Of a DNA stretch of 64,000 nt, positions 1-64,000 are shown piece by piece. Below the pieces are notes generated by a model. The model was not told the DNA's origin. It searched no databases and worked only from the letters and a program-made list of their open reading frames with translations. The stretch is from an uncultured Nitrososphaerota archaeon. GTDB taxonomy: Archaea > Thermoproteota > Nitrososphaeria > Nitrososphaerales > Gagatemarchaeaceae. Made by a program: the position numbers and the translations under genes. The stretch covers positions 928,001 to 992,000 of the forward strand of contig CAVRAG010000008.1 of the NCBI GenBank assembly GCA_963718895.1, written 5' to 3'. How positions within the stretch are numbered: the stretch's first letter is position 1; each line of letters opens with the position of its first letter.

Positions 1-154
1 CCCTGTCGGCGTCCTTCTTGGTGTAGAGGGGCTTCTTCGTGATGGTGGCCAGCTCCCTTCGAAATTCGTCCCCTTTGGCGCGGACCTTTACCTGGTACTC
101 CGACCACTCCTTCAGCTTGTTCTCCATCTCCTCTTTCGAGTGCTGTGCGACCAA
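1..154 (-). CDS. Partial hypothetical protein (runs off window start)
   Basis: Manually read minus frame from TTG at 154: MVAQHSKEEMENKLKEWSEYQVKVRAKGDEFRRELATITKKPLYTKKDADR..., open to base 1, charged-helical composition. Confidence 0.55.
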   Translation of the reverse strand, partial: MVAQHSKEEMENKLKEWSEYQVKVRAKGDEFRRELATITKKPLYTKKDADR

Positions 155-256
155 TGCTAATCCCCGCCGACCTTATGGGTTTCCGGTTATTTACGTGGTT
201 TACTCTGGCGATCCTAAGCAGGTCGGAAGGAGCGAGGCAGCCCGCAAGGGAAACGG

Positions 257-388
257 CTAGGGATGCGGCACAGGGACGGGGTCCGTGTCGGAGTGCAGAG
301 CCGTGTTGTGAGCGATGAGCTCTTCCTGGGAGTTGAACGCCGCGCCGCACTGCAGGCACTTGTAGTCCGCGAAATCGGATCTCTCCAT
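257..388 (-). CDS. Small C2H2 zinc-finger protein
   Basis: YKCLQCGAAFNSQEELIAHNTALH matches C-x2-C-x12-H-x4-H; ATG at 388. Confidence 0.75.
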   Translation of the reverse strand: MERSDFADYKCLQCGAAFNSQEELIAHNTALHSDTDPVPVPHP

Positions 389-634
389 TCTCGACACCAG
401 TGAAGGTCTTGCCCGGACTCGATAGCAGTGAAGCATCACTCTTCGCTAAGATTCCTCTGCAGGCCGCGCCTCCCCCGGACCTCGGGCAGGAGTCCTACTG
501 AGTCCCGGCTTTCATGCCTCTGCAGGCCGCGATGGAGCTCGTCGCGTCGGAGACGATCGCTGGCGGGTCCGCTAGGGATGGACCCAGCGGCGTGCCATTG
601 CAGCGACCTGCCCGTCGTGCCTGGCCCGAAGTAG

Positions 635-1057
635 CTAGGATCGTGTCTCTTCCATGTACGTGAGCATCCATTCGTTCCCGAATCTGTCGACCAGCTGGCC
701 GTAGAGGCCGCCCCAGGACGCAGGAGCCACGGAGAACCCGACCCTTCCACCCGCCGAGAGCTTCGCAAAGAACCTCCACATCTCCTGCTCGCTGGCGCAC
801 TCGAGAGCGAGGGCCATCGTGTTCCCCTTCAGCAGCCCTCCCTTGGGAGCCATGTCCGACCCCAGGAGCTCTATGCTCCCGCTCGTGAGGCTGGAATGGA
901 AGACGTGGTTTGGGTTCTCGGTCGGCATATGGCTCTTCTCCGGCGACTCCGCGACGGTCATCAGAGTCAGTTCCCCTCCGATGCACTCCTTGTAGAACTG
1001 CATCGCCTCGCGGCAGTTTCCGTTGAACCTGAGGTAGGGGCTTACCCGGGTCGCCAT
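635..1057 (-). CDS. VOC/PhnB-like glyoxalase-superfamily protein
   Basis: PYLRFNGNCREAMQFY ... WGGLYGQLVDRFGNEW are PhnB-family motifs. Confidence 0.85.
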   Translation of the reverse strand: MATRVSPYLRFNGNCREAMQFYKECIGGELTLMTVAESPEKSHMPTENPNHVFHSSLTSGSIELLGSDMAPKGGLLKGNTMALALECASEQEMWRFFAKLSAGGRVGFSVAPASWGGLYGQLVDRFGNEWMLTYMEETRS

Positions 1058-1244
1058 CCTCGTCTCCCTGCGCATCCTAGACTGGGTGCTCACGCCCATG
1101 ACAGAAAATCCGCTGGAACGTTAACTGTCTAATCGAAGAGAGATAGGTAGGCGGATTACATTGCGCGCCTAGGCTCCGGACAGACGATGAACGGGTGGAA
1201 GGAGCCGCTCCATCTGCTCGACTGTGGGAGATAGTCGCGCGCGG

Positions 1245-1868
1245 CTAGGCGGGGACGTAGTACGCGCCGCGGGCACACGGGCCGCAGAGAGGCATGCCGT
1301 TCACGACGATCTCCTTCCCGTCCATTATCTCGTCACCGCACTCGGCGCAGGGTACGTTCGGCACCTTCATGCGGGAGAGGAAGGGAGCGGCGCCCACCAT
1401 CGTGACCCTCTCGACGTCGAAGAGCTCCTCGGGCTTCATCTTCATGAACGCATTCTTGGATACCTTCCTGTCCAGGTGCGATCTCGGCTCCACCTCCTCG
1501 CCCTCCTTGAGCAGCCCGTCCCTGACCGCCAGGTCCCTGGCGCGCCTTGGGAGGTCCCTCTTCGTCGCCACCCTGAACCCCATCCCTGTTGTACCGTCTA
1601 AGAAGACTGCCGCCGATTTCCCGTAATCGAGGACCCTCAGCCTTCTGCTCCCGGCGCTGCAGCCGGTCGCCACCTGGATCCCGTCGACGGGACACTTGTT
1701 GTTCTCGACTATGACCATGAGGTTGGCCCTCTCTTCCGGCGCCTCCATCTTCAGGAGCCGGAGACCCTCCAAGCCCATCTTGACGCCCAGCGGGAGACCG
1801 ACGCAGAGATGTCCCCTGAGCTTCGCTGCCTCGCCGACAAGGGCGTCGAAACCATCCGATTCGATCAT
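1245..1868 (-). CDS. fmdE: FmdE-family protein (formylmethanofuran dehydrogenase subunit E-like) with C-terminal zinc finger
   Basis: RGHLCVGLPLG, ENNKCPVDGIQVATGCSAG, DYGK and C-terminal CAEC...CGPC. Confidence 0.85.
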   Translation of the reverse strand: MIESDGFDALVGEAAKLRGHLCVGLPLGVKMGLEGLRLLKMEAPEERANLMVIVENNKCPVDGIQVATGCSAGSRRLRVLDYGKSAAVFLDGTTGMGFRVATKRDLPRRARDLAVRDGLLKEGEEVEPRSHLDRKVSKNAFMKMKPEELFDVERVTMVGAAPFLSRMKVPNVPCAECGDEIMDGKEIVVNGMPLCGPCARGAYYVPA

Positions 1869-2047
1869 ATCCACCGGACCTCGCGAAGGAAGGGGGTTAA
1901 CTACCCTTGGGAAGAACGATGGGTCGCTCGTGGATTGAAGAGCCCCGCCTCGAAGGCATAGGCCCACGGCGGCATGCAGAGATGCAAACAATAGAATAGG
2001 ATACTCGTAAATAGAGATATGGGCTGCTTCGCCGCGTCCGGATAGCA

Positions 2048-2917
2048 TTGAAACAAGCGGATTTCGTCGAGGTGATGAACGGACTCCTCGCCAGGGGCGA
2101 GCCTTTCGCGGTCGCCACCGTCGTCAGAATCGAAGGCTCGACACTCGGCAAGCTGGGGTTCAAGACGATCATCTCGAAGGAGGGAGAGGTGCTCTGCGGG
2201 TCGCTGGGAGGCCCCTGCCCGGAGTCAGCGATAGCTGAGAAGGCCAAGGAGACGCTCAGTTCGGGAACCCCGAGGACCGTCGAGGTCTTCCTGGAGAACG
2301 TCGAGGACGCCGTCGGACGGATGGTGACGGTCCAGGACAAGGACGAGGTCCACCTCGAGACCAACTGCGGCGGGAAGATGGAGGTCTTCATCGAGCCCTA
2401 CGTCCCGCAGCAGAGGATCCTACTGGTCGGCCAGGGCGGGAGGAGCGACGTCGAGGACTCCCTTGTCAGGTTTGGGAAGATCCTCGACTTCGAAGTCATT
2501 GTCGTGGATCACAGTCCCGTCTTGACAGAGGAGCCGGACCAGCTCATCGATGATCTGGACTTTGACATCGCCGGCTTCAAGTTCTTCGAGTCCGATTCGG
2601 TGGTGGTGCTTACCCACAGCGAGAGGGACGTCGACGTCCTGCGAGCGCTCTCAGGCTTCAAGCTGAGATACGTGGGCCTCCTCGGAAGCCGGCAGAGGGT
2701 CAAGGAGAACCTGGACGCCCTGCGCTCCAGGGGAGCGGAGGAGAAGTTCGTCTCCTCAATCAGGGCCCCAGTCGGCGCTGACATCGGCGCGAGGACGCCC
2801 TCGGAGATCGCGCTCAGCATCATGGCCGAGGTCGTCGCGACGAAGTACGGGAGGAAGCTTCTCCGGAAGGACGCTGCGACGGCGGAAGGACTGGTACCCA
2901 CCAGCGGCGCAGGGTAG
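2048..2917 (+). CDS. xdhC: XdhC/CoxI-family Mo-cofactor chaperone
   Basis: AVATVVRIEGS, GSLGGPCPE, NCGGKMEVFIEP, YVGLLGSR, APVGADIGARTPSEIALSIMAE. Confidence 0.9.
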   Translation: MKQADFVEVMNGLLARGEPFAVATVVRIEGSTLGKLGFKTIISKEGEVLCGSLGGPCPESAIAEKAKETLSSGTPRTVEVFLENVEDAVGRMVTVQDKDEVHLETNCGGKMEVFIEPYVPQQRILLVGQGGRSDVEDSLVRFGKILDFEVIVVDHSPVLTEEPDQLIDDLDFDIAGFKFFESDSVVVLTHSERDVDVLRALSGFKLRYVGLLGSRQRVKENLDALRSRGAEEKFVSSIRAPVGADIGARTPSEIALSIMAEVVATKYGRKLLRKDAATAEGLVPTSGAG

Positions 2918-2985
2918 GACCTGGCCTCACCCGGGCCATGCCGAAGAAGGTTTAACCGAACGAAGGCGCGCCCGCAGGCAGAATC

Positions 2986-3807
2986 ATGCCCAGCACACTC
3001 GTGAAAGACGCCCTTGAAGAGGTCCTCCTGAGGATTGGGAAGAAGAGGGACGAGATCAAGGTCAAGGAGCTGGTCGTTAGCGTCCTCTACACGGCTGTCA
3101 GGCTCTCCTCCGACGACATCGGCTTTGCCTCCACGCCCCTCTCTGACCTTCCGGCCGAGAGCCGCGAGTTCTTCTCCAGGGCCGGGACCCTGACCGACCT
3201 TCCCGTGGGCGAGCTCGCGGAGTTGGCCCAGTCTTGGGATTTCAGCGAGCGCGTGATAGGAATAGCCGCGCTTAACGCGCTATCGCAGCTGGCGGTCAGG
3301 ACCAGAGGTGACGACATCGTCAGGAGCTACGGGGACGTCGTGGACATGGTGAAGGTGGGGATGGGGGACACGGTTGTCGTGGTTGGGAACATGCGCCACA
3401 GCGTGGAGAAGCTCAGAGCCCGTGCGAAGCAAGTCCTGGTTCTCGAGAGAAGCGTCGGTCTCAGGGACGAGGGCTCGTATCCCGACACTGCCGGAGAAGA
3501 GGTGATCCCCAAGGGCGACCTGGTCTTCATCACCGGCGCGACCCTGTGCAACGGCACGATAGACCGCATCCTGGAGCTGAGCAGGAACGCGCGGGAAGTC
3601 GTGATGCTCGGGGCCACGGCCGGCATCTTTCCTCCGCCGGTGTTCGAGAAGGGCGGTACCGCCGTCGCCACGATGGAGATCCTTGACGCTGAGAAGGCGA
3701 TGAGAGCGATATCTCAGGGCGGCGGAAAGCCGGCGCTTATCAAGAACGCCCGTCTCGTGGTCTTCAGGCCCCGGAAGAGACTACCTCGAGCTGGCATCAG
3801 AAGCTGA
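2986..3807 (+). CDS. DUF364-family Rossmann-like protein
   Basis: IGIAALNALSQ, VVVVGN, DLVFITGATLCNGTIDRIL, MLGAT. Confidence 0.85.
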   Translation: MPSTLVKDALEEVLLRIGKKRDEIKVKELVVSVLYTAVRLSSDDIGFASTPLSDLPAESREFFSRAGTLTDLPVGELAELAQSWDFSERVIGIAALNALSQLAVRTRGDDIVRSYGDVVDMVKVGMGDTVVVVGNMRHSVEKLRARAKQVLVLERSVGLRDEGSYPDTAGEEVIPKGDLVFITGATLCNGTIDRILELSRNAREVVMLGATAGIFPPPVFEKGGTAVATMEILDAEKAMRAISQGGGKPALIKNARLVVFRPRKRLPRAGIRS

Positions 3808-4159
3808 AGACGGCGTCCGCCTGCAGCATTTTCTGCCTCAGCTCCTCCCGGGATGCAACCCCGAACCCCCCGTCGAGCTCCGACTCGGATATTCCTTCTT
3901 CCTCGAGTGACTCGCTTTCCACGTAGAAGAGGTGGCCCGCTGCGTCCTTCGGGAGCAGCTCAAAGAAGTCCTGGGCGTAGGACCTGTCGACTCCCTTGAG
4001 CGCGCACATGACGCCCTTCCCGAGGTGGGCTATGGTGATGTCGTGCTCGTCGGTCCCCCCGAGGATCCCGAGCGCCATCCTGAGGCCCTCGACGTAGTAG
4101 GACGTGCCGACCGGGGGCCTGAGTATCGAGATGAAGACCTTCTTGCGCAACCATGACAC
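3797..4159 (-). CDS. dsrF: DsrF/TusC-like sulfur-relay subunit
   Basis: LRPPVGTSYYVEGLRMAL, YVESESLEEEG; third gene of a DsrE-family triplet. Confidence 0.7.
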   Translation of the reverse strand: MSWLRKKVFISILRPPVGTSYYVEGLRMALGILGGTDEHDITIAHLGKGVMCALKGVDRSYAQDFFELLPKDAAGHLFYVESESLEEEGISESELDGGFGVASREELRQKMLQADAVFSF

Positions 4160-4420
4160 CTAGAGGAAGTTTACGACCTTCTCTTCTTCCATCATCGCCA
4201 CGAGGTCCTCGTAGCCTATGATGCGGACAGAGGAGGGTATCCTCGACCCCAGGCCCCTTCGCATGACGTCTTCCTCCATGACGTACAGCTGGGCTGGCGT
4301 GCGGACACTCGTCGCTGAGTAGACGGCGTCCTGGAGGAGGACCAGTCGGGCGCCGGCGTCCCCGGCCGCGTAGGAGACCGCGACATCGACGAAGGGCTCA
4401 TCCACGAGATAGACCGTCAT
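4160..4420 (-). CDS. dsrH: DsrH/TusB-like sulfur-relay subunit
   Basis: LLQDAVY and EEDVMRRG motifs; IGYEDLV. Confidence 0.85.
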   Translation of the reverse strand: MTVYLVDEPFVDVAVSYAAGDAGARLVLLQDAVYSATSVRTPAQLYVMEEDVMRRGLGSRIPSSVRIIGYEDLVAMMEEEKVVNFL

Positions 4421-4433
4421 AGCTCGTCGGACC

Positions 4434-4787
4434 TCAAAGGTTTATGATCCTCTCGCACTTGCTGACCATCTCCCCCGCCTCGGTCGCGCCCGTCACCTGG
4501 ACCCGCTTCAGGTACCCCTTTCCGTCCTCGAGTCCCCGGTTGTCAGTGCAGGTCAGGCACGCAAAGACTTGGGCGCCTTTGTCGAGCAGGGAGTCGAAAT
4601 GGTCTTTTGGGAGCTTCTCCATCGCCGAGAAGTCCTCGGCCGAGAGCGCGTTGTACACCCCGTCCATGTAAAGGAAGACAGTGACCGTGTCCGACCTGCT
4701 CAGGGCTGCTTCGGCTATCTTGTATGCCGTCTCCCAGCGCTGGGTCTGATAGGGGCCGCGGCGGAGGACGATCCCGAAGTCGGTCAA
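4434..4787 (-). CDS. dsrE: DsrE/TusD-like sulfur-relay subunit
   Basis: RGPY, VFLYMDGVYNA, ACLTCTDNRG (persulfide Cys region). Confidence 0.85.
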   Translation of the reverse strand: MTDFGIVLRRGPYQTQRWETAYKIAEAALSRSDTVTVFLYMDGVYNALSAEDFSAMEKLPKDHFDSLLDKGAQVFACLTCTDNRGLEDGKGYLKRVQVTGATEAGEMVSKCERIINL

Positions 4788-4910
4788 ATCGACTCGAAGG
4801 GTTGAAATCCTTCGGATAAGCGTTTCCCGGAGTTGCCCGAACAGGCTGATCCCGCGCCGGGTACGGAAGAGCTGAAGAACTTCCGAATCCGGTCGAGGAC
4901 TTGATTCACG

Positions 4911-5450
4911 TTGACCAGCGAAGACGATTCAGCCGTCGAGGGCGAGCATTCTGTCTTCCTCTTCGAGCACTTCCGGGACGGGATGAGGGCCGAGGACGCG
5001 CTCATCAGCGCGGGATTCCACACCCATTCAGGCGCCCCGCCACCGGACGTGAGGACCGGCTGCGACCTTTCCGTCTCGGTGCCGACCAGCGAGACGGCAG
5101 CGGCGGAGAAGAAGCTGCTGGAGAAGGGGATCAAGGTCTGGGACGTGATCTTCAAGTTCAGCGGATCCCTGCCAGAGCTGCAAATCAGCAAGCTCGTGAA
5201 GAGGGTGGACTACGGCGACTACGTCATGATAAGGGTCGGGAACATGAAGCTCACCTATCAGAAGAAGACGGGAGTGATAGTCAACATCTCGGGCGGAGGC
5301 TGTCCGGACATCCCCCTCCTTGCAGTGAAGATGATCGGGAGGAGCCTGCAGGACGTCACGCCCCCCGCCCAGACCGGCTTCACGCTCTGCGCCTACACCC
5401 TCCAGAAAGCATACGAGGTGGCGCTCAGGCAATGGAGAGAAGGCGCCTAG
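4911..5450 (+). CDS. DUF3343-domain Cys-rich protein
   Basis: MRAEDAL...APPPDVRTGCDL, NMKLT, NISGGGCPDIP, GFTLCAY. Confidence 0.7.
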   Translation: MTSEDDSAVEGEHSVFLFEHFRDGMRAEDALISAGFHTHSGAPPPDVRTGCDLSVSVPTSETAAAEKKLLEKGIKVWDVIFKFSGSLPELQISKLVKRVDYGDYVMIRVGNMKLTYQKKTGVIVNISGGGCPDIPLLAVKMIGRSLQDVTPPAQTGFTLCAYTLQKAYEVALRQWREGA

Positions 5451-6326
5451 ATGCTCCTACTCTCCGGGACGCTGCCTTCGGCTGACGTATCCATCACAGT
5501 CGGGCGGGTGAAGCTGGAGGGAAGGCGGATGAGCATCGGCGACACGGAGGTACCGCCGGAAATGCTCTCGATCGGCGCGACCGCGATGATGGCCGCCGCG
5601 CTGAAGACGACCGAGGCTCTCGGGGTCGAGCCTCCGATGAGTGTGGTAGCCGGGGACCTTGGCGACGGCGCCGGGTCGAAGCTGGTCTACAAGTTCCTTA
5701 CCGAGGAGGCGGGCGGTCTCGGTCCGTCGATAGTCACCCTCCACTACATACTGCCGCTCAGGAACGAGTTCCTCGGCTTCGTTGAGATGGCCGACTACTG
5801 GGCGAAGAGGCCGTTTCTGGTCGCAGACGCCGGGGCGCTTCTCATCGCCAAGGCGACGAAGGTCTGCGACAAGTTCGACCTGTTCACACCGGATGCCGGA
5901 GAGATATCCTTCCTTGCCGATCCAGATGCGGGTCACCCAGCGTACGTGAAGGCCGCACTCTTCGAGGTCGATACGACAGACGTCCCAAGGTTGATCGCGG
6001 CGGCCTACGCCGCAAAGAACACCCCGCGGTACCTTCTGGTGAAGGGGCCCACCGACTACATTGTTGAGGACGGGAAGATCCTGTTCACGGTATCGGAACC
6101 GAGCATACCGGCCCTGGAGCCAATAGGAGGGACCGGAGACACGCTGACCGGGATAGTCTCGGCACTGATATCGGGAGGGATCGACCCCATCAAGGCAGGC
6201 TTAATCGCGTCCAAGGCCAACAGGCTAGCCGGCGCGCTCTGCAATCCGACTCCCGCGACGAGGGTCTTCGAGGTCGTCGACCAAATTGAGGAAGCGGTCC
6301 GCAAAACGGTGGATGAACAGCGGTAG
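5451..6326 (+). CDS. YjeF-C/ribokinase-fold carbohydrate kinase (NAD(P)H-hydrate dehydratase-like)
   Basis: GDLGDGAGS, VADAG, FTPDAGE, LLVKG, IGGTGDTLTG anion-hole motif; directly follows DUF3343. Confidence 0.8.
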   Translation: MLLLSGTLPSADVSITVGRVKLEGRRMSIGDTEVPPEMLSIGATAMMAAALKTTEALGVEPPMSVVAGDLGDGAGSKLVYKFLTEEAGGLGPSIVTLHYILPLRNEFLGFVEMADYWAKRPFLVADAGALLIAKATKVCDKFDLFTPDAGEISFLADPDAGHPAYVKAALFEVDTTDVPRLIAAAYAAKNTPRYLLVKGPTDYIVEDGKILFTVSEPSIPALEPIGGTGDTLTGIVSALISGGIDPIKAGLIASKANRLAGALCNPTPATRVFEVVDQIEEAVRKTVDEQR

Positions 6327-6380
6327 CCCTGATTCACAGACAGGTCCAGGCCATAGATCTACCTCAGAACGGAAACTCCC

Positions 6381-6591
6381 CTAGGCGTTAGTCTTGCGGG
6401 CCCTGTGAGAGAAGGACAGCCAACCAATGATGACCATGCCGGCCACCAGCACGACCGATGTCGTCAGAGCTACTTCGAAGACGCCCGGGTCGAACCCCAC
6501 CACCGCGAATGCGTAGAGGAAGACGGCCCAGGTAAGAACCCAGGACAACCGCTGTCGTGACCAAGAGAACTACAAAGCGCCGGTCTACCAA
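6381..6591 (-). CDS. Small two-TM membrane protein (one apparent frameshift near 6528)
   Basis: LVDRRFVVLLVTTAVVLGSYL continues after removing one G as AVFLYAFAVVGFDPGVFEVALTTSVVLVAGMVIIGWLSFSHRARKTNA*. Confidence 0.55.
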
Positions 6592-6777
6592 CGAACTCGC
6601 AGGACGCTCCGGTCTGCTATAAGAGTTAACGTAGCATCGAAGGATGATCAGTGATTGGCTCGACATACCCATATTGCTGACCCCAACCAAGGCGCGAAAA
6701 CGCCGATTAGGGGGGTAACGTTTTTACCTTGACGAAACCGGCTCCCATATATATCAGACAATCGCTCTCCTCCATCC

Positions 6778-7137
6778 ATGGAGAAAACAGTCGCGGTAGA
6801 CGCTGAGCGAGCTGCAGCGTCGATTCCCAGCGAGAGCGGCGACTTTCAAGGGCATGCGAATCACACCGTCGACTGCAGGGATCAGCTCTGCCCGAAGCCC
6901 ATCCTGATGGTCAAGAGGTCGCTCTCAGAAGCGCTCCTCGGTGAGGTCCTCGAGGTGATAGTCAACGAGCACGTGTCCAAAGAGAACGTCCTCAAGTACT
7001 GCTGGAACCACGGTCAGGAGGTATTCAAGTCATACGAGAGCGGCCCTGACTTCCACATCTTCGTGAAGAAGTCTCCCGAGGTCAGGGTCGAGAAACCGAT
7101 GCCCGTAATAGGCCCGTGCGGCGCACGGTGGGATTGA
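6778..7137 (+). CDS. tusA: TusA/SirA-family sulfur carrier
   Basis: VDCRDQLCPKP (CPxP motif), GEVLEVIVN; extra C-terminal GPCGARWD. Confidence 0.85.
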   Translation: MEKTVAVDAERAAASIPSESGDFQGHANHTVDCRDQLCPKPILMVKRSLSEALLGEVLEVIVNEHVSKENVLKYCWNHGQEVFKSYESGPDFHIFVKKSPEVRVEKPMPVIGPCGARWD

Positions 7138-7170
7138 ACACATCCGAGCGTCTCTGGAAGTGCGATAACA

Positions 7171-8055
7171 ATGGAAGAGTTTTACAGTTTCGTCGGAAAG
7201 AGGCTCGCCGAAGGGAAGCGAGTCGTAGTAGCCACCGTCATCGAGGCGGAGGGGTCGGCCCCGCAGGGCGGCGGAGCAGCGATGGCGATTACCGAGGATG
7301 GCCCGATTGCTGGGACCGTGGGTGGGGGTTGCGTTGAAAGGTACATCGTCAAGTCCTCAAGAAAGGTCTTCGCAGACGGCAAGACAAGGATCGAGGAGTT
7401 CAACCTCGGGGACGACAGCTGGTCCGGGATCGGGATGTCCTGCGGCGGAAAGGTGAAGATGCTGATGCAACTAGTAGAACCGGTTGAGAGGCTCATTGTC
7501 TTCGGCTCCGGAGGAGTGGCGAGGAGCTGCTGCCAGATCGCGAAGATGATGGGCTACGACGTCATAGTGCTCGATCCCTTCGCAGACAAGGAGTTGTTCC
7601 CGGGCTGTGAGATCTACACACAGGGGATACTCCACAAGATCGAGGAGATACCGATAACACCGTTCGACAGTATACTCATGCTGACGGACCACCGCTACGA
7701 CTTCGAGGCACTCCAGAAGGTTCTGGGCTCCAAGGCGAGGTTCATCGGCATGATCGGCAGCAAGAACAGGGTCAACCAGACCTTCAAGCAACTCCTGGAG
7801 ACTGGGGTGCCTCTCGAGAAGCTCCTCACGGTTAACGCCCCCGTTGGGCTGGACATTGGAGCGGTCTCGCCTGCGGAGATTGCCGTCAGCATAATGGCGG
7901 AGGTGATACAGGCCCGGAAGGGCGGCTCCCTGAAGCATCTTCGCCTCACGGGGATTCTAGAAAAGCCTGAGAAGCTGCACGCCTCGAATGAACCTGCGAA
8001 GGAAGAGACGGAGGCCGCCATGGAAGTACCTCCGGCGGCGTCGAAGCCCGAGTAG
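7171..8055 (+). CDS. xdhC: Second XdhC/CoxI-family protein
   Basis: GSAPQ, GTVGGGCVE, GMSCGG, FIGMIGSK, APVGLDIGAVSPAEIAVSIMAE. Confidence 0.9.
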   Translation: MEEFYSFVGKRLAEGKRVVVATVIEAEGSAPQGGGAAMAITEDGPIAGTVGGGCVERYIVKSSRKVFADGKTRIEEFNLGDDSWSGIGMSCGGKVKMLMQLVEPVERLIVFGSGGVARSCCQIAKMMGYDVIVLDPFADKELFPGCEIYTQGILHKIEEIPITPFDSILMLTDHRYDFEALQKVLGSKARFIGMIGSKNRVNQTFKQLLETGVPLEKLLTVNAPVGLDIGAVSPAEIAVSIMAEVIQARKGGSLKHLRLTGILEKPEKLHASNEPAKEETEAAMEVPPAASKPE

Positions 8056-8088
8056 ACGGTCCTTCGGCGGGTCTGAAGCCGAAGCTGG

Positions 8089-9270
8089 TCAATTCTCAAC
8101 CAGATGGGGCCCTGCCGCTCGCTCTCGCCTTCTCCGGTCCCGTCTCCTAACGAAAAAGAGGGCCAGCAGGAGCGAGACACCGATGATGATGAGAGCCACC
8201 AGGTAGGCGAGGGGCGCGTCCAAGCTCGGTGAAGAGGATGTCGATGCTGCGGGGGCGCTGAGTACGATCAAGCTGGTGACGTCATCCTCGGTGATGTAGA
8301 GGCTTCCCGTGACCGGGCTGAAGGCCATGGAGGTTATGCCCGCGAACGAGATTCCTTCCGGCTGGTCCCCCGTCGAGTTCAGGATAACCTCACCGCTCGC
8401 TCCGTCGACCTCGTAGAGACTGTTCACACCGGGGTCGCTGACGTAGACATCGGGCGAGGAGCCGGCCGCCAAGAGCTGCGGGGCGTCTCCCAGATGGAGC
8501 TCGCGGACAATCTGGAACGTCCTGTCGTCTATGACGACGAAGTTGGGTGACGAGGAGTTCGACCCCGGCCCGGTCACGAAGAGGAGGTGCGTGCTAGGGT
8601 CGACCGCGAAGCTCATCGGCGCGACGGGTATCGGGATCGATCGGATCGCCGTCAGGCTGTCGCTGCTCACGACCGTGACGGACCCGCTGTGGTAGTCAGA
8701 GGAGACGTTCCCGATGAAGGCCTCGTGGGCGCCGGGGTCGAAAGCTAGCGCCGACGTATCACCCATCGAGACGCGCGACTCAACCGTGCCTGCCGAGGCG
8801 TTGATGACCCAGAGAGAGTTGCTGGCCGTATCCGCCGCGAAGAGGAGGTTCTGGGACTCGTCGACCACCATTGCGTAGGGCGTCCCTGCCCCGTCGATCG
8901 TCGAGAGAACCGTGTTGCCGGAGCTGTCGATGACCGAGACGGAGGCGCGCTCGCCCTGCGACACGTAGACTAGACCTGTGACCGAGTCGACCGCGACGGC
9001 GTAGGGGGAGGGCGTCGCGACCCTCCCGAAGACGGTGAAGGTGAGCGGCGAGAGGGTCACGGTGGTCCCGTTCAGGAAGAGCACCGTGTAGATCACTCCC
9101 GAGTTGGAGTTCACCGCGACGCCCCGCGGGACAGTGCCTAGGCCGACCGAGGAGAGCGTCGCTGTCGCGTTGCCCGACACCTCGCCCTCGGCGGAGAGCA
9201 GCGCGACGGAGGCCACCAGCAGAAACAGGGCCATCGCAATGACCATCGGCGGTGCGTGGGGGCGTGGCAT
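8089..9270 (-). CDS. Membrane-anchored YncE/YVTN beta-propeller surface protein
   Basis: Signal peptide, repeated P-x-x-VAVD...YV...SVSVID units, C-terminal TM plus poly-Arg. Confidence 0.8.
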   Translation of the reverse strand: MPRPHAPPMVIAMALFLLVASVALLSAEGEVSGNATATLSSVGLGTVPRGVAVNSNSGVIYTVLFLNGTTVTLSPLTFTVFGRVATPSPYAVAVDSVTGLVYVSQGERASVSVIDSSGNTVLSTIDGAGTPYAMVVDESQNLLFAADTASNSLWVINASAGTVESRVSMGDTSALAFDPGAHEAFIGNVSSDYHSGSVTVVSSDSLTAIRSIPIPVAPMSFAVDPSTHLLFVTGPGSNSSSPNFVVIDDRTFQIVRELHLGDAPQLLAAGSSPDVYVSDPGVNSLYEVDGASGEVILNSTGDQPEGISFAGITSMAFSPVTGSLYITEDDVTSLIVLSAPAASTSSSPSLDAPLAYLVALIIIGVSLLLALFFVRRRDRRRRERAAGPHLVEN

Positions 9271-9549
9271 GATTTCACATCAGGGATGAACGCCGGCGCT
9301 ACCTCGGTCTGAAAGCCGTCGGGAGAATCCGACCTTCGACGCTCGAGCGTGGACCACACTTGCGGGACAAACTCGGCGAACGATTTGGCGGGGTGGGACA
9401 CGCGCCCGAAGGCCGATACGTCATTCCTTCCGGACTCAGCCGGGTCGGAAATATAAAGGGAAGGGATGAATGCTCCGCTTTTGTCCGGAAGAGCGACCCC
9501 CGACCCTGGAGTCATCCATCTCGATTATATTCTGCGGATGAGCATGAGG

Positions 9550-9870
9550 ATGGCGGGAAGACAATTGGACCTTCTCAAGAAATGCCCGAATTGCGGCAAG
9601 CACTTCTCGGTCGAGAAGAAGGGGAAGGAGCTCGTTGAGACCGAGCACCACATGGAACACATAGACCTCGACCTCGCGACCCGTACGTCGGGCTTGATGC
9701 ACGACAACAGCATCCAGCACCCTCCGCCCAACCCGATCTCCGAGGAGATACCGATCGAGACGGAGACTTTCGAGACCAGTTACGAGTGCTCGCACTGCCA
9801 CTACAGGTGGACCGAGAAGTCGGTCGACGTGGTCGAAGGGACGGCCGACACCAAGGGCTTCCGCGCCTAG
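9550..9870 (+). CDS. Zinc-ribbon hypothetical protein
   Basis: CPNC ... YECSHCHYRWTE. Confidence 0.65.
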   Translation: MAGRQLDLLKKCPNCGKHFSVEKKGKELVETEHHMEHIDLDLATRTSGLMHDNSIQHPPPNPISEEIPIETETFETSYECSHCHYRWTEKSVDVVEGTADTKGFRA

Positions 9871-10050
9871 GGAAGAACTCCGCCCGACGGCGACTCACTC
9901 CGCGCTCGAACTCTCTTTCTCGAACACCAGTCCGAACCCATTCGGGACTCGGCCCCGCAGGATGGAACACGTTTGAGGGATGACGTCCCCCAACCTATTC
10001 GGGACACCCCGTAAATATCTCAGGTATTGCTGGGGGGTAAGCGAATTAGC

Positions 10051-11337
10051 TTGACAAACCAGCAATATGCGGAGATGTGGAAGGACCTCGGGCTGAATCT
10101 CGAGAAGCACGATGTGCTCCTCAGCGCCCTCGCCAAGGGGTACGGAGACCTCTTCATGACGCAGAAGAACCGGCCGGCCGGGATGGGCTACTTTGACTTC
10201 GTCATCTCGGAGGTGCACGGGCTCAGGATCAAGGAGTTGGTCGACCGCAAGAAGGCTGGTAAGAAGATTATCGGAGCGTTCTGCCTCTACGTCCCCGAGG
10301 AACTCGTCTACGCCGCTGACGCCACCATGGTGGGCCTCTGCGGAGGCGCCGACTTCTCGATACCCGACGCCGAGACTGTGCTGCCCAGGAACATCTGCCC
10401 GCTGGTCAAGTCCTTCTTCGGGTTCAAGGTCGGAGCGACCTGTCCCTACTTCAATTCATGCGACATGGTTGTCGGCGAAACGACCTGCGATGCGAAGAAG
10501 AAGGTCTACGAGGTCCTCGCAGACTACGCCCCCACCTACGTGATGGAAATCCCACACAAGGTGGACACGGAGCAGTCCAAGGCCCTCTGGCTTGCTGAGA
10601 TCAAGCTGTTCAAGCAGCAGATGGAGACGCTGACGGGCAACGTCATAGAGAAGGACTCCCTGAAGGAAGCCATCCGCCTGATCAACGAGAAAAAGAAGGC
10701 GATGAAGAGGGTGAGCGAGGCCCGCAAGGCCTCACCGACCCCGATCAGCGGTCTGGACGCCCTGCTGGTCAACCAGGTGAGCTTCTACGACGACGTCAAC
10801 AGGTTCACCCTGAAGACCAACGAGCTCGCAGACGAGCTGGAGGAACGGAACAGGAAGGGAGTGGGCGTCGGCGACCCGACCAAGCCGAGGCTGATGTTCT
10901 CTGGATGCCCCATGGCCATCCCGAACTGGAAGCTGCACTCGATCGTAGAGTCGACGGGATCGCCCGTAGTGGCCGAGGAGAGCTGCATCGGCTCACGGTA
11001 CTTCACCGACCCCGTCGTCCCCAAGGGTGACTCCATGGAGTCCCTCCTCGAGGCACTCTGGGAGAGATACCACAACATCTCCTGCGCGTGCTTCACGCCC
11101 AACAACGACAGGGTAGACAAAGTGGTCGAGATGGCCAAGGAGTTCAACGCCAGCGGGGTCGTCTACAACGTGCTCCAGTACTGCCACACCTACAACATAG
11201 AGGCCATCAAGGTCGACAAGGCCCTGAAGAAGGCGGGAGTGCCAATGCTGAAGGTCGAGACGGACTACGGGTCGGAGGACGTCGAGCAGATCAGGACGAG
11301 GGTCGAGGCCTTCACTGAGATGCTCAGCTCTGCGTAA
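10051..11337 (+). CDS. Double-cubane-cluster protein (DCCP)-type anaerobic reductase, 2-hydroxyacyl-CoA dehydratase superfamily
   Basis: N-terminus YAEMWKDLGLNLEKHD...RPAGMGYFDFVISEVHGLRIKEL characteristic of DCCP; six candidate cluster Cys in GAFCLYVPEE, RNICPL, ETTCDAK, EESCIGSRY, ISCACF, LQYCHTY; GGGGGT RBS before TTG 10051. Confidence 0.8.
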   Translation: MTNQQYAEMWKDLGLNLEKHDVLLSALAKGYGDLFMTQKNRPAGMGYFDFVISEVHGLRIKELVDRKKAGKKIIGAFCLYVPEELVYAADATMVGLCGGADFSIPDAETVLPRNICPLVKSFFGFKVGATCPYFNSCDMVVGETTCDAKKKVYEVLADYAPTYVMEIPHKVDTEQSKALWLAEIKLFKQQMETLTGNVIEKDSLKEAIRLINEKKKAMKRVSEARKASPTPISGLDALLVNQVSFYDDVNRFTLKTNELADELEERNRKGVGVGDPTKPRLMFSGCPMAIPNWKLHSIVESTGSPVVAEESCIGSRYFTDPVVPKGDSMESLLEALWERYHNISCACFTPNNDRVDKVVEMAKEFNASGVVYNVLQYCHTYNIEAIKVDKALKKAGVPMLKVETDYGSEDVEQIRTRVEAFTEMLSSA

Positions 11338-11355
11338 GCACAGGGGTGAGCCCGA

Positions 11356-12288
11356 TTGGCCGTCGCGGGAGTGGACATAGGCGCGGTGGCGACGAAGGTC
11401 GCCGTTCTCGCCGACGGGAAGGTGCTGGCCTTCCAGATACTCCCGTCCGGCTATGACGGAAACGGGGCCGCACGACGGGCCCTTAGGCTGGCGCTCGAAG
11501 GGGCCCGTCTGGCCCGAGGGGACATCGACTTCATCGTCTCCACCGGGTACGGGAGAAAGGTCTTCAGCGAGGCCAACAAGAGCGTCACAGAGATAACCGC
11601 CCACGCCGAAGGGGCGAAGGCAGTCTGCCTCTCTGCCAGGACCATCCTGGACATAGGCGGGCAGGATAGCAAGGCGATCAGCCTGACCGACGACGGTCAG
11701 GTGGCGAACTTCGTCATGAACGACAGGTGCGCGGCCGGCACGGGCAGGTTCATCGAGGTCATGGCTAGGGTCCTGCACGTCAGGGTCGCCAAGATGGGGG
11801 AGCTTGCGCTCAAGAGCTCCAACCCGGCGAGGATAAACAGCATGTGCACCGTGTTCTCGGAGTCTGAGGTGATATCTCTCCTCACGAACGGAAGGAGCAG
11901 GGAGGACGTTGCCGCGGGACTGTGTGAGTCCATTGCGAGAAGGGTCTGCACGATGGTGAGGTACGTCGGCGTCAAGGAGGGGGTCGTGTTCAGCGGCGGA
12001 GTGGCGAAGAACGTCGGTATGGTCGCCGCCCTCGAGAAGGAACTCAAGACCAAGCTGCTGATCCCACCCGAGCCGCAGTTGATCGGAGCCTTGGGCGCCG
12101 CGTCGATCGCCCGGAAGTCCCTGGACAAAGAGGCGAATGCTGCCGTGCCGCTTCAGGTCGAAGAGGGTGGCGCCTGCGCCTTGACGGCCGGGGTTGCCGA
12201 TCCCATGTCCCAAGGCATCATTGCGCCCGGCATCGCCGCCGTAACTCATCGTCTCGGCGAATCATCTGGCCGAGAGATTCCAATCTAG
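11356..12288 (+). CDS. ATP-dependent [4Fe-4S] activator/reductase (ASKHA ATPase, DCCP-R/HgdC-like)
   Basis: GVDIGAVATK, STGYGR, TEITAH, DIGGQDSK, MNDRCAAGTGRF, SMCTVF, SGGVAKN, GALGAA; GGGGTGA RBS. Confidence 0.9.
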   Translation: MAVAGVDIGAVATKVAVLADGKVLAFQILPSGYDGNGAARRALRLALEGARLARGDIDFIVSTGYGRKVFSEANKSVTEITAHAEGAKAVCLSARTILDIGGQDSKAISLTDDGQVANFVMNDRCAAGTGRFIEVMARVLHVRVAKMGELALKSSNPARINSMCTVFSESEVISLLTNGRSREDVAAGLCESIARRVCTMVRYVGVKEGVVFSGGVAKNVGMVAALEKELKTKLLIPPEPQLIGALGAASIARKSLDKEANAAVPLQVEEGGACALTAGVADPMSQGIIAPGIAAVTHRLGESSGREIPI

Positions 12289-12304
12289 TGGGATGGAGAG
12301 TCTC

Positions 12305-13186
12305 TCAGCCGTCGAACTTGTTTGTGGGCAGTCCCCTGACTCCAGGCTTCACCACGAATAGAGCGCCGCTGAGAGGCTTGGCGGCGAGGGCCTCGGCGTC
12401 CAGCCTCTTCCTCGCAGTCGTGATGTACAGGTCGTCGAGATTTTTCCCACCGAAGCAACACGAGGCGACCTGGTCGGCGGGCACGGCCATCGTCTCAAGG
12501 AGCCTGCCGGTCGAGGGGTTCCATCTGGTCAGTCTCGCTCCACCCCAGTGAGCCACCCACATCATGCCCTCAGAGTCCACCGACATTCCGTCCGGATTTC
12601 CCGGCTGCTGGCTGACCGAGAAATCCACTATCGTCCGCCTGTTCCCAACACTGCCCGTCTTCAGGTCGTAGTCCAGGGCCGAGACCTTCCTGGTCGGGCT
12701 GTCGATGTAGTACATCGTAGCGTTGTCCGGACTCCACCCGAGCCCGTTTGAGATCGTCACATCCGCCAAGACCTTCTTCGGTGTCCGCCCGTTCTCCAAG
12801 ACGTAGAGGGCTCCGCTGGGGGTCTTCTGCAGTTTGTCCATCGTCCCGGCCCAGAACCTCCCCGCCGCGTCGCACTTGCCGTCGTTGAACCTGTTTGTCT
12901 CGACATCGGCTTCCACCGGTCTCGTCAGCGGCGAGAGCTTCCTGCTCTGTATGTCCAGCCCGTAGAAACCGTGCTGGGAGGTCACTGCGAGCCCGCCGCT
13001 CCTCCTCGGGACGACGGAGCTGACGTCCTTCACCCTTTGAACTACCTCGTCCTCCGGATCGTTTGGCTTGTGGGCATAGACGATTCCGCCGCCTATGTCA
13101 ACCCAGTAGAGGACTCCTCTCTTCTCGTCCCAGCTGGGCCCCTCTCCTATCTCCGCTCTTGGGTTGGACGCTACCTCCGGTTTCAC
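12305..13186 (-). CDS. SMP-30/gluconolactonase/LRE family protein
   Basis: GEGPSWD, RFNDGKCDAAGRFWAGTM, SNGLGWSPD, PDGMSVD. Confidence 0.92.
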   Translation of the reverse strand: MKPEVASNPRAEIGEGPSWDEKRGVLYWVDIGGGIVYAHKPNDPEDEVVQRVKDVSSVVPRRSGGLAVTSQHGFYGLDIQSRKLSPLTRPVEADVETNRFNDGKCDAAGRFWAGTMDKLQKTPSGALYVLENGRTPKKVLADVTISNGLGWSPDNATMYYIDSPTRKVSALDYDLKTGSVGNRRTIVDFSVSQQPGNPDGMSVDSEGMMWVAHWGGARLTRWNPSTGRLLETMAVPADQVASCCFGGKNLDDLYITTARKRLDAEALAAKPLSGALFVVKPGVRGLPTNKFDG

Positions 13187-13264
13187 GGTCGATCGTCGGG
13201 TCGGCTCATCTTCGTAATAACTGTGACCTCCCGAAAAAGGAGAGTGGAGCACCCAAGCGGGTGC

Positions 13265-14081
13265 TCAGCTGATCGCGTAGACGGATTGGACGGAGCGCGG
13301 AGACGGTGAGCGACTGGGGCGCGACAATCGGCGTCGCGCTCGAGCCTGAGGCGACGGCGTACTGCATGGATGGGGAGGGCGTGTAGGACGGGCTCGTGGA
13401 GACAGAGACGACGCCTGTGATGGTCACGCCGAGCGCGGTCGCGATTGCCTTGGCCTGGCTCGCACCGTTCTGGACCGCCAGCTGGAGAGCCTGCTGGTTT
13501 GCCTGTTGGACCGCTGCGTTCGAGGCGGTGAACTGTACTCCGTAGACTTCGTTGGCTCCCTGTCCGACGGCTGCGTCGATGGCCGAACCCACCTTGGTAC
13601 CCAGCTGGACCTGCGCCTGGCTGGCGGTCGTGGCCGCCGATATCGTGACTTGGATCTGGCTGTCAACCTGGTAGCCCGTGATCGAAGGCTTCTCGTTTTG
13701 GTAGTAGTTGGTCTGGGGGTTGATGCTGTACGAGACCGTCTGGATGCTGCTGCTGTTTATCCCGAGGTTCTCGAGCGCTGTTATCACGTTGGCCATGATG
13801 TTCGCGTTCTGCTGGGCCGCGGTCTGGGCCGACGGGTCCTGGGTGTTCACCCCGATGGTGAGGATGGCCGTGGTCGGTTGGATCTCAACCTGACCTACGC
13901 CCGTGACGGTCACCGTGCCGTTGGTGGGAGGGTCGGTGGTACCGCCGGCCTTGGGGATCCCGGCCGTGCTGAGGGCCCCGCCGGTCGTCAGGGTGTACGC
14001 CTGGAGGGATAAGAGAGCGAGCGCCAGAACGGCGCCCACCGCGATGAGCTTCTGCGTCCGTGAGCTTACTGCTGTTTGCAT
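13265..14081 (-). CDS. SIMPL/DUF541-domain secreted protein (frameshift ~13297 near C-terminus)
   Basis: TM leader; VTVTGVGQVEIQP, IQTVSYSINP, IDAAVGQGAN; corrected end reads SVQSVYAIS*. Confidence 0.85.
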
Positions 14082-14234
14082 GTTTCGTCGCATGTGCTAT
14101 GCGCCGCAGGGGGGATAATCCTGAGTGCACGAACAGCTGTTCTAATGGCTGGTCGGACAAAAGTATTAATCATGACGGGGTCGAAAACGACCCGAGGCAG
14201 GCTTATTAGACGTCGCCGGCTAGGACGTTCAGCC

Positions 14235-15300
14235 GTGAAACCGTCGTCTGCTAGATACAGAGTCCCGGTCAAGATAAACAGGAACTCGCCAACACCAGCG
14301 CTCGAGACGTTCACCGATTATTTCCAGGGGTTCGAACGGGTCGGGGCCGTACGGTCGGTCTTCGGGGACAGGACGGAGGAGGTGCTCGGGGGGCTGCGGA
14401 TAGGGTTCATGCCCAACAGGAGGATGTACATGGGAATCAGGGACAACGACGGGAACATCGCGGTCGGGACCTACCACCTCAAGAACAGCCCGACGAGGAC
14501 GCTCTACCTTGACGTCGTCCACGAGCTCTTCCACATCAACCAGAGGATGACCGACGAGAGGTACTTCCACGACGAGTTCATGAAGTTCATGGGTGACAGG
14601 TCGCTCTACTACGCCAGCCCCATCGAGATCCCCGCCTACGAGCACACGGTGAGGGAGGCCGAGAGGATCGGGATGACGCCGGACGAGATAACGGAGTACC
14701 TCAAGATGGGCGAGGCGCCCCCTAAGGTCTGGAAGAGCTTCCTGAGAGAAGATGAACCTGAAGAAGGAGACGCCGAAGCCCGCAAAGCGGATCACGAGGT
14801 TCCCCGTCAAGATCAAGCGGGACGCTCCCTCCAGGCTCCATGCGTTCTCCGAGTACTTCCTGGGCTTCGAGAGGGTCGGCGCCGTGAGAGACCTCTTTGG
14901 AGAGGCGACGGAGCGGGTGCTCCGCGACTTGAAGGTCGAGTTCATCGACAGTCCCTTCCCGACGATATACCCGAACGAGGACGACGGCCACCTGATCGTG
15001 GCGAGCGAGTACTTCCGGAAGGCCCCCGTCAGCTCATTGTACCTGGACGCCTTCGTCTGCCTCAATCTCATGAAGGCCTTATCCACGGGCGGGGAATCCG
15101 CGGACCCCGCTGTCGAGTTCGGCGACAATCCTGCCGTCTTCCAGGCGTACGGGGCCATGGTAAAGGAAGCGAGGAGGTTGGGTGTGGCCGACGCGAAAAT
15201 CCTAGGGCACCTTCAACTGATGCGGTTCATGATGTCTCCGCCTGAATTCAAGCGATTCCTCAGGGGCGTCGGACTGAAAGGGTCTGAAATTAACAACTGA
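14235..15300 (+). CDS. Tandem-domain putative zinc metallopeptidase (HExxH in first repeat only; frameshift ~14750)
   Basis: Two homologous halves (PVKINR...YFQGFERVGAVR / PVKIKR...YFLGFERVGAVR); HELFH plus downstream E in first half. Confidence 0.65.
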
Positions 15301-15356
15301 GGGTCAAACGCGAATCGCGCCTCTTATTACTGCTCGCCACCAAAACCGGTCCGCCG

Positions 15357-15773
15357 ATGTCAAAACAGAACAAGGGCAAGGGCACCAAGGAGCAGCCTTG
15401 GCTGCTGAAGACCCCTCCCGGAACATCAGAGTTCGAGGCTTACAGGGACGAAAGCTCGACCCCCGCGAGTCTCGTGGTGCAGGTCGGAAAGACCCAGCTG
15501 AAGTACGACCTGCGCTGCCTGGACGACCTCCATGCGATGCTGAAGAAGCACGGTGACTGGATGGAGCTCGGCAGCGCCGACGAGCAGAAGCCGGCCAAGG
15601 ATGGCACTGTCGAGGCCTGGGGACGCTCGGCAAAGAACCCTGTCGGAGGGTGGTACGGCCTGAAGAAGGGGTTGAGGGGAAGGTTCGGCATGTATGTCCC
15701 TCCGGTCATGGAGGTGCTCGGGACCGCCGAGGTCGAGCACAACCCGAAGGGCAACCGCATGCGCGCTCTCTGA
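15357..15773 (+). CDS. Conserved hypothetical protein (DUF6855-like)
   Basis: PWLLKTPPGTSE, GSADEQKPAKDGTVEAWGR, GWYGLKKGLRGRFGMYVPP recalled from a conserved bacterial family. Confidence 0.7.
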   Translation: MSKQNKGKGTKEQPWLLKTPPGTSEFEAYRDESSTPASLVVQVGKTQLKYDLRCLDDLHAMLKKHGDWMELGSADEQKPAKDGTVEAWGRSAKNPVGGWYGLKKGLRGRFGMYVPPVMEVLGTAEVEHNPKGNRMRAL

Positions 15774-15878
15774 CCAGGTTCAGACCGGCGGGCGTCTTCC
15801 CGGGCTCGGCGGAGGCGGACGAGACCTCGGAGACCCCAATCGTTAAGATGAGCGTGCCATCGGGGCCATCGTAGGAAA

Positions 15879-16781
15879 TTGGTGGTGGGCTGGACCACGC
15901 GGTCGAGGACGATCTTCGTCGCGGCAGTCTTGTGTCTGCTCGCGCTGAACCTCGTGGTGCTGGCGGCCGCGTATCCGGAGACAATGACCATAGACTCTGG
16001 ATGCTGTTCGAACCGATTGCTCCAGAAGGACTTCTCGGCGTTCTACACGGCCGCCTGGAGGCTCCTCTACGACCCTTCTCACGTCTACACCCCCGGAAAC
16101 GTGAGCGATGGCGGACTTCAGACCACCCCGCCGCCGGAGTCTTACAAGTACCTGCCGTCGTTCTTGCTGATGGTGCTGCCCTTCGCCGTCCTGCCATACC
16201 AGCAGGCGCTGACGGCATTCGATGTCCTCCAGTTCCTGCTTCTGCCGCTTGTGGCCCTACTCGTCTACGAGCTCACTAAGGAGAAGGGGGCAGCCGCGGC
16301 CGTCGTAGTAGCCGTCATAGCGCTCTTGCTGCCGTCTCCGAGCACTCACTGGAGCCTCTCGGCCGCGTACTACTGGCAGTGGGCCGAGGGGCAGTCGAAG
16401 GTCCTGGAGACCTTCCTGCTGCTCCTTTCGCTCCACCTCGGCAAGACGAAGAAGCCGGTCCTCTCGGGGGTTGTCCTCGCTCTCTCTGCGTTCGATCCGA
16501 GGTTCGCGCTCCTCGCGCTCCCGCTCTTCTTCATGTACAACAGACCCAGCCTCAGAGCCGCATTCGGGGCTGGGGCACTAGCGCTGCTCGTGACCAACGC
16601 CGTCCTATTCATCCCCGGGGTGGGGAGCGGCTTCCTTGTCATGCTCTCGACGAGCGGGCTCACCACTCCGCTCTACTGGTACGCGCTCATACCCCTCTTC
16701 ACGGTGGTCTCGCTGACGCTGCTGAACCTGCGAGCCATCGCGGGCTCGCTCAAAGCGCATATTAGGGACGATGCAGAATAG
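15879..16781 (+). CDS. GT87/DUF2029-like membrane glycosyltransferase
   Basis: DFSAFYTAA...YKYLP, EGQ, multiple TM helices. Confidence 0.75.
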   Translation: MVVGWTTRSRTIFVAAVLCLLALNLVVLAAAYPETMTIDSGCCSNRLLQKDFSAFYTAAWRLLYDPSHVYTPGNVSDGGLQTTPPPESYKYLPSFLLMVLPFAVLPYQQALTAFDVLQFLLLPLVALLVYELTKEKGAAAAVVVAVIALLLPSPSTHWSLSAAYYWQWAEGQSKVLETFLLLLSLHLGKTKKPVLSGVVLALSAFDPRFALLALPLFFMYNRPSLRAAFGAGALALLVTNAVLFIPGVGSGFLVMLSTSGLTTPLYWYALIPLFTVVSLTLLNLRAIAGSLKAHIRDDAE

Positions 16782-17289
16782 GTCGCGTTTGATACTGAAT
16801 ACGGTGGTCCTCTGGGTCCACATATTCGGCGCGATAGGCTGGCTTGGTGCGGGCATGGTGTTTGCGATAGTCATCGGTCCGTCGCTCTCGAAGACGTCTC
16901 CACAGGCAAGAATGGAGTTCTTTGCGCAGGTCATGCCCAAGTACATCGCGTACGTCAGAGTCTTCTCGATCGTGGCGGTGCTCTTCGGGGTCGCCATGGT
17001 CCTAGTGATAGCCGACGGCGACTATTCCATCATGTCGCCTTCGACCACGTTCGGCCTGTTCATCTCGGCGGGCGCACTCCTCGCGCTCGTTGCCATCGGG
17101 TTGGCCATGAGCGTGATTCTGCCTACCGCGACCAAGATAAGCAGGATTTCTCAGAAGCTGCTGGAAAGCCCGGGTCAGCCACCTCCGGAGATGGCAGCCC
17201 TATCCAAGAGACTCAGGGGGAGCTCGACCGCGGCTCTCGTGATACTGATACTGGTCACGATCTGCATGGTCGCAGCCGCTACCCTCTAG
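16771..17289 (+). CDS. Four-TM membrane protein (CopD/DUF2269-like)
   Basis: LWVHIFGAIGWLGAG N-terminal motif, four hydrophobic segments. Confidence 0.7.
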   Translation: MQNRSRLILNTVVLWVHIFGAIGWLGAGMVFAIVIGPSLSKTSPQARMEFFAQVMPKYIAYVRVFSIVAVLFGVAMVLVIADGDYSIMSPSTTFGLFISAGALLALVAIGLAMSVILPTATKISRISQKLLESPGQPPPEMAALSKRLRGSSTAALVILILVTICMVAAATL

Positions 17290-17314
17290 GGACCTCTAGA
17301 CCAAAGAGCGTGAG

Positions 17315-17905
17315 TCAGGTCGGAGGCAACTTCGCAGCTCTAGCTTCTGACGCCGGTTCCTCTTTCCGTCCTCTGCGGAAGAGGCTGCTGATGACGTTGC
17401 TGTGGTGCGCGTATTCGTGGTTGATGTACTCCATGAGGAGGTAGTAGCTTGTCTCGAACTGCTCCATGTTGTCGTTCTTGAACTTGAAGAACGGGAGGGT
17501 GTGGGCCGGCTCCTGCCAGACCGCCTCGAAGGCCCTCAGAGGACCGAGCTTGCCGCCCTTCCGGGCCCTCTCCTGGAGGATCTTCTTGTCGACGTCCATC
17601 ACGATGGCCAGGTGCCTGCTGCGGTTGTTCCCGCTGAGGAAGTACTCCCTTGTGATGTGTCTCGGGGCCGTGGAGTCTATGATCACCGAGTGGCCGTACG
17701 AGAGAGCGAGGTCGCGGAGGCTGCTCAGTGCCTTGTAGACGAGGTCCTCGTCGTGCTGCGGGGCGAGGTCGTTGAAGAGCATCAGGCGCACCTCGTCGGG
17801 ATTGATCCGGACAGAGTCCCTCACGCTCTGTAGGAGTCTCCTCGCTAGGAAGCTCTTCCCGGAAGTGGGAGGGCCGATAACCAGTATGGTCCAGATCGGT
17901 GCCAT
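17315..17905 (-). CDS. P-loop kinase (AAA_33-like)
   Basis: GPPTSGKS Walker A, INPDEVR, VIIDST. Confidence 0.8.
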   Translation of the reverse strand: MAPIWTILVIGPPTSGKSFLARRLLQSVRDSVRINPDEVRLMLFNDLAPQHDEDLVYKALSSLRDLALSYGHSVIIDSTAPRHITREYFLSGNNRSRHLAIVMDVDKKILQERARKGGKLGPLRAFEAVWQEPAHTLPFFKFKNDNMEQFETSYYLLMEYINHEYAHHSNVISSLFRRGRKEEPASEARAAKLPPT

Positions 17906-18048
17906 CTTCGCTGCACTGCTTTGGCGCGCGCGATTCTTCAAGATAAGGTTTAGCGAAGCGCGGCGGTAGGAACCAGGGAGTCCGGCCCCCTTTTCGTGGT
18001 CGAGGGGAAGGGAAAGACGCAAAAGGGGGTGGTTTTCGCTATCTTCCC

Positions 18049-18390
18049 ATGTTCTCGAAGAGCTTCAGCGTGGCCGTTATGGTCTCGGACGCGAAGAAAT
18101 CGGCGAAGTGGTACAAGACGAAGCTGGGCTTCAACGCCTCTGTCGAAGATCACTGGGTCACCGTCTGGCCGAAGGGAGCGACCTGGAAGCTTCACCTCTG
18201 CGAGGGGAAGCTCGAGCCTGGCAACACGGGTATCGCCTTCTACGCCGAGGACCTGGAGAAGGCCGTGACTTCGCTCAAGAAGAAGGGCGTGAACTTCTCC
18301 AAGGACTACACCAAGGCCGAGTGGGGAGAGTTCGCCGGCTTCGACGACCCTGACGGAAACGTCTTCTCGTTCCTGAAGGGAAGCCCCTAG
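18049..18390 (+). CDS. VOC/glyoxalase family protein
   Basis: VSDAKKSAKWYKTKLGF ... EWGEFAGFDDPDGN. Confidence 0.9.
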   Translation: MFSKSFSVAVMVSDAKKSAKWYKTKLGFNASVEDHWVTVWPKGATWKLHLCEGKLEPGNTGIAFYAEDLEKAVTSLKKKGVNFSKDYTKAEWGEFAGFDDPDGNVFSFLKGSP

Positions 18391-18456
18391 GCCCACCACA
18401 CTATCCGCTGAGAAGGAAGTTTCGGCCGCTTACGACCGGAGACAGCGATAGCGCAA

Positions 18457-19224
18457 TTGAGCCTTAGCGAGAAGGCTGGGTCCGCCCTGGAGGCCCTCGG
18501 TCTCACCAAGACCCAGGTCAAGGCGTACGTCGCGCTCATTGAGAGGGGGACCATGACCGCGAGCGAGGTCAGCAGGGCGGCGAGAATCCCATACTCGAAG
18601 GTCTACGAGGCGCTGGAGGGGCTCCACGCCAGCGGATGGATAGAGGAGCAGAAGAGCAGGCCGATCCTCTACACAGCCAAGTCTCCGGGCACTGCGATCG
18701 AGGAGATGAACTCGAGATACGACGCCGAGAGGAGGGAGAGGGAGCAGCTCGTCCTGAAGGAGCTCACCGGGATCTACGAGAAGAAGGGAGAGCAGGAGAG
18801 GCCCGAGATCTGGATACTCAGGGGGACGGCGGAGATCCTCTCGAGGCTCAGGACGATGGTCCTCGAGTGCAGGAACGAGCTGCTCATCGCGCTTCCGCTG
18901 GTCATCGCTCCCTACGCCGAGGAGATAGCGGGCATCCTGGCAGCGCTCAAGGAGAAGGGCGTCAAGATCGAGATACTCACCTCGAAGGACCTCCCTGACT
19001 CTACGCAGACGGTCCTCGGCTCCGTGGCCGAGGTGAAGACCAGGAGCGTGCTCTACGGAGGAGGAGTGATCGCAGACTCGAAGCAGGTCGTGCTCCTGCT
19101 CGGGGGAGGCGAGACGGCGAGCTCCGCTCTGGCCATCTGGGCTGAGCACATAGGCCTCGCCGGGTTCGCCAAGGACTACTTCCAGATCCTCTGGAACTCC
19201 CCGGACACCTCGAAGAAGAGGTAG
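18457..19224 (+). CDS. TrmB-family transcription regulator
   Basis: LGLTKTQVKAYVAL...ASEVSRAARIPYSKVYEAL wHTH plus effector domain. Confidence 0.9.
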   Translation: MSLSEKAGSALEALGLTKTQVKAYVALIERGTMTASEVSRAARIPYSKVYEALEGLHASGWIEEQKSRPILYTAKSPGTAIEEMNSRYDAERREREQLVLKELTGIYEKKGEQERPEIWILRGTAEILSRLRTMVLECRNELLIALPLVIAPYAEEIAGILAALKEKGVKIEILTSKDLPDSTQTVLGSVAEVKTRSVLYGGGVIADSKQVVLLLGGGETASSALAIWAEHIGLAGFAKDYFQILWNSPDTSKKR

Positions 19225-19274
19225 AGGTCCGCCGGAAGCCTTTTGCTTGGGCGAGGTCGGGTCCCAAAGATCGC

Positions 19275-19605
19275 TTGATTAGAGACGAGGGGTCGGTGGT
19301 CCAGAGGCTCACCCTCGAGCTCGGCCTGACCCGGGGCGAGGCCGAGACGTATCTTAGGGTCTTGAGAGAGGGTTCGATACCCGTCGGCGACAAGGCAGCC
19401 CATCCGCTCTTCGCGCGGGGAATGCTCGATCCGGGCCTCTGACGAAAAGGTCTATCTCCCGGTCCACCCGAGGCTGGCAATATCCAACTTGTTCCGGTCC
19501 TTTCCCGACAGGGCGTCGCCCCAGATGAAGGCTAAGAGGAGGATGGCCGACAAGCTTACCTTGGAGCTCATCCCGGCCTACGAAGCGAGGAGAGGGAGAG
19601 AATGA
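19275..19605 (+). CDS. Small TrmB-like HTH protein (frameshift ~19428; absent from ORF track)
   Basis: LIRDEGSVVQRLTLELGLTRGEAETYLRVL...RGML / IRASDEKVYLPVHPRLAISNL...RE*; ATGA overlap with next gene. Confidence 0.6.
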
Positions 19606-20030
19606 GCCAGCCCGCGCACGAGCACGAGATCGTCATGGTCGGGATGATCAACGTCGACAGGGACAACTACCTCCAGGGTACGGTCGACGTCTGGAGGTGC
19701 AGGTCCTGCAGGAGGCTCTTCTGCGACGACAAGAGGTACGGAGAGCCGCTGAGGCCGAGCGTCGGGTTCGAGGAGATCGGGCCGAACGAACAGTGGGCCA
19801 TTCTGACCTGCACCAACATCAGGGAGGTCTACATGATGAGCCTGGGCGTCGAGCCGGGCAAGAAGATCTCGCACACCTGCAAGGACGGGGCCCAACACGA
19901 GTTCACCGTGCTCGATGACTGGACGATTGCGCCGGACGACGGCGAGTCGGTCCACAGGCTCTTCATGGTGAAGGACAACATCAACAAGCACATCGAGGCA
20001 GGGTTCTACAAGCTCCGGATGCTGAAGTAG
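19602..20030 (+). CDS. Conserved thaumarchaeal-type Cys/His metal-binding protein
   Basis: HEHE...VDVWRCRSC...; typical codon usage. Confidence 0.7.
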   Translation: MSQPAHEHEIVMVGMINVDRDNYLQGTVDVWRCRSCRRLFCDDKRYGEPLRPSVGFEEIGPNEQWAILTCTNIREVYMMSLGVEPGKKISHTCKDGAQHEFTVLDDWTIAPDDGESVHRLFMVKDNINKHIEAGFYKLRMLK

Positions 20031-20426
20031 TTGAAGCTCAAGACGGTCGCGGCAACCGTGAGCCTCCTAAACGGGGTGTGGCTCGTCGCCGCGGGCGCAT
20101 ACTGGAATCAGATATTCAGCTTCCCGCTCCTCGGATTGGGAACGAGGCAGGCAGAGAACTGGATTCTCCTGGCGTTGGCTGTGATCCTGGTGCTAGATTC
20201 GGCCATCTGCTTCTTGGGCTGGGTCGAGGCGCTCTACGCCTCGGCCGCGATCTCTGCGCTCGGCGTCATGGGCATAGCGATAGGCGGGGTTGAGTTGGCC
20301 ACGTCGGCATTTGCATTTTCTGCGTTTGTTGGCCTCCTGGCAATATCCCTGGACATCCTCGCTGCAAGGAGAACGGTGTTCATCCCGGAGGAAGACCATC
20401 CCCTGAATCTTCCGGTGTTCGGCTAG
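20031..20426 (+). CDS. Membrane protein
   Basis: Four hydrophobic segments, abuts previous gene. Confidence 0.65.
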   Translation: MKLKTVAATVSLLNGVWLVAAGAYWNQIFSFPLLGLGTRQAENWILLALAVILVLDSAICFLGWVEALYASAAISALGVMGIAIGGVELATSAFAFSAFVGLLAISLDILAARRTVFIPEEDHPLNLPVFG

Positions 20427-20983
20427 AGTCTGAGGAGGGAGAGCTCCCCATCATCCACCATTCTGGTCATTCTTCCCCTGACATTCGGTACATCGATAGA
20501 GTAGTAAGACGAGTTGTTCCTGCCGAGCAGGGGTAGTCCTCGACGTGCGACCCCTAGGGCGACGCTCTTCTCGCCCTTCTGCAGATGAACGAAGGCAGCG
20601 CAGACCAAAATCAGCCCCTGAAGCAGCTTCTTCTCCTCGCCCTCGGCGGCCCTCCAGAGCGACTCTAACACTTCGTGGGCCTCCCAGAACCGCTCAGCGT
20701 TGAAGAGGGTGACCACTTCCTTCACCGCCTCCTCCGTCGGCATGAAACGCGGGGGCTCCTGGAGGTCCTTCTTGAACTCCAGCCTTCCGAGCGGCTCAAT
20801 CGCCGCCATGATGACCTGAAAATCCTGGCGAGCGGGGGCGAAGATGTCTATCTCAAGGGCCCCGTAGGAGGTCCACTTAGGGTTCACCGCCCTCCCGCCT
20901 AGGTTGGCAGCGATGCTCCGGACCGCAGACAGGAGCCGGGCGCGGTCTTTGTCTTCGGGCAGGAACCTCACGAGGAACCTCAT
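20423..20983 (-). CDS. DUF309-domain protein
   Basis: LFNAERFWEAHEVLESLW...LQGLI...AFVH. Confidence 0.85.
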   Translation of the reverse strand: MRFLVRFLPEDKDRARLLSAVRSIAANLGGRAVNPKWTSYGALEIDIFAPARQDFQVIMAAIEPLGRLEFKKDLQEPPRFMPTEEAVKEVVTLFNAERFWEAHEVLESLWRAAEGEEKKLLQGLILVCAAFVHLQKGEKSVALGVARRGLPLLGRNNSSYYSIDVPNVRGRMTRMVDDGELSLLRL

Positions 20984-21096
20984 TGCCGGGCAGGTGGTCC
21001 TAGAAGACGGGCTCGGAACTCAAGATCGTGGATCACAAATCACCAGGGCTAATGTCGTCACTGCCCGCCTCTCCCAGAGATTCCGCATCCTGCATA

Positions 21097-21507
21097 TCAC
21101 CCTTTCGAGGTCATCGGCTCCGACCCGTGGAACTGCATCCAAAGCCACTTGTCCCCGCGCTTCTCGAAGACAGCACTCAGCCTGTACGGCGAGGGCGTCT
21201 CCGTCTTCCCGGTGCTCGTGCGGCAGTCTCCGGTTGCGAGTACCCAGGCCACCGAACCTGAGGTGGAGACCGAGTGCCATTTCCATTCCCACCTGTAGGT
21301 CTCGTCTCTGGAGAGTAGCCTGGTGAAGAGGGCGCGCAGGTTCTTGTAGCCTACCCCCATCTCCCAGTCTTCCGAACCCAGCATCACGACGTCCGCCTCC
21401 TGGGCGAAGAGGCTGAGCACCCCGTCGATGTCCTTCGTCCAGAAGCAGTCGCTGAATCCCTTGAGGAGGCTGAGGATGGCCTTCTCGGTCTTGGCGTCGG
21501 CCTTCAT
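21097..21507 (-). CDS. SnoaL/NTF2-like protein
   Basis: DIDGVLSLFA...RLSAVFEKRGDKWLWMQFHGS. Confidence 0.85.
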   Translation of the reverse strand: MKADAKTEKAILSLLKGFSDCFWTKDIDGVLSLFAQEADVVMLGSEDWEMGVGYKNLRALFTRLLSRDETYRWEWKWHSVSTSGSVAWVLATGDCRTSTGKTETPSPYRLSAVFEKRGDKWLWMQFHGSEPMTSKG

Positions 21508-21622
21508 CCGAGGACGATTCGCGCCGCCGCCAGATAAGCTTGAAGGTCAGGACCGCCGGCGGCGCAGGGGCCCTATGTTCAAATATAGGCCCAAAGCGCT
21601 CCTGAGTTGGAAGGGGTCAACG

Positions 21623-22162
21623 GTGGTAGAGATTGATCTGACGTGCCATCTTGAGGGATTCCGGCGGTTCCTGATAAACAGCACGTGCAGGAGCTTCATA
21701 CCAGAGTCATACCTCAGGGACGATGAGGTCTTCCCCGAGAAGGAGATGGACCCTGGCTCGATCTACATCGAGGCCGCGGACAAGGTGACGCTCAAGAAGA
21801 TCAGGGACATCACCTTCATCAACGCCCAGGACATACTCGGCATCATCTACACCTCGAAGTCCGGCAACACGAAGCTCAAGTGGCGCCAGGCGAGGGGACC
21901 GATCGGCAGGCTCACCGGAGACGCCAGCAACAACAGCCTCGTCAACCTGTCCATGGCAAGGATAATCACGCCGCAGGAGGTCGAGGAGATAATCAGGAAC
22001 GCCGGGACGGGCCCGCAGGAACCGATGGAGCAGCAGGTGAGCGAGCCGGGGATCTCGGGAGAGGATTCGGGGTTTCCCGAGGCCGGGAAGACCGCCGCAG
22101 AACTCCTGGGCGTGGAGACCGAGGAGCCCAGGCAACAGGACGACGACGGCGAGACTGGATAA
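21623..22162 (+). CDS. Conserved thaumarchaeal-type hypothetical protein
   Basis: FRRFLINSTCRSFIP...IYIEAADKVTLKKIR...SKSGNTKLKWRQ; acidic tail; start codon uncertain. Confidence 0.7.
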   Translation: MVEIDLTCHLEGFRRFLINSTCRSFIPESYLRDDEVFPEKEMDPGSIYIEAADKVTLKKIRDITFINAQDILGIIYTSKSGNTKLKWRQARGPIGRLTGDASNNSLVNLSMARIITPQEVEEIIRNAGTGPQEPMEQQVSEPGISGEDSGFPEAGKTAAELLGVETEEPRQQDDDGETG

Positions 22163-22205
22163 GACGTTCAACCTGCTTTAATACCGGCGCGTTTTCACTC
22201 GGCAC

Positions 22206-22538
22206 ATGGTCCAGGTCAGGGTTCACAGGATAAGCAGCGTAACCGAGCCGCTCACCGGCCTGCCCGCCAAGCAGATAGAACTCGTCGAGGTGAAGCAGAG
22301 GGGGAGCCAGACCTACGGGATGGGCGACGAGGGGAGGATGGTCCAGAGCATGGTCAACCAGCTGCAGTCGATGGGTCTGGTCCCCCAGGTCCGTGAGATG
22401 GTCTTCCCCAAGGTGACGATGGTCCTGACCGAGAGCGAGTACGACATGTTCGGGCTGCGCCTCGACGTCAACGACGTCTTCGAGCTCGAGATAAAGAACG
22501 GCAGTCTTGCTCTCAAGAAGTCTACCGAAGGGACATAG
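22206..22538 (+). CDS. Arcadin-1-like protein
   Basis: VRVHRI...KQIELVE...PKVTMVLTESEYDMFGLRLDVNDVFELEI resembles arcadin-1 family from memory. Confidence 0.65.
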   Translation: MVQVRVHRISSVTEPLTGLPAKQIELVEVKQRGSQTYGMGDEGRMVQSMVNQLQSMGLVPQVREMVFPKVTMVLTESEYDMFGLRLDVNDVFELEIKNGSLALKKSTEGT

Positions 22539-22598
22539 GCACCCAACGGAAGATTTGGAAGAAGGCAGTTATATCTCCGTCTTCCACCAAGCAGTGGA

Positions 22599-23072
22599 TT
22601 GTCGAAGATAGCAGTCGGTGACAGAGCACCCGATTTTTCTCTCCATTCCCAGAGCGGAGAGGTCGTCCGCCTTAGTGACTACATCGGAAAGAAGAACGTC
22701 GTCCTCTATTTCTATCCGAAGGACTTCACCGCGGGCTGCACGGCCGAGGCTCGGGGGTTCAGGGACAGCTACCAGGAGTTCCGGGACAGCGAGACCGAGG
22801 TTATAGGGGTCAGCTCCGACAGCGTCGAGACCCATCAGCGGTTCTCCCAGCAGTGCAGCCTCCCGTTCAAGCTTCTCAGCGACTCCGGCAAGGAGCTGCG
22901 GGAGCTCTACGGGGTCTCGTCGACCCTGGGCATGTCGGGGCGCGTGACGTTCGTGATCGACAGGGAGGGCATCGTACGACACGTGTTCTCGTCCCAGCTT
23001 CGACCTACGAAACACATCAACGAAGCCCTGGACGCCCTGAAGGCCGTGAAGAAGACTCTGAGTGCTACCTGA
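22599..23072 (+). CDS. bcp: Peroxiredoxin BCP/PrxQ
   Basis: GDRAPDF, YFYPKDFTAGCTAEA, GVSSD, RVTFVID. Confidence 0.92.
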   Translation: MSKIAVGDRAPDFSLHSQSGEVVRLSDYIGKKNVVLYFYPKDFTAGCTAEARGFRDSYQEFRDSETEVIGVSSDSVETHQRFSQQCSLPFKLLSDSGKELRELYGVSSTLGMSGRVTFVIDREGIVRHVFSSQLRPTKHINEALDALKAVKKTLSAT

Positions 23073-23523
23073 TTACTAGCACGCTGCATGGAGCGTGCGA
23101 GACGAGCGCCCCCGAGACGCTGCCCAAGAGCAGTTTCTTGAACCCGCTCAGGCCCCGGGTCCCTACCACGATGAGGTCGACCCTCCACTCCTGGGCGTAC
23201 TCGGATATCGCCTCGACGACGGATGGGACGTTCTCTGTAATCTCGCCCCGTACCTTGACATCCTGGGCCTCAGCCTTGGAGACGATGCCCCCCACGAACG
23301 CCTCGGCTTCCTTCTTGGCCCTGTCGAAGAACTCCTCCGAGACCGGGCCGGAACCCACCGCGCCCTGGGCTCCCGTCGCCGCGTAGATGGGTGTGGGAAT
23401 CACGCTGAGGACGTAGAGGAGCGCGCCGCTCCTCTTCGCGAGGTCTATCGCCTCATCCGCAGCCCTCGAGGAGTTCGCTGAACCGTCGACCGCGACCAGG
23501 ATACCCTTGAACGAGCTCAACAC
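23065..23523 (-). CDS. Universal stress protein
   Basis: ILVAVDGS, DLIVVGTRG, LLGSVS, PCSVLVIR. Confidence 0.93.
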   Translation of the reverse strand: MLSSFKGILVAVDGSANSSRAADEAIDLAKRSGALLYVLSVIPTPIYAATGAQGAVGSGPVSEEFFDRAKKEAEAFVGGIVSKAEAQDVKVRGEITENVPSVVEAISEYAQEWRVDLIVVGTRGLSGFKKLLLGSVSGALVSHAPCSVLVIR

Positions 23524-23704
23524 GGTCCTAGGCTCGATTCCAACTTATGAAGATAATGGTCGGGTGCGGTCGGAGGTCATGGTAGCTTGGCTCGTGACTT
23601 TCCTAGAACGTAAGTGTCGAAGGTCCGTCGACAAGAGCAAAGCCCGAATTACGGCCTAAATCGACCTAAAAGGTAGGAATCCAACCCGCTTTTGGCAAAA
23701 GGAG

Positions 23705-23806
23705 TGGTGCGGCGTGCGGGATTCGAACCCGCGCAATAGGCTGTCTTCCCCTCATCTTCCGACGAGGGATGGGAAGCCCATATCCTAACCACTGGATCAA
23801 CGCCGC
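23705..23806 (-). tRNA. trnG: tRNA-Gly(CCC) with 27-nt intron at 37/38 (23743-23769), CCA encoded
   Basis: GCGGCGT/ACGCCGC acceptor stem, TGGGC-TTCCCA^A-GCCTA anticodon arm, GCGGG-TTCGAAT-CCCGC T-arm. Confidence 0.93.
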
Positions 23807-23832
23807 GCTGCCCGAGCAACCCTGAGTGCCAG

Positions 23833-23839
23833 TTATAAA
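23833..23839 (-). promoter_or_regulatory. TATA box of intact tRNA-Gly
   Basis: TTTATAA on minus strand, 27 nt upstream of G1. Confidence 0.65.
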
Positions 23840-23905
23840 TCAGGTTTCGCTCGGTCAGAAATTGCGTGTCATTGGCCCATAAATCCTGAATGACCGTGTT
23901 AGCCC

Positions 23906-24310
23906 ATGGACTTGAACGAAGTTGGTACCGTGTTGTATTGGTGTGAAGGCAGCAAGAGAGAAGAGGACTACCGAGTGGAGTTCGTGAACTCAGATCCGAA
24001 GATGGTCGCTGTATTCATGAAGTACATTCGGGCCAAGCACATAGATGAGGCACGACTGAGGATCAGGATGGCAATTCATATCCAGGACGATGAGAGCGAG
24101 TGCAGAAAGTACTGGATGGGAGTCACAGGATTGAGGGACTCCAATTTCATGTGTACGATCGTGAAAGAACAAAGTCTGTGGAAGAAGCCGTTGCCTCACG
24201 GAACAGTGACAATCCGGTACAACTCCATTGCACTGCTTCAGGAGATAAAGCGCGAAATCTTGGTCTTGGCTGAAAAACTCTCGCAGAACTGTACACTGGC
24301 GACAGGCTGA
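23906..24310 (+). CDS. Single-domain LAGLIDADG-like (homing-endonuclease-fold) protein
   Basis: GTVLYWCEGSK followed by VEFVNSDPKMV...YW...G; lower GC than flanks; sits between two tRNA-Gly copies. Confidence 0.55.
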   Translation: MDLNEVGTVLYWCEGSKREEDYRVEFVNSDPKMVAVFMKYIRAKHIDEARLRIRMAIHIQDDESECRKYWMGVTGLRDSNFMCTIVKEQSLWKKPLPHGTVTIRYNSIALLQEIKREILVLAEKLSQNCTLATG

Positions 24311-24372
24311 CTCCCTCCTATCTTCCGACAGGAGATGGGAAGCCTATATCCTAACCACTGGATCACAGCCGC
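24299..24372 (-). pseudogene. Truncated second tRNA-Gly(CCC) (positions 1-48 plus intron; no T-arm or 3' acceptor strand)
   Basis: GCGGCTGTGATCCAGTGGTTAGGATATAGGCTTCCCA-[27-nt intron]-AGCCTGTCGC then diverges. Confidence 0.85.
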
Positions 24373-24398
24373 GCTGCACCGGCAGGCCCGGAGGCCCA

Positions 24399-24405
24399 TT
24401 ATAAA
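24399..24405 (-). promoter_or_regulatory. TATA box of truncated tRNA-Gly
   Basis: TTTATAA, same 27-nt spacing and same GCAGC leader as the intact copy. Confidence 0.6.
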
Positions 24406-24455
24406 TCGCATCTCAGCCTGGTTAAATACGTAATGAGGGGTATCCATGCGAAGCC

Positions 24456-24802
24456 TTGGCGGGCGAACTACTGCTCGGGATTACAATCCTCAGTCCGGGG
24501 GGAACAACGACCGTCCCCAGACGGGTCAGGGAGGTGTTGAAGCTGGAACCCACGCCCCACAAGAGGGGAAGATCCTGTGGACCCAGGAGGGCGATGATGT
24601 CATCGTCACGAAAGGGACGCCGCAGTCGAGCTTCAGGAAGACGATGCTCAGGAGAGGCGGAAGGGCGGCGGTCCCCAAGCACATAATGGAGGCGCTGGGG
24701 CTGAGATCCACGCCGCACAAGGAGGAGAGAATAGTGTGGATACAGAGGGGGGACGAAATCGTCGTCAGGAAAGGCGCACCGCTCTCGAGTCCCACCGACT
24801 AG
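24456..24802 (+). CDS. Tandem AbrB/SpoVT-like DNA-binding protein (frameshift ~24566)
   Basis: GGTTTVPRRVREVLKL...ILW and GGRAAVPKHIMEALGL...IVW duplicated swapped-hairpin motifs. Confidence 0.7.
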
Positions 24803-24836
24803 GAGTCTGCGTGAAAGGATGGGGATTCGACCCGTC

Positions 24837-26789
24837 CTAACCTGGCCTCAGATTCTTCGCCAGGCCCGTCCTCTCCAGCATCGAGAGATAGCGGGGGTCT
24901 GACCTCACGCCGTCCAGCTCGGATTCCACCGCCATCGCGTAGATCCTGCGGTCCAAGGATGTGAAGGCCCTCTCCAGCCACTCGAAGCCTGCGTCGTTGT
25001 CCTTCAGGATGAAATAGAGCGATGCGATCAAGAACGGACTCGCGGTCTTCACATCGGGCGAGCGTTCCACCTCGGAGAGCAGTCTGCGGCTCTCCTCAGC
25101 CCTCCCCATGGCCGCGTAGATCCAGGCATATACGAGCTTCGCGTCGGTCGGGTCGGTGAGCCTGCTGTAGATGTCGGCCATCGCCAGCGCCTCGCCGAAC
25201 ATCGACTTCGCAAGGTACGTCTGGATGAGGCTCGGGTAGACGCTGGAGAACCCGGGATCCATCTCGATGACCTTCTTCCCCTGTGCGATGGACTTGTCGA
25301 GCTCCCCGTTGTAGTAAAGGCCATCCATCAGGTTGGTGTTTATGATGAGCGACAGCGGGCTCAGCTCGACGGCCTTCCTTATCTCTGCCAGCGCCTCGGT
25401 ACGCCTCAGCTCGAACGCGAGCAGGTGGGAGTACCACTGGTGCGCGGTGGCATAGCTCGGATTGAGTTCGATGGCCTTCCGGAATGCTGCTTCGCTCCTC
25501 GCCGGGTCCCGCTCGTAGGTCAAGGATGCGGCCGCGATGACCGTGTGAGCCTCAGCCAGGCCGTCGTCCAGCGAGAGCGCATTCCGGGCGTTCTCGATAG
25601 CCCTGGGATAGTAGACCGACGGTTCATCGTAGTAATTGGCCGCCATGACCTGATAGCACTGGGCCATCCCCGCATAGCCTAGGGCGAAGGCAGGGTCGAG
25701 GTCGACGGCCATGGTGAAGAGCTCGGCAGCCTTCCTGAGCGCCTCCGGGGTCCTCCTGTTCCACTGAAACATCCCTTTCAGGTAGAGCGTGTGCGCCTCC
25801 GGGTTCCTGGTGGCGCCCTTCTCGATTCTCTTGAGCCCCTCATCGCTCAACCTGACCTTCAGGGCCTCCGCCACCTTCTGCGCGACCTCGCTCTGGATGG
25901 CGAAGACGTCGTCGAGCTGCTTGTCGTAGTTCTGGGCCCACAGGTGCCCCTCGTTGCGGGCGTCGATGAGCTGGACGGTTATCCTGACCTTGTTCCCGGC
26001 CTTCCTCACGCTCCCCTCTATCAGGGTCCCGGTGCTCAGTTCCCTGCCGATCTCGCCTATCCTCTTCGTGGAGTTCTTGTACTGCATGGTCGAGGTCCTT
26101 GCGATGACCGTGAGGTCGGTGACGGTGGCTAGCGATGTTATCAGCTCCTCGGTCATGCCCTCGGCGAAGTACTCGTCGTTCGGGTCTGGGCTCATGTTCT
26201 TCAGAGGAAGGACCGCGACCCTCCGCACATCCAGCTCCCCAACCTCCGGCGTGCTCTCCATCTCCCAGGGCATGACTATCCTGTAGACTTCGATGGGGAT
26301 GCTGACGTTCTTTAGAGTCTTGCCCTCCAGCTTCTCCAAGGGCAGGCCTATCTTGTTCCTGACCTGGTCATAGACCTGTGCCGAGATACAGACGCCTCCC
26401 GGCGCCGCGAGCGGCTCGATGCGGGAGGAGACGTTGACGGCATCGCCGAGGATGTCTCCCTGGGAGTGGACCACGTCGCCCACGTGGACGCCGACCCGGA
26501 TCTGGATGCGCCTCTCGGGCGGCAGAACCGCGTTCCTTTCGTGCATCGCCTGCTGGATCTCGGCGGAGCATGCGACCGCCTCCAGCGCGCTCGGGAACTC
26601 GACGAGGAAGGCGTCGCCGATCGTCTTCACCTCCTTCCCGTTGTGCCTGGGGAAGATCGTGCGGAGGAGTACCCGGTGCTCCTCAAGCACGAGGAGCGTT
26701 CGGGCCTCGTCAGCCTGGGAAAGGGCGGTGAAACCCACTATGTCGGTGAACATGATAGCGGCGAGCCTCCGCTCGGATTTGACTGCCAT
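24837..26789 (-). CDS. Class III adenylate cyclase with TolB-like and TPR domains
   Basis: RRLAAIMFTDIVGFT, VKTIGDAFL, RVGVHVGDV, GDAVNVSSRIE; VAVLPLKNMS...EYFAEG; TPR repeats. Confidence 0.9.
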   Translation of the reverse strand: MAVKSERRLAAIMFTDIVGFTALSQADEARTLLVLEEHRVLLRTIFPRHNGKEVKTIGDAFLVEFPSALEAVACSAEIQQAMHERNAVLPPERRIQIRVGVHVGDVVHSQGDILGDAVNVSSRIEPLAAPGGVCISAQVYDQVRNKIGLPLEKLEGKTLKNVSIPIEVYRIVMPWEMESTPEVGELDVRRVAVLPLKNMSPDPNDEYFAEGMTEELITSLATVTDLTVIARTSTMQYKNSTKRIGEIGRELSTGTLIEGSVRKAGNKVRITVQLIDARNEGHLWAQNYDKQLDDVFAIQSEVAQKVAEALKVRLSDEGLKRIEKGATRNPEAHTLYLKGMFQWNRRTPEALRKAAELFTMAVDLDPAFALGYAGMAQCYQVMAANYYDEPSVYYPRAIENARNALSLDDGLAEAHTVIAAASLTYERDPARSEAAFRKAIELNPSYATAHQWYSHLLAFELRRTEALAEIRKAVELSPLSLIINTNLMDGLYYNGELDKSIAQGKKVIEMDPGFSSVYPSLIQTYLAKSMFGEALAMADIYSRLTDPTDAKLVYAWIYAAMGRAEESRRLLSEVERSPDVKTASPFLIASLYFILKDNDAGFEWLERAFTSLDRRIYAMAVESELDGVRSDPRYLSMLERTGLAKNLRPG

Positions 26790-27084
26790 CGGGCTGTGTG
26801 TTTGTACCAGCCCTCGAGTTAAAACTATTTGCTGGTCCAGCGCCCGACGCTTATCGGTCAAGCCTGCCCGGTATGATGGAGGCTACGTTCTCGACATGAA
26901 CATGGCGACCTTGTTCACCTTGAAAAGCCGGTCGTCTGCTGCCGAAACAGCAAGCGTCCTCCTTGCCTGCCTATCCGGACACCCTAGCTGCGGAGGGCCT
27001 CTGCCATCCTCACGACCCTGCAGGTCGAACCCGCCGCGCCAGGACGCTATGATCGTCTGGTGAATACTATAAATCAACCCACCC

Positions 27085-27960
27085 GTGCGCGCCACCGTGC
27101 AAAAGGACCTCCTAGACGGCGTCTCGGCGAGGATCAAGGAGCTCGGCAAGGGAGGCTACTCGAGGGTCTACAGGTCCAGCGGCCGCGAGTACCCTGATGC
27201 TCTGCACGTCCTTGTGAGCAGAATCCTGGACGCGGCGGGCGTCGAGTACCGGACCGGCGAGCCAATCTTCCCCGGCTCTCCCAGGCTGGCCGACTTTGCC
27301 GTCGGGGACAGGCTGATCATCCTCGGCGGAGACCTCAGCGCTGACGAGAGGAAGAGGGCCGCCCGCGCCGGGAAGAAGTGCGTCGTGATCGCAAAGAGCG
27401 AGATGCGCAGCGACGTCTTCGACACCGGGACGAGGGTCCTCCGTTCGGGCGACCGCTCGAAGGAGAGGCTTCAGACGATCTTCCTCGACGACCCGTCGTT
27501 CAACTTCGACTATGCACACATCCTCCCCAAGACCGAGAAGTGCTCCGTGATGCACGGGCACACGTCCTCGGTTCTCGTCGAGCTCGTGGGCTCGCCGAGG
27601 GACGGAATGGTCGTCGACTTCAACGACGCCAAGCCGATAATCAGGGAGGCGGTGCGAGGACTCGACCACAAGCTCTTCATCAGCAACAGGTACGTCACGG
27701 GGAGGGAAGGGAGGAGCGTGCTCATAGGGTTCGACACGGTCCACGGGAGGTTCGAGATGAGGGTCCCCGCCAAGACCACCGTCCTCCTCGAGGAGGAGGC
27801 GACCGTCGAGAACCTGGCGCAGGAGCTGGTCCGTAGGATAGCCCCAGGGATGCCCGAGAACGTGGAGGCCGTAGGAGTCTACGTCTACGAGGGCCTCAAC
27901 AAGGGCACCCACCTCCTTGCGCTCATCCATTCGAGAGAGGCCGAGCGGCGACGGAAGTAA
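27085..27960 (+). CDS. queD: 6-carboxytetrahydropterin synthase QueD with ~125-aa N-terminal extra domain
   Basis: FDYAH, CSVMHGH, GMVVDF, LDHK, TVENLA. Confidence 0.85.
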   Translation: MRATVQKDLLDGVSARIKELGKGGYSRVYRSSGREYPDALHVLVSRILDAAGVEYRTGEPIFPGSPRLADFAVGDRLIILGGDLSADERKRAARAGKKCVVIAKSEMRSDVFDTGTRVLRSGDRSKERLQTIFLDDPSFNFDYAHILPKTEKCSVMHGHTSSVLVELVGSPRDGMVVDFNDAKPIIREAVRGLDHKLFISNRYVTGREGRSVLIGFDTVHGRFEMRVPAKTTVLLEEEATVENLAQELVRRIAPGMPENVEAVGVYVYEGLNKGTHLLALIHSREAERRRK

Positions 27961-28623
27961 TAGTCCTCCTCTCGGGGGGCATCGACTCGGCCACGTGCCT
28001 CTACCTCTCAAAGAAGAAGGGGTACCTGAACAGGGCCCTCACGATGCGGTTCCACGGGATGGCCGCCGGAGAGGAGCGGGCCGCAACCCGCCTGGGTGTC
28101 GCTGCGGGGGTCGAGGAGCACAGGTTCTTCTCGATGCCGGAGCTGAGGGAGCTCGGCGACATCGGCCCGCTCGAACGGCTCGCTGGCCTTCCTTCCGCCT
28201 ACATCCCCATGAAGAACTCGATCTACTACAACGTGGCCGCCGCCTTCGCCGAGGAGGTCGGGGCGGGACGGGTCGTCGGGGGCCACAACGGCGACGACAG
28301 GGCGGTCTACGAGGACACGAGCGACGCGTTCTTCAGGAACCTGCAGCGGACGCTCAGGTCGGGCTCGGCCAGGCTCAGGCAGCAGGACTTCAGGATCTGG
28401 AGGCCGCTCCAGCGCGATGAGCAAGGCGGAGGTGGTGGCGCTGGCGTCGACCCTGGGCGTACCCTTCGAGATGACCTGGAGCTGCCACAGGGAGGGCAGC
28501 AAGCACTGCTGGGAGTGCGAAGGATGCCTAGGGAGGGTCCTTGCGTTCCGTCAGGCGGGGGTCCTGGACCCGTTGAGTGCAGCCAAATACCGAAAGGGTA
28601 TAAAACGGGCTCTTCCCGGCTAG
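27957..28623 (+). CDS. queC: 7-cyano-7-deazaguanine synthase QueC (frameshift ~28415; start unclear)
   Basis: VIVLLSGGIDS PP-loop in the frame upstream of ORF 28044, YIPMKN, TWSC...HCWECEGC. Confidence 0.85.
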
Positions 28624-28627
28624 ATTC

Positions 28628-29383
28628 GTGCGTCGCGGAAAGGATCAGGACGAAACCGCAGTCAGGACCCAGCTAGTGGACGTCCTGGCAGACACCCAGA
28701 GCGAGCCCGCCGAGGTCGTGGTAGACGCAGGAGTGTCCGACCTCCAGGTCCTTTACCACAACGGGCAGACCTCCATCCCGGTATTCCTGACCATACAGAC
28801 CTCCACAGGGCTGCACCGGGGCGTCCACATGAGCAGGCTGGTCCACGCGGCCTCCGCCAAGGACGGGTCGGGCATCGAGGGATGGCTGAAGTCGATCTGC
28901 CGGGAGGTCAACAGGACCCAGCCGGGGTCGTGGGTCACGTGCAGGTTCGAGATCCCGTACTCCGACCAGTTCATCCCCGTCTCGATAAGGACGACCGAGA
29001 AGGGCGCCGTGAGATACCAGTTCACCGCAAAGGGTATGACTGCCTGCCCCTGCAGCAAGAGGATGATCGGCATAGGACACATGCAGAGGGCCGAGATAAC
29101 GATGGTCCTCGATAGGAAGGGCCCCCTCGACATGATGGAGACCATAGGGAAGATGGAGGAGTGCTTCTCCGCCATGCCGACCGAGAAGATGAAGAGGGTC
29201 GAGGAGGCGAAGAAGATCCTCGAGGCCCAGGAGAACGGGAGGTTCGCCGAGGACCTGGTGAGGGAGTGCGCGAAGAGGTTCCCCAACTCGCTCTTCATCC
29301 GCGCCAGGTGCTTCGAGTCGATACACGCCCACGACGCAGTCGCGACTTGGTCAAAGAAGGCGGGCTGGGCGCCCCTGCTCTAG
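28628..29383 (+). CDS. mptA: GTP cyclohydrolase FolE2/MptA family
   Basis: RGVHMSRL, MTACPCS, HMQR, FAEDLVRE, ESIHAHDA. Confidence 0.9.
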   Translation: MRRGKDQDETAVRTQLVDVLADTQSEPAEVVVDAGVSDLQVLYHNGQTSIPVFLTIQTSTGLHRGVHMSRLVHAASAKDGSGIEGWLKSICREVNRTQPGSWVTCRFEIPYSDQFIPVSIRTTEKGAVRYQFTAKGMTACPCSKRMIGIGHMQRAEITMVLDRKGPLDMMETIGKMEECFSAMPTEKMKRVEEAKKILEAQENGRFAEDLVRECAKRFPNSLFIRARCFESIHAHDAVATWSKKAGWAPLL

Positions 29384-29392
29384 GCGCGTCTG

Positions 29393-29816
29393 CTACTGCT
29401 GAATCTCTTGTTGCGGCGGGGCCGAGACGGGTTCGGCCGCGGGTTGCGGTGCCGGGGCGGCCGCCGGAGCTTGGGCCGGAGCGGGGGCGACCGCTGCGAC
29501 GGGCTTGGCCTCGGGCTTGGTCATGTATCCGTTGTTCTCCAGCCACTCGGCATGGTCCTTGATGTATCGCCAGATGATGTCGGCGCGCTTGTTGTCAAAG
29601 TCCCATGGCGAGACGAGTACGATGTCCCTCTCCCGGATCCACATCCTGCCGCTTCATCTTGCCTCGGATCCTGCAGAGCCTTGTCAGCCCGTCGACGCAG
29701 GCGACTATGACCTGGTTCCCTCCGGAGATCTTCACCACGCGGCCGAGGATCTCTCCCTGCTGGGGGAGGACCAGCTCTTTCAGGTGCGCTTCGTTCAGGA
29801 CCTTTCTCTTACCCAA
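29393..29816 (-). CDS. eif1a: Translation initiation factor aIF-1A (frameshift ~29645) with Ala/Pro-rich tail
   Basis: GKRKVLNE...RLCRIRGKMKR / WIRERDIVLVSPWDF...ADIIWRY. Confidence 0.9.
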
Positions 29817-29974
29817 CTCAATCTCCTCACTTGGGAGTAGCATGCGCCGCACAGGCTCTTGAATGTTCTGGAATCCTCATTGAAGATGATGCTCGAGTGC
29901 GACCTGCAGACCCAGCGCTGACAGTCGCCGCACTGGACCTTGGCCACGGAGTTGCAGTTGTAGCACTTCACCAT
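29795..29974 (-). CDS. 59-aa Cys/His zinc-finger microprotein (below ORF-track cutoff)
   Basis: MVKCYNCNSVAKVQCGDCQRWVCRSHSSIIFNEDSRTFKSLCGACYSQVRRLSWVRERS*; overlaps both neighbours. Confidence 0.75.
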   Translation of the reverse strand: MVKCYNCNSVAKVQCGDCQRWVCRSHSSIIFNEDSRTFKSLCGACYSQVRRLSWVRERS

Positions 29975-31258
29975 CGAGAACCCCTCCAGCTCCCTCCTCT
30001 GCTGTCGTTGTTGCTGTTGTTGTAGCCGCCGCCTCTTCCGCGGCCCCTGTAGCCCGAGCTGTATCCCCGCCTACCTCCGCCGCCGTGCCTCTGGTTCTGC
30101 AGCTCGGTTATCGTGCCCCTCGTGTTGATGTAGAAGTTGTGCTCCGCGTCCTCCGGCCGCATTGGCTTGATCACGGCCTTGGTCAGGCCCATGATGCGTG
30201 CGAAGTCCGTGTCCTCCTCGTAGGAGACGAGTGTGAAGGCCTTGCCGGAGTCTCCCGCTCTCGCGGTCCTCCCGACCCTGTGGAAGTAGAGCACCGGGTC
30301 CTCGGGGACGTCATAGTTGATGACGCAGTCCACCTGGGAGATGTCGATCCCCCTGGACGCGACGTCTGTGGCCACGAGCACGTCTGCGTGGCCCGACCTG
30401 AAGACGCCCATCGAGTGGTCTCTCTGGTGCTGGCTCAGGTCGCCGTGTAGCGGGACCGCGTTGATGTAGTTCCTCTGTAGCTCCCTGGCGAGCTTGTGCG
30501 CTCCGTACTTCGTCCTGCAGAATATTATGGCGCTGTCGGGCTTCTCCCTCTGAAGGAGGTCGAGGAGAACGTTCTGCTTGTCCTTCTGCTCTACCATGGC
30601 GTAGAACTGCTCCAGCGTGTCCACGGTCGGCTCGTCAGCGGAGACCAGTATCTTCTCAGCGTCGTGCATGTACTTGTTGGCGATGTCCATGATCCTCCTC
30701 GGCATCGTCGCCGAGAAGAGGCCCATCTGCCTCGGCTCCGGGATGGAGTCCAGTATGAACTCGATGTCCTCGATGAAGCCCATGTCGAGCATCGTGTCCG
30801 CCTCGTCGAGGATGACGTACTTGACCCTGCTGAGGTCGAGGCTGCCACGCTTGATGTGGTCCATTATCCTGCCCGGGGTGCCGACCACGACCTGTACGCC
30901 GCGGTCCAGGGCCTCGAACTGGACGTTTATCGACTGACCACCATAGATCGTCACGAGCTTTATGCGGGTGAATGCGGCGAGCCTCTTCAGCTCGGCGGTT
31001 ATCTGGACAGCCAGCTCCCTCGTCGGGGCCAGCACCAGCGCCTGCACGTCCCAGCTGTCTGGGTTCACCCTCTGCAGCAGCGGCAGTCCGAACGCCGCCG
31101 TCTTTCCGCTTCCTGTCTTCGCCTGTCCTATCACGTTACGGCCTGATAAAAGGGGGCCTATCGCGAGTTCCTGGATCGGGAACGGGTTCTCAAATCCAAG
31201 CTGATCTCACACCCTTCAATAACTGAGGGTGTAAGTCCATTTCTTCGAAAGTTTTCAT
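29968..31258 (-). CDS. DEAD-box RNA helicase (frameshift ~31203)
   Basis: Q-motif FENPFPIQ, AKTGSGKT, PTRELA, DEAD, SAT, HRVGRTAR; Gly/Arg-rich tail; true start MKTFEEM at 31258. Confidence 0.93.
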
Positions 31259-31453
31259 TTTCTTTTGTTTTCCACGGCAATTCGACGTCAGAGAATCAGA
31301 GCGTAATCGTCCTGAATCAACAAGACTGCGACTTGCAGTAGTCCAATTCCCCGACTCGTCCTATTTAAGCATATCACTGCCGACCCGAGTCGACGACGGT
31401 ATCCAATCGCGCAAGCGAGATATACCGAAGACGACGATAATCCGGCGATACAG

Positions 31454-31936
31454 ATGGCCCAAGGTGACGAACCCGCGGACGGGATTGCGTCCAGGCTGCT
31501 TCTGGACATCAAAGCGCTGACCCTCCTATATCCTTCGGACCAGGGACTGAGGGGAGCGCTCGAGAAGTCCTTCGTGGACTACAGCGACGACGACGTTCGG
31601 CGGCTGGCGGACATCATACGGCCCGGCCGCCCGGAGAGCAGGGTGGGAGGCGTCCTGGTGGCGGCGGGCGAGATCCTGTTCGCCTCGTTCTTGGCCATCT
31701 TGGGGATCGGCGCGTTCGTACCCAGCATGATCGGCGTCGAGTCCCCTCAACAGTTCTTCAACTACTTCTCCGGTAGGCTCTCTCCGTCGTTCGGGACGGG
31801 CGCGCTCGCCGTAGCGGCACCGGTCATAGACCTCGGGTTCGCAATCGTCTTGATAATAGCCGCGCTCTACCTCCTCCGCCGCGCCGCCGCAGAGCTGAAG
31901 GGGGCCGGGCTCGTCATGGAAACGAGCGGGAAGTAG
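31454..31936 (+). CDS. Two-TM membrane protein
   Basis: Open frame with two hydrophobic helices, upstream of permease. Confidence 0.6.
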   Translation: MAQGDEPADGIASRLLLDIKALTLLYPSDQGLRGALEKSFVDYSDDDVRRLADIIRPGRPESRVGGVLVAAGEILFASFLAILGIGAFVPSMIGVESPQQFFNYFSGRLSPSFGTGALAVAAPVIDLGFAIVLIIAALYLLRRAAAELKGAGLVMETSGK

Positions 31937-31939
31937 CTT

Positions 31940-33769
31940 TTGCGCAGGTTCCATGCGGCCGCGGTCGTCGTGAAGGTGGCTGCGCTCCTCGTCGGGCTGG
32001 CAGCGATGGTCTTCGGCGCAGGATATCTGTATGACAGGGTCTCCGTCATGATACACCAAGGAGTGGCGACCGTAGCCGACATCTTCTTGGTGATCGCGGC
32101 CCTTAGCCTGCTCTTCTCGGGCGGGGCCCTGACCGCCTCTCTCCCTCAGTCGCTGAGGGTCAGGTTCAGGAGGCCGCAGAAGAAAGAGACTACGAAGCAG
32201 GTCTACGGCTTCGGCACGGTGGTCGCTGTGGGGGTGGGCGCGACGCTCGGGTCACCGCTCTTCATCCTGATACCGCAGAACGTCGTTCAGTACCTCTTCG
32301 TCTCGATCGGATCGCTCTGCCTCGCGACGATCCTCTCCGTCCTGATGGCGAAGGTCTATGGCGATATGTACGTGGAGATGGGAAAGCGAGGCCTTGAGGC
32401 GGTGGGCGGGCCTTCCTTCACAAAGATCGCCGTCGGGACCCGCAGCGTAAGGTACTTCCTCTCGAGGATATCGATGTGGATAGCCAACACAGCCCTAGCG
32501 GCGTACTCCCAGATTGTCTTCGTGATCTTCGACTTCTCGTACTTGCCGGGCATACTCGGCTCTCTGGGGGTGAGTGCTCCGATAGCCACTCTGTTGGTCT
32601 GGGCCATCGCCGGAGCCCTGGTGACCTGGACCGGGCTCAACCTTGTCTTCGAGAGGAACCTCCTCAGGGCGACCGGGGTCATCCAGGTGCTCCTCGCATC
32701 CGTCCTGGTCATCATCCTTCTCGCTCACAGTTACCTGCTCGGCTCGACCGGGTCCTGGAACCTGACCGGGATAATGGATCTGCCCGCGGCAGGGAACTGG
32801 CCTCTCGCGCTGGTGACAAACACGGCCTACCTCTACCTCCTCTTCTTCGGTTTCCAGGAAATCCAGTCCCTCGAGAGGGATGCGATCTCCTCGTCGCCGA
32901 TCCCGGTGATATCTTGGATCAAGCGCGGGTACCGGCTCGACAAGACCAAGTACCTCGGGGCGGCGATGATCCTGACGGTCCTGATCGCCTCGGCGGTCAA
33001 CATATTCTATGCGCTCGCGGTCTTCTCATCGCACCCCGATCCGGCCGCTGTCAAAGCATCCCAGATCCCCGCGTTGTACCTCGCCGAACGCTTCCTGGGG
33101 CCGACCCAGGAACTCCTGATCGCGATCGCGTTCCTCATAGCGACCCTGACGACGTTCGTGCCTGCCTTCCTGGCCGCGACGCGCCACTTCTCCGCGCTCA
33201 GCGAAGACGGATACATACCAGGATCCCTCAAGAACGCGTCCTGGATATTCACCCTCGCGGCGATTCTCTTCCTGGCGGTGGGGAACCAGTCGTTCTTGGT
33301 CGAAATCACAGACTTTATGGTCCTGATCTCCCTCGGGATCATAGTGCTCTCGTCCGCGTGGTTCAAGAAGGCGAAGACCGGGTCGTTCGGCGGCTCCCGC
33401 CTGCCGATCTTCGTCAGCGCCAGTTGCTTCGTCGCGGGCGCGGCCGTCTATCTCATAGATTCGTCGGTGGTCGTGTTCGGTGCGCTGGCCATCCTCTTCT
33501 CGTACTTCATCTTCGATGTCCTTGAACTCGGCACCTTCGGGGTGCAGTTGTTCCTATCCATCTTCAGCCTCTCCTGCCTTCCCCTACTCGCCCTCTTCAG
33601 CCTGGATTCGCTGCCCGCGGGCGCCTTCCTCGGCGCCCTATCCATCAGTGGGTACCAAGCGGATACGATCCTCTACGCGCTGCTGGTGATCGCGCCGATA
33701 GCCATCTTCGCGAATCTGTACGTGGATTCAAGGATCTTCCTGCCGGCTCAGAGGCGCCGGCCCGGTTGA
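31940..33769 (+). CDS. APC-superfamily amino-acid permease
   Basis: GVGATLGSPLF TM1 motif, FFGFQEI, >12 TM segments. Confidence 0.8.
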   Translation: MRRFHAAAVVVKVAALLVGLAAMVFGAGYLYDRVSVMIHQGVATVADIFLVIAALSLLFSGGALTASLPQSLRVRFRRPQKKETTKQVYGFGTVVAVGVGATLGSPLFILIPQNVVQYLFVSIGSLCLATILSVLMAKVYGDMYVEMGKRGLEAVGGPSFTKIAVGTRSVRYFLSRISMWIANTALAAYSQIVFVIFDFSYLPGILGSLGVSAPIATLLVWAIAGALVTWTGLNLVFERNLLRATGVIQVLLASVLVIILLAHSYLLGSTGSWNLTGIMDLPAAGNWPLALVTNTAYLYLLFFGFQEIQSLERDAISSSPIPVISWIKRGYRLDKTKYLGAAMILTVLIASAVNIFYALAVFSSHPDPAAVKASQIPALYLAERFLGPTQELLIAIAFLIATLTTFVPAFLAATRHFSALSEDGYIPGSLKNASWIFTLAAILFLAVGNQSFLVEITDFMVLISLGIIVLSSAWFKKAKTGSFGGSRLPIFVSASCFVAGAAVYLIDSSVVVFGALAILFSYFIFDVLELGTFGVQLFLSIFSLSCLPLLALFSLDSLPAGAFLGALSISGYQADTILYALLVIAPIAIFANLYVDSRIFLPAQRRRPG

Positions 33770-33805
33770 CAGGACCCCGGTCCCGCGGTCGTTGCGCTCC
33801 CTGGC

Positions 33806-34906
33806 CTAGGGGCTGAGGGGCTTGGAGGCCCGTGTACCAAGCCCCAGCTGGGATGAGAAGGCCTCGCCCTTCTGGCCCAGGAGCATCAGCCGGTCCGTGG
33901 TCATCCGAGGGTCGAGCTCGCGCATCGCCTGAAGCATGTCCTTGGACTGGACGAAGACCCCGACCACCGCCTGCATGAAGTCGAAGCACGCGAGGGTCTC
34001 GAGGATGTCCTCTCCAGCCGACTCGAGCCTGACGAGCCTGAGCTTGTCCCGGTCGAGCTGAATGATCGCATCCAGGAGACGGCCCATCGTCTGCTTCAGC
34101 GTGCTCAGGTCCAGGTACCTGTTCAGCGAGGGCTCTCCGGTGACGTCAATCTTCCCCGTCTTCTCGGAGTACTCCACCGTCACGAAGGAGTCCTTGTTGG
34201 AGCGTGAGAAGACCACGGTCGCGCTCGCGGAGGTCTCATGGTTGGTGAAGACCGCGGAGAGGTGGTTCCCGGAGGCGCGTGCCTCGGACAGAACGTAGTT
34301 GTCGAGCTTCTCGTAGTCCGGGACAGGCTCCTTCTTCAGCCAGCCCTTGCCGGTCCGTACGGGAATCCTCGTGCCTTTCCAGATCGTCGCCACGGCAAGC
34401 TCGCTCTTGAAGAGCTTCGAGTTGGCCGTGTTCAGGAGGAACTGGTACTCGATGTCCCCCGGCGACTTGTAATTTGCGTAGGTGGCGTACGACCCCTCCG
34501 AGAGGTTGAGGCCTATCTCCTCGTCCAGAATCGGAAGGGGCGTCACCGCGAGGAACGACTCAAGGCTCTTGACCGCCTTCACCTTCAGCGAGTTGACCTC
34601 CGCCGAGAACTCCTCAATCGTCTTCTTCAACCTCTCGTTGACCCTGGCCCTGCTCTGCTGGACAGCGGCCGAGACGAAGTCGTTCACGGTCTTCGCCAGC
34701 GGCTCGATGTACTCCGAGTCGAGCTTGCTCGCGTGGAAGAGCGCCGATATCCCCGTCTGGAGCTCCTCGATAGCGTCCAGCTGTCTCTCCATGTCCCTCT
34801 TGGCCCCGTTCTGCTTCTCGATCGACTCGACCAAGCTCTGCGAGTATCTGACCGCGTCGATCAGCTCCGTGAAGAAGGCGGTAGCCCCCGTATCTGCGTC
34901 GGACAC
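33806..34906 (-). CDS. Hypothetical protein with N-terminal coiled coil
   Basis: 366-aa ORF with typical codon bias; no recognised motif. Confidence 0.7.
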   Translation of the reverse strand: MSDADTGATAFFTELIDAVRYSQSLVESIEKQNGAKRDMERQLDAIEELQTGISALFHASKLDSEYIEPLAKTVNDFVSAAVQQSRARVNERLKKTIEEFSAEVNSLKVKAVKSLESFLAVTPLPILDEEIGLNLSEGSYATYANYKSPGDIEYQFLLNTANSKLFKSELAVATIWKGTRIPVRTGKGWLKKEPVPDYEKLDNYVLSEARASGNHLSAVFTNHETSASATVVFSRSNKDSFVTVEYSEKTGKIDVTGEPSLNRYLDLSTLKQTMGRLLDAIIQLDRDKLRLVRLESAGEDILETLACFDFMQAVVGVFVQSKDMLQAMRELDPRMTTDRLMLLGQKGEAFSSQLGLGTRASKPLSP

Positions 34907-35118
34907 GCTCGTCGCGGACGTGGGAGAGGCGAATTAGATAAGGTAGGCGTTTTCGGCGAAGCTCGCCCTGCGGCCGTTCCCCCGTGGCGAACGCCCGGGT
35001 GTGGCGCCTCGAGCGGCAGCGCACCCGGCATCTGCGCCGGATGCCGATCCGGGTGGCGATGGTGAAGGGGTCGGTGGGCACCCGGGCTGAGCAGGAGGGC
35101 GCAGGTGAGCGCGAGGCT

Positions 35119-36639
35119 TCAGCCCCAACCCACCAGCGCACGGAAGAACCCCGAGATCACGTCGCGCACGGAGATCAGGAGTGCGTGCCTTGTCTCGACT
35201 CCCCCGGCGGCGATCACCGACAGTCGCTTGACCCTGAAGTAGATGGGCGGGTGGGGGTCGAACCTCAGCCAGTCGATGAACCGCGCCCGCGAGGAGTACT
35301 TCTCGTAGTAGAGCTGTCTGAAGCCTATCTGGGTGAGCGCTGCCGCCAGCGCGCCGGGCTTCCCCAAGACAGCCACGGACGCCGTGTCGGCCCGGGTCTC
35401 GAGGAACTTCCCGACCATGTAGATGACCGCGAACGCCAGGAGGAAGTAGAAGAGTTGCAGATCCAGCAGAAGAGGGAGCCAGAGGTACAGGCCGCCTAGG
35501 TACATCACGCTCATCACCGCATAGAGTATTATCGGGTCTCGCCCCCTTATGTGGCCGAGCTCGTGACCGATCACCGACTCCAGCTCCTCGTCGTTGAGGT
35601 CCTCCAGGGCGCCGGCCGTGATCGTCATCGAGGACATTCGGGGCGATATCCCGGTCGCCGCCGCGTTGTTGACCGGCGTGTTCACGATCGCGATCTTGGG
35701 CATCGGAAGGCGGAACCGTTCGGCCGCGTTCTTGACGAGGGCGTAGGGGTTCCTCGTCTTGATCTCTATGTCGTCAAGGCTGCAGTTCACTCCCGCCTGG
35801 ACGAGGATGCCGTGGATCGCGACCTTTGTCTCGGGATCACCCACGTTCCCCGCGGAGACGGTCTTTCCGAGCTGTTCCCTAATCTGGCGCATGACCTGTC
35901 TTCCCATTCTTGACAGCGAGCCGATCGCCTCGGGAGTGGACATCACTGTGACCACGGTGACGTCCGGCTGGTCCTTGGTGGGACGGACAGACCCGGCTCC
36001 CAGCACCAGCCGGTCGGAGAAGGCGAGGGCGACGGCCTGGACGACCAGAAGAGCGACCAGGGCGTTGTTGCCCAGGAGGAAGATGAAGAGGAAGCTGACG
36101 GCGACCAGGACGAGGTAGAGGTTCACGGTGTTCCCGGCGAAGACTCTCTTGATCACCTCCCGACGGAAGCTCGAGCTCGTCTGGTTCGGCGCCTCCATCC
36201 TCTCCTCCCTGCCAAGGGAGAAGACGAAGTGAAGGCTCGTCCGCTTTGCGTTTGTCAGGAACGCCGCAATCACCGCCCGGATGTCGTCGGTGACGTGGGC
36301 GCGGATGCTATCGATTCTCGGGGCTCCCTTGTCGTAGTCGCTGTAGTCGACGCTCGCCCCTTCCTGCGATATGGAGAGCTTGACCGACATCGTTGGCGGA
36401 AAGGCGATCACCGGCTCGCTGATCTTGGTCAAGTCCAGACTCCAGAGGAACTCGAGGAGACCGCCGTCCTCCGATTGGGACTTCTGGTAGGAGCGCGGCC
36501 GGAAGAAGCGGAGGTTTGGGGTGAGATAATACGTCTCCACGAACGCGCCAAGCCCCTTCAACGCGGGGGCGGGGATGTTCTCGCCGATCTCGATCCTCTC
36601 GTTCACCACGGCCCCGTAACCCGCGCCTTCAGAGGTCAA
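35119..36639 (-). CDS. M48/HtpX-like membrane zinc protease with long N-terminal extension
   Basis: NAAATG, HELGH, ETRAD, HPP. Confidence 0.85.
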   Translation of the reverse strand: MTSEGAGYGAVVNERIEIGENIPAPALKGLGAFVETYYLTPNLRFFRPRSYQKSQSEDGGLLEFLWSLDLTKISEPVIAFPPTMSVKLSISQEGASVDYSDYDKGAPRIDSIRAHVTDDIRAVIAAFLTNAKRTSLHFVFSLGREERMEAPNQTSSSFRREVIKRVFAGNTVNLYLVLVAVSFLFIFLLGNNALVALLVVQAVALAFSDRLVLGAGSVRPTKDQPDVTVVTVMSTPEAIGSLSRMGRQVMRQIREQLGKTVSAGNVGDPETKVAIHGILVQAGVNCSLDDIEIKTRNPYALVKNAAERFRLPMPKIAIVNTPVNNAAATGISPRMSSMTITAGALEDLNDEELESVIGHELGHIRGRDPIILYAVMSVMYLGGLYLWLPLLLDLQLFYFLLAFAVIYMVGKFLETRADTASVAVLGKPGALAAALTQIGFRQLYYEKYSSRARFIDWLRFDPHPPIYFRVKRLSVIAAGGVETRHALLISVRDVISGFFRALVGWG

Positions 36640-36725
36640 TCAAAACACCCTGCTTCGTGAGATTGTGAGTTTCACGGGTCCTTATTTGCGTTCGCGGGGC
36701 CCGAGGTAGGTCTCGGACGGAGTGG

Positions 36726-37583
36726 TCAGGGGATGGCCGAGAGGAACTTGGTGACTCGCTCGTTGAACTCGGACGCGTTCTCGATGTGGGGGAAGTGCCG
36801 CGACCCGGAGATCACCGCGAACCAAGCCTGCGGGATCGATGTGGCGGCGAGCTTGCCGATGCGCCTCAGCCAGAGGGCGCTCTGTTCGCCGTTCACGACC
36901 AGTGTCTTGCATGCGATCTTGCGAATCTGAGTCTTGAACGGGGGGAACTTCGTCCTGAGTTCGCCTATGGTCCTGGCGTTGTCGAGCATCATCAGCCTCT
37001 GCGCCTCAGGCAAGGCGGCGAACGCCCCTGGCGAGCCCTGTACACCGTCCACGTTCAGCTCCACGGCCTTCTCCGTCTCCCCGGCATCGAGGGCCTTGAG
37101 GGAGGGATAGAGAGACTTCAGTTGGAAGTCCCTCGCCGAGAGTGCCACCGAAGGGCTGCGAAGGAGGAGCGAGAACATCTGACCCCGGCTGCGTTCGTCC
37201 TCGACGAGCAGGGTGGAGATCGCCGGCTCCACGAGGACGAGCGAGCGAACGAGCTCGGGATGGTCCGCAGCCAGCTGGGCGGCGATGAACCCGCCGTACG
37301 AATGACCGATGAGGTCGACGGGGCCTGCACCAAGCTTCTCTATCAGGCCCTTCAGGTCCCCGGCGTTGTTCCCAACAGTGCTGTCCAGGACGTCGCCCTC
37401 CCTCTTGTTTGGATGGGCGTACCGCCTGCTGTACGAGACCACCCGGCGGTCCTTGGAGAACGACCCAATCTGCGAGTTCCAGGCGCGGTAGTCCGTTGGG
37501 ATTCCATGGGAGAAGACGACTGCTGGACCCGTGCCAGATTCCTCGTAGTAGAGAGTCACTCCGTTGACGTCGACGCTGGGCAT
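36726..37583 (-). CDS. Alpha/beta hydrolase
   Basis: HG oxyanion motif, GHSYGG nucleophile elbow, C-terminal His (RHFPH). Confidence 0.9.
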   Translation of the reverse strand: MPSVDVNGVTLYYEESGTGPAVVFSHGIPTDYRAWNSQIGSFSKDRRVVSYSRRYAHPNKREGDVLDSTVGNNAGDLKGLIEKLGAGPVDLIGHSYGGFIAAQLAADHPELVRSLVLVEPAISTLLVEDERSRGQMFSLLLRSPSVALSARDFQLKSLYPSLKALDAGETEKAVELNVDGVQGSPGAFAALPEAQRLMMLDNARTIGELRTKFPPFKTQIRKIACKTLVVNGEQSALWLRRIGKLAATSIPQAWFAVISGSRHFPHIENASEFNERVTKFLSAIP

Positions 37584-37687
37584 CGGTTCTTACCGCAGTT
37601 TCGCGTGCTATAAGCAGTTCGAGGGATCCGGGACACGGCGAAACGAAGAGAGGCGGGTTCGGTTCCTTGAAGGCTAGGCCGGTCGAC

Positions 37688-38365
37688 CTAGCCGACCGTT
37701 ATCGCCCCGGTCATCCAGCCCGCCGTCGTCATCGCCCCGGCCGTCCCGTCCGCGCCAGACCCGCACGCCGACTCGCACAGCCAGGTGAAGGACCCCGCCG
37801 CGCCCGTTGTGAAGTAGGCCACTATGGTCGACTCCGATGCCATGGGTAGGTTCAGCCCGAGCGAGGGCACGGTAAAGGTGTGGGAGATCTCGTTGAGGGG
37901 TAACGTCGACACCTTCTGAGATCCCCTGAGAACTATGCCGTTCGGACCCTCTGTGGAGTTGATGGCGGTGCTGTTGTAGACAAGCTCCGACCCGTCGGAT
38001 GTCCCCGTGACATTCGTGTACTGCGGAGCCGCGAGGCTGGCGTTACCCTCATCGAAGTTTGTGATGACAAGTTCGATCAGGCGGTGCGCAGGAAGGGAGA
38101 TGTTCGCGGACGACTCCAGGCCGCTGGGTCCCAAGACGTAGTAGGCCGGCTGCGAGCCCACCGTGGAGTTGAAGTCGTTCTCCGTGGTTATTATGAGCGT
38201 TAGGACGTAGGGTTCCGTCGAGTTCCCCCCGGTTGTTGTGGTTATCGTTGTGCCGGTCCCGCTGAATCCCCCGTTCTGGGACGCGACCAGCCCCAGACCC
38301 GCGCCTGCGAGAACGCTCGCTGCTATCAGCCCGACTATCATGAATGCGGAGACGCCCTGTCTCAT
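37688..38365 (-). CDS. Membrane-anchored cupredoxin-fold protein
   Basis: N-terminal TM; SHTFTVP and WLCESACG...GAM...WMTG. Confidence 0.7.
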   Translation of the reverse strand: MRQGVSAFMIVGLIAASVLAGAGLGLVASQNGGFSGTGTTITTTTGGNSTEPYVLTLIITTENDFNSTVGSQPAYYVLGPSGLESSANISLPAHRLIELVITNFDEGNASLAAPQYTNVTGTSDGSELVYNSTAINSTEGPNGIVLRGSQKVSTLPLNEISHTFTVPSLGLNLPMASESTIVAYFTTGAAGSFTWLCESACGSGADGTAGAMTTAGWMTGAITVG

Positions 38366-38422
38366 ACTGCTACCCTCCCCGCCCTTTCACTTAAGATGTT
38401 CCACGGGTCGGTATCACGACAT

Positions 38423-38449
38423 CCGCCGCGGCCGCCGCGGCCGCCGCGG
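38423..38449. repeat. (CCGCCGCGG)x3 tandem repeat
   Basis: Directly visible intergenic 9-mer triplication. Confidence 0.8.
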
Positions 38450-38539
38450 CGAACTGGGGGAATCACCTAGGCATCACCGGTCGCACAATTCATTTACCGA
38501 CCGAGTAGCCCTTCGTCCTCGATGGATTCGTCCCGCCGG

Positions 38540-39499
38540 ATGCTCACGAGGCTGAGGCGAAGAGCGCATTTCGAGATAGACGTCCTGCCCCCGTTCAACT
38601 TCCGTCTGACCGTCAGGAAGCCAGCCGGCTGGAGTCTCTTCACATCGGAGGAGGTATACGAAGAAGGGACGCTCTGGACGGGCGTCCGCCTCGGAGGAAG
38701 GCCGATCGGGCTCAAGATCCAATCCCTTGGCACCGCCCAGAGGCCGCGGATGCTGGTGGGAGTCTATGCCGACCGCGAGGTCTCCGACGCCGACGCTGAA
38801 AGGCTGCGAGACATCCTGTCGGTCTGTCTGGGAGCGAAACAGGACCTCGGAGACTTCTACGGATTCGCAAGGAAAGACGAGATCCTGAAGCACGTGGTCG
38901 AGAGCCTGTACGGGATGCACGATACCCAGGCCGTCTCTCTCTTCAACTCCGTCATCCTCGCAATCTGCCTTCAGATGGCCAGGCTCAAGAGAAGCAACCA
39001 GATGATGGCGGCAATCGACCGGAGGTACGGCGAAGCCATCCAGTTCGACGGAAAACAGGTTGTGCTCCAGCCCACCGCAAAGAGGATTGCCAGGCTCAAT
39101 CCGGAGGTCTTTGCGGAGGAGTGCAAGCTCGGTTACAGGGCCAAGTACATCGTGGCTTCTGCGAAGATGATCGATGCAGGGTTCCCGGAGATGCAGGAAA
39201 TCATGAAGATGCCGCCGGAGAAGGCGAAGGAGGAGCTGGTCAAGCTACCGGGCATAGGGGACTACGCGGCCGACATCATCAACCCTCATGCCGGCTTCCC
39301 CATCGACGCCTGGTCGGTCGATGTCTTCGGGCTCCTCTTCTTCGGGAAGCAGCCCGAGAACAGGAGGGAGGCCATCGAGGAGGTGAAGCGAGAGGGAATC
39401 AGGCGCTGGGGCAGGTGGTCCTGGATGGCCTTCTTCTACGTCGCACAGGACCTCCGGAACCTCTCCAAGCAGCTCGGCATCCAGCTGCGGCTGGAGTGA
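38540..39499 (+). CDS. HhH-GPD DNA glycosylase (AlkA/Ogg-like)
   Basis: LGYRAKYI, LVKLPGIGDYAAD, FPIDAW. Confidence 0.85.
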   Translation: MLTRLRRRAHFEIDVLPPFNFRLTVRKPAGWSLFTSEEVYEEGTLWTGVRLGGRPIGLKIQSLGTAQRPRMLVGVYADREVSDADAERLRDILSVCLGAKQDLGDFYGFARKDEILKHVVESLYGMHDTQAVSLFNSVILAICLQMARLKRSNQMMAAIDRRYGEAIQFDGKQVVLQPTAKRIARLNPEVFAEECKLGYRAKYIVASAKMIDAGFPEMQEIMKMPPEKAKEELVKLPGIGDYAADIINPHAGFPIDAWSVDVFGLLFFGKQPENRREAIEEVKREGIRRWGRWSWMAFFYVAQDLRNLSKQLGIQLRLE

Positions 39500-39503
39500 G
39501 CCG

Positions 39504-40040
39504 CTAGGCGCGCTTCGCCATGGAGTGCAAGGCCTTGGTCGTCCTCCAGTTTCTGGTCGTCGCTGTCACCTTCAGCGTCCTTTCGAAGAACGAGTTCGAC
39601 AACTTGGTCCGGCCGTATCCCTTGGGACAGTAGAGGTAGACTTCCCTTTCACCCATTGAGAAAGCCTCCCCTTCACCAGCCGCCTGATTTATTCTGTCGA
39701 TTGAGGAGACTGCTGGCTTGTTGTACAGGAACGTTACATGGATCCAATCCTCGACGCGCTCCGCGAAGGGATTCTCCTTGATCAACCTCTGAAGCTCGTC
39801 GCCTGACCTGATGAAGACTGGAATGTCAAACCCGAAGCGTTGCCTCAGACTCTTCTCTATCTCCAGGGCGAGGCTGGGAGATGGGGCTCCTGGATGCTCC
39901 GACACGACGTTCCCACTCTGGAGGTACGTCCTCACGTTCTGGTGGCCCAGCGAGACGTAGACCTGTTTCAGCTCCGCCATCGTCACCTTCTTGTGTCCAC
40001 TGACGTTTATGCCACGGAGCATCGAGACATAGCTGTTCAT
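39504..40040 (-). CDS. DUF1697-family protein
   Basis: LRGINVSG, VRTYLQSGNV, ATTRNWRT. Confidence 0.9.
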   Translation of the reverse strand: MNSYVSMLRGINVSGHKKVTMAELKQVYVSLGHQNVRTYLQSGNVVSEHPGAPSPSLALEIEKSLRQRFGFDIPVFIRSGDELQRLIKENPFAERVEDWIHVTFLYNKPAVSSIDRINQAAGEGEAFSMGEREVYLYCPKGYGRTKLSNSFFERTLKVTATTRNWRTTKALHSMAKRA

Positions 40041-40122
40041 CCGGAATCGTCTGGGTTAATCGGCCGTAGGGACGATTACTTAACGGTCATGGATCCGCGA
40101 GTTCGATCATACCGGGATGAGG

Positions 40123-40698
40123 TTATCCTTGCTTCCACTTTTTGGTAAGGTCGCAAATCATGTCCGATTGTATGTTGAGGCCGATGTTGGTAATGTTGTA
40201 CAGGTGCTCGCTGGCGACCAGGTAAACAATCTCGCATATCTCTCGCTCCGAGTAGTGTCGAGCCAAGCGGTCGAATGTATCCGGGTCAATCTTCTTTTTG
40301 GTTGTAAGCTCCGTCGCATAGTCGAGAGCCGCGCGCTCCGCATCGTTGAAGAACGGACTCGTTCGGTACTCCTCAAGCGCATCGAACTTCGCCTGGTTCA
40401 TCGACATCAGGATCGAGTAGGCCCGGCTGCTGTCGATGCAAAAAGGACAGACATTGATCTGCGCCACACGCTGGCGAACAAGAAGGTTGGTCTCGGGGGG
40501 CAACTTGAGCCCCCTGTCCAGCTCGCCAATCTGGCCATAGAACTGCGCGAACGCAGACGGAAGGCGAGCAGAATGGACCTTGGAGGGAGTGAGCGCCCTA
40601 CCCAACGTGGCAGCTTGAGCAGCGTAGATCTGCTTCATTACCGGATCCTCAGGTTCCTCGATGGGGGGAAGGAACGGACCGTCTTGGTGGTGTTTCAT
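40123..40698 (-). CDS. AhpD/carboxymuconolactone decarboxylase family protein
   Basis: VAQINVCPFCID, ERAALDYA. Confidence 0.85.
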   Translation of the reverse strand: MKHHQDGPFLPPIEEPEDPVMKQIYAAQAATLGRALTPSKVHSARLPSAFAQFYGQIGELDRGLKLPPETNLLVRQRVAQINVCPFCIDSSRAYSILMSMNQAKFDALEEYRTSPFFNDAERAALDYATELTTKKKIDPDTFDRLARHYSEREICEIVYLVASEHLYNITNIGLNIQSDMICDLTKKWKQG

Positions 40699-40810
40699 GG
40701 TAGTTTGGGGCCCCGCTTGCAGTTGAACCCTAGCCTAAGCGAATTAGGCAAAAAGGAAGACGGAGATTGACACAAAGGAGCGCAGGTTCGAATGAAAGGC
40801 AGAAAGCTGC

Positions 40811-40821
40811 GGGCCGGAAGG
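40811..40821 (-). repeat. att-like copy of tRNA-Ile 3' end (copy 1)
   Basis: GGGCCGGAAGG identical to 59707-59717; intergenic. Confidence 0.6.
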
Positions 40822-41047
40822 AGCCCGGCGACTTCACATCGCTCTGTTCCCGGCCCAGACCTGGGCCTCCCTGACAAGGATTCGTGTCAAGGTAGATTCG
40901 AAGCATTGGCACGGCATGGAGTTGTTATGCTCGTCAATCCTTTCTTACTCTATCAGTTCGACACATCCCCAATGTGCTCACGTTCCGTGCAGCAGCTTGC
41001 ATGTCGTGTCGAATTGAGCGGTGCACGTGACGCTTGCGGAGGCGCGA

Positions 41048-41986
41048 TTAATCCGAGAAAGCGGATTTTTCGATCCTGCTCACTCTCAGGAGTTCCACGA
41101 GCTTCTCAGGGAACATCATGGTCTTGGTAAGTAAGTCGACCCTAGCGCTTGTGACCCCTGGTTGCGACTTCGCCCACTCTAGGTAGCTCTGAACATCTGC
41201 CATCGTGGACGCGCTCACGACGACCCACCCATTGGCAGGGTCAGAGAACAGAACGGAGAGGTAGCTTGCTTCGAAGTGCGAAAGCATCGCCCGGTCCACG
41301 GTTCCCTTCGCCCCGTTCTGGGCGCAGCCGTAGGACAGGTATACAGGGATCAGCCCCGGGATGCCGCCCGCGTCGAGGCTCGCAAGAGCGAAGACCGTGT
41401 TTTCCATCCTCAAACGGCGCACGCTGTTTCTTACGGTCCTCGTTGAGAGGCCGAGTTCCTTTGATAACTTGACGAAGCTCTTGCGAGCATCGTTCGAGAG
41501 CGCGCGGATGATAGATACGTCCGTCTCTGAAATGCGCTCAGTCCTGCACCGTGGGAGGGCCCATCGGACCTGCGTCATCCTCTCGGTGTTCGTGATTCGG
41601 GAGATCAGCTCGATGGTTCGTGAACGCGACTCTTCACCGTTGTACACGACTATGAGCTTGAGTGCTCTCCCGTAGAAATCTATCATCCCTGTGACCTCGT
41701 TGACGAGCTTGAGCTTCCTGATCATGTCTGGCTTCGCGGATTCGGGTTCCACGTCCACCGTCGCGTCCATAACCCTGCAGCCGAAGAAGGTCGGGTTGAC
41801 TATGAGCCGCCACCCCGACATCGCGCCGGACACCTGCAGCCTCTTGTATCTGTAGTTCACCGTCATGTCGTCCGCCCCCAGACGTGCTGCGATGGACCTC
41901 AGGGATGAGCTCACCTGTGTGTCTGATGGAGCCACGGAGCCCTCTGACATGAGGGCCCTGAGGATCTTCACGTCGAGTTCGTCCAC
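41048..41986 (-). CDS. Lrp/AsnC-like regulator with two wHTH modules
   Basis: DELDVKILRAL... and DVSIIRALSNDARKSFVKLSKELGLSTRTV. Confidence 0.8.
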   Translation of the reverse strand: MDELDVKILRALMSEGSVAPSDTQVSSSLRSIAARLGADDMTVNYRYKRLQVSGAMSGWRLIVNPTFFGCRVMDATVDVEPESAKPDMIRKLKLVNEVTGMIDFYGRALKLIVVYNGEESRSRTIELISRITNTERMTQVRWALPRCRTERISETDVSIIRALSNDARKSFVKLSKELGLSTRTVRNSVRRLRMENTVFALASLDAGGIPGLIPVYLSYGCAQNGAKGTVDRAMLSHFEASYLSVLFSDPANGWVVVSASTMADVQSYLEWAKSQPGVTSARVDLLTKTMMFPEKLVELLRVSRIEKSAFSD

Positions 41987-42095
41987 TGGATTCCCCTAGC
42001 AATCAATCTTGCACGCTTCCTATTTATCCATCGCTTCACTTCTGCCCAAATCGTTTAGGCAACGATTCAAATGTCCGCGCCACTTACGTTCTGGC

Positions 42096-42494
42096 ATGGA
42101 TGCGAAAATCACCTCGATTGCGCTGGTCGTAAAGAACAAGGCGGAGGCGCTGGAGTTCTACACCGAGAAGGCGGGCTTCGAGAAGAAGACGGATTACACC
42201 AATGGCGGGTACAGGTATGTTACGGTCGGCCCCAAGGGACAAGATCTGGAACTGGTCCTCTGGCAGGAGGGGTCACCAGAACTGGGCGGCTCGTCCAGCC
42301 AGTTGAAGGCAGGGATGTATCCCCCGATTGTGATGCTCGTCGATGACGTTCGCAAGACCTCGGCCGAGCTGAAGGCCCACGGGGTGCAGTTCAAGCAGGA
42401 GCCGCAGGAGTTCGCCTGGGGGGTATCGGCCACATTCGCAGACCCAGACGGGAACCGCTTCTCAATCAATAGACTCTCCCAGAAGAACCCCTGA
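42096..42494 (+). CDS. VOC/glyoxalase family protein
   Basis: ALEFYTEKAGF ... WGVSATFADPDGN. Confidence 0.9.
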   Translation: MDAKITSIALVVKNKAEALEFYTEKAGFEKKTDYTNGGYRYVTVGPKGQDLELVLWQEGSPELGGSSSQLKAGMYPPIVMLVDDVRKTSAELKAHGVQFKQEPQEFAWGVSATFADPDGNRFSINRLSQKNP

Positions 42495-42536
42495 ACTCGA
42501 AAAAGATATTTAATCTCTGGAGAAGAATAGAATTCC

Positions 42537-43007
42537 ATGGCACCTGCACAGAAGGGCACACAAAAGTCCGCCGGGAGCGCCACCGCGACCAGCAAGAAGT
42601 CCGAGGGTTTCACGGACGAGGAACGAGCCGCGATGAAGGAGCGCGTCCAAGAGATGAAGGCGGACAAGGAAAAAGTAGAGGGGGAAAGCGCCGTACTCGC
42701 GAAAATCGCTGAAATGTCGGAACCGGATCGCACTATGGCCAAGCGACTCCACACTGTCATCAAAGCCAGCGCGCCTGGGCTCACGCCTAGACTCTGGTAC
42801 GGGATGCCCGCGTATTCCAAGGACGGCAACGTCGTCTTCTCCTTCAAACCAGCGGAGAAGTTCAAAATGAGGTATGCGACCTTTGAATTCAGCGACGAGG
42901 CGAACCTCGACGAAGGCTCCATGTGGCCGGTCGCCTTCGCATTGAAGGGGTTGACCGCCGCCGAAGAGGCGAGGATCGTCGCGCTCGTGAAGAAAGCGGT
43001 GAGCTAA
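42537..43007 (+). CDS. DUF1801/YdhG-like protein
   Basis: [31 protein letters not shown]. Confidence 0.8.
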
Positions 43008-43435
43008 AGGCGAAGTCACGCACGAGTCCCTCCCCGGAGGGCACTTCGGCCTCTCAACAGATAGACGCGATAATCAAGGAGCCGGGTGACTGGCGGGGCA
43101 AGGCATTATCGCAGCTGCGTACTCTAATCAAGAAAGCCGACCCCGCCGTGGTCGAAGAAGTGAAGTGGAAGAAACCCACCAACCCAATGGGAGTCCCCGT
43201 CTGGTCACATGACGGAATTGTCTGCACAGGAGGGACGCTCAAGAACGCCGTGAGGCTGACATTCCTCAAAGGTGCTCAGATGAAGGATCCAAGGAAGCTC
43301 TTCAACGCGAGTCTGAAAGGGAACGCGCTGCGTGCCATCGACTTCCACGAAGGTGACGCTGTAGATGAGGCTGCGTTAAGGGCACTCATCCTCGAGGCAG
43401 TAGAGCTGAACACGTCGAAAGTGCGCGAGCGATAA
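43004..43435 (+). CDS. DUF1801-family protein (start uncertain)
   Basis: DWRG...EEVKW...GVPVWSHDG...LTFLKGA...LFNASL. Confidence 0.8.
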
Positions 43436-43549
43436 GGCCTTGGCAGACTGAGAAGGAACGTTCCGAGTTCGAATGGGGTTCGGATCCGTTGACCTCCGAG
43501 AGCGGTTTTCCCCGGTCAGTCAATGATTCGTCGGGCTGAGCAGGAAAGC

Positions 43550-43634
43550 GGGCCGAAAGGGACCTACCCCTTGCAGGGGGTTGAACCTACGTCCAAAGCC
43601 ACGAGGGTTCGAGCCGCAGTCGGTCTCGAACCTT
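43550..43634 (-). repeat. Structured att-like repeat A (tRNA-Ile 3' end plus ~70-nt arm)
   Basis: GGGCCGAAAGGGA + hairpins; ~70/85 identical to 47663-47746 by manual alignment. Confidence 0.85.
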
Positions 43635-43713
43635 CCTATCATGTAGATATCATCAGGTCGTGGATGTTCGCGTCCCACTTTTCGAGACGCGCCATGCACT
43701 CCAGGACATCCTG

Positions 43714-45573
43714 CTACACCAGCAGCAGCCAAGCGGCAAAGATGACTAACGTAGCGATGAAGAGCCCCGCCCAAAGCCGCTTGCTGTGGTCGAAGATGTC
43801 TTTCCCGCTCATTGGAGAAATAGGAAAGGTGTAGAAGAAAGCGCCTATCACGCACATGGACAGGCCAGCTCCGCCAACGGCGGTGTAACCTCCCTTCAAG
43901 AGCAGGAAGAACAGCCCGGCAAAGGCCAGGTAGATGAGAACTCCAGACGCAGAGACTATGGCGCCCAACTTCTCCGTGAACTTCTTGGAGTTCACGTCCC
44001 GCGTAGGCGAAGAGAAAGGAACCTTGAAGACGAAGGTGGTGAAAAGAAAGAGGACGAGCCCCAGGGGCCAGATCACGTGCTCACTCCACACGCCCTTCAT
44101 TCGCAGGTACACTATGGAGAAGAAGCTCTGAACAAATGCAACGACAAAGCTTGTGGCGAGGAAGACCGGGAGCAACGCCCAAATCTGGCTCAGTGTAATG
44201 ACCTTGACGTAGGAGAAGGAAACAGCCAGGACGATTATGGACACGATGTACGCTAGGACTTCAGGTTTGGTGGGCCTGAAGAGAGAACCTTTCTTTTCTT
44301 TTGCATCGAGCTTGCGCTTGGATTCAATTACTTCTTCGAACCATTGTCTTATGTTGTCAGGGATTACGCCCTCGGTCTTGTCGGCGAGCGTTCCACCCAA
44401 GCCACCCAGGGGGTTGCTTATGGCGGCAAAGATCAGCGAAGCTGCTCCCACTATCGCCGCGGATACGCCCACCGCAGCAACCGCATTAGTTGGCGTGGGA
44501 ACCCAGACCTGCTGCACGATGTCTTGCGTAGAAGACGTTGTCGTCTGAACAATGCTTGATGTAGTGGTGGTGGACGCTGATGTAGTTGAACTGGTGGACC
44601 CGGATGCGGTGGATGAATCTGATATGACAGAGACCGTGCCCTCGCCTTCGTTGGCTACGAAGATCTCGCCCCTAGCAGGGTCATAGGCGGCGCCGTAAGG
44701 ATTGATCCCCACGGTTACAGTTGCGACGACGGAGTTGTTGCTGTCGGACATGACCGAGACCGAGGCCGAACCTCTGTTGAGCACGAATATCAGGCCCTTA
44801 GCAGGATCATAGATCGTGCCCCCGGGAGTGGTCCCCACCGTTGTGGTTGCGACGACGGAGTTGTTGCTGTCGGATATGACCGAAACGCTGCCTGAGACGG
44901 AATTGGCCACGAATACCTCGCCCTTGGCGGAATCATAGACTACGCCCAGGGGACCGCTTCCCACAGAGATGGTCGCGACCACCTGATTGCTGCTGTCCGA
45001 TATGACTGAGACAGAGCGGGAGTAGCTGTTGGCCACAAAGATCTCGCCTTTGGACGAATCATAGCCCAGGTCGTATGGACCGCTCCCCACAGGCACAGTT
45101 GCTACGACGGTATTGCTCTTGTCTGAGATGACGGAGACGGTGCCGGCGCCGGAATTGGCCACGAATACCTCGCCCCTAGCGGAATCATAGGCAAAGGATG
45201 AAGGGAAGGTCCCAACGGGCACCGTTGCTACTACTGTGTTGGTCTTGTCCGAGATGACTGAGACGGAGTTGGCACCATAGTTGGCAACGAAGACATCGCC
45301 TTGGCCGGAATCATAGACATCCCTGTATGGCGAGTGCCCCACGGTCACAGTTGCCCGCACGGCATAGCTGCTGTCCGACAGTACCACGACGGTGCCCGCG
45401 CTGGAATTGACCACGAATATTTCGGCCTTGCCGGAATCGTAGGCGACTCCATAGGGAGCGCCTCCAACCTTTATGGTTGAGATTACTCCGACGGCATGGA
45501 CCGCGCCCGCTGCTGACAAAGCAAGAACCACGATGAATGATAGGCCCAAGAGCGTCGAAACTTTGAAGCCCAT
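43714..45573 (-). CDS. YVTN beta-propeller fused to multi-TM site-2-protease-like domain
   Basis: Seven ~42-aa P-x-G-x-x-YDS-x-KGE-x-FVAN repeats, Thr/Ser linker, membrane domain. Confidence 0.8.
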   Translation of the reverse strand: MGFKVSTLLGLSFIVVLALSAAGAVHAVGVISTIKVGGAPYGVAYDSGKAEIFVVNSSAGTVVVLSDSSYAVRATVTVGHSPYRDVYDSGQGDVFVANYGANSVSVISDKTNTVVATVPVGTFPSSFAYDSARGEVFVANSGAGTVSVISDKSNTVVATVPVGSGPYDLGYDSSKGEIFVANSYSRSVSVISDSSNQVVATISVGSGPLGVVYDSAKGEVFVANSVSGSVSVISDSNNSVVATTTVGTTPGGTIYDPAKGLIFVLNRGSASVSVMSDSNNSVVATVTVGINPYGAAYDPARGEIFVANEGEGTVSVISDSSTASGSTSSTTSASTTTTSSIVQTTTSSTQDIVQQVWVPTPTNAVAAVGVSAAIVGAASLIFAAISNPLGGLGGTLADKTEGVIPDNIRQWFEEVIESKRKLDAKEKKGSLFRPTKPEVLAYIVSIIVLAVSFSYVKVITLSQIWALLPVFLATSFVVAFVQSFFSIVYLRMKGVWSEHVIWPLGLVLFLFTTFVFKVPFSSPTRDVNSKKFTEKLGAIVSASGVLIYLAFAGLFFLLLKGGYTAVGGAGLSMCVIGAFFYTFPISPMSGKDIFDHSKRLWAGLFIATLVIFAAWLLLV

Positions 45574-45665
45574 GATCGCTCACCAGCCTCGCTGGCAGGA
45601 TGAGGAAGATCGACTGTGACGCGATGAGTACAGAGGGGCCAACGTATGCGGAGGGAACGCAGAAG

Positions 45666-46868
45666 TCATTCTGTCGTACCGCGCCTTCTGTCCCTCTTCT
45701 GCGCGATGAGCGACAACGAGAGGACCACTCCGACCTGGACGGCCACGAGCACCAGGTAAGAAGCAGGGAGCGACGTGCTGGATGCTTGGCTTGATGTGGC
45801 GCTCTGGGTCGTGGTCGGACTTTGGCTGGTGGCTGTCGCGGAACTAGTCGCGATCGTTGATGCGGAAGAAGAATCTGAAAAGATATCGAGCGCGGCTGGC
45901 GTTGATCCGATGATTTCGCCCTTGCCAGAATCATACACTACCGACCCTAGTGAATTGGGAACTTGTGCGACCACTGCATTGTTGCTATCCGATATCACCG
46001 AGTTACCTACGAATATTTCGCCTTTGGCAGAATCATACGCTATGCCCTGAACTCCTGATAGCCCGGTCACGTTTGCAACCACTGCGTTTGAGCTGTCCGA
46101 GATGACCGAAACACCGTTGTAGCCGTTCGCCGCGAAGATTTCTCCTTTACTGGAATCATAAACTAAGCCAGAGGCGGTGACCCCGTTTATGGTTGCTACT
46201 ACGGTGTTGGTGCTATCAGATATTACTGAGATGCCCGGGCCAGAATTAGCGACGAAGATTTCGCCCTTGCCAGAATCATAAGCCATCTCTCTGGGGAAAA
46301 TTCCCACACCAACAAATGCGGTTACTGTATTGGTGCTATCCGATATGACGTAGACGCCTCCGAAGACATTTTGGCCGTTGCCTGCATCGGCAAGAAATAT
46401 CTCTCCTTTGGCGGAGTCATAAGCTACACCCCAAGGAAGCCACCATGAACCCGATGTCACGTTTGCAACCACTCGGTTTGTACTACCAGATAGAACCCAA
46501 ACCGCGGGAGGGATACCCTGAGCAGTTCCACTGCCTGAGGAGAGGAATATCTCGTGTTGTCCAGAATCGTAAGTCATCTCTGTCAGGAATCCGGGATACC
46601 CGGCTATGGTTACCGTTGCGACCACTTGGTTTGTACCATCAGATACAGCCGAAATGCCAGAGTAGCCTACCACGAATATTTCGCCATTGCTATAATCATA
46701 AGCCATTGCGCCGCTAATCTTGGGTATCGTGGAGGATACTGCCAGTGTTGGAATAGCATGAACACTGCTGATTGCTGAAAACGCAAAGGTCGTGATGAAT
46801 ACCAAGCCTAAGAGTTTCCAAACTCTAACTTTCATAAACACTCTCAACCTTCTGGCACCCATCGCCAA
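45666..46868 (-). CDS. Membrane-anchored YncE/YVTN beta-propeller
   Basis: YDSxKGEIF repeats, S/T linker, C-terminal TM plus basic tail. Confidence 0.8.
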   Translation of the reverse strand: MAMGARRLRVFMKVRVWKLLGLVFITTFAFSAISSVHAIPTLAVSSTIPKISGAMAYDYSNGEIFVVGYSGISAVSDGTNQVVATVTIAGYPGFLTEMTYDSGQHEIFLSSGSGTAQGIPPAVWVLSGSTNRVVANVTSGSWWLPWGVAYDSAKGEIFLADAGNGQNVFGGVYVISDSTNTVTAFVGVGIFPREMAYDSGKGEIFVANSGPGISVISDSTNTVVATINGVTASGLVYDSSKGEIFAANGYNGVSVISDSSNAVVANVTGLSGVQGIAYDSAKGEIFVGNSVISDSNNAVVAQVPNSLGSVVYDSGKGEIIGSTPAALDIFSDSSSASTIATSSATATSQSPTTTQSATSSQASSTSLPASYLVLVAVQVGVVLSLSLIAQKRDRRRGTTE

Positions 46869-47154
46869 GCCGAACTCCTCCCATATAGGACTTTTGCAAT
46901 TCCTACAACATAAGTTGTTGCTTCAGGAGAGTCTTATATCATCTGCCCGTCGAAACGATTGCAAATCAGGTTCTGCGAGTCGTTCTTGAAGCGCCGGGTC
47001 ACAGCCCCGCGAGACCGTCGCGCTTCTCCGGAAGATGAAATGGCCCATGCGTTCTCGGCATCTGCTTCAAGACCTATGAATTCTATGACATATGTTCTTT
47101 TTTAATGCAAAGTTTATAACGCAAAGCCAGTATCGGTTATCAGAGGGATTCGAA

Positions 47155-47361
47155 TTGGCCCAACAAACGACCACTGCGATAAAAGGGAATACGCATGCGA
47201 TGATCCTGGCTGTGTTAGGAGTGATTGCATTTATCGCCGGAGTCGCGGTATCGACCATCCACGGGACCGGTCTGCGTGGCTCGGGCTTGGGAACCCTTCT
47301 CATCGTGGCCGGCGTAGTGCTACTGATCATCTCCTACCTGCGTTTCTCTCGAAAGGTCTAG
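47155..47361 (+). CDS. Small two-TM protein
   Basis: Two hydrophobic helices; TTTATAA upstream. Confidence 0.55.
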   Translation: MAQQTTTAIKGNTHAMILAVLGVIAFIAGVAVSTIHGTGLRGSGLGTLLIVAGVVLLIISYLRFSRKV

Positions 47362-47662
47362 CAGAAGCCCAACCCTAGGAACTTGAAGTCGTTCTCACGA
47401 TCGATCTGGGTTTCAGAGATCATGACGCGCTCAGATTCGGGATTGGCGCACTGGCCAGGGAAGGTGGGTCGACGGGCGGAGTCGCTCGTGCCATCGCCCT
47501 CCTAGTGGTTATCGCGCTTACAGCGTCCGCCACCGTCCCCCTCCTGGTCGCGCCCTCCCCGGCAGGGGCAGCTACTCTATACAGGTCTGACGTGGTAATC
47601 TGATGACGACTTTGAGTCAACCTTCGGAAGCAGAAAAATGCGGCCCGCTGGCAAATGATGGT

Positions 47663-47746
47663 GGGCCGGAAGGGACCTACCCCTTGCAGGGGTGGACCCT
47701 GAGCCCAGAGCTACAAGGGTTCGAGCCGCGACTGGTTTCGAACCTT
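47663..47746 (-). repeat. Structured att-like repeat B
   Basis: GTGGGCCGGAAGGGA (47661-47675) identical to 59705-59719, followed by the same arm as repeat A. Confidence 0.88.
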
Positions 47747-47847
47747 GTTGCCGTAGCATGTTACTGTCGGTCTCGGTTTACTATCCCCACAGTCGGGCCC
47801 TCCTAAATTCACTCACAATAGGTCTGGTCATTTGACCGGGACGAACA

Positions 47848-49187
47848 CTACAGGACCCGGTCGACAAGAGGTATCTTCCTGATAAGATAGGCCAGCCCCC
47901 AGGTCGAGGGCACTATCATCACCGCTGCCAAGCCAAACTTGAGCAGCGACTCTAACTGGACCTGATAGAGCACGAGAGCCGAGAACATGACTATGACGGT
48001 GGCCTGCAGGAAGTACGCGGCGTAGAAGTTCTTCGCGGCAAAGCTCCAGAGTCTTCCCGGGGAGTTGAAGCGCTTGCGGAAGAACGAGATGGCGAACATG
48101 GTCATCCCCACAGCGAAGGTGGAATCCCAGAGCGCGTAGATGGCGGAGGACAACGACCCGTATCCGACCAGGCTGCCCCAGCCAAGCGAGCTCACTTCTG
48201 TGCCGATTATCGCAAGGACAAGCAGCGTCGCGCTCGCGATGAGGGCGATCTCAAAGAAGCGCTTCGCCATGGCGTCGGGCATCTTCCTCAGCCAGTCGCC
48301 GCGGGCGGCCATCGTCCCGACGATGAAGAAGCTCAGATACTGCGGCAGGTCGAAGAGGGAGGGGAAACCGAGCACTTGGGCATCTAGTGGCACCACGATT
48401 CTTAGCGCATAGGCAGCCGCAGCAAGGATCAGGATGAAGGCAGCTATCTTCCGGTATGATGGGAAAGAGCGGGCTTCTTTCGTTGCCCTGTCTCTCACAG
48501 CCACGCGCCAGATGACATAGCCGAACTCGAAGATGAGCAGCAGCTCGACGAACCAGAGAGGCCCGGTGCCCACCGACTGGGTAATGAAGGTCAGGTTCAA
48601 TCCCATGGGGGCAGTAATCCCCTGCTGGACCAGCTGATCAGCAGTCATGTGATAGAACGCTAGGTAGATGGTCAGCGGGTTGATGACGAAGAAGAAGACG
48701 GCGAGCGGGATGAACAGACGAATCAGCCTGTCCTTGATGAACAGCTTGGCACCCTTCCGGTCAAAAGAGCCAGGCGTGAAGTAGGCGGAGAGCAGGAAGA
48801 AGGCGCCGAGGAACCAGGCCTGGTTGAAGTTCGTGAGGAGAGTCAGCACCAGCGAGGCAACCGGGTCGGTTGCAGGCTCCGTGTAGTAGAAGGACCCTGA
48901 CCCTCCGTAGGTGATCGCCGTATGATGGAGGATCACGAGGCTCACCAGCGCCCCCCTGAGGTAGTCTACAAAGTAGATGCGCGTCTTACCGGGTTTGGTC
49001 CCCTTTTCCACCGGCGCCGGGCCCTGCGCGCTCACTTCCAAAGCACCCCAAGCACCACTATCACCGCCCCGACAACGAGCAGCGGGGCGGCGTACGGGTC
49101 TCCGAGACCTCCGATGCCGACGCGGACCACACCGATCAACGCGACTATGGCGCCCACCAGCAGGAGCCTGAGTTTCATGGCTTTCAT
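47848..49187 (-). CDS. Acyltransferase family 3 (OpgC/MdoC-like) membrane protein (frameshift ~49035)
   Basis: RIYFVDYLRG...VILHH, FFLLSAYF, DRLIRL, GPLWF. Confidence 0.85.
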
Positions 49188-49230
49188 GCACTCCACCTCC
49201 CTGGCCGCGGGAAGTATCGGGCCAGCCCGA

Positions 49231-49968
49231 CTACTTCCATTTCGTGAGTATCTCCTCTCTGCGGAAAGTGGCTCTGGCGACGTAAAGGAGCAGCAGGTCG
49301 ACCACCAGTAGGATGACGGCGATGATGAGGAGGACGCCCGTGTTGCCGAGCGGTACTATGCCGATTTCGCCGCCGACGTAGACCCCAGCGAACGGGAGTA
49401 TCAAGAGCATGCCGACCTGTTGCGCAACCCGAACGTCGCTCACCCTAGACGAGACGATGACGTTCCATTCAACACTCATTATCGCTGCGAGAGGGACGGC
49501 GAGCAAGAAGACGATGACAGCATTCCAGTTGGGAAAGAAGTAGTAACCCAATGTACCGTGTGTCACGAGGTCAATGAGGGTCATGTAGATTGCAGCCCCG
49601 ACCAGGATCGCGCCTATGGGCGGCAGGAATGATGAGATTCCCTTTCCCAGCAGGATTTCGCCGTCGGTGGTGGGGGTTGCCAGGAGCCGCTCGAAGCTCT
49701 TCTCGACTTTTTCGCCGATTATGCTGTAGGATGCGATCGTAGTCGGAATCAGGCCTGCGAGGATGAGGAAGAAGAAGGTGAGCGCCGGAAGAAGGTATGT
49801 GAGTTCGGAGGCGGCAATCCCGCTTTCAAGCTCGACATAGTAGATCACGACGGGAAGGAAGATCGCGGCAAGCAAGGGGATGACGAAGGCCGAATAGATT
49901 ATGTTCTTCTTCTTCAAGAACGTCTTGAAGTCCTTCGAGGCGATTATCCAGGATTTCGAGAGTCTCAA
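49231..49968 (-). CDS. ABC-2 type exporter permease
   Basis: IIGEKVEKSFERLLATP...ILLGK, six TM. Confidence 0.9.
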   Translation of the reverse strand: MRLSKSWIIASKDFKTFLKKKNIIYSAFVIPLLAAIFLPVVIYYVELESGIAASELTYLLPALTFFFLILAGLIPTTIASYSIIGEKVEKSFERLLATPTTDGEILLGKGISSFLPPIGAILVGAAIYMTLIDLVTHGTLGYYFFPNWNAVIVFLLAVPLAAIMSVEWNVIVSSRVSDVRVAQQVGMLLILPFAGVYVGGEIGIVPLGNTGVLLIIAVILLVVDLLLLYVARATFRREEILTKWK

Positions 49969-50888
49969 TTGTTGTCACGCCTCACGAGCTTCAGGTACGC
50001 ATCCTCCAGGGTTGAGCCGACGACTGTGACGGATTGGACATGGCCGCCGGCCTGGTAGATCGCGTCCGTGATGGCGACGTTCTCTTTCTCTGGATCCTTG
50101 ACATCGAATGTCAGTTTGTTGCCGTCGATTGACAAGTCTACGGGTGACAGTTTCCTCAGCGCGGCGAGGATCGCGTCGTTCACCTCCACGACCTGAACCA
50201 CGGTCTTCCTCCCGCTTACCGAACGCTCCAACTCTTCCGGGGTGCCCAGCGCCATCAGCTTCGTGTTCAGGATTGCAATCCTGTCGCAGATTCTCTGCGC
50301 CTCATCCAGGTTGTGCGTGTTCAGAAAGATGGTCCTTCTCTCTCTCTTCAGCTCCAGGATGAAGTCCCTGACCGTCTTCGCCGACTCTGGGTCGAGGTTC
50401 GCCGTTGGCTCGTCCATGAAGAGTATCTGTGGGTCGTGGATGAGGGCGCACGCTATCCCGAGCTTCTGCTTCATCCCCTTCGAGTAGGTGCCGACCGCGG
50501 CGTCTTTCCTCTCCCAGAGCCCCAGCATCATGAGGAACCTCCGGATGTTCTCCTTCCTCTGCGCCTCCGTGCAGTCATAGAGCTTCCCGTAAAAGTCCAG
50601 GTTGTCGTAGGCGCTGAGGGCATCGTAGAGGCCCACGTTGTCGGGGACGAACCCGACGAGCTTCCTTATCTTGAGTGACTCAGCTTCGTTACTAACGTCA
50701 TAGCCAGCGACCCTCGCATCACCGCTGGTCTTTGATATCAGACAGCAGAGCATTCTGACCGTGGTGGTCTTCCCCGCTCCGTTGGGCCCGAGGAACCCAA
50801 AGACCTCTCCCTCCTCGACTCGGAGGGTCACGCCATCGACCGCGGTCAGGTCCCCGAATTTCTTGGTCAGGTTAACTGTCTCGATCAA
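49965..50888 (-). CDS. ABC transporter ATP-binding protein
   Basis: GPNGAGKTT, YSKGMKQK, FMDEPT, TH. Confidence 0.95.
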   Translation of the reverse strand: MIETVNLTKKFGDLTAVDGVTLRVEEGEVFGFLGPNGAGKTTTVRMLCCLISKTSGDARVAGYDVSNEAESLKIRKLVGFVPDNVGLYDALSAYDNLDFYGKLYDCTEAQRKENIRRFLMMLGLWERKDAAVGTYSKGMKQKLGIACALIHDPQILFMDEPTANLDPESAKTVRDFILELKRERRTIFLNTHNLDEAQRICDRIAILNTKLMALGTPEELERSVSGRKTVVQVVEVNDAILAALRKLSPVDLSIDGNKLTFDVKDPEKENVAITDAIYQAGGHVQSVTVVGSTLEDAYLKLVRRDNN

Positions 50889-51019
50889 TCACACCACAAC
50901 GGCTCGACGTTTTGAAGAACGCCCCTGGCGGGTAGTTAAACGGGGGAGATAGTTCACTTTAGTGAACTCGCACCATCATTTTATAGCGAGCGGATTCTGA
51001 TTCTGGAATAGTCTGCCCA

Positions 51020-51664
51020 TTGGAAAGCGATGTCCTGCAACAGCAGCGCATAGAGGCCGAACTGATCGCCGCGAGGCTCTTCCGATTCAGGGCAAGAAGG
51101 GGCCTTGGAGTACTCTACTCTCTCGCTTCAGTGGTACCTCTGATGGCAATCATCCTCTACGTCACGGTTCCAATCCCGTTCGCAATCGCTGGAGCGATAG
51201 CCGGCAGCGTCGCTGTCTGGTTTGTCGCGAGGTTGTGCGGATACGGCGGATTCTCGAGGATGCAGTACAGCCTGGACTTCCTGAAGGGAGAGGGAGGGAC
51301 GACCTACGATGAGAGGAGGGGCCGCTGGTTGTCTTGGCGCAACTTCGCTTGGTTCTTCTTGACCGTCGGGCCCTGGCTTGGATACACGATCGCCAATGAA
51401 GAGGGCTATCCTATCTTTTCAGGGATGTCCCTCGTGATTGTGGCCTTGATCTTGGGATTTTCACAAGCGACGAAGCAGGATCGCATCGTCGAAAGAAGGG
51501 TGGAAGACTGGGCATTCGTAGCGGGGATGATCCTAATCGCCTTCGCGGCCATCCTCCCCGGAGCTCCGGCATGGACCTGGGTTCTCGCGTCACCTCTCTT
51601 TGTATTCTGTGGAACGAAATCGCTCTACGAGGCACCCAAGGAGTTTGCACTGGTTGCCTCCTGA
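51020..51664 (+). CDS. Multi-TM membrane protein
   Basis: Six hydrophobic segments; coupled to downstream HTH. Confidence 0.6.
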   Translation: MESDVLQQQRIEAELIAARLFRFRARRGLGVLYSLASVVPLMAIILYVTVPIPFAIAGAIAGSVAVWFVARLCGYGGFSRMQYSLDFLKGEGGTTYDERRGRWLSWRNFAWFFLTVGPWLGYTIANEEGYPIFSGMSLVIVALILGFSQATKQDRIVERRVEDWAFVAGMILIAFAAILPGAPAWTWVLASPLFVFCGTKSLYEAPKEFALVAS

Positions 51665-52019
51665 GTCGGGACAGGGCGACAGCCGGGTGGGAAAGGAAGA
51701 GGAGGACCTGGTTTCTGACGTGGGATTACCCGGACCGTTTTCGGTCTCGACACGGGTGGGAATAATGACTGCTCTTCTCGGATTCAAGAGGACCACCTTC
51801 ACGGAATTGCTCCTTGCCGTCAAGACTCCGAAGAGCTCGCTCAACAAGAATCTCGGGATCCTGGAAGACTATGGACTCATCAAGCAACGCAAGGCTTTTG
51901 TCCTCGCCCCGGGCCCGAGGACAGTCATCGAGATAACCCCTGAAGGAGAGGAAGCCACCAAGAAGCACCTTGAATTCATGCGCACTCTGGCAGACCGACT
52001 TCTCGGACCGAAGGAATAA
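51654..52019 (+). CDS. Winged-helix (ArsR/MarR-like) regulator
   Basis: RVGIMTAL...TFTEL...SSLNKNLGILEDYGLI...ITPEG. Confidence 0.75.
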   Translation: MPPESGQGDSRVGKEEEDLVSDVGLPGPFSVSTRVGIMTALLGFKRTTFTELLLAVKTPKSSLNKNLGILEDYGLIKQRKAFVLAPGPRTVIEITPEGEEATKKHLEFMRTLADRLLGPKE

Positions 52020-52179
52020 GCGTCTCCTGCGAGGCGTTAGCTGAAGATAAAAGTGATTGGGTCGTAAAGGAGTCCCTGGTCTGTCGCTGATACGACTCCC
52101 TCCCTCTCGCTCCTCTTCGAACGAGCCCAAAATAGCATCAAATCACCACACGCAGTTCATTCTGGGCTAATCTGAATAA

Positions 52180-52191
52180 TGGGCCGGAAGG
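52180..52191 (-). repeat. attR-like copy of tRNA-Ile 3' end
   Basis: TGGGCCGGAAGG identical to 59706-59717; AT-rich flank. Confidence 0.75.
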
Positions 52192-52287
52192 TATGCATTT
52201 AATTAATTAAGCGAATCCTTACAACCGCACCATTCATTTTTCAGAGGTTTCTGATTCATTCGTATCTCCTTGGCGTGTCGCCGTATA

Positions 52288-53830
52288 TTACTCGAAGATC
52301 CCGCTGAAGGAAAGTGTCTGACCATCACTCATCGTAATGACTCCGGCGAAGGAGTCGCCATAGCTTTGGTTCCCGGGTAGACTCGTGATGTAGACAGAGC
52401 AAAACGAATAGCGGTCGAATAGTTTAGCGCATTGATCCATTGACAGGTGAAGAATACGTTGACCCTCCAAATGTAAGGGCGATGGAGGAAATGTTTGGGC
52501 TATACCCTCCGGCATCCCACGGCTCGTAGACGCTTATTACTCCTACCGCATTTGCTGGCGAAACAACAGCTTCCGAGTCTAGGCTTGGACTGCAGCATAC
52601 GAGCGACTAGCTGAGAACCCTGACCCTCTGGGTGGACCAAGTCGGCCATTACACTGACATTGTAACCTTTAGAAGGATAGTTGCTTCCTGGATAGGTATA
52701 GTTGATTCTGAGCAATTGTTGGTCGGGTATGAGAGCTATATGGGTAGATTCCCTTGGCGTCGAGATACAGACTCCCAAGGTAATCACTTACTGGCGCGGC
52801 CAATGTGACCGTGATTCCCTTGGAAGGCCCTAGTCCATCGACTCTCCCCACAATGAACCACTTAGGGGAGGACTGGGCTTCATGCTTATGATGGAGAATG
52901 GAAGCGATGCCTCTAAGCTGGTTATTGTCGCATTGGTCGAAGTGAATTGTGGTGCGAAGTAAAGTTGACTGTCAGGCTGGTTGAAATAATGTCGTGAGAT
53001 GGGACCCAATCATTGTAGCATGGGTTGTAATTGAATTGAGCGCAAAGGCTGAGTGGTTGGATAGCCCGTGAGGCCGGAATCGCATCCCAGACTGAAACCG
53101 CCCCTTGAAGTTCGATGGTGACTCCCGATGGGAGAAAGCAAGGGAACATTGCACACTGATTGGTGACCGTTAGATTATACCCATTCGGCCCTAACGGAGA
53201 AGGGTACAATCCAATCCCGGTCAAGACTATGAATGGGGGTCCCGTATCGTTGTAAATTGAAAGCACCATGACGTCGCCCACTTCAGCTCCTGTAAGCAAG
53301 GAGATTCTTGACGGAAGGCTGACGTTCTGCACGACGAACGAGCTGTAAAGTGAACTGGAGGAAGTCGAGTACGCTTTCCCCACCGTCGAATATAGTGCGT
53401 GTTGAATGGTGCGATCGGATGCTGTTACGTAGACGTCTCGTCCCTCAGGCATCGTAGTGCCTGAGGCGGGGACCTGAAGCACCTGTCTCCCCACAAACGA
53501 AATATTTTGCCATGCGAAATATCCGTACTTCGAATCGCTTGAGGAAATCAGGGCCTGGAACTGAAACAGCGCAGGTCCAGCCGTATGCCCACTGCTAATC
53601 TCTGAGTTGGTGTTGGTAGACGTAAGGGATTGTGTTGTCTGAAACGACGATGAACCAATTGTGGCCGTTGAAGACGAGTTACCTGGTTGTGTTATCGAGG
53701 AAGACGAACTTTTTTGGGGATTTAGTGATGTGGCCAGTCCTATTCCAGCTCCAAGAATTACAAGAAGAACTATTCCGATTATCACTATCCTGCCAATGGC
53801 ATAGCGTCGTCGAGATAGACTGCGACTCAC
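52288..53830 (-). pseudogene. Fragmented secreted/archaeal pilin-leader S/T-rich protein
   Basis: ORF 52922-53830 with RRRYAIG-hydrophobic leader; further same-strand fragments to 52288; low GC. Confidence 0.45.
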
Positions 53831-53999
53831 GTTTTGACTTCTAAATCTCCAAAAATCCCATCGACTTCTTATTCTTTCCGAGTCAGGTAGCTATTGCGTT
53901 TCCTGACCATGCGACAGGTTCCGTTCAACCAATAGCACGCCTCATCCTTATCCAGCTAGCTAGGCACGGCTTAATAGAAACGAACCTGGTCTATCGGGC

Positions 54000-54620
54000 G
54001 TGTCAGAAGATTCGTTACCTCCTGGTTTCACGATAGCACGCCCGAGCATCACTCAAAGGATGCGGGCGTTGCGAACAAACAGGTTCCTGAGAATCGGTGT
54101 CATCCTCGTTCTCGCGGCAAGTTTGGTGCTTCTGACCTATTCCTATGGGGTTCGGTTTCCGACCAGCGCACCAATCGCTGACTGGATCACCGCCACAACG
54201 CTGGTCATCGGGTTAATATTCGGAGAAGATATTCGCACTCGCTTTTTTATCAAACCTGAACTTGGCTAACACTCTCAACCCGAGACCAAAAAACTTCGGG
54301 AAAGACCACTGAAGCAAGCGAGACTCTTACCGATTGGCTCTCGCCACAATTACGAGTTACAACAGGAGTTCTCAGGGTTGTATCGCCTATTTCTCTGCAG
54401 ACGGATTGCGCATGGCGCCTTAGGTGCATATGAACGGCTAAGCTGGCAATTTTCGATAGGCGATCCCGATGTAGAGGAGATAGCAGACAGGACGGACATC
54501 CGAGAAGGAGACAGTAAGGTATTGATGCTGGTTTATTCGAGGAGCGAAGGCGCATCCTATTACTTCGATTCTCAGGAGCATCAAACGGCGGACGACCCGA
54601 AATACAGGTTAGAAACCTGA
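54000..54620 (+). pseudogene. Fragmented membrane-associated hypothetical
   Basis: Two same-strand ORF pieces (54000-54269, 54378-54620). Confidence 0.35.
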
Positions 54621-54878
54621 CAGATGGTATAAGGCAACAATCCTCATCGTGGATAGGAACCGACGAGAGAAGGAATGGAATATCCGAATCCATTCTACTA
54701 AGAAAGGCGAGTTAGGAGTCTATCGTAAAGAAGAGGTCCCCGATGATGAGAAGTAAATATCAATTCCCTTCGACATGAACTCGCTCTTGGATACCCTAAG
54801 GATGGGTGTACCTCCAAAGCAGCTTCTTTTCCCCAAAATAGCTCAATTATTCCCCCTTTCCTAGCCCCCCTCAGGCGA

Positions 54879-55110
54879 GCCCATAGCAAGCAACACCCCC
54901 GCGAATCGAGCTCTTTCGGAGCGAAGATGAGCGGCCCCGCTTCAAGGCGGGGTGAAGGCGAAAGCCGAGCGGAGGGGCAAAGAGGGGGGAGGGAGCCCCG
55001 AAGGGGCGGAAGGCCGTGAGGAGCGAAGCGACGGACACGGCGAGCGAAGCGAGGGGGTGAATTTGCACCGAAGCGAAGGATGAGCCTGAAGGGCGTTGCT
55101 TGCTATGGGC
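54879..55110. other. Hairpin-rich non-coding region bounded by 20-bp inverted repeats (putative single-strand origin/oriT)
   Basis: GCCCATAGCAAGCAACACCC (54879-54898) vs GGGCGTTGCTTGCTATGGGC (55091-55110), 19/20; internal GCGAAGC and GNRA-type hairpins. Confidence 0.6.
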
Positions 55111-56977
55111 GAGCATTCTTTTCGCTAAGGAACTCTGCGAGTGTCGCCACATTGACCCGCGAACTCTTCAGCCTGGCGTATCTGTCGCTCTTCGCGATGT
55201 CAGAGTTCGGGACAAGGACAATGAACGGCTTGATAGCGCTGAGCTTGGAGATGCGTTCCTCAAGGTCGCTCGTCCTCGTCTTGAGCCCCGTCTCTATCTC
55301 GTAGTATGCGCTCTCGGTCTCTACATCGGCGAGGCTCTGCCCCGACTCTGCCACGCTGATGACCTTCTCCTGATTCTCGCTCAGCCTGTCGAGTAGCTGC
55401 CTTACCATGTATCGGTGAAGGCCGCTGACCTTCTCTTCCCCGCTCTTCGCAAAGTACAGGGAGAGGGTCTCTCCCGACTCGGCATCGTCGTACTTCTGCG
55501 CCTGGACTTCTCCGGCGCTGAGAAGCTTCAGGAGAACGTCCCTGACCTTCAGCTTCGCGACATTCTTGTCAATGTGGTAGTTCTCTTCTATTTGGCTGGC
55601 TAGATCGGGAGACCCAGACCACGTCACCATTGTCGAGCCTCTCCCTGACTATCGCGCCGTAGTCTATCGCGGGGTTTTGCGACTGAGCACTAGCAACATC
55701 AGCGGGCGCGCCATACTGCGCCTGGCGGTCTGGAAGCTCGACCCTGTCCGCCCTGAAGATCGGGATTATGCCGCCGTTCCCGACCCGAAAGGTGAGGTCT
55801 ATGAACTGGTGAGGGCGCAGCTCCTTCACTATCCAGACGTAGGCGGAGTCTATCTTGCGTATCGCCTCCAAATCTCTCTCGGACGTGGTGTTGAAGACAA
55901 GCTGAGTCGCAAACTGGTTCCTGAGCGCGTCGGGTATGTCGGAGTAGTTCTGCGTGGCCGTATAGAGGGCGCCGAACTGCCTGATTTGCCGCATCAGGGT
56001 ATCAACAATCGTCCTCGCCTCGGTCTCGTAGAGCTGTGTGAGCCTGTGAACCTCGTCTATCACGATGAGGGTCTTCCTCTTCTCCTGCAATCCGAGCCTG
56101 CTCGTCAGCGAACTCCATATCTGCCTCAGCGCGATCTCGGCGTAGAACGTCTTCGCGCTCTCGTCGAGGTATGAGAAGTCTAGGACTGTGTCTTTGGCGA
56201 GGTCTATGCTGAAGGAACCCTCCCCGACGACCAGACCCCCAATCTGTGCCTCTATCAGCGCGAGCGCTTCCTTCTGTATGTCGGTGGCCTTCCTTCCCGT
56301 GCGCTTGAGGTTGTCCTTGAACTCGCTCCAGTTCTTGCTTTCGCGAGCGACGCTCTTGACTATCGCCCTGACCTGCGAGAAGGTAATACCCCTCACATTG
56401 GCTGGGAAGGCCAAGAGCGTATGCTATCGAGAACGCGTCCGCGTCCTGGAACGGGTCGGGTATGTGTCTTGGAGACGTCTATCACCTGGCATGGCATACG
56501 AAGGTAGGCGTCGTTCGGCTTGAACGAGAAGACGATCTTGGGCTCCTTCGCCGAGAGCAGGAGGACGTTCATCAGCTCGCTCTTGCCCATGCCAGAGCGG
56601 CCGCAGACCATCACGGACGGGTTTCCCTTCCGTCCGATGTATTCCTCAAAGTTCACGTAGCAGTGGTCTATCCGCTTGACGAGAGGTATCTCCCGCTTCC
56701 CGTATCTGACTACCTCGGGACGGCTCCTGCCAGACGCGGATTGCCTGTATTCTACGATGGGCTCCAAGAGGTCGGCGAAGGCAACCTGCCTTATCGGGGT
56801 GCGAGCGAACCTCCTCAGTATGCTCGTTCTCATTATCAGCAGCGCAGCCATGGCAATAGGAATGAGAGCGACTGCGATCAGGACGGGCTTGCGACTGTAG
56901 AGGAGCGGGAAGGCTATCAGGATCAGGAATGCTACGATCTCGTGCTTCGTCTTCTCGGTGAAGGTTGAGACGTTCAT
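55103..56977 (-). CDS. Membrane-anchored HerA/VirB4/TraD-like ATPase with C-terminal nuclease-like domain (about 3 frameshifts)
   Basis: N-terminal TM; GRSGMGKS; IVIDEVH; ATQN; C-terminal LH...ADVE...EIETG. Confidence 0.7.
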
Positions 56978-57165
56978 CTGAATTCCTCCCTGAGTATGGC
57001 AAGCCAGGTCCCTAGCTTCGCTACGAACTCAGTGGCCGAGAGAGTGTCAGGCTCGGCGGCAAGGACTCTTCTGAGGAGGGACTCGCTGTCCAGTGTTGTT
57101 GCGGCCAATTCCTTCAGCTGCCGGATGTCCACCGTGCGCTCGTCCAGCACTAACTTACCTACCAT
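56974..57165 (-). CDS. Small hypothetical protein of integrated element
   Basis: 63 aa, overlaps ATPase start, divergent from HTH gene. Confidence 0.65.
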   Translation of the reverse strand: MVGKLVLDERTVDIRQLKELAATTLDSESLLRRVLAAEPDTLSATEFVAKLGTWLAILREEFR

Positions 57166-57222
57166 ATCGGTAGGAGCCGAAAAACGACAGAATTATAAGC
57201 CTTCCTACTTAGTAGGTATGCG

Positions 57223-57894
57223 ATGAATGCAGTCCCAGTAAAGGTCTCTCTCCTTCAGCTTCTCGAAGTTGAGCCGAAGCGTTACTCCGACGTGGTGAGA
57301 GAGCTGGGAAGGCCGGACAAGACGGTTTACGTGACGCTGGTGGCGCTCGTGGACTCGAAGCTCGTTGCCAAGAACGACGAAGGAAAATATATCCTGACGG
57401 ACGCTGGCAAGCGTGAACTGGAACGAATAAGGTTCGTCAGAATGGCGGAGGAGGAGGACGATATCGAGATTATCTCGAACACGCGGACGGCGATAGCGTT
57501 GGGCAGGTGCTACGATCTCCTGTTTGACATCCGCTATTTATTGTCCCGAACGCCAAAAGCCGAAGGAGAAGACAGACGGGCGGTTGGCGAAAGGATGAAT
57601 GTCATTAGAAACCTTCTGCTGAAGTACAACCCATCACTGAAGAAGGATGAGCTGCTGAAGGAAGAGAAGAAAGGACTTGACATCGGCATTGCAGACCTAG
57701 TAAGCGGCGGGATATGGTGGGGAAAGAGGTTCGTCAAGTGGGGGCTGAAGGATAGGTACATTCACCTCGTGAATCTTACGCGCGAACTCCCTGAGGGCCC
57801 GGTAAAGGACGAAATACTAGCCTCACTTGCGTTGTTTAGAGAGGTGGTCGGGAAGCTGGATAGCAGACTGAAGGAGTTGGCCGCGTATTCTTGA
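57223..57894 (+). CDS. Winged-helix DNA-binding protein
   Basis: PKRYSDVVRELGRPDKTVYVTLVALVDSKLV...YILTDAG. Confidence 0.75.
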   Translation: MNAVPVKVSLLQLLEVEPKRYSDVVRELGRPDKTVYVTLVALVDSKLVAKNDEGKYILTDAGKRELERIRFVRMAEEEDDIEIISNTRTAIALGRCYDLLFDIRYLLSRTPKAEGEDRRAVGERMNVIRNLLLKYNPSLKKDELLKEEKKGLDIGIADLVSGGIWWGKRFVKWGLKDRYIHLVNLTRELPEGPVKDEILASLALFREVVGKLDSRLKELAAYS

Positions 57895-58169
57895 CGCTCT
57901 CGGAGAGAGCCTGGAAGCACATCCGCGAGAGGCATCCCGAACTCTCGAACTACGAAGGATTGATCAGGGACGCGCTCGCCGGGCCCGACATCGTCCTGAA
58001 GGGCGATCAGGAAGAAAGGAAGGCGGTCAAGCTGTTCACGAAGACTCATCTCGGGTCCAAGTACCTCGTTGTTGTCTATCGGGAGGAGAGCGGAAAGAAG
58101 GATATAATAACGGCCTACTTCACTTCAGATTTGAAGAGAGTCAAGGGTGAGCCAATATGGAAAGCCTAG
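57891..58169 (+). CDS. Putative RNase-type toxin (RelE/BrnT/BECR-like)
   Basis: WKHIRERHPEL...KYLVVVY...IITAY; translationally coupled to DUF2283. Confidence 0.65.
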   Translation: MTLSERAWKHIRERHPELSNYEGLIRDALAGPDIVLKGDQEERKAVKLFTKTHLGSKYLVVVYREESGKKDIITAYFTSDLKRVKGEPIWKA

Positions 58170-58354
58170 TCGTGAAGCCTAAGAAACTGGACATAGACTA
58201 CGACGAGAAGAGCGACGTGCTCTATATCTCAGTGGGCAAACCGAAGGAGGCAGACGACTCAATCGAGCCACAAGAGGGCGTTGTGATGAGGACTCGGAAG
58301 GGCGAGCTCGTGGGCATCACGATCGTGGGTCTGAAAGCTCATCTCAGCAGATAG
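58157..58354 (+). CDS. DUF2283-family putative antitoxin
   Basis: IDYDEKSDVLYI...GELVGITI. Confidence 0.85.
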   Translation: MESLVVKPKKLDIDYDEKSDVLYISVGKPKEADDSIEPQEGVVMRTRKGELVGITIVGLKAHLSR

Positions 58355-58365
58355 GTGCGGGCATT

Positions 58366-59654
58366 TCAAAACGGGAGTTTCATTATCGCTTCTCCGTCCG
58401 GCAGCGAAGCCACGTATTCGAAGCCCTGATTGATGTATGACTTGACCTCCTTAACGGGTATGACCTTCTGCCTCGACCCATTGCTGTTCATCATCCCAAC
58501 TAGCCGCTGCCTGACCAGGCTCTGAAGTTCCTCATTCGTCATGTCGTCGAGATTCATCTTCTCAAGCTCTTCTTTCTTGAACCCTGCAACGATGAGGAAC
58601 CGTTCGTTGAACGCCTTACTGATCTGCTTCTCGGTGGCTGACTCTGCCTTTGTGGAGAGGAGAGAGTCGCACTTCTTGTAGGCTTCCCTCATCTCCTCGA
58701 TCATCGAGGGTGGGAGCGTCCTTTGTTCGTCGAATACCTGGCCTCGATGTCCCCTTTGTGCCCCATCAGGAACTGGAGGTAAGGATGTGAGATGAAGCCC
58801 TTCGACTCCGCAACGATCATGCCGGTGTCACAGTAGGCTCTAAGGACGTAGGGTCTCCATGTGAAACCTGCCTTGAGAATCGCTTCCTTCACGTCTCTCG
58901 TCACGAGGGTGGTTCTCAAGAACCGATTCTTCCTGATGCCCCTCGGGTCGAATGCGAGGAGCGCGCTTTCGGCGGTAAGCTTCTCTCCCTGCTTGACCCT
59001 CTCCTGAATGTGCTCTTGGATGTAGGTGATCGCCTCGCCGCTGACGAACGCGAAGTAAGGGTGCCTCGCCTTGCTCAGCGCCCTTCTCACGAGCAGAATC
59101 GTAGGGACCTTCTCGAACTCGATTCCGTCGTCCCTTACCTTTGCCTCGGTGAAGTCTCCCAATCGTATCCCATCCGTCCCGAGGTAGTCGCCGAGGCTCT
59201 CAGGTCTGAGACCGCTGAACGCCATCAGCGCAACCGAAGTTCTTCCTCTGGGTGATGCCATCCTGAGGATTCTCGATAGTTCGTCCTTGCTCGGAATCCT
59301 TTCGCGGGCTATCGTTGGGGTGTCGGAACTTCCCTTGATGTTCACCTTCAGCTTCACGTCGAGGTTGTTGTAGGAAGTCCAAGAGAGGATGACCTTCCTG
59401 AATCGCTCGATGTAGGAGCCCGCCTTCCCGTCCTTCTCCATCCTCCTGACGAAGTCGGTAAATTCGTCCCTGAACTTCTTGGATCGTGCCTCTGCCAGTA
59501 TCTCTCTCGGCGTGGTCTTTGCGAGGTTGGAGTATAGCCCCAGCGTCCTCAGGTAGACCGTCGCAGTGATGACGGACTTGGCTTCGAGGTTCTCATACCA
59601 TCTGCGGACATCCTGATCGTCGAGAAGATGCCTGTATTTGCTCCCAAAGGGCAT
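58366..59654 (-). CDS. int: Tyrosine recombinase/integrase (frameshift ~58710)
   Basis: SGLRPE (R), ALSK (K), PYVLR (YxxR variant), LMGH...RY; starts ~50 bp downstream of tRNA-Ile. Confidence 0.9.
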
Positions 59655-59705
59655 ATTTGGTCACTGGAAGGGCAATTTAATAAAGGATTCTCTTAATAAT
59701 TTAAG

Positions 59706-59803
59706 TGGGCCGGAAGGGATTCGAACCCTCGACCTCTCGATTATCAGTCGAGTGCTCTAGCTAAGCTGCCCGCTCTCTTATCGGAGCTCTGAGCTACCGG
59801 CCC
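59706..59803 (-). tRNA. trnI: tRNA-Ile(GAT) with 23-nt non-canonical D-loop intron (15/16; 59766-59788)
   Basis: GGGCCGG/CCGGCCC acceptor, CTCGA-CTGATAA-TCGAG, GAGGG-TTCGAAT-CCCTT; BHB-like GCTC/GGGC helix. Confidence 0.88.
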
Positions 59804-60085
59804 AAGGGGTAATGAACTCGTTCGTAATCAGCGGGGAAAGGACAGGGAAGGTCAGAGAGGGTGGTCCCCCTTTCACGCTCCTGGAGGGCAGAGAGTTGGC
59901 ATTGATAGCGGCGGGAATCAGGAAAGTCATAGAATCAGAGTTTAGGGTCGAGGTCGGGCCTGAATTCTTCAGGGACGGCTGAGTCGACGGACGTCGGCGT
60001 CCCTCCGGTTATCCTTGTGGTTATAACGACTTCGAAAAATCCGCCGACAAGACGTTATTAGTCCAAACGATTACGGCACTGGTAC

Positions 60086-60853
60086 TTGTCCACAGAGAAC
60101 GGAAGGCTGAAGGGAAGGGTCGCCATCGTGACAGGCGCGTCCAGAGGGATCGGGCGTGCAATCGCCAGAAGGTTCGCCGAGGAGGGCGCGAAGGTCGCCA
60201 TCAACTACAACGCGTCCTCGAAGGAGGCTGAGGACCTCCGGCGAGAGATATCTGAACGCGGAGGAGAGTCCATCACATTCAAGGGAGACGTCTCGAACTA
60301 TGAGGATGTGAAGCGGTTGGTCGAGGCGACGGTGTCGAAGTTCGGTCGGATCGACGTCCTCGTCAACAACGCAGGGATCGTCTTTCGGAAGAAGATCTTG
60401 GAGTCCACCGAAGAGGATTGGGACAGGACGATGGACGTGAACCTGAAGAGCGTCTATCTCTGCAGCAAGGCCGTCGCTCCCATCATGATTGCGCAGAAGC
60501 ACGGCAAGATCGTCAACATATCTTCGATCTCCGGCATCAACGGCCCCGCATCTGCGCTGGAAGTACCGGACTACACCGCGTCCAAGGCGGGGGTAATCGG
60601 ACTGACCCGGGCCCTTGCGGTGGACCTCGCCCCTTTGATCAACGTCAACGTGGTCTGTCCAGGTGCCGTCGAGACCGACATGCTCGCGACGATGAGCGAC
60701 CAGGCGAGGAGCGCCAGGATAGCGGAGACACCGCTCAGGAGGTTCGGGAGGCCGGAGGAGATCGCCTCGGCCGTGCTCTTCCTCGCCTCCGACGACTCCG
60801 ACTTCGTGACCGGGGAGACCCTCGTCGTATCCGGCGGAAGACCCGTTACGTGA
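60086..60853 (+). CDS. SDR-family oxidoreductase (FabG-like)
   Basis: TGASRGIG, NNAG, YTASK. Confidence 0.93.
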   Translation: MSTENGRLKGRVAIVTGASRGIGRAIARRFAEEGAKVAINYNASSKEAEDLRREISERGGESITFKGDVSNYEDVKRLVEATVSKFGRIDVLVNNAGIVFRKKILESTEEDWDRTMDVNLKSVYLCSKAVAPIMIAQKHGKIVNISSISGINGPASALEVPDYTASKAGVIGLTRALAVDLAPLINVNVVCPGAVETDMLATMSDQARSARIAETPLRRFGRPEEIASAVLFLASDDSDFVTGETLVVSGGRPVT

Positions 60854-60904
60854 CCGCGCCCCTTCAACAGTCTTAATACAATCATGAACCTGAGCGGCCC
60901 CGAT

Positions 60905-61002
60905 GGGCCGGTAGTTCAGTTGGTACGAACGCCCGCCTTGCACGCGGGAGAAGGCAAACGAGCCTCCCTAGGCCGAGGGTTCAAGTCCCTCCCGGTCCAC
61001 CA
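60905..61002 (+). tRNA. trnA: tRNA-Ala(TGC) with 21-nt variable-region intron (about 45/46; 60951-60971), CCA encoded
   Basis: GGGCCGG/CCGGTCC acceptor with G3-U70, CCCGC-CTTGCAC-GCGGG, GAGGG-TTCAAGT-CCCTC. Confidence 0.9.
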
Positions 61003-61745
61003 TCATTCATTCGGTTCCTGACCAAATTGGCCCTCGTTAGGGCCCCAGAAACTCGCCAAAAATTGTGTGAACATGAAAAGATGAGAAGGCCGAGCCTGGG
61101 AGTCGCCGTACGACGTCCTCGAGCCACTTCAAGACCATCGAAATCTCCTCCCTACTCTCGTGTCCTCGCGAGTCAGGAGCCTCGCCTTGAGCATTCTCGC
61201 GACGCGCTCTTCTCCGACTCGATCAATCTGAGGAGGTCATTTCGACGTCGGCCGAGGCTACTTTGTCTCCGGGTTCCGGAGCAAGACTACGGGCTCGCCT
61301 GAGAACAAAGTGGAGGTTCGCCAAGAGCATGAGAACCCCGCTCCCGCCCAGACGAGCAAGATGGTCGGGATGTTTGGATGGTGACCCCGACGAGGACGGG
61401 ACTTGAACCTCCATTCTCAAAGACTTGGCCGGTCGCCGGACCGGCGCTAGTCGTCGGACTTGCTACAACGTAGATGCCCTGCGTCGAAGACTAGATGGAT
61501 CGGATTGAGAAAGACGCGTCCGGAGCGGGGAAGAACTTGAGAAGGGTGCTGGATGTTCCGTTTTGGCCCCTTATTGTATAGCTCACCAGCGTGTCTTTCG
61601 ACGCTGAGATTGCTGTGGCCGGGCATATCGACGGTGCCAGCTGGCCCTCATCCAACTTGTTGATAGAGGCGTCGCCAAGAAGCAGGCCCGACAGGAGAGA
61701 TGGCTTCGTTCGCTGATGGACTCGTTCTCTCCGACATCCGCAAAG

Positions 61746-62410
61746 TCAAGCAGGCACTTCAATACGCCTCGAATGCCCTGCCTCCAGCTCAAATCGGCGA
61801 TGGATTCTCCTCCTCGGCGCTCTTTCAAGCCGCGCCTTTACGAGCTTCCTGAGGTGCTTGTACTGGTTCCTGATCGTCACGTCTTTCACCCCAGCCGCCT
61901 CCGCCGCTTCGACCTGGGTCAGCGCCTCGCCGTTCAGCAGTGACGCCAAATAGAGGGCAGCAGCCGCCAATCCCTGGGGGAATACACCTGCCGTGATTCC
62001 AGCCTTCTCGGCTGCTGACAGTATCTCTCGGGCGTCTGCCTCCACCTTCGGGTGAACTTTCACTCGGGAGGCAACCATCGCCAGGCATTCTGTCGGGTCG
62101 GCGACGGGGATCTTCAAGTCGAGCTCCTCGACCAGCAACCTGTAGCGCCTAGCTACCACTATCTTGTTCACGCCGCTGGCTGCTGACACGTCTGCCAGCG
62201 TCGCCGGGACCTTCCTCTCCCTGCAGGCGGCATACAGGGACGCGGCCGCGATTTGGCGAGACCGGTGCCACTCTGGCGAGGCCCCTTCCCAGACTCTTCT
62301 TGCATATGCGGGCGGCCTCGTCCGCAACCGCCACTGGGATTGAGAGTTTCTCGGAGAACTCAGTCAGTTCTTCGAGAGCAATCCCTACCTCAGCCCTGTG
62401 GAGTTCGGGG
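61746..62410 (-). pseudogene. tfb: 5'-truncated TFB/TFIIB paralogue (cyclin repeats only; frameshift ~62265)
   Basis: IAAASLYAACR, P.GLAAAALY, LTQ.EAAEAAGV.DVTIRN.YK; no Zn ribbon or B-reader. Confidence 0.75.
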
Positions 62411-63564
62411 CCTCTTGACAACGTAGCCTATTACCAGCCCGACCAGAAGCAGGACCACCATAGCTCCGTACGCCCAGTCAGGTGTAACGGAAGTCGTCGA
62501 AGTGCTGGTCACAGTTGTCGTGGGGCCTGACACAGTCGTTGTTGGCCCAGGCGCAGTCTTGGTGGTGGTTGAGGTTGTAGTCGTCGTGACCAGAGTGGTG
62601 GTCGTCACTGTCTTAGTACCGGTCTGGGTAGCGGATGATGTGGTGCTGGTCGAGGCTGATTGTGTACTGGTGCTTGACGTGGTAGTTGTGGTAGCACTTG
62701 ACGAGGTTGATGTGGTAGATGTGGTAGTCACGGCCGGGGCGGTGTACTGGAAGGTCGTGTACCCTGTCGCTCCGAACGAGTCTGTGGCGGCCACGACGTA
62801 GGTCCCCGTCACCCACGACGGAGTGCCGCCCACGTGCGTGGCGTAGGAGAAGGTGCCTGAAGAGGTGACCGCCTGTGTGGAGGAATCAATCGACGAAGAG
62901 TAACCCAAGAGCGTCACGTCAACGGAGACGCTGTCCGGGAGCGAGGGCGTTGGACTGATCGTCCCGGAGATGGTGTACGTCTGGGTGCCCGTGAACGAGG
63001 CACCGGAAGACGGGCTCGTGAATGCTATCGAGCCAGCGGTCGAAGCTGTGGTCGACGATGTCGTGGATGACGTGACGGTCGAGCTGGATGTTGAAGTTGC
63101 GGTCGTGCTGGTCGCGGCCGGGGCGGTGTACTGGAAGGTCGTGTACCCTGTCGCTCCGAACGAGTCTGTGGCGACCACGACGTAGGTCCCTGTCGCCCAC
63201 GACGGTGTGCTGCCTACGTGCGTGGCGTATGAGAAGGTGCCTGAAGCTGTCACCGCTTGGGTCGAGGAATCAACCGCAGAGGAAGAACCCAAGAGCGTTA
63301 CGTCAATGGAGACACGTTATCTCGCGATGGCGGGGCCGGACTGATCGTCCCGGAGATGGTGTACGTCTGGGTGCCCGTGAACGAGGCACCGGAAGACGGG
63401 CTCGTGAATGCTATCGAGTCAGCGGTCGATGTCGAAGTAGACGTCTGGTCTGGCGCGCCGTGCGCAGAGCTGCCAAGCAGCCAGACGCCAGAGGTCCCGG
63501 TGACGAGGCCGAGGAGCAGTACCGCGAGCGCGACTTTGTAGAGGCTTCGCTTGTTCATCGTCAT
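62390..63564 (-). CDS. Thr/Ser-rich surface protein with two Ig-like repeats and C-terminal TM (frameshift ~63295)
   Basis: Signal peptide; two copies of SIAFTSPSSGASFTGTQTYTISG...TTFQYTAPA; TPDWAYG-TM-KR. Confidence 0.75.
62731..63418. repeat. Intragenic ~300-bp direct repeat (about 62731-63031 and 63115-63418)
   Basis: Near-identical nucleotide blocks encoding the repeated domain. Confidence 0.85.
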
Positions 63565-63612
63565 TTTGGCCACCCGATTGCAAGGCAAACCCATTTTCTT
63601 TGAGACCAATTT

Positions 63613-64000
63613 CTATTTCATCCCCGTTTTGACCGACGGTCTCTTGAGCACATAGCCTATCGCCAGCCCGACAAGAAGCAGGACCACCATCGCTCCGTAC
63701 GCCCAGTCAGGCGTGGCGGAGGTCGTCGAGGTGCTGGTCACAGTTGACGTGGGTCCGGTCACAGTCGTTGCTGGTCCTGTCACAGTCTGGGTGGCGATTG
63801 CCGTTGCGGTCGTCGTGACTGAAATGGTCGTCGTCACCGTCTGGGTAGCTGATGACGTTGTGCTGGTCGAGGCTGATTGTAGTACTGGTGCGTTGACGTG
63901 GTAGACGTGGTAGACGTGGTAACGTGGTAGTGGGAATACGCGAATGTCGTGGTCCCGGTCGCACCGGAAGAGTCGGTGGCCGTTATGACGTACGTCCCTG
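63613..64000 (-). CDS. Partial paralogous Thr-rich surface protein (3' end)
   Basis: GTYVITATDSSGATG domain end, Thr stalk, TPDWAYGAMVVLLLVGL.IGYV.KRP. Confidence 0.75.
   Translation of the reverse strand, partial: RDVRHNGHRLFRCDRDHDIRVFPLPRYHVYHVYHVNAPVLQSASTSTTSSATQTVTTTISVTTTATAIATQTVTGPATTVTGPTSTVTSTSTTSATPDWAYGAMVVLLLVGLAIGYVLKRPSVKTGMK

Follow-up and report, generated by a model that had tools for sequence, protein, structure and literature searches.

The locus described here raises the question of whether an ATP-driven double-cubane cluster protein (DCCP), encoded among genes for sulfur carriers and molybdenum cofactor (Moco) chaperones, acts together with these neighbours, and on what. 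The window, the whole stretch of DNA analysed, comprises 64,000 nucleotides of an uncultured soil archaeon of the Nitrososphaerota, the phylum that includes the ammonia oxidisers. Genes were called by Pfam and NCBIfam profile searches. Two co-directional genes are central to the question:

10051..11337, + strand: DCCP, class-I double-cubane cluster protein (NCBIfam NF040772; HGD-D/double_cubane call spans 10027(10051)-11337).
11356..12288, + strand: DCCP reductase (DCCP-R), archerase-type ASKHA ATPase with bridging [4Fe-4S] cluster (TIGR00241, 281.5 bits).

The region 10051-12288 encodes a genuine class-I DCCP and an ATP-hydrolysing [4Fe-4S] reductase. The DCCP product, 428 aa in length, scores 483.9 bits with NF040772 (double_cubane, cut-off 350) and matches 7yyl_C/6eno_A of the PDB in phmmer (E 1e-139, residues 15-433); the alignment with the solved Carboxydothermus DCCP runs end to end. 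Cysteines are located at positions 86, 105, 124, 154, 320, 353 and 386. The first-pass annotation had counted six candidate cluster cysteines; there are seven, all paired with cysteines of the solved chain in the phmmer alignment. The first gap of the motif (x18) and the long one (x165) each differ by one from the motif printed in the review; the first gap of the solved Carboxydothermus chain is likewise x18 in the alignment. The class-I N-terminal extension is present. The reductase is a BcrAD_BadFG activase by Pfam and matches 4eht_A and 7yyl_E, with both cluster cysteines conserved in the alignment. A DCCP with an ATPase partner, as originally proposed, is thus borne out by the profile score, the PDB match and the reductase cysteines.

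A conventional subunit of a 2-hydroxyacyl-CoA dehydratase or benzoyl-CoA reductase, accompanied by an activator, would agree with the Pfam family (HGD-D) and with the public annotation of many relatives as 'BcrC/BadD/HgdB', but is almost certainly not what is encoded at 10051-11337. Scores are 131 bits (cut-off 700) with the 2-hydroxyisocaproyl-CoA dehydratase model (HadC) and 106 bits (cut-off 454) with the benzoyl-CoA reductase model (BzdN), compared with 484 bits (cut-off 350) with double_cubane; one subunit gene is present instead of an alpha/beta pair, and the protein has the seven-cysteine motif and the class-I extension.

Upstream of DCCP the island consists of the following genes:

1245..2048, − strand: FmdE-domain protein with C-terminal DksA/TraR-type zinc finger (PF02663, 97 bits; PF01258, 25.7 bits).
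2048..2917, + strand: XdhC-family Moco chaperone, copy 1 (PF02625, PF13478; NF045664, 111 bits, cut-off 350).
2986..3807, + strand: DUF4213+DUF364 'putative heavy-metal chelation' protein (PF04016, 127.8 bits; PF13938, 61.5 bits).
3797..4159, − strand: DsrF/TusC-like subunit (DsrE/DsrF-like), without CxxC (PF02635, 46 bits; TIGR03010, 25.7, cut-off 94).
4160..4420, − strand: DsrH/TusB-like subunit, without any cysteine (PF04077, 38.9 bits; TIGR03011, 41.8, cut-off 49.2).
4434..4787, − strand: DsrE-like carrier with CxxC (ACLTC) (PF02635, 73.3 bits; alignment).
4911..5450, + strand: Se_S_carrier (DUF3343) fused to a second domain, DUF8182 (PF11823, 40.9 bits).
5451..6326, + strand: divergent YjeF_C/ribokinase-like ATP-dependent enzyme (Carb_kinase; PF01256, 41.1 bits).
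6778..7137, + strand: TusA-like carrier with CPxP cysteine motif (PF01206, 62 bits; alignments).
7171..8055, + strand: XdhC-family Moco chaperone, copy 2 (PF02625, PF13478; NF045664, 212 bits, cut-off 350).
8089..9270, − strand: membrane-anchored YncE/NHL beta-propeller, an unrelated insert (NCBIfam repeat matches).
9466..9870, + strand: Zn-ribbon ORF of unknown function (weak Zn-ribbon matches only).

All genes named in the first-pass annotation (FmdE, two XdhC, DUF364, DsrE/H/F, DUF3343, YjeF-like, TusA) were recovered, at or near the positions listed. Four products constitute a chalcogen-carrier module: TusA, CxxC-type DsrE, the Se_S_carrier-DUF8182 protein and the YjeF_C-like ATP-dependent partner. 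The CxxC of the DsrE is shared, by alignment, with the DCCP-adjacent DsrE of Bathyarchaeia and with YedF. The Se_S_carrier-DUF8182 protein has three invariant cysteines in the alignment, C51, C131 (in SGGGCPD) and C160, and an AF2 model with pLDDT of 83.8; DUF8182 (PF26554) is assigned from the precomputed Pfam of relatives. The start codon of the YjeF_C-like gene abuts the stop codon of the Se_S_carrier gene, and its motif GGTGDTLTG aligns to GGSGDVLTG in TM0922. The two genes are neighbours at every locus examined and four fused proteins (PF11823+PF26554+PF01256) exist; because of this constant adjacency and these fusions they probably work as one unit. XdhC copy 2 follows TusA at a distance of 33 bp, and the pair is kept in synteny in two Nitrososphaeria families, in g1 and g219. 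DCCP lies outside the carrier operon, since the oppositely oriented propeller gene and the Zn-ribbon ORF intervene. The propeller gene is absent from the DCCP-less island of genome G007 (L106); the Zn-ribbon ORF is kept across the genus irrespective of DCCP, and G007 has one.

The neighbours that recur with DCCP were identified at 80 loci of its relatives. TusA, CxxC-type DsrE, the Se_S_carrier protein and the YjeF_C-like kinase recur near DCCP elsewhere; XdhC (1/80), FmdE (1/80) and DUF364 (0/80) do not, which speaks against the single pathway across all 11 kb proposed in the first-pass annotation. The FmdE gene of the window is conserved in G011 only (locus L006). FmdE, XdhC copy 1 and DUF364 are, judged from these gene neighbourhoods, lineage-specific neighbours.

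Conservation is strongest in the Bathyarchaeia-type set (24 loci, genes counted within 5 kb of DCCP): SelD is found at 23, TusA, DsrE and LysR_Se at 21 each, and the Se_S_carrier protein and YjeF_C-like enzyme at 4 each. At 21 of the 24 loci TusA and DsrE stand immediately upstream of DCCP; two of the three loci without them are cut at the upstream end. The operon order is LysR_Se | DsrE-TusA-DCCP-SelD, with co-directional genes around DCCP and gaps of 0-500 bp. The YjeF_C-like gene was not found (E 1e-20) in four Bathyarchaeia genomes with DsrE-TusA-DCCP-SelD. At the other 54 loci YedF (a TusA-DsrE fusion) occurs 9 times, SelD 4 and YedE 4; at 46 of them, in bacterial relatives, only DCCP and its reductase are present. 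Neighbour assignments exceed their NCBIfam cut-offs: SelD, NF010705, 310-336 bits against 291; YedF, TIGR03527, 218-235 against 110; LysR, LysR_Sec_metab, 254 against 250. In the sister Bathyarchaeia and several bacteria the carrier module is co-transcribed with DCCP, a LysR regulator of the selenium type, SelD and YedE/YedF. That DCCP is linked to SelD has already been described in the Haft and Gwadz preprint, according to which 955 of 970 NF040772 proteins occur in SelD-containing assemblies. For Slackia, Lin et al. (2015, PMC5322559) show a STRING association of YedE/YedF/DUF3343 with an activase and an HgdB-like gene. A side observation is that the 'sulfur relay' genes of the first-pass annotation form elsewhere this SelD/YedE/YedF/LysR_Se selenium neighbourhood, which it had overlooked.

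Within Nitrososphaeria, one draw of 301 genomes served the searches for both the YjeF_C-like ortholog, used as module marker, and DCCP. The marker is present in 10/301 genomes and DCCP in 4/301, with 4/4 DCCP genomes among those 10 and DCCP in 0/291 module-less genomes, so the co-occurrence of DCCP with the DUF3343/YjeF_C carriers proposed earlier is upheld. Matches are confined to two families (f1, f76). Two lineages, each of related genomes, underlie the genome-level co-occurrence, and a shared niche could be its cause. In the genus, 4/23 genomes have DCCP, all within the 6 carrying the module; none of 18 further genomes of the order has DCCP over cut-off. This scarcity agrees with the earlier remark that DCCP is unexpected in the lineage. 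The carrier/XdhC island is found without DCCP in G007 (single contig, 95% complete), G021 (69% complete) and G036, and the carrier module without DCCP also in f79 genomes and G478 (95% complete). DCCP would be an accessory, non-core member of the module. The source genome has two heme-copper oxidase genes; DCCP probably matters under anoxia, in an organism also having terminal oxidases.

The DCCP/DCCP-R cassette has three contexts in Nitrososphaeria: adjoining the carrier island (G000, G001, G011); 66 kb off the island, where ACR3, an ArsM-like methyltransferase and a MoaD-like gene are its neighbours (G010); and next to genes for an ABC transporter, a luciferase-like protein and an SDR (L011). 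In f76 genomes cassette and module are on different contigs. The DCCPs of G000, G001 and G011 are 94-95% identical, so their adjacency to the island is a single evolutionary event. These contexts and the DCCP-less island of G007 further oppose the single 11-kb pathway and, for the same reason, make it unlikely that the relay serves the bridging sulfide alone.

They also suit an unlikely, though by no means negligible, explanation by chance: a self-contained, mobile two-gene cassette with an unrelated small-molecule substrate (metalloid, organometal, unsaturated compound) would have landed, in one sub-lineage of the genus, by a carrier/XdhC island serving Moco sulfuration only. The opposite-strand gene between DCCP and the carriers and the 46 of 54 non-Bathyarchaeia loci with DCCP and reductase only are in line with it. 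It is opposed by the presence of the module in 4/4 DCCP genomes of both the 301-genome and the genus sample, and by TusA and DsrE directly upstream of DCCP at 21/24 loci of the sister clade; given a genome of 3.1 Mb, a random landing within about 4 kb of the module is also improbable (rough estimate well below 1% per placement). That the carriers deliver the chalcogen bridging the double-cubane cluster (sulfide here, an option raised in the first-pass annotation; possibly selenide where SelD adjoins) is very improbable. The tight DsrE-TusA-DCCP-SelD adjacency in Bathyarchaeia favours it, but the module occurs in DCCP-less genomes (G007, G036, f79 genomes, G478), carriers are missing from most DCCP loci, and a SelD-less clade means that selenium cannot be a general requirement. 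The [8Fe-9S] cluster of Carboxydothermus DCCP, moreover, is assembled in heterologous expression. A selenium-bridged cluster is called a 'formal possibility' in the Haft and Gwadz preprint.

Comparative genomics supports a functional place of DCCP/DCCP-R with the Cys-based chalcogen-carrier module: the same carriers beside DCCP and SelD in other microbes point to sulfur/selenium handling as the job of DCCP. For the present lineage, sulfur would be the element carried, because SelD is lacking. No SelD over cut-off was found in 41 genomes (source genome and relatives, including G001, 96% complete, and G007, 95% complete and on one contig) or in five genomes of the second family; the best matches of the SelD model in the source genome are HypE-like and ThiL. 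A cryptic selenium pathway, by a SelD-independent route or with SelD in the 20% of the genome that the assembly lacks, is very improbable. The source genome is merely 80.5% complete, all components except SelD/YedE have counterparts in selenium neighbourhoods, and the top NCBIfam match of TusA is the YedF model (44.7 bits, under cut-off); against this stand the SelD-less relatives and the Bathyarchaeia SelDs, which reach 222-230 bits on the model used, so that archaeal SelD is detectable with it.

The Nitrososphaeria combine the carrier module with TusA-XdhC and DsrE-H-F. The conserved TusA-XdhC adjacency, together with five or six MoCoBD_1 (xanthine-oxidase family) genes and no AOR in the source genome, argues for Moco as end use. 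DCCP is tentatively, at somewhat less than even probability, regarded as accessory low-potential reductase of the chalcogen-carrier pathway, here of sulfur, feeding XdhC/Moco. Going by the homologous complex solved from Carboxydothermus, the dimeric reductase would accept an electron from a ferredoxin-type donor, ATP hydrolysis would drive it onto the [8Fe-9S] cluster of DCCP, and DCCP would reduce a small substrate entering via a narrow channel. The carriers may hold zero-valent sulfur (selenium in SelD-bearing relatives) as persulfide or CxxC-bridged trisulfide; low-potential electrons from DCCP may free it as sulfide (or selenide) or allow its insertion in that form. The likely end use here would be the terminal sulfido ligand of the XdhC-held cofactor, with the xanthine-oxidase-family enzymes encoded elsewhere in the genome as putative recipients of sulfurated Moco. 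That persulfide reduction should need so low a potential is not obvious, which weighs against this role of DCCP. The 'thaumarchaeon' label of the first-pass annotation fits the TFIIB and TrmB genes in the window.

According to the ORF listing and the Pfam and NCBIfam scans, every gene named between 1245 and 12288 by the first-pass annotation is present, in the following order.

1245-2048 (-): FmdE with a zinc finger.
2048-2917 (+): XdhC, copy 1.
2986-3807 (+): DUF4213/DUF364 protein.
3797-4159 (-): DsrF-like protein, part of a minus-strand trio.
4160-4420 (-): DsrH-like protein, part of the same trio.
4434-4787 (-): DsrE, part of the same trio.
4911-5450 (+): Se_S_carrier (DUF3343) protein, divergent from the Dsr trio.
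5451-6326 (+): YjeF_C/Carb_kinase-like protein, its start abutting the stop codon of the Se_S_carrier gene.
6778-7137 (+): TusA.
7171-8055 (+): XdhC, copy 2, 33 bp after TusA.
8089-9270 (-): YncE/NHL beta-propeller, on the strand opposite to the carriers.
9466-9870 (+): Zn-ribbon ORF.
10051-11337 (+): HGD-D family gene, encoding the double-cubane cluster protein (DCCP).
11356-12288 (+): activase, the archerase-type reductase of DCCP (DCCP-R).
Downstream of the activase (-): gluconolactonase-like gene and SIMPL gene.

Cysteine desulfurase is absent from the island. NHL/YncE-type beta-propeller proteins number three in the window (43714-46868 and 8089-9270), of which the one at 8089-9270 interrupts the stretch from XdhC to the DCCP cassette. 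The Zn-ribbon ORF (9466-9870) was considered as a partner of DCCP and dropped, since G007, a genome of the same genus, keeps this ORF without DCCP.

The product of 10051-11337 is assigned to the family NF040772 ('double-cubane-cluster-containing anaerobic reductase') by score, cysteine motif, class I extension and partner ATPase. It scores 483.9 bits against this NCBIfam model (cut-off 350), 131 bits against HadC, hydroxyisocaproyl-CoA dehydratase (cut-off 700), and 105.9 bits against BzdN (cut-off 453.8). Residues 15-433 align with the solved Carboxydothermus DCCP (7yyl_C/6eno_A) at E 1e-139; query residue 15 falls on residue 5 of the 422-residue solved chain, so that the N-terminal extension is present. 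Class I DCCPs are defined in a review by this extension, which narrows the substrate channel. Cysteines C86, C105, C124, C154, C320, C353 and C386 each stand opposite a cysteine of 7yyl_C; the seven-cysteine motif comprises six cluster ligands and one nearby cysteine, and two spacings in the window protein are off by one from the motif printed in the review. The activase reaches 281.5 bits with TIGR00241 (cut-off 125.4), aligns both cluster cysteines with those of the HadI activator 4eht_A, and also matches DCCP-R 7yyl_E. Taken together, score, structural alignment, cysteines and reductase reject an ordinary subunit of 2-hydroxyacyl-CoA dehydratase or class I benzoyl-CoA reductase: all such models lie far below cut-off, and a single HGD-D gene is found, not two subunits. 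The DCCP-like identity first proposed for this gene has thus held against the dehydratase families.

In end-to-end alignment, seven cysteines, class I extension and an adjoining archerase-type reductase, the pair resembles DCCP/DCCP-R of Carboxydothermus hydrogenoformans (CHY_0487/0488; 6ENO, 7YYL). It differs in its host, an archaeon with terminal oxidases, and in its reductase, which in sequence matches the HadI activator better (230 bits) than Carboxydothermus DCCP-R (170 bits) and, unlike the latter, bears a C-terminal tail of about 55 residues. Escherichia coli YjiM/YjiL shares the NCBIfam family, and the E. coli protein scores over cut-off in the control, but YjiM is class II, without the N-terminal extension (review). 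A second DCCP-like subfamily straddles the cut-off of 350 with 324-362 bits on NF040772 (e.g. G201:C1:669954-671075, G363:C1:112437-113552). In the phylum sample it is frequent in families f28, f49 and f22, and in some cases it adjoins the high-scoring type in one genome.

The carrier proteins are recognizable by domain and motif. In Allochromatium DsrEFH, an active-site cysteine is conserved in the E and H subunits. The window DsrE carries a CxxC motif (ACLTC), which the alignment also shows in the DsrE beside DCCP in Bathyarchaeia (CVVC) and in the corresponding domain of YedF (CGTC); the DsrF-like protein is without CxxC and the DsrH-like protein without any cysteine. The trio stays under the equivalog cut-offs (TusD 42.3 against 89.25 bits, TusC 25.7 against 94.15, TusB 41.8 against 49.2), so that by profile score it is placed at Pfam domain level and not in a three-subunit DsrEFH/TusBCD complex. 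TusA is over the Pfam cut-off (PF01206, 62 against 28.6 bits) and retains the CPxP cysteine (C38, P39 and P41 invariant in alignment A3); it is under those of E. coli-type TusA (27.7 against 78 bits) and of YedF (TIGR03527, 44.7 against 110, N-terminal domain only). DsrE being a separate gene, this is not a YedF fusion. When DCCP (alignment A1) and residues 25-102 of TusA (alignment A3) were modelled as a complex, the score was 0.03, the mark being 0.32; this counts neither for nor against a contact.

Three cysteines of the Se_S_carrier protein are invariant in the alignment. One belongs to an SGGGCPD loop in the second domain, which is DUF8182 (PF26554) according to the precomputed Pfam assignments of relatives. 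Foldseek, run on the PDB with the AF2 model as query, found no match at E <= 1e-3, generic ferredoxin-like/ACT rows only, and no structural relative there of the C-terminal domain. The YjeF_C-like protein (Carb_kinase, 41.1 against 27 bits) keeps the GxGD nucleotide motif of TM0922 and is far below cut-off for NAD(P)HX dehydratase (TIGR00196, 40.9 against 129.85 bits); its profile scores place it in the superfamily, not in that function. Genes for the Se_S_carrier and YjeF_C-like proteins adjoin in every locus examined and are fused in four proteins of 530-546 residues, which marks the pair as one working unit. Both XdhC copies hold XdhC_CoxI and XdhC_C over the Pfam cut-offs and do not reach the equivalogs TIGR02964 and NF045664.

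Archaeal TFIIB and TrmB genes lie in the window, and close homologues of DCCP and of the YjeF_C-like protein are labelled Nitrososphaerales, Nitrososphaerota or Thaumarchaeota. The genome itself (G000; 3.13 Mb, 11 contigs, 80.5% complete), in which the window occupies C8:928001-992000, contains two COX1 genes and five or six xanthine-oxidase-family MoCoBD_1 genes. Tungsten AOR was dropped as a client of XdhC, no AFOR_C being found in this 80.5% complete genome. SelD was likewise not found there, the best TIGR00476 match (48 bits against a cut-off of 125) being HypE-like; it is over cut-off in 0 of 41 genomes of the own-order sample and in 0 of 5 genomes of genus g219. DCCP had been expected to be unusual in this lineage, and it is indeed rare and patchy: over cut-off in 4 of 23 genomes of the genus (G000, G001, G010, G011), in none of 18 other genomes of the order, which hold one sub-threshold paralogue, in 4 of 301 genomes of the class sample and in 8 of 401 of the phylum sample. 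In a tree of 81 DCCPs the five Nitrososphaerota rows form one clade (SH-aLRT 100), sister to 23 Bathyarchaeia-type rows (99), with an SH-aLRT of 97 for the joint clade. A search of sequencing runs yielded no RNA run, only DNA contig runs from soil and peat, with at most 0.30 of words matched.

A core island, with DsrE-H-F divergent from Se_S_carrier/YjeF_C-like/TusA/XdhC, occurs in six genomes of the genus (G000, G001, G011, G007, G010, G021). The main rival explanation is that the DCCP cassette merely landed beside an independent Moco-sulfuration island. Several layouts are consistent with it. The single-contig, 95% complete genome G007 keeps the island between the same SIMPL and Zn-ribbon ORF flanks and lacks the propeller, DCCP/DCCP-R and the gluconolactonase gene, and no DCCP is found anywhere in that genome. 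In G010 the island is present and DCCP/DCCP-R lies 66 kb off, adjoining an ACR3 arsenite transporter, an ArsM-like methyltransferase and a MoaD-like gene. In family f76, genus g219, Se_S_carrier/YjeF_C-like/YedE halves are followed after about 2 kb by TusA-XdhC, and DsrE-H-F lies at a distance of about 5 kb. Of five genomes examined there, three have DCCP/DCCP-R, on contigs other than that of the module. Genome content points the other way. In the class sample of 301 genomes, drawn identically for both searches, the YjeF_C-like ortholog is found in 10 and DCCP in 4, all of them among the 10; DCCP occurs in 0 of the 291 others. This co-occurrence is suggestive and not statistical proof, because it comes from related genomes in two lineages.

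Upstream of DCCP in G010 (L010:3961-9230, on G010:C4), the ACR3 efflux gene is over cut-off (TIGR00832, 375 bits), ArsM-like scores 221 against 263, and the third gene encodes a small MoaD/SAMP1-like protein; this neighbourhood may hint at metalloid chemistry. A T4 gp19-like tail-tube ORF (L010:15609-16319, minus strand, 70 bits), 4 kb downstream of the same cassette, may be a contractile-injection or prophage remnant. In G010 (L108, G010:C4:46000-65999) and G021 (L109, G021:C3:142000-161999), the island genes for Se_S_carrier, YjeF_C-like and XdhC are broken into two or three ORFs that overlap, and one piece contains an internal TAG; they may be pseudogenes or assembly indel errors.

Neighbourhoods were compared in 80 loci, the best 80 of 577 confirmed stretches and hence the closest relatives of DCCP only. 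Locus ORFs were searched first with the window proteins, after which seed sets extended the search to further families (phmmer, thresholds chosen by the analyst); Pfam and NCBIfam scans were run on eight representative loci. The expectation that the flanking genes accompany DCCP in other genomes was borne out for the carriers and failed for the remainder. Within 10 kb of DCCP, among these best 80 of 577, TusA is found in 31 loci, DsrE in 21, the Se_S_carrier protein in 7 and the YjeF_C-like protein in 7; XdhC and FmdE are found in 1 each, and DUF364, DsrH and the DsrF-like protein in 0 each.

Within the best 80 of 577, 24 loci are of Bathyarchaeia type, an assignment made from record titles and the tree and independent of the features counted. 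Their genes within 5 kb of DCCP are SelD (23/24), TusA, DsrE and a selenium-type LysR (21/24 each), a Rieske protein (16/24), YedE halves, the Se_S_carrier protein and the YjeF_C-like protein (4/24 each) and the activase (3/24). Two of the three loci without TusA/DsrE end early on the upstream side. The order DsrE-TusA-DCCP-SelD is co-directional and nearly abutting. NCBIfam cut-offs are exceeded by SelD (NF010705, 310-336 bits against 291), by LysR_Sec_metab (254 against 250) and, in bacterial loci, by YedF (TIGR03527, 218-235 against 110). The other 54 loci within the best 80 of 577 hold the activase in at least 46, YedF in at least 9, and SelD and YedE in at least 4 each, counts that are lower bounds because many contigs are short. 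Four Bathyarchaeia genomes without a DCCP-adjacent activase have two activase genes elsewhere. The small Rieske [2Fe-2S] protein near DCCP in 16 of 24 of these loci may be an alternative electron donor, the activase being adjacent in only 3.

The Bathyarchaeia operons (L012-L036, L041) hold the sister clade of the window DCCP and share with the window the same carrier families and the same CxxC of DsrE, some also the Se_S_carrier-DUF8182 and YjeF_C-like pair. They differ in holding SelD, LysR_Sec_metab, YedE halves and the Rieske protein, mostly without an adjacent reductase (3/24), whereas in the window genome SelD is not found, XdhC stands instead, and the reductase is kept beside DCCP.

A selenium-utilisation neighbourhood of YedE, YedF, DUF3343, Sec lyase and LysR_Se has been proposed, and in the accessible part of that source the TusA-like, DsrE-like and DUF3343 genes cluster with an HgdB-like gene and activase (Lin et al. 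2015, PMC5322559). The carriers that accompany DCCP elsewhere are components of the neighbourhood described there. The window differs from that description in having TusA and DsrE separate, not as a YedF fusion, and in having no SelD, YedE or Sec lyase. According to the accessible part of Haft and Gwadz (bioRxiv 10.1101/2022.07.06.499078), 955 of 970 NF040772 proteins come from SelD-bearing assemblies, and nine of the 15 SelD-less exceptions are from methanogens; the Nitrososphaeria clade belongs to this rare SelD-less kind. In the selenocysteine-assisted organometallic (SAO) system, as far as described in the same part, the NF040772 protein adjoins a DsrE-like CxxC protein, SaoD, comparable to the CxxC-DsrE of the window; SAO genes and selenoproteins were not seen in the window setting. 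The arrangement DsrE-TusA-DCCP-SelD was not found described in the literature searched, which did not cover subscription journals and yielded this preprint and a paper naming DCCP in a figure legend.

XdhC sulfurates Moco, in Rhodobacter capsulatus together with NifS4, and TusA with DsrEFH or TusBCD forms persulfide relays. The window resembles these systems in having XdhC_CoxI and XdhC_C beside a TusA with the CPxP cysteine, and xanthine-oxidase-family clients in its own genome. It departs from them in lacking a desulfurase in the island, in missing every equivalog cut-off and in a DsrH-like protein without cysteine; the Se_S_carrier/YjeF_C-like and DCCP components are additional.

Reading the 11 kb as one pathway took in too much: FmdE, DUF364 and the first XdhC copy are lineage-specific, and no operon joins DCCP to the carriers. 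Judged from gene content, the Nitrososphaeria clade retains DCCP and carriers, not SelD, and has the carriers coupled to XdhC. Together with the selenium-type carriers, these points favour a chalcogen-carrier pathway over a chance neighbourhood. DCCP would be its accessory low-potential reductase, liberating or inserting the carrier-held atom, a chemical step that is presumed. In the relatives this atom would be selenium destined for SelD. In Nitrososphaeria it would be sulfur, whose end use is most plausibly the sulfido ligand of Moco held by XdhC. That the carriers help to build the bridging sulfide of the double-cubane cluster is unlikely, since the module often occurs without DCCP and DCCP often without the module.

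A more specific form of the chalcogen-carrier reading, speculative and rather improbable, makes class I DCCP a 'chalcogenide-releasing' reductase. With ATP-energised electrons it would convert zero-valent Se/S on TusA and CxxC-DsrE to selenide for SelD in Bathyarchaeia and Desulfobacterota, and to sulfide for the XdhC-bound molybdenum cofactor in the SelD-less Nitrososphaeria branch. If so, this DCCP would gain its long-sought physiological substrate, its near-universal co-occurrence with SelD would be explained, and a selenium-to-sulfur switch of the pathway would have occurred in an aerobe-capable archaeon. The link of DCCP to selenium was previously just a genome-level correlation in the accessible part of 10.1101/2022.07.06.499078; it now has an operon-level picture, DsrE-TusA-DCCP-SelD in Bathyarchaeia, and a natural control clade, Nitrososphaeria, with DCCP and carriers and with SelD not found. 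Operon and control clade turn the correlation into a testable hypothesis, carrier-bound S/Se as substrate, and argue against an obligatory place for selenium in the cluster. For Nitrososphaerota, DCCP would be a patchy, oxygen-sensitive accessory enzyme in oxidase-bearing soil lineages that are not ammonia-oxidiser-like.

Elsewhere in the window, 27085-29383 carries clustered genes for 6-pyruvoyl-tetrahydropterin synthase-like, QueC-like and FolE2 (GCHY-1) proteins, which look like a 7-deazaguanine (archaeosine/queuosine precursor) pathway. In a 674-aa protein encoded at 24837-26861 (-), TPR repeats come after an adenylate/guanylate cyclase catalytic domain. At 46001-54000 the G+C content is 0.49-0.52, compared with about 0.61 elsewhere. 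This stretch, which contains an Acyl_transf_3 gene, a pair of ABC-2 transporter genes and ORFs that match no family, may be a foreign or surface-polysaccharide island.

Follow-up and report, generated by a model that had tools for sequence, protein, structure and literature searches.

A Candidate Homing Endonuclease Unit Carrying Its Own tRNA-Gly within a Broken tRNA-Gly Gene of a Nitrososphaerota Archaeon

Introduction

Phage T4 SegB is described as a free-standing homing endonuclease of the GIY-YIG type, encoded within the T4 tRNA gene cluster, whose recognition sequence includes the conserved T-psi-C stem-loop motif of tRNA genes (PMC2330249). On that description it is the closest known case to the unit reported here. 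Enzymes of the I-DmoI type are encoded in rRNA introns, so that the host gene is intact after splicing. Within the literature searched, which had most subscription journals and supplements outside its scope, we found no description of tRNA-adjacent LAGLIDADG cassettes in archaea or bacteria.

The window, by which we mean the whole stretch of 64,000 nucleotides that was analysed, contains, as read from its sequence, a unit composed of a LAGLIDADG-like gene, ORF1, and a complete tRNA-Gly(CCC), here called tRNA', about 100 nt away on the opposite strand. This unit splits a resident tRNA-Gly(CCC) of a different allele beside its T-arm. In the reading that we favour, and consider probable, ORF1 is a homodimeric free-standing homing endonuclease aimed at tRNA genes, and the replacement tRNA is carried in the unit that splits the resident allele.

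Results

Organization of the Locus

The features referred to below are listed in order of position.

23065–23523, minus strand: universal stress protein (USP) gene (Pfam Usp, E 7e-35)
23557–23576, minus strand: decayed remnant of the resident tRNA-Gly, from its 3' end (3' strands of T-stem and acceptor, and CCA), identified in a five-genome alignment
23577–23704, minus strand: about 128 nt downstream of the carried tRNA, taken as part of the inserted unit
23705–23806, minus strand: complete tRNA-Gly(CCC), tRNA' (acceptor GCGGCGT/ACGCCGC, encoded CCA, 27-nt intron at 23743–23769)
23833–23839, minus strand: TTTATAA box of tRNA' (-33 to -27)
23879–23884, plus strand: putative TATA-like box of ORF1 (ATAAAT, 22–27 nt before the ATG)
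23906–24310, plus strand: ORF1, 134 aa, single-motif LAGLIDADG-like, predicted homodimeric homing endonuclease
24299–24372, minus strand: 74-nt 5' piece of the resident tRNA-Gly(CCC) (with acceptor GCGGCTG, D-arm, anticodon arm, its own 27-nt intron, variable loop)
24399–24405, minus strand: TTTATAA box of the broken resident tRNA-Gly (-33 to -27)
27076–27546, plus strand: "gene X", a 158-aa family with no Pfam match, given as context only

The elements that an earlier, sequence-only reading of this DNA had listed (two promoters, a broken tRNA-Gly, an antisense ORF and a complete tRNA-Gly) are all present where it had placed them. The three promoter boxes were identified by inspection of the sequence; TTTATAA boxes also precede tRNA-Gly in related loci, and A/T-rich boxes are found at the corresponding place upstream of the ORF in relatives.

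The tRNA' gene scores 55.8 bits against the Rfam tRNA model. It was missed by a default ARAGORN run and called when introns were allowed, with the 27-nt intron at position 38, and its predicted fold is a cloverleaf with an intron hairpin (-49.8 kcal/mol, z -3.88). Its genome contains exactly two matches to tRNA-Gly(CCC), tRNA' and the 5' fragment, of which tRNA' is the only intact one. The fragment starts at G1, similarity ends after the variable loop and before the T-stem, and it is 84% identical to tRNA' over 69 nt. As had been noted before, the acceptor stems of the two copies differ (GCGGCTG in the fragment, GCGGCGT in tRNA') and so do their intron stems, in which, again by inspection, three base pairs are changed and all three changes are compensated. 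Since each copy has its own promoter and the intron changes are compensatory, both were once functional genes. The stop codon of ORF1 (TGA, 24308–24310) does fall within the broken copy, being the complement of bases in the anticodon stem of the fragment.

The proposal that a cassette had been inserted in a resident tRNA-Gly is supported by the other half of the broken gene, which was found beyond tRNA' and adjoins the TATA box of the USP gene. In the five-genome alignment this remnant shows one insertion and two changes in the window, while one genus member, G056, retains ...CAGCCGCACCA at the same site, which is exactly complementary to GCGGCTG, the acceptor strand of the fragment in the window. 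The remnant lies beside the USP gene in all five aligned genus genomes, the USP gene following it in the four others as well as in the window. In the original arrangement the USP gene was the chromosomal neighbour immediately downstream of the resident tRNA-Gly. With the 3' end of the broken gene located at 23557–23576, the inserted unit of tRNA' and ORF1 can be placed, on alignment, at 23577–24298 inside the resident gene, and its size, first put at about 0.6 kb, becomes about 0.72 kb. The part of the unit between tRNA' and the 3' remnant resembles, by eye, the sequence downstream of tRNA-Gly in a related locus of another genome (L009).

Gene X adjoins tRNA-Gly(CCC) in most relatives. A third tRNA remnant upstream of it (about 27015–27045) was considered and is not claimed, the match being only 10 nt long (E 1.4). 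The other neighbours are a peroxiredoxin-like ORF (from its translation), a 118-aa ORF without a significant Pfam match and a 674-aa ORF that by eye appears to be a cyclase/TPR protein.

Because tRNA genes are classic integration sites of mobile elements, the locus might be a scar, with duplication of the att site, left when an integrase placed a larger element in a tRNA gene. We give this explanation almost no credence. No neighbouring ORF was recognised as an integrase or recombinase (three were scanned against Pfam, the others judged from their translations or by eye), and what is duplicated is the 5' portion of the tRNA, not a 3' att-type repeat. Moreover, the two tRNA copies share just that 84% identity and lie 0.5 kb apart.

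Contig pieces from four public soil short-read runs belonging to two studies cover parts of this stretch. These runs yielded low-depth contigs with partial coverage, 23630–23809 being uncovered. The junction between ORF1 and the fragment is crossed by pieces from two runs, one per study (24142–24406 and 24287–24437), at 99% identity or more, and its presence in independent contigs shows that the structure is not an assembly artefact. The source genome is a metagenome-assembled genome, 80.5% complete with 5.41% contamination, which we counted against our main reading.

Relationship of ORF1 to LAGLIDADG Proteins

ORF1 appears to be a divergent single-motif LAGLIDADG protein. On its own the sequence gave no Pfam match at E up to 10, nothing usable against Pfam and NCBIfam together, a chance match only in a phmmer search of PDB sequences, and no usable match among the named clusters of the ESM Atlas. 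The relationship, which the sequence-only reading had anticipated, emerges from the family. LAGLIDADG_3 (PF14528) is the commonest Pfam match of its members, being found for 10 of the 55 aligned (best E 0.00029), and the family profile matches the second motif of I-DmoI (E 0.0097), where LYWCEGSK of ORF1 aligns to LYVAEGDK. The motif helix ends in an acidic residue and a glycine, E14 and G15, both invariant across the 55 sequences; the I-DmoI glutamate aligned to E14 is catalytic.

The AF2 model of ORF1 has a pLDDT of 94.3. When it was compared with 48,161 chains, the best eight fold matches were all LAGLIDADG proteins, with 79–85 aligned residues and Z of 5.4–6.5, that is, below 8, a range which according to the tool a common arrangement can produce. 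With Foldseek nothing in the PDB matched at E <= 0.001, and the rows listed, headed by OmpA-like and YjgF-like proteins, included no LAGLIDADG protein. The modelled order, helix-strand-helix-strand-helix-strand-strand-helix, is not that of the textbook LAGLIDADG core.

A modelled ORF1 dimer scored 0.52, against 0.01 for the best control, and passed a calibration mark; of the proteins whose structures were solved as pairs, 20 of 30 attain this mark, and of those solved as single chains, 1 of 23. Contact agreement was 81% and pLDDT at least 84. The predicted interface consists of residues 1–14, 30–39 and 121–126 and is formed through the motif helix, residues 9 and 13 each contacting their counterpart symmetrically (9:9 and 13:13). 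Resemblance to LAGLIDADG dimers of solved structure may have contributed to this outcome. ORF1 is probably a homodimeric homing endonuclease.

The ORF1 Family Is Linked to tRNA Genes

At E up to 0.001 the ORF1 clade comprises 1,316 cluster representatives, from Nitrososphaerales, Patescibacteria, Streptomyces and others. Genomic surroundings were seen for 77 genome loci and 57 metagenome loci. We surveyed 48 unique archaeal loci (of 73 examined) and 67 distant, mostly bacterial ones, and the adjacency to tRNA genes that the sequence-only reading had suggested looking for was strongly evident in both sets. In 39 of the 48 archaeal loci a divergent tRNA-Gly(CCC) lies beside the ORF, 86–124 nt away in 36 of them, and the spacing is nearly fixed at about 97–100 nt. 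One further locus, L008, has the same layout on a tRNA that by eye is Glu(TTC). Among the distant homologues, the ORF stop is located between -47 and +29 nt from the start of a same-strand tRNA in 58/67 loci, and the partners are of six tRNA kinds. Longer homologues have HTH domains, bacterial ones joining an HTH to the LAGLIDADG-like domain, and CPR bacteria are rich in ORF1 homologues.

The end of the ORF is abutted by a fragment of another tRNA allele in 26 of the 48 archaeal loci, always broken in or beside the T-arm. In 23 loci the fragment is on the same strand and extends from the T-loop as far as the 3' end of the tRNA, and in the remaining three (the window, L003 and L132) it is an antisense 5' fragment. 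Wherever the two could be compared (20 loci), the allele of the fragment differed from that of the carried tRNA, in every case at the last base of the T-stem: in 14 loci the broken gene is of the CCCGC type and the carried one of the CCCGG type, and in 6 it is the other way round. Such reciprocity is consistent with two or more specificities evolving together. A transposon with terminal inverted repeats, formed by the 3' end of the carried tRNA and the fragment, was considered and rejected, as the two always differ. Beyond the carried tRNA, no 5' part of the broken gene was detected in loci of the common layout, and simple insertion therefore does not explain them. The T-arm of tRNA' in the window is canonical (GCGGG TTCGAAT CCCGC) and so does not account for the immunity supposed for the carried tRNA. 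T-loop variants (TCCGAAT, TTCAAAT and T-loop introns) were tallied by hand as a possible mark of resistance and showed no clear link to intact ORFs.

The fragment-free loci form one clade (support 97/97). One genome, G054, has a clean ORF-less version of their layout with the same tRNA type, the only difference being an indel in the spacer that separates the promoters of the tRNA and of gene X. The target in that clade could be this intergenic site and not the tRNA. It may be asked, then, whether ORF1 is generally a homing endonuclease with its site in the spacer upstream of tRNA genes, the fragments being collateral damage from nearby breaks and the tRNA link reflecting a safe, conserved and well-transcribed landing place. 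The distant loci would agree with this, since the neighbouring tRNA is complete by ARAGORN in 58 of the 67. An extra tRNA fragment occurs in 10 of these 67 loci, not systematically at the ORF borders. We nevertheless judge a spacer target unlikely. The partners belong to seven or more tRNA identities, and their upstream spacers are unrelated, the element that is conserved being the tRNA body; all 26 breakpoints fall in or beside the T-arm; and the T-stem difference between fragment and carried tRNA was found in 20 of 20 comparisons.

Distribution and Search for Empty Sites

The ORF is patchily distributed and in places decaying. It was found in 15 of 61 genomes of the taxonomic family (4 of the 22 of high quality), some copies having stops, and in 7 of 21 other genomes of the genus, several with stops or frameshifts; 12 of the 48 archaeal loci gave broken tblastn matches. 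Some of the apparent frameshifts in relatives may be assembly errors. There is one copy per genome.

A match to tRNA-Gly(CCC) is present in 16 of 23 genus genomes. Two tandem genes of which one simply decayed, with the ORF as an unrelated neighbour, would account for the separate promoters and the compensatory intron changes, both copies having been functional once. The survey leaves this explanation very little room: two intact tandem copies, which would have spoken against the sequence-only reading, occur in none of the 23 genomes, and 15 of the 22 other than that of the window have one copy each. Nor does decay account for the ORF stop within the fragment, for the position of the missing 3' end beyond the complete gene, or for an ORF-to-fragment junction that recurs in 26 of 48 loci. 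A GCGGCTG-type tRNA-Gly had been expected in relatives without the ORF. This expectation failed: 301 genomes of the order were searched without an intact gene of the type being found, and the exact match is confined to the window's own genome. At the USP locus relatives have only the 3' remnant, and two of the genus genomes carry there a different ORF with a tRNA. This second ORF, ORF2, is a canonical LAGLIDADG_3 protein (E 5.5e-15) whose stop codon falls on tRNA positions 8–10. Aligned to the single ORF2 sequence by hhalign, the ORF1 family matched in the motif region, with a probability of only 9% (E 0.0035).

The archaeal ORF1 proteins are well conserved, with a mean column identity of 69% and 39 invariant columns among 22 members, which would also fit a cellular function. 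ORF1 could thus be a domesticated, WhiA-like DNA-binding protein derived from a LAGLIDADG enzyme that serves its neighbour tRNA gene, for example in transcription, while the fragments arose by unrelated tRNA recombination. The fixed spacing of about 97–100 nt, the single copy per genome, the HTH domains of the longer homologues and the presence of WhiA among the fold matches all lend themselves to this idea. We think it improbable, however. Domesticated LAGLIDADG proteins usually lose the motif glutamate, which is invariant here, and a gene that serves the cell is not easily reconciled with a presence in 15 of 61 genomes, with copies interrupted by stops, with a partner tRNA whose identity changes between lineages, or with fragments lying exactly at the end of the ORF.

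Discussion

The observations above lead us to prefer a tRNA-directed homing endonuclease that brings its own replacement tRNA. We infer that ORF1 is an active nuclease which would cut the near-palindromic T-arm DNA of tRNA alleles lacking the ORF, and thereby discriminate between alleles, the carried tRNA being resistant. Repair of the break would copy the ORF together with its linked tRNA. The unit would spread in this way, and the host cell would outlive the loss of its resident tRNA gene because the genome has one intact tRNA-Gly(CCC), the linked one.

A broader reading, which we put forward tentatively and with somewhat less than even confidence, is that of a large undescribed clade of single-motif LAGLIDADG-like endonucleases parasitising tRNA genes, each cutting the T-arm of one allele type and carrying the opposite type. 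If so, tRNA genes would be subject to continual replacement, inversion and scarring, and T-loop introns and unusual T-loops might be selected as immunity.

If the proposed mechanism holds, the tRNA genes of free-living archaea and bacteria are attacked by a widespread homing endonuclease family, kept harmless to the host by the spare tRNA brought along. It would supply a concrete selective agent for the turnover of archaeal tRNA alleles, for flipped orientation, gene fragments and unusually placed introns, and intronless homing of the SegB type, seen in phages, would be extended to the chromosomes of cells. The family would also be a source of compact (about 130 aa) dimeric nucleases with highly conserved natural targets. 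That tRNA genes are shielded from mobile elements by introns and fragmentation was proposed long ago, and the idea would become directly testable.

Comparison with Known Systems

Elements inserted by integrases resemble the ORF1 unit in targeting a tRNA gene and carrying in a replacement for the disrupted part. The ORF1 unit differs in its size (0.7 kb), in having no recognised integrase among the neighbouring ORFs, and in carrying the whole tRNA of another allele, the displaced pieces not being direct repeats. The transcription factor WhiA, which consists of LAGLIDADG and HTH domains, is a fold match of ORF1 (Z 5.9), and the domain combination has its parallel in the bacterial homologues of ORF1. 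WhiA is vertically conserved and is not known to have the catalytic acidic residues, whereas ORF1 has an invariant glutamate and a patchy distribution.

I-DmoI, I-Tsp061I and I-Vdi141I are among the best fold matches of ORF1, the second motif of I-DmoI being also the best sequence match, and all three are archaeal enzymes that target conserved stable-RNA genes. They are, however, two-domain monomers encoded within rRNA introns, while ORF1 is a single-motif protein encoded apart from the functional tRNA. Its gene in the window runs antisense to the broken copy and lies clear of the complete one, and the 27-nt tRNA introns contain no ORF. I-CreI and I-ShaI, the latter from rRNA insertions of CPR bacteria, are described as single-domain homodimers acting on stable-RNA genes, much as modelled for ORF1 (PMC11270868). 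On the same account such enzymes reside within rRNA insertion sequences, in contrast to the position of the ORF1 family beside tRNA genes, and the word tRNA does not occur in the main text of that paper (PMC11270868).

SegB, as described, shares with ORF1 a free-standing endonuclease gene, predicted as such for ORF1, located among or beside tRNA genes. It is a GIY-YIG enzyme of a phage, acting in phage crosses, whereas ORF1 is LAGLIDADG-like, chromosomal and found in archaea and bacteria. ORF1 is, moreover, paired one-to-one with a single tRNA gene at a fixed spacing, and its unit leaves broken resident tRNA genes behind.

Organization of the Split tRNA-Gly Locus

The source of the window is MAG G000 (3.13 Mb, completeness 80.5%, contamination 5.41%). 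The split locus consists of a complete tRNA-Gly(CCC), here called the carried tRNA, a 134-residue ORF (ORF1), and two pieces of a broken resident tRNA-Gly(CCC).

23557-23576: decayed copy of the resident tRNA 3' end, recognized from a five-genome alignment
23705-23806, minus strand: carried tRNA, complete tRNA-Gly(CCC) (Rfam tRNA, 55.8 bits)
23906-24310, plus strand: ORF1, 134 aa, ending in TGA
24299-24372, minus strand: second tRNA-Gly copy (5' fragment), similar from base 1 through the variable loop, after which all similarity is lost

ARAGORN called the carried tRNA once introns were allowed, placing a 27-nt intron at position 38, and its fold is a cloverleaf with an intron hairpin. Several details of the sequence-only reading were borne out. 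The TGA stop of ORF1 lies inside the broken copy, where it is complementary to part of the fragment's anticodon stem; TTTATAA occurs at -33 to -27 before both the carried tRNA and the fragment; the acceptor strands differ (GCGGCTG in the fragment, GCGGCGT in the complete copy); and the intron stems of the two copies differ at three pairs, all fully compensated. Parts of the window are covered by soil contig pieces (four public runs, two studies), and pieces from two runs, one per study, cross the ORF1-fragment junction at an identity of at least 99%. The window itself may have been assembled from one of these runs.

When five genus genomes were aligned upstream of the flanking universal stress protein gene (USP), a conserved tRNA 3' end was found immediately before the USP TATA box. 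In genome G056 it reads ...CAGCCGCACCA, the exact complement of GCGGCTG in the window fragment. Because of this 3' end, we read the locus, in the tRNA sense, as promoter, resident bases 1 to ~48, antisense ORF1, promoter, carried tRNA, a spacer of 128 nt, resident 3' end, and USP. Both halves of the resident gene flank ORF1 and the carried tRNA, and a unit of ~0.72 kb therefore lies inside the resident gene. The proposed insertion of an ORF-tRNA unit into a resident tRNA-Gly is thus supported, while its size, put at ~0.6 kb, required correction.

Arrangements in the Genus and Family

Matches to tRNA-Gly(CCC) were obtained in 16 of 23 genus genomes, with two copies in G000 only. We considered whether the locus could represent tandem tRNA genes, one of which had decayed; each of the other matching genomes has a single tRNA-Gly(CCC), so this reading is not supported. 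The single gene is divergent from gene X (a neighboring 158-aa family) with no ORF, is separated from it by ORF1, or is co-directional with it. One genome, G054, has what resembles an ORF1 layout from which the ORF is cleanly missing. ORF1 is present in 15 of 61 family genomes (4 of the 22 of high quality), and several copies contain stops.

Gene X (window 27076-27546, plus strand) has no Pfam match and adjoins tRNA-Gly(CCC) in most genus genomes; across relatives it points away from the tRNA or runs in the same direction, as though the tRNA had flipped. In relatives the gene X promoter is preceded by a tRNA 3' end; at the corresponding place in the window (~27015-27045, plus strand) there is a weak resemblance to a T-arm (10-nt match, E 1.4), which could be a third scar or due to chance. 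Elsewhere in the window, tRNA-Ile(GAT) (59705-59775, minus strand) is separated by ~1.1 kb from a 98-nt tRNA-Ala(TGC) (60905-61002, plus strand), which is probably intron-bearing.

The USP locus of G032 and G056 holds a different gene, a single ORF that combines an HTH with a canonical LAGLIDADG_3 match (E 5.5e-15).

L099:571-1299, minus strand: HTH plus LAGLIDADG_3 ORF at the USP locus
L101:581-1168, minus strand: the same at the USP locus of the other genome

This ORF is joined head-to-tail to tRNA-Gly(CCC), and tRNA positions 8-10 supply its TGA stop. Its five close homologues in the family all end alike; for one of them the tRNA is a truncated copy, and a complete gene lies close by.

tRNA Linkage of ORF1 Homologues

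For the archaeal survey, 48 unique loci were kept out of 73. The proposed survey of tRNA adjacency was positive: a regular-expression search located a tRNA-Gly(CCC) oriented divergently to the ORF in 39 of the 48, at a distance of 86-124 nt in 36, and BLAST revealed the same arrangement in three more. At 23 loci a same-strand tRNA piece, from T-loop to 3' end, abuts or overlaps the ORF end. In three others an antisense 5' piece abuts it, ending at the variable loop (window), the T-loop (L003) or the T-stem (L132); in the remaining 22 the fragment was undetected or downstream sequence was absent. In each of the 20 comparable loci, between 2 and 4 of 12 bases distinguish the fragment from the carried tRNA. 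The last T-stem base is among them every time, in one direction at 14 loci and in the other at 6. The carried tRNA type follows ORF clades on the ORF tree (8 changes, compared with a mean of 13.1 in 200 shuffles, none of which was as low), which, since related sequences share labels, shows co-inheritance and nothing beyond. Fragment-free loci form one clade on this tree. The nearest relative of the window, L109 (76% identity), has its fragment in the opposite orientation. The ORF-tRNA arrangement of the survey recurs at L008, where the tRNA was identified by eye as Glu(TTC).

Further features of these loci were observed. Short strings resembling a tRNA 3' end follow ORF remnants in L089 and L092 (the latter with a different acceptor), both outside the survey counts. 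The L003 contig, labeled as a Terriglobia bacterium MAG, carries gene X together with an archaeal ORF1 and a tRNA-Gly fragment that contains an intron, and is probably a mis-binned archaeal contig. Many ORF1-adjoining tRNA-Gly(CCC) genes (L007, L081, L117, L118, L120, L122, L126-L128, L140, L152 and G056) have the T-loop TCCGAAT, with C for the nearly universal U55, and others TTCAAAT; no clear link was seen between these T-loops and ORF integrity. The carried tRNAs of L006, L008, L109 and L180 (G015) have insertions in the T-loop region that resemble non-canonical introns and coincide precisely with the breakpoints of fragments from other alleles.

Among 67 loci of distant, mostly bacterial homologues (Streptomyces, Patescibacteria and others), the adjacency was again found: 58 have a same-strand tRNA whose start falls between -47 and +29 nt relative to the stop codon of the ORF. 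By identity these tRNAs are Gln-TTG (23), Ser-GCT (19), Trp-CCA (10), Met (4), Ser-TGA (1) and Ala-GGC (1); in eight of the other nine loci a tRNA lies just upstream of the ORF. ORF and tRNA overlap by exactly 10 nt in all four Met loci and in 6 of the 10 with Trp, as is also the case for the archaeal LAGLIDADG_3 ORF.

The ORF1 Protein

A Pfam search with ORF1 itself gave no match. Its homologues are labeled Nitrososphaerales; 79 relatives were found in 90% clusters and 1,316 representatives at E values up to 0.001. In a 55-sequence family alignment E14, G15 and W70 are invariant, and the family profile matches I-DmoI at LYVAEGDK (E 0.0097). Individually, 10 of the 55 members match LAGLIDADG_3, the next commonest Pfam family being matched by four; longer homologues have added N-terminal HTH_23 domains. 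With the AF2 model (pLDDT 94.3), Foldseek returned nothing clear, and the top eight hits of an all-against-all VIA search were eight LAGLIDADG proteins, at Z scores of 5.4-6.5 that are middling on the tool's scale. The evidence for the LAGLIDADG fold is thus no more than moderate. A two-copy model exceeded its controls (0.52 versus 0.01; contact agreement 81%; pLDDT at least 84), reaching a mark that 20 of 30 proteins with structures solved as pairs also attained, against 1 of 23 with single-chain structures, and in it the predicted dimer interface is the motif helix. The result may reflect likeness to solved dimers.

Discussion

The data fit a predicted free-standing homing endonuclease aimed at tRNA genes and linked to a spare tRNA. 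We favor this reading because the tRNA link extends across many identities, breakpoints fall in or beside the T-arm, fragment and carried tRNA are of opposite type, the motif glutamate is retained, and the distribution is patchy and decaying. Inspection of the sequence shows the T-arm DNA to be a near-palindrome, which would suit a homodimer and could account for the unit occurring in both orientations. Several points weigh against this reading: the fold evidence is moderate, the T-arm of the window's carried tRNA is canonical, and the broken gene's 5' half is missing from the common layout, in which a same-strand 3' fragment accompanies the divergent carried tRNA. ORF1 may also have an intergenic target, given that the spacer of the fragment-free clade shows a clean indel; the tRNA link and the T-arm breakpoints point instead to the tRNA gene.

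A full-text literature search for such tRNA-adjacent LAGLIDADG cassettes found no description, and a study of LAGLIDADG insertions in CPR rRNA genes makes no mention of tRNA in its main text (PMC11270868). A direct precedent for a free-standing endonuclease targeting tRNA genes is T4 SegB, which recognizes the T-psi-C stem-loop motif and whose spread includes neighboring tRNA genes (PMC2330249). Set beside this precedent, the ORF1 unit would be a case of SegB-like intronless homing that involves a LAGLIDADG-like family, cellular chromosomes and one-to-one tRNA replacement.

Follow-up and report, generated by a model that had tools for sequence, protein, structure and literature searches.

A probable accretion island at the 3' end of an archaeal tRNA-Ile gene combines one integrase-bearing element with units lacking an integrase

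The window, a 64,000-nucleotide stretch of a contig from an uncultured Nitrososphaerota archaeon, contains five matches to the motif GGGCCGRAAGG against 0.17 expected, and 0 of 100 shuffles gave as many as five. All lie on the plus strand, at 40811, 43550 (the A variant), 47663, 52181 and 59707, with successive copies 2739, 4113, 4518 and 7526 bases apart; the five co-oriented copies and the block sizes of about 2.7, 4.1, 4.5 and 7.5 kb given in a preliminary description of this DNA were thus borne out, and Pfam agreed with the gene contents that it had assigned to the four blocks. The features of the region, listed from the tRNA gene outward, are as follows.

59706..59803, minus strand: tRNA-Ile(GAT), interrupted by an intron in the D-loop; the Rfam tRNA model matches 59706-59775
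59685..59705, minus strand: tRNA-proximal arm of block 4, CTTAAATTATTAAGAGAATCC in tRNA orientation (same flank in sister genomes G009, G015 and G022)
58701..59654, minus strand: tyrosine recombinase of block 4, N-terminal and catalytic part, 317 aa
58366..58704, minus strand: C-terminal domain of the block 4 integrase in another frame, from ortholog alignment
52194..58365, mixed strands: rest of the block 4 element (orthologs co-ordered in G009, G015 and G022)
57891-58169, plus strand: PBECR-like nuclease (block 4)
57223-57894, plus strand: wHTH protein (block 4)
56393-56977 and 55569-56414, both minus strand: HerA/FtsK/VirB4-like ATPase split over two ORFs (block 4)
52180..52220, minus strand: outer end of block 4, with the distal arm GGATTCGCTTAATTAATTAAATGCAT and a core that shares 14 of 15 bases with the tRNA
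47824..52022, mixed strands: block 3 cargo (Pfam)
51600-52019, plus strand: HTH_34 (block 3)
51020-51664, plus strand: orf214 (block 3)
49965-50888, minus strand: ABC ATPase (block 3)
49231-49968, minus strand: ABC-2 permease (block 3)
47848-49191, minus strand: Acyl_transf_3 (block 3)
47656..47758, minus strand: structured arm with a core of the Ile type that agrees with the tRNA end in 14 of 14 bases, covariance model 107.9 bits
45666-46868 and 43714-45573, both minus strand: NHL-repeat proteins (Pfam) of block 2, which spans 43647..47655
43543..43646, minus strand: second structured arm with mutated core CCCTTTCGGCCCG, covariance model 105.4 bits
40822..43542, mixed strands: block 1 (Pfam)
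42923-43435 and 42537-43007, both plus strand: two DUF1801 proteins (block 1)
42009-42494, plus strand: glyoxalase/VOC protein (block 1)
41048-41986, minus strand: AsnC/Lrp regulator (block 1)
40804..40916, minus strand: core copy farthest from the tRNA (11-mer); the arm model matches here only weakly (12.4 bits; E about 0.016 in 23 kb), probably through decay

The motif copy at 59707 is the reverse complement of the tRNA-Ile(GAT) 3' end (ARAGORN, run without introns, called this gene only as 59705-59775), and the att core corresponds to the last 14-15 bases of the tRNA (59706-59720), displaced fragments of which were found at all four block boundaries. Across the 3,127,762 bases of the genome, both strands included, the motif has ten matches: the five of the island, a pair on contig C4 (78401 and 81509) that forms a second small array, and three on C7 that look unrelated; the rarity on which the preliminary description depended therefore holds. 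The copies are also intergenic as far as tested, since only short ORFs (103-112 aa) cross those at 40811 and 43550, the ORF at 40792-41130 has no Pfam match, and the indels between arm copies are not multiples of three in length. For the 35 ARAGORN tRNAs of the host genome, same-strand repeats of the 3'-terminal 11-mer number 15 downstream (within 40 kb) and 3 upstream, and tRNA-Ile, with three exact copies, tops the set. These data support the interpretation of the motif repeats as real recombination scars of the tRNA-Ile 3' end.

The surroundings of this tRNA were compared among relatives. The backbone (orf609, orf366, M48, hydrolase, orf225 and HhH-GPD) is syntenic in five genomes (G007, G002, G010, G003 and G013), while its distance to tRNA-Ile ranges from 4 to 22 kb with unrelated content in between, and synteny is not kept over the block boundaries; 6 of the 17 sister regions fetched break off at a contig end no more than 2.7 kb from the tRNA, and the G001 contig begins at it. 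The blocks have a G+C content of 0.53-0.57, in all cases below the 0.613 of the backbone. Judged by sequence comparison, the tRNA-Ile 3' end is a hypervariable insertion hotspot among relatives, and the fixed order that would have spoken against the preliminary description was not found.

Block 4 (52181-59707, 7.5 kb) adjoins the tRNA and has the layout of an Islander-type island, with an intact tRNA, a direct 3' fragment and an integrase between them. Its proximal arm is inverted relative to the distal one, and the arm motif GGATTCNCTTAA was found only at 52207 and 59685, that is, at the two ends of this block. ORFs of unknown kind are also present in the block. The recombinase matched NCBIfam XerA with E 1.8e-5, below the cut-off, and had no match in Pfam, PF00589 itself being silent; among 31 family sequences the residues R150, K195, Y269, R272, H299 and Y307 are invariant, and motif reading would assign to them the catalytic R-K-H-R-H-Y roles, with Y269 replacing the first His. 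An AlphaFold model built from the 31 sequences (pLDDT 81.1) retrieved 42 PDB chains at E <= 0.001 with Foldseek, led by XerA 5hxy, IntI 2a3v, Cre and lambda Int; the best TM-score was 0.59, to the Vibrio integron integrase 2a3v at 15% identity. The protein is accordingly predicted to belong to the tyrosine recombinase superfamily, with the two-domain Xer/Cre/lambda Int fold. Orthologs are encoded by one ORF of 429-437 aa; in the window a frameshift past the catalytic Tyr, which could be an assembly error, cuts off the last 112 aa, so that the gene is not full length. The single integrase of the preliminary description thus stands as the sole recombinase, with its C-terminal domain split off. 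Decay is common in this family: the gene is frameshifted in the window and in G022, reduced to a stub of 91 aa in G017, truncated in the C9 copy and a pseudogene in the one on C5.

Relatives of block 4 directly follow tRNA-Ile in four sister genomes (G009, G015, G017 and G022), with integrases 82-96% identical in three and a decayed fragment in G017; these elements measure 5.8-8.7 kb, and each is flanked by ATCCCTTCCGGCCCA together with the same inverted arms. What follows the tRNA in G021 is nearly the sequence found past the distal repeat of G015, with 17 of 21 bases agreeing when compared by eye, which gives G021 the appearance of an empty site. Within the integrase family as a whole, 43 of 71 loci have a same-strand tRNA whose end lies no more than 300 nt upstream of the integrase. 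As far as comparison of sequences can demonstrate it, block 4 has been mobile; it is probably the newest unit of the array, a cryptic integrated element whose family is active in the genus.

Blocks 1-3 differ from block 4 in holding only cargo genes by Pfam, two to five genes per block on both strands and with their own regulators, block 2 including about 0.8 kb without genes (46869-47655). No recombinase remnant was detected in 38000-52500 with an integrase-family HMM (best E 2.3), tblastn with 11 integrases or PF00589 in six frames, searches that covered the integrase families known from the host genome; decayed integrases, the other finding that would have weakened the preliminary description, were thus absent by these methods. 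Each of the three blocks has a core on both sides and the structured arm on the distal side only, with the cores at 43550 and 40811 mutated. The block 3 cargo recurs with 89.7% identity over 4213 nt in G005 (C39) and 92-93% in G001 (C97), with end points identical in the three genomes and an inverted orientation relative to the tRNA in G005, and block 2 positions 43613-45566 are 89.4% identical to a segment of G010 (C1) downstream of tRNA-Arg; best backbone segments are 83-88% identical, so that the excess for cargo is modest. In sister genomes this cargo lies beside tRNA-Arg and tRNA-Leu without an integrase, in keeping with the self-contained cassettes of the preliminary description. The shared cargo stops short of the att copies, by 72 and 159 nt, and lacks an intact arm (none in G005 and G001, only the first 27-31 nt in G010), which means that the mobile units cannot simply be equated with the blocks between att copies. 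Furthermore, the neighbourhood of tRNA-Ile has homologs of VOC and both DUF1801 proteins in G015 and of VOC and DUF1801b in G022, in other orientations, so that block 1 may be old flank; similarly, the sequence past the 52181 core resembles that following tRNA-Ile in G007 and G014, so that the proximal end of block 3 may be native DNA and not an element end. Further integrase-less bracketed units were found by tblastn at C4:78401-81509, in G010 (tRNA-Arg) and in G005 (tRNA-Leu).

The arm at the boundaries 47663, 43550 and, weakly, 40811 is an element of about 95 nt that ends in the tRNA-like core and is unrelated to the arms of block 4; the array therefore contains two unrelated kinds of att. 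Its covariance model matched 22 of 97 family genomes in seven of ten genera, and the copy at 47656..47758 is 90% identical to one on G013:C85, where the unit of 1.9 kb has only ORFs of at most 116 aa. Two hairpins covary: 85.2% of cells pair compared with 72.3% in shuffles, and 20 of 23 pairs are changed on both sides, counts inflated by an alignment fitted to the model's own structure; the covariation score was 0.342 compared with at most 0.094 when partners were slid, and nil when only the eight close copies were used. The last 12-14 bases match differing tRNAs: about 15 copies are of the Ile type, five are of the Ala(CGC) type, and there are others. A transporter unit of 6.3 kb in G018, integrase-less by tblastn and Pfam, begins at an intact tRNA and is closed by an Ala-type arm with the core that this tRNA has at its 3' end. 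For 15 further arm loci, up to 15 kb of interior-side sequence contained no integrase, while two of the loci had one just past the core. From its conservation and covariation the arm looks functional, and it may serve as a recombination site.

Taken together, the region from about 40.8 to 59.8 kb is probably an accretion island anchored at tRNA-Ile(GAT), composed of the integrase-bearing block 4 and older integrase-less units resembling CIMEs, whose defining lack of integration and transfer genes is seen in blocks 1-3. Tyrosine-recombinase elements would recombine at the final 14-15 bases of this gene (3' strand of the T-stem, 3' strand of the acceptor and discriminator), and each arrival would restore the tRNA and shift older material outward behind a copy of the core. 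The three older units would be bounded distally by the two-hairpin arm and tRNA-like core and would carry only cargo (transporters, acyltransferase, NHL surface-type proteins and regulators), having either lost their integrase modules or come without any. Identity to the last 15 bases of the tRNA falls outward from 14 (52181) and 14 (47663) to 12 (43550) and 11 (40811), and arm scores fall from 107.9 and 105.4 to 12.4 bits; this gradient may be one of age and suggests the order of events. Against the island reading counts the shortness of the cores, at 11-15 bases.

Comparable arrays have been described elsewhere. Streptococcus CIMEs accrete in tandem with ICEs or IMEs at tRNA genes (PMC5704250); as portrayed there, integrase-less att-bearing units likewise line up with an element that has an integrase, in a tandem array at the tRNA 3' end, and the array grows by site-specific integration into an att that includes the gene end, whereas the present island is archaeal, has no conjugation module, shares much shorter att identity (11-15 bases) and has two unrelated arm types. 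Prochlorococcus tycheposon islands, formed by serial integration with partial tRNAs (bioRxiv 10.1101/2020.12.28.424599), similarly abut tRNAs, push older material distally, scatter partial tRNAs and consist mostly of cargo outside intact elements, with transport- or nutrient-type cargo recurring in other islands; they belong to another domain of life and use another integrase family, the passages of that report on tycheposons mention no hairpin arm of about 95 nt, and the drop-off model given there (imprecise, then precise excision) would not alone leave such arms. Block 4 fits the cryptic integrated elements of Thaumarchaeota described in PMC6563490, being small, integrase-bearing, of unknown nature, seated in a tRNA gene and equipped with a very short att (median 17 bp, minimum 8 bp in that source, which also notes arrays at re-used sites); integrase-less att-bracketed units and a structured arm set the array apart from the elements as described there. 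Islander tandems, according to PMC4383910, are likewise marked by a tRNA gene and direct displaced 3' fragments and are rare at three or more members (4 of 3919 islands); since that scheme requires an integrase in every member and only one of four units has one here, it would resolve the array as a single island.

It is unlikely, if far from negligible, that the units of arm and core never had an integrase and were moved in trans by tRNA-targeting tyrosine recombinases from elsewhere in the cell or from incoming elements, which is the proposal of the preliminary description without its integron label. The absence of remnants in 38000-52500 and the repeated end points of the block 3 cargo agree with such movement, and the gaps between this cargo and the cores, just 159 and about 167 nt, leave no room for a 1.3-kb integrase gene; the integrase-less units on C4 and in G010, G005, G018 and G013:C85, the lack of interior-side integrases at the 15 further loci, and an arm preserved at integrase-less units as well as at any other point the same way. 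The armless or partial cargo of G005, G001 and G010, on the other hand, indicates that arm and cargo do not move together, as would be expected of a cassette and its site, the family often shows decayed integrases, the searches were based on families from the host genome only, and no cognate integrase for the arm was identified in that genome. Blocks 1-3 may be mobile today, although no excision product, circle or empty site was seen for them; the only public runs with this DNA are low-share soil-metagenome contigs of 150-460 bases.

Rather improbably, the element of about 95 nt encodes a small structured RNA whose 3' end resembles that of a tRNA, and it lies near tRNA genes and islands for some reason other than DNA recombination; its copies would then account for two or three of the five motif matches. 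Its 5' and 3' limits are sharp amid unrelated DNA, a TATA-like box (TAAATA, AATATA, TATATA, ATATAT or AGTAAA, by eye) lies about 25 nt upstream in five of eight copies, indels fall in hairpin loops, a majority U-G pair can be formed by one strand only, and the element occurs among tRNA genes in G005:C56 and G013:C76. However, it matched no Rfam family even at E up to 1, its T-loop-like part lacks the universal TTCRA loop, and palindromic protein-binding sites would covary likewise; a recombination core directly explains both why the last 12-14 bases track particular tRNA 3' ends and why the array copies are co-oriented with the tRNA.

An integron comprises intI, attI and attC cassettes. The present island shares with it an ordered array beside a tyrosine recombinase and hairpin-forming sites at unit boundaries, and differs in the type of integrase, in how the cassettes are built and in how sites are linked to them. 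An integron or direct equivalent, in which a resident integrase captures single cassettes at an attI-like site under a common promoter, is scarcely credible despite the position of the sole recombinase at the end nearest the tRNA, the newest unit adjoining the anchor, the hairpin-forming site at three boundaries and the leading structural match to 2a3v (found alongside XerA, Cre and lambda Int): the integrase is of a tRNA-linked family, frameshifted here and carried inside a mobile element in five genomes instead of fixed beside an attI, its own arms mark only block 4, cargo is shared without the hairpin site, and the blocks are multi-gene, two-directional and separately regulated instead of single promoterless co-oriented ORFs, so that the integron analogy of the preliminary description was abandoned.

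For the accretion island itself, serial insertion at a tRNA is a known route of island building, and the conserved hairpin element at three boundaries is what is unusual. Speculatively, and we think it unlikely, the two-hairpin arm with its swappable tRNA-matching end may define a family of integrase-less cargo units in soil archaea of the Nitrososphaeria type, units that would integrate at tRNA 3' ends and excise from them in trans, in which the hairpins, as folded DNA or as transcript, would be recognised by the recombination machinery and the last 12-14 bases would set the target tRNA. If so, arm-defined units would be an archaeal counterpart of CIMEs or integron cassettes.

The motif GGGCCGRAAGG was found five times in the window, always on the plus strand (40811, 43550, 47663, 52181 and 59707), relative to a mean of 0.17 copies in shuffled sequences, none of 100 of which contained five; the co-oriented set put forward in the preliminary description was thus recovered in full. 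An exact search on both strands of the 3.13-Mb assembly of the source genome returned ten matches, comprising these five, two on contig C4 (3.1 kb apart) and three on contig C7 that showed no other resemblance. The 59707 copy corresponds, in reverse complement, to the 3' end of tRNA-Ile(GAT), and the other copies, here called cores, keep 14 (52181), 14 (47663), 12 (43550) and 11 (40811) of the last 15 bases of the tRNA, a short identity. Blocks 1 to 4, delimited by these copies from the outermost core towards the tRNA, measure 2739, 4113, 4518 and 7526 bases; the measured spacings and Pfam assignments agree with the block sizes and gene contents described earlier.

Features of the tRNA-Ile region and related loci of the source genome
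59706-59803, minus strand: tRNA-Ile(GAT), with an intron in the D-loop
23708-23806, minus strand: another intron-bearing tRNA (Rfam, 55.8 bits), missed by ARAGORN run without introns
47824-52022: cargo of block 3, encoding an acyltransferase, an ABC-2 exporter, orf214 and HTH_34
58366-58704: C-terminal 112 aa of the block 4 integrase, a separate ORF frameshifted from the rest
Contig C8, 625745-629076 (fetched region L030): minimal tRNA-Asp element of 3.3 kb, with an intact 437-aa integrase paralog and direct repeats of 17 bases that differ at one position

Run without introns, ARAGORN reported tRNA-Ile at 59705-59775 only. Since the tRNA at 23708-23806 was missed in this mode, tRNA calls in the source genome, several of whose tRNAs carry introns, are unreliable unless the tool is intron-aware. 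For the 35 tRNA calls of this genome, repeats of the 3'-terminal tRNA bases on the same strand numbered 15 downstream (within 40 kb) versus 3 upstream, an excess which indicates that tRNA-linked insertion is common in this genome, with tRNA-Ile as the extreme case.

The tRNA-Ile region is most likely an accretion island, in which repeated site-specific recombination at the tRNA 3' end would have stacked four units, the youngest lying next to the tRNA and the boundary sites being more decayed further out. All four units have a lower G+C content than the backbone. To the left of the array, the backbone (orf609, orf366, an M48 peptidase, a hydrolase, orf225 and HhH-GPD) is syntenic in five relatives (G007, G002, G010, G003 and G013), while the distance from backbone to tRNA-Ile ranges from 4 to 22 kb among relatives with differing content, so that fixed synteny across the boundaries is not what the sister loci display. 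The contig ends less than 2.7 kb from the tRNA in 6 of 17 sister regions, and that of G001 begins at the tRNA. Three co-oriented cores lie within 3.5 kb in G027, and longer decayed tRNA-Ile 3' fragments (~32-35 bases) were found in G022 and at the C4 locus. Between the outermost core and the HhH-GPD backbone gene, a DUF1697 gene and a CMD-like gene (39504-40770) have a lowered G+C content (0.58) and no counterpart in the sister loci fetched; they may represent a still older unit with a lost boundary. The sequence after the 52181 core resembles that following tRNA-Ile in G007 and G014, and a similar trailer motif (...AGCYCAGAAT...) is present behind many cores of various types; when tested as a trailer of tRNAs in general, it was seen after 1 of the 35 tRNA calls in the source genome. 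The motif may be either native flank or an element arm, and its nature decides whether the inner end of block 3 is an element end.

Block 4 is a genuine integrative element. Its ORF at 58701-59654 had no Pfam match and a weak match to XerA, and a full-length ortholog matched a PHROG integrase weakly; a PDB sequence search gave a chance-level match only. The ORF is identified as a tyrosine recombinase by residues invariant among 31 relatives (R150, K195, Y269, R272, H299 and Y307) and by an AlphaFold model (pLDDT 81) whose structural matches are XerA, the Vibrio integron integrase, Cre, XerH and lambda Int. Relatives are widespread in archaeal MAGs (80 stretches kept of 154 confirmed), with a same-strand tRNA end within 300 nt before the integrase gene in 43 of the 71 loci with enough upstream sequence; paralogs in the source genome sit after tRNA-Asp and tRNA-Pro. 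Orthologous elements follow tRNA-Ile in G009, G015, G017 and G022, three of which share the gene order and an integrase 82-96% identical, and G017 retains only a decayed integrase fragment. Each ortholog ends distally in GGATTC.CTTAA....TGCAT followed by ATCCCTTCCGGCCCA, and the tRNA-proximal flank of such elements is the inverted counterpart of this distal arm; the arm motif occurs in the window at 52207 and 59685 only. The post-tRNA sequence of G021 nearly matches, at 17 of 21 bases by eye, the sequence of G015 that lies past the distal repeat, as would be expected of an empty site. The window integrase is interrupted by a frameshift just after the catalytic tyrosine, and its orthologs are single ORFs of 429-437 aa.

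Other features of block 4 and its family were also observed. The C-terminal domain (112 aa) shares 41-50% identity with the C-termini of three canonical PF00589 integrases of the source genome. The HerA/FtsK/VirB4-like ATPase (55569-56977) is split into two overlapping ORFs with the Walker A part set apart, which may reflect a second frameshift or an assembly error. A wHTH protein followed by a 92-aa protein with a PBECR-like (barnase/EndoU/RelE-type) nuclease domain (57223-58169) could form a toxin-antitoxin-like or defence pair. Shortly after a tRNA-Arg gene of G010:C1 (fetched region L119, ~8085-8115) comes a perfect 10-bp palindrome, GGATTCGCTT-GGAGTATT-AAGCGAATCC, whose half-site is the same as in the arms of the block 4 element family.

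Cargo resembling that of blocks 2 and 3 was found at other tRNA genes. The block 3 cargo is 89.7% identical over 4.2 kb to a segment of G005:C39 and 92-93% identical to one of G001:C97, where the ABC genes are missing and the end points are the same. In G005 this cargo lies 364 nt after tRNA-Leu(GAG), inverted relative to the tRNA, with a hairpin, a decayed tRNA-Leu 3' fragment and a trailer beyond its far end, and tblastn with 11 integrases over the 20 kb fetched detected no integrase gene. Similarly, 43613-45566, which comprises the gene of a 619-aa NHL protein with its 3' flank, shares 89.4% identity with a segment of G010:C1 located 1.4 kb after a tRNA-Arg gene and followed by an imperfect copy of the end of this tRNA. 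Backbone identity between the same genomes is 69-88%, so that the cargo equals or exceeds the most similar backbone segments, at other locations. Gene capture in archaeal chromosomes is reportedly the title subject of an article by She et al. in 2001. In G018, a 6.3-kb unit encoding an ABC-2 exporter and an Nramp transporter runs from an intact tRNA, whose 3' end has the same core, to an Ala-type copy of the arm described below; Pfam detected no recombinase in it. The source genome also contains a second small array (C4 78401-81509; L001 8397-11520), with a decayed 32-base tRNA-Ile 3' fragment at one end, an interior of 3.1 kb comprising a gene for an NHL protein and a gene-free stretch of 1.3 kb, and then an arm and core beside a CLC channel gene; no integrase was detected by tblastn in the 20 kb fetched. 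The two NHL proteins of the window (44648-46706) contain 126-nt (42-aa) tandem repeats in 6-13 copies of 60-82% identity, and the family is greatly expanded in the genus, with matches in 22 of 23 genomes and up to 22 per genome.

The copies at 43550, 47663 and C4:78401 form part of a two-hairpin element of ~95 nt, the arm, which ends exactly at ...TCCCTTCCGGCCCA and is also present in G013, G005 and G027. A covariance model built from eight copies matched 22 of 97 family genomes in 7 of 10 genera. Over 32 aligned matches, pairing was kept in 85% of cells relative to 72% in shuffles, 20 of 23 pairs were changed on both sides, and the covariation score was 0.342 versus at most 0.094 with partners slid; as the alignment had been fitted to the structure of the model, the pairing figures are flattered. 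The long first hairpin keeps its pairing despite quite different sequence in a second subfamily. RNAalifold on eight close copies, on both strands, gave no covariation (a positive covariation term, with one compensatory pair), a result that carried no information before the model search was widened. The last 12-14 bases vary by subfamily and match different tRNAs (Ile-type in ~15 copies, tRNA-Ala(CGC) in 5, with other types besides); the three bases preceding the core vary along with it, and pair 131-150 is GC in 22 and AU in 5. With filters off, a weak full-length match (12.4 bits) at 40804-40916 places the arm at three of the four non-tRNA cores, with preservation falling outward.

The 47663 arm and that of G013 are 90% identical, compared with 74% for the adjacent SDR gene, and the flanking DNA is unrelated on either side; G010:C1 keeps only the first 27-31 nt of the arm. 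Judged from these sequence comparisons, the arm is a unit on its own, and the cargo appears to move without taking the arm along. The arm may act either as DNA or as a transcript; a TATA-like box lies ~25 nt upstream in 5 of 8 copies (by eye). Work on IS110 bridge RNAs is related literature. Rfam gave no match to the arm in a gathering scan of the window or at E <= 1 over 40000-60500 and the C4 locus, the scans returning only tRNAs and one chance match. Other readings of the arm were rejected: by eye, it was judged not to be an acceptor minihelix, a permuted tRNA or the 3' half of a split tRNA, since its loop is not a T-loop and the putative 5' partner lacks covariation between Ile and Ala types; segmental duplication is contradicted by the adjoining NHL proteins at C4 and in the window, which are not close paralogs; and a coding sequence (ATG ACA AGA ...) is ruled out by 1- and 2-base indels between copies.

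The preliminary description had placed the only recombinase in the tRNA-proximal block, and this held, with the qualification that the block 4 integrase is frameshifted. In blocks 1-3, no integrase or decayed remnant was detected by tblastn with the block 4 integrase against the genome, by PF00589 in six frames (five genome matches, none in the window), by an integrase-family HMM on all six-frame pieces of 38000-52500 (best E 2.3), or by searching the window with 11 integrases of the source genome and relatives. Either these blocks never had an integrase or they lost integrases once present. The former reading is favoured by the compactness of the units, by cargo end points that are identical in three genomes, and by units at three different tRNAs, none of which has an integrase by tblastn; 15 further arm loci also lacked an integrase on their inner side, of which up to 15 kb was fetched. 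Loss is favoured by the frequent decay of this integrase and by the order arm-core-integrase in two genomes, as two of the 15 loci have an integrase just beyond the core. At two other loci, G013:C174 and G005:C56, an integrase with its own tRNA fragment adjoins the 5' end of the arm.

Of the earlier proposal of serial, integron-like capture at a tRNA att site, serial insertion and integrase-less cargo units stand, capture in trans stays a hypothesis, and the label does not hold: the array is not an integron, because the resident integrase is part of a mobile element and lacks its arms at the other boundaries, the units contain several genes and regulators of their own, and the cargo moves without the hairpin site. 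The same stacking pattern is described for bacterial CIME/ICE accretion (PMC5704250), CIMEs being integrase-less cis-mobilizable elements that keep att sites, and for Prochlorococcus islands (bioRxiv 10.1101/2020.12.28.424599). Arrays and short att sites have been reported in Thaumarchaeota (PMC6563490); among the papers listed for archaeal cis-mobilizable elements, none concerned archaea by title.

Among the public runs listed, five DNA runs from two studies of soil/peat metagenomes, and no RNA run, contained parts of the window, at low shares (0.06-0.18). Four of these DNA runs yielded contigs of 150-460 bases over the window, which bear on excision neither way; a joint from 43006 to 47688 was discounted, with 27 letters on its shorter side and a position off the cores. 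One soil-metagenome contig (run X4) lacks 192 bases between tRNA-Ile and the SDR gene, with 59804 joined directly to 59997, and represents a strain variant upstream of the tRNA.

As accretion in tandem at tRNA genes is familiar from bacteria and has been noted in archaea, the array itself is no surprise; it is an unusually clean four-step example from an uncultured soil archaeal lineage, showing transporters, surface-type NHL proteins and regulators entering and moving between tRNA-linked islands. In sister genomes, the same 4-kb cargo lies between repeats of different tRNAs, in each case without an integrase by tblastn, which poses the question of how cargo passes from one att frame to another. 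By their design, island finders that rely on integrases overlook such integrase-less units. The conserved, covarying arm of ~95 nt, which is present in about a fifth of the family genomes and whose end follows the target tRNA, merits most follow-up; should a trans-acting system use it as recognition site, the arm would provide a handle for finding non-autonomous mobile units in archaea.

Follow-up and report, generated by a model that had tools for sequence, protein, structure and literature searches.

A tRNA-Ile-derived double-palindrome module that may mark attachment junctions of integrative elements in Nitrososphaerales

Behind a tRNA-Ile gene of an uncultured Nitrososphaerota archaeon, two integrase-less blocks of DNA are each closed by one copy of a conserved module of about 108 bases with a promoter-like motif upstream. 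We put it at even chances that this is a conserved attachment-junction module of Nitrososphaerales integrative elements that use the 3′ end of tRNA-Ile(GAU). It combines a core taken from the tRNA, a palindromic arm whose half-sites resemble T-arms and a putative promoter that faces outward. The window, the whole stretch of 64,000 nucleotides analysed here, holds an accretion array behind tRNA-Ile in which an integrase-bearing element is followed by the two integrase-less blocks.

Results

The attachment target is the tRNA-Ile(GAU) gene at 59705-59803 on the minus strand, called by ARAGORN with introns, which has a 33-base intron at position 25 and whose 3′ part matches the Rfam tRNA model at 50.7 bits. 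A tyrosine recombinase of 317 aa (P0001, 58701-59654, minus strand) lies 50 bases past it and matches a generic archaeal XerA-type model of NCBIfam under the cutoff (E 1.8e-5) and a PHROG integrase (E 1.2e-3). Catalytic-type motifs are kept in five paralogues of this recombinase, paralogues of it adjoin tRNA-Asp and tRNA-Pro, and the family has its own conserved N-terminus, which begins downstream of the tRNA. The element next to the tRNA (E2b, 7.5 kb, 52192-59704, G+C 0.49-0.58) encodes the integrase, HerA/FtsK-like ATPase pieces, a TrmB-like regulator and proteins of unknown function, and is bounded by a 12-bp direct repeat with inverted repeats of about 15 bases beside both cores. Its distal repeat, a core that the first-pass annotation overlooked, is a plain 12-bp copy of the tRNA-Ile 3′ end at 52180-52191 on the minus strand, identified by a 12-mer count. 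It is followed by a 'class b' flank (52146-52179, minus strand) that also follows tRNA-Ile in locus L034 (88% by BLAST between L034 1715-1763 and window 52146-52194) and follows the module in five loci (L034, L048, L049, L003 and L015).

The two integrase-less blocks come next. E2a (47763-52145) carries an acyltransferase_3, an ABC transporter pair and unknowns, and E1 (43651-47654) carries two NHL-repeat proteins and small ORFs (Pfam for both), with a low-G+C stretch at 46-47 kb; G+C is lower over 40-60 kb of the window. Blocks between cores measure 4-7 kb and have genes on both strands. An early description of two unrelated integrase-less blocks with an arm at the same end thus holds for E1 and E2a but not for the array as a whole, in which the recombinase gene adjoins tRNA-Ile. 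E2a also occurs at 90% identity beside tRNA-Leu in another genome (G018:C39) without the module, so E2a does not have it as an inherent terminus.

Covariance model R1 matches the module at 43542-43650 (copy 1, 98.3 bits) and 47655-47762 (copy 2, 112.5 bits), both on the minus strand. The first-pass annotation had placed these copies correctly, at 43550-43634 and 47663-47746, but its extent of about 85 nt was too short and its strand was the wrong one, since both the tRNA 3′ end and the better fold read on the minus strand. A BLAST search of the whole genome with copy 1 returned two further copies, namely copy 2 (82% identity across 85 bases, E 2.2e-17) and a third on another contig, at G000:C4:78401-78486 (77%, E 3.8e-11). 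In pairwise alignment the likeness begins and stops abruptly at the module borders, and we found no longer duplication around any of the three genome copies, which answers an initial concern that the copies might derive from an ordinary segmental duplication. Counter to a possibility raised at the outset, that no other copies exist, at least 30 more were recovered in related Nitrososphaerales genomes and metagenome contigs.

Distribution is patchy, with the module present in 6 of 97 genomes of the family and in 5 of 151 in a sample of the order, both counts including the source genome. Across 34 distinct copies from many genomes and contigs, both palindromes are kept at 75-95% identity while both flanks differ. 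Within one genome, the copies have closer relatives elsewhere; copy 2 matches the copy in G021:C85 at 90% identity but copy 1 at 82%, suggesting that the module travels and is maintained. The module matched no Rfam family, no tRNA match (RF00005 models) appeared at either window copy even at E up to 10, and two pattern scans of viral contigs gave no matches. ARAGORN called no tRNA at the module in the 13 loci scanned, its sole call being a tRNA-Pro in L018, beside a partial copy.

The 3′ terminus of the module on the minus strand equals the last 14 bases of the tRNA-Ile(GAU) gene, comprising the 3′ strand of the T-stem, the 3′ strand of the acceptor and the discriminator. This core is exact in copy 2 (47662-47675, minus strand), whose left end is the precise reverse complement of these 14 bases, and in 14 of the 34 distinct copies; in the 3.1-Mb genome only four sites carry the 14-mer, which besides the tRNA and copy 2 are the C4 copy and C4:81508, where a plain tRNA fragment lies. 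The other end of the module resembles T-loop plus T-stem, and the tRNA-like parts (14 and about 9 bases) border the insert exactly at T-loop position 59/60. Between them lie hairpin A (about 47709-47752 in copy 2), a near-perfect palindrome whose two arms both resemble a tRNA T-arm, and hairpin B, a second palindrome whose 3′ arm is the core and with which copy 2 terminates. Both hairpins had been recognised from the start, as had the unpaired base in hairpin 2 of the first-pass annotation, and all of these are present; a conserved unpaired base lies in hairpin A. Copy 1 retains both hairpins with a degenerate core (12 of 14 bases, 43549-43562); it is the oldest copy, farthest from tRNA-Ile, and its core and promoter are both decayed.

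We then looked at the sequences flanking the hairpins. A conserved BRE/TATA-like motif precedes many copies, about 22 bases before hairpin A, and is present in 15 of 29 rows versus 0 and 0 in the control windows. The host genome rarely contains it and has tRNA promoters that look different, and the module seems, as judged from this motif, to carry its own promoter. Anchored upstream rows place a weak form of the family motif at 47775-47790 (minus strand) in copy 2, and the motif is decayed in about a third to half of the copies, copy 1 included (43652-43668, upstream row L001). An ATG is conserved directly at the predicted transcript start, at the beginning of hairpin A, and differences of one base in loop length between copies shift the reading frame. 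Past the core of copy 2, by about 15-30 bases, downstream flank rows show a GC palindrome and then a T-run (47630-47650, minus strand), a terminator-like arrangement common to copy 2, L043 and L050. Both edges of the unit are sharp, one immediately upstream of the promoter-like motif and the other at the discriminator base. Three loci (L018, L036 and L053) have hairpin A and the promoter without hairpin B.

Covariation between the paired positions did not exceed controls. Paired cells made up 91.8% of the observed alignment versus 91.1% of shuffled ones, and 5 pairs were changed on both sides versus 2.8 expected, a count matched by 46 of 500 shuffles; in this set the arms of hairpin A were preset by the search pattern for the 24 metagenome loci. 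Many copies show uncompensated mismatches in the stem opposite the core. Hairpin B has 65 G-U cells to 22 A-C cells, so that its helix is better on the transcribed strand.

Module copies lie downstream of tRNA-Ile and on its strand at 12 and 16 kb in the window, at 1.8 kb in G021:C85 and at 1.6 kb in L034, and plain tRNA-Ile 3′ fragments occur in arrays on C4, in G014:C1 and in several genomes of the genus. In L032, L040 and L056 the core has an integrase gene or remnant after it on the same strand, and in L038, L041 and L045 an integrase-proximal arm motif follows it. The latter three loci represent one lineage and have the module 630 bases upstream of tRNA-Ile, with a tRNA-Ala between them; the preceding 8 kb showed no mobile-element genes. 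The promoter side stops about 80 bases away at an inverted tRNA-Pro 3′ fragment in 7 of 36 rows, so the module can look like a free-standing unit of about 200 bases between two cores; in L060 the tRNA-Pro fragment likewise has a T-arm split by an insert.

Arrays repeatedly contain short units of 1.3-4.4 kb without an integrase. Of the units that are whole between two Ile cores (E1, E2a and those in L034 and G021:C85), 4 of 4 lack an integrase; the local integrase is part of the unit delimited by the plain 12-bp core, and module-ended units have none. An intact unit running from the module through an integrase to tRNA-Ile was not recovered, and no clean empty site was found in relatives, where genus-wide searches using the two flanks and E2a hit contigs that were rearranged or split. 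We saw no circular form.

Discussion

The module fits the original suggestion of a recombination site at a tRNA gene in that its core is the tRNA-Ile 3′ end, it sits at the same end of successive blocks, and integrases, their remnants and plain tRNA fragments accompany it elsewhere. An attachment junction is further supported by the geometry, with a direct repeat that equals the tRNA 3′ end lying downstream of the tRNA on the same strand and the island in between. The patchy distribution, the lowered G+C, the promoter-like motif and the flank common to module, tRNA-Ile and plain core point the same way. A tyrosine recombinase of the tRNA-adjacent type would cross over within the short core, and the T-arm-like half-sites of hairpin A, together with the inverted core copy in hairpin B, may be protein-binding sites of the element-side arm. 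The predicted promoter would fire outward over the junction and, were the element excised as a circle or arrayed in tandem, transcription would enter the following unit or an integrase gene, as it does from Pcirc of ICEclc. Against an attachment junction, the position upstream of tRNA-Ile in the L038/L041/L045 lineage is a misfit for a distal junction, and on the promoter side the copies do not share one conserved element. The four whole units that lack an integrase, the failure to recover an intact unit or a clean empty site, the viral-contig scans and the free-standing look of the module beside tRNA-Pro fragments also count against it.

That lineage fits a separate gene, and a possible if doubtful alternative, foreshadowed by the small ncRNA of the first-pass annotation, is that the module is a small RNA gene of tRNA-Ile descent that stands on its own and also serves as an integration target. 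Its transcript of about 100-145 bases would, with the same reservation, consist of a 5′ hairpin and a minihelix-like hairpin mimicking acceptor and T-stem, ending in the tRNA-Ile 3′ strand and discriminator. Having the same 3′ end as the tRNA, it might conceivably also be used by integrases as a second target, a portable landing pad, which would account for the integrases and variable DNA downstream; integrase genes or remnants follow the core directly in three loci, as they do behind real tRNAs. The directional motif ahead of hairpin A, the sharp edges, the terminator-like sites, the excess of G-U over A-C and the fold of copy 2 on the minus strand (z -4.37) are all consistent with such a gene. 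However, covariation does not exceed controls, mismatches in the core-pairing stem go uncompensated, the promoter motif is frequently decayed, no Rfam or tRNA model matches, and three loci dispense with hairpin B. The patchy distribution also speaks against a housekeeping RNA.

The copies might instead be functionless, decaying 3′ fragments of tRNA-Ile displaced by integration, whose ancestor gained a T-loop insertion of about 62 bases that was then copied passively. The exact 59/60 border, the coexistence of insert-free plain fragments, the decay of copy 1 and the split T-arm of the tRNA-Pro fragment in L060 all agree with this. We nevertheless consider it quite unlikely, because distinct copies with differing flanks keep both palindromes, and many the upstream motif too, and because copy 2 is nearer to a copy in another genome than to copy 1, as expected of a module that travels and is maintained.

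The first-pass annotation had likened the element to integron attC, a site acting as a folded single strand with extrahelical bases, with the blocks as gene cassettes. Like attC sites of roughly 60-140 bases, structured repeats end one integrase-less block after another behind a fixed site that has a tyrosine recombinase in its vicinity, hairpin A has its unpaired base, and short integrase-less units recur. The analogy is nonetheless highly improbable. The module forms two independent hairpins on either strand rather than one long one, with outer ends that do not pair with each other; its sequence, and not structure alone, is conserved, with no covariation beyond controls; the blocks are large and multi-gene, with genes on both strands; and the core clearly comes from the 3′ end of a tRNA, just as it does in conventional double-strand att sites. 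The attC R′ consensus GTTRRRY is not seen at the module ends of either window copy. Least probable of all is that the module encodes, from a leaderless ATG with the core in frame, the N-terminal piece of an SSV-type 'suicidal' integrase split by integration, a reading that the ATG at the predicted transcript start and an integrase C-terminal fragment past the core in L056 favour, but that is contradicted by the frame-shifting loops, the closure of all three frames within about 20 codons past the tRNA in the window, the recombinase family's own N-terminus, and L056 itself, where the pieces lie in different frames and the N-terminal domain is simply absent.

Returning to the attachment-junction reading, several known systems resemble parts of it. 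CIMEs are integrase-less, cis-mobilisable elements that lie beside an ICE in accretion arrays, as with ICESt of Streptococcus thermophilus. The window likewise has att-bounded integrase-less blocks that share a single tRNA-linked site, in tandem, with an integrase-bearing element; unlike with CIMEs, the host is archaeal, the integrase-less blocks have att remnants built differently from those of the integrase-bearing element, and the mobility of the blocks is putative. Thermoproteota and Nanoarchaeota have tRNA genes with non-canonical introns and split tRNA genes. Position 59/60, where the T-loop and acceptor are interrupted in the module, is a non-canonical intron position; the module similarly has a putative promoter of its own, and the host tRNA-Ile has a non-canonical intron. 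In contrast to such genes, the module has no D-arm, anticodon arm or 5′ acceptor strand and matches no tRNA model, and a partner half for a split tRNA was not found.

Also close are thaumarchaeal att sites, which have a median length of 17 bp, down to 8, lie in tRNA genes in 57% of cases and are known to form arrays (Krupovic et al., 2019, PMC6563490; review PMC8371274). As with attL and attR of those elements, we found a short direct repeat equal to a tRNA 3′ end (12-14 bp here), an integrase adjoining the tRNA, and re-use of the site to form arrays. Unlike them, the element-side arm is here a conserved double palindrome of about 95 bases that has half-sites resembling T-arms along with a promoter-like motif and recurs at many loci between flanks that vary on both sides; the word 'promoter' has zero occurrences in the main text of PMC6563490. 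Pcirc of ICEclc is an outward-facing promoter, placed at the far end, from which the integrase gene is expressed once the element has circularised (PMC5812530). The module's promoter-like motif similarly sits at the att-distal end and faces outward through the core, with an integrase gene or remnant just past it in three loci; unlike Pcirc, it is separated from the core by a structured leader of about 100 bases, is of archaeal BRE/TATA type and is predicted computationally.

These features also suggest a wider, though unlikely, picture in which thaumarchaeal mobile elements carry a portable mini-gene with a strong BRE/TATA promoter that drives a minihelix RNA derived from tRNA-Ile and bearing a 5′ hairpin. 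As DNA, the mini-gene would be a movable landing pad for island accretion, a surrogate attB with T-arm-like recombinase half-sites, and its RNA, with an end like that of a tRNA, would be cut by RNase P and tRNase Z. If so, integrase expression would be coupled to integration state, in the circle or the array, and archaea would have their own equivalent of the integron platform, built on a tRNA.

Results

Both repeated stretches described in the first-pass annotation, at 43550-43634 (copy 1) and 47663-47746 (copy 2), are present in the window as claimed. When copy 1 was used as query against the whole assembly (3.13 Mb, 11 contigs; the window spans C8:928001-992000), we recovered copy 2 (82% identity, E 2.2e-17) and a third copy at 78401-78486 of contig C4 (77% identity, E 3.8e-11), and the remaining matches were at chance level. 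Similarity between copies 1 and 2 begins and ends sharply at the element edges, and none of the three copies is surrounded by a longer segmental duplication, which rules out the ordinary duplication that the annotation had named as the alternative origin. Rfam gave no match at the element, either at gathering thresholds on the whole window or at E up to 10 on 43000-48500.

The minus strand of this ~108-base module reads hairpin A and then hairpin B, whose 3' arm is the core, and ends as does the tRNA-Ile(GAU) gene at 59705-59803 (minus strand), with 14 of 14 bases identical in copy 2 and the C4 copy and 12 of 14 in copy 1. The core 14-mer occurs at only four places in the genome. Hairpin A is a near-perfect palindrome with two T-arm-like arms and one conserved unpaired base. 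The 3' arm of hairpin B is the acceptor/T-stem-like, tRNA-derived core. The 5' arm repeats it imperfectly in inverted orientation, around a short GC hairpin, and in many copies has mismatches that are not compensated. Hairpin B contains more G-U than A-C cells (65 versus 22), so this helix forms better on the minus strand; in hairpin A the ratio is 9 to 12, symmetric between strands.

The annotation had proposed a single-strand-folded site reminiscent of integron attC, or a small non-coding RNA. Folding the minus strand gave z-scores of -1.7 and -4.4, compared to -1.8 and -2.5 for the plus strand. Across 34 distinct rows (36 matches in the model alignment), 91.8% of pairing cells were paired, versus 91.1% in shuffled controls, and five pairs were changed on both sides versus 2.8 expected (46 of 500 shuffles gave at least as many), in a sample whose sequences are too alike for a sensitive test and whose hairpin A was preset by the search pattern in 24 loci. 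Changes thus do not exceed the shuffled controls, and these figures are no evidence for a selected RNA fold.

With rows anchored at hairpin A, a BRE/TATA-like block is conserved ~22 bases upstream of the hairpin, with a conserved purine-rich segment only on the upstream side of the block. A strict TATA-like pattern was found in 15 of 29 rows, compared to 0 of 29 in each of two control windows further upstream. The motif is rare, with four loose matches in the host genome, the C4 copy among them, and it differs from the sequence upstream of host tRNA genes; it has decayed in several divergent copies as well as in copy 1. Copy 2 and the copies at loci L043 and L050 are each followed by a GC palindrome and a T-run. 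At locus L027 (contig C56 of relative G018), a second BRE/TATA-like motif lies at 1868-1880, ~55 bases beyond the module core and between the module and a tRNA-Pro gene, with no hairpin A.

Copies 1 and 2 lie in an array behind tRNA-Ile. ARAGORN with introns places a 33-base intron at position 25 of this gene, in the D-arm region; default ARAGORN and Rfam reported only a truncated 70-base gene. The tRNA-Gly(CCC) gene at 23708-23806 (minus strand; 27-base intron by ARAGORN with introns; 55.8 bits in Rfam) was missed by default ARAGORN. A tyrosine recombinase ORF (58701-59654, minus strand) begins 50 bases after tRNA-Ile. It matched an archaeal XerA-type NCBIfam model below cutoff (E 1.8e-5, residues 25-299) and a PHROG integrase (E 1.2e-3), a PDB sequence search gave no useful match, and its catalytic-type motifs are kept among five paralogues. 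Elsewhere in this genome, paralogues immediately follow tRNA-Asp and tRNA-Pro(GGG) genes (C8:628062-629720, C9:5322-6432, C11:6925-8034 and C5:6828-7602, the last frameshifted). Contigs C9 and C11 hardly differ, and the tRNA-Thr/tRNA-Leu end of C8 recurs on C10, suggesting assembly redundancy or strain variants.

A plain 12-base copy of the tRNA-Ile end at 52180-52191, together with ~15-base inverted repeats just inside both cores, delimits a 7.5-kb, low-G+C integrated element (E2b, 52192-59704; G+C 0.49-0.58) bounded by a 12-bp direct repeat. E2b carries the integrase, a TrmB-like regulator, a HerA/FtsK-like ATPase in two ORFs (55569-56977) and several ORFs with no assigned family. Beyond it follow, in order, the integrase-less block E2a (acyltransferase, ABC transporter), copy 2, the integrase-less block E1 (two NHL-repeat proteins), copy 1 and genus-conserved genes. 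Relatives provided no empty site or synteny proof, their contigs being too fragmented or rearranged.

BLAST against all 97 genomes of the family placed the module at 12 sites in six genomes, own genome counted. The covariance-model scan that the annotation had called for, run with a model of nine full copies over a sample of the order, bore out copies beyond the window pair in 5 of 151 genomes, again counting the own genome; the additional matches were weak and doubtful. The hairpin A pattern matched 24 metagenome contigs, the core plus hairpin B pattern matched four genome contigs (three of them known copies), and neither of two patterns matched any viral contig. Among the candidates rejected, L059, from a Phycisphaerales genome, matched by chance within a bacterial coding sequence, L023 and L024 resemble the module in the GC hairpin alone, and L022 is a different inverted T-arm adjoining a tRNA fragment. 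At this last locus (G219:C66, 1550-1595, from a different family of the order), an inverted copy of the fragment's own T-arm directly precedes the tRNA 3' fragment. Pfam found no common family among 20 flanking ORFs of 12 loci. Most copy-bearing contigs of relatives break off a few kb from the copies, and contigs of metagenome-assembled genomes are short.

Integrases and tRNA-Ile fragments accompany the module at other loci. A second array, at C4:78401-99611 of the own genome, holds the third module copy, an integrase fragment (C4:99252-99611) and, 3 kb from the module copy, a plain 33-base tRNA-Ile 3' fragment (C4:81508-81540), on a contig where ARAGORN called no tRNA-Ile; plain fragments also occur three in a row on one contig of relative G014 and in several genomes of the genus. 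Downstream of tRNA-Ile, the module is reached after 1.8 kb in G021 (contig C85) and after 1.6 kb in L034. A same-strand integrase gene or remnant follows the core at L032, L040 and L056, and the short motif between tRNA-Ile and the integrase in the window also follows the core at L038, L041 and L045. L034, L048, L049, L003 and L015 share a flank behind the module, and this same flank stands behind tRNA-Ile in L034 and behind the plain core at 52180 of the window.

Several observations fit poorly with an attachment junction. No recovered locus unites module, integrase and tRNA in one unit. The E2a stretch at 47824-52022 (acyltransferase/ABC) recurs at 90% identity in G018 (contig C39, 5500-13500), beside tRNA-Leu(GAG) and without the module, indicating that the blocks move without the module as a fixed end; this block is flanked by direct repeats of ~150 bases, which contain a degenerate tRNA-Leu 3' end, and G036 (contig C97) has the same acyltransferase block without the ABC genes. 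On the promoter side, 7 of 36 rows run into an inverted tRNA-Pro 3' fragment ~80 bases upstream, where they end; at L060, a tRNA-Pro-type integrase follows this fragment. Hairpin A and the promoter motif occur without hairpin B at L018, L036 and L053 (no hairpin-A-only copy was found in the own genome), at L011 and L027 the module has a tRNA-Pro gene on one side and another tRNA fragment on the other, and in one lineage (L038, L041, L045) it lies upstream of tRNA-Ile. Taken together, these observations show the module behaving like a short unit with recombination cores at its boundaries.

At some junctions, tRNA-Pro 3' fragments (L060, 2860-2925; own genome C3:61350-61510) have a T-arm interrupted by, or paired with, an extra inverted piece; in L060 a 21-base insert separates the T-stem 5' strand from the T-loop and is followed by an integrase. 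Such att arms may generally have split or inverted T-arms.

Discussion

It is common for elements to integrate behind tRNA genes. For Thaumarchaeota, to our knowledge, attachment sites have been described solely as very short repeats, and we know of nothing on arm sites or on the control of integrase expression. The short length of thaumarchaeal att sites is established (PMC6563490; PMC8371274). We found no description of such a module in the published literature as far as consulted; the supplementary att-site tables of PMC6563490 may list tRNA-Ile sites.

The best-supported reading is that the module is an attachment-junction module of integrative elements targeting tRNA-Ile, within an accretion array such as tyrosine-recombinase elements are known to form. 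Its palindromes would be recombinase-binding sites, crossover would occur inside the 14-base core, and the putative promoter would act like Pcirc of ICEclc (PMC5812530). The chief alternative is a small RNA gene of tRNA origin that doubles as an attachment target: the better minus-strand helix of hairpin B stands beside pairing figures at the level of shuffled controls. Should the module turn out instead to be transcribed into a tRNA-derived RNA and to serve as a landing pad, accretion platforms would gain a new type. The attC-like reading is rejected, covariation not rising above shuffled controls, and a coding or SSV-type split-integrase reading fails on frames and indels.

As an attachment-junction module, the element is a concrete, readily testable and widespread candidate (34 distinct copies) for arm sites and control of integrase expression, the latter through the putative outward-facing promoter at the junction. 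Its palindromes of T-arm-like half-sites may reveal what these recombinases recognise. The module also marks island boundaries in the fragmented genomes of uncultured Nitrososphaerales, where small integrase-less blocks (acyltransferase/ABC, NHL-repeat proteins) move between tRNA-linked sites.
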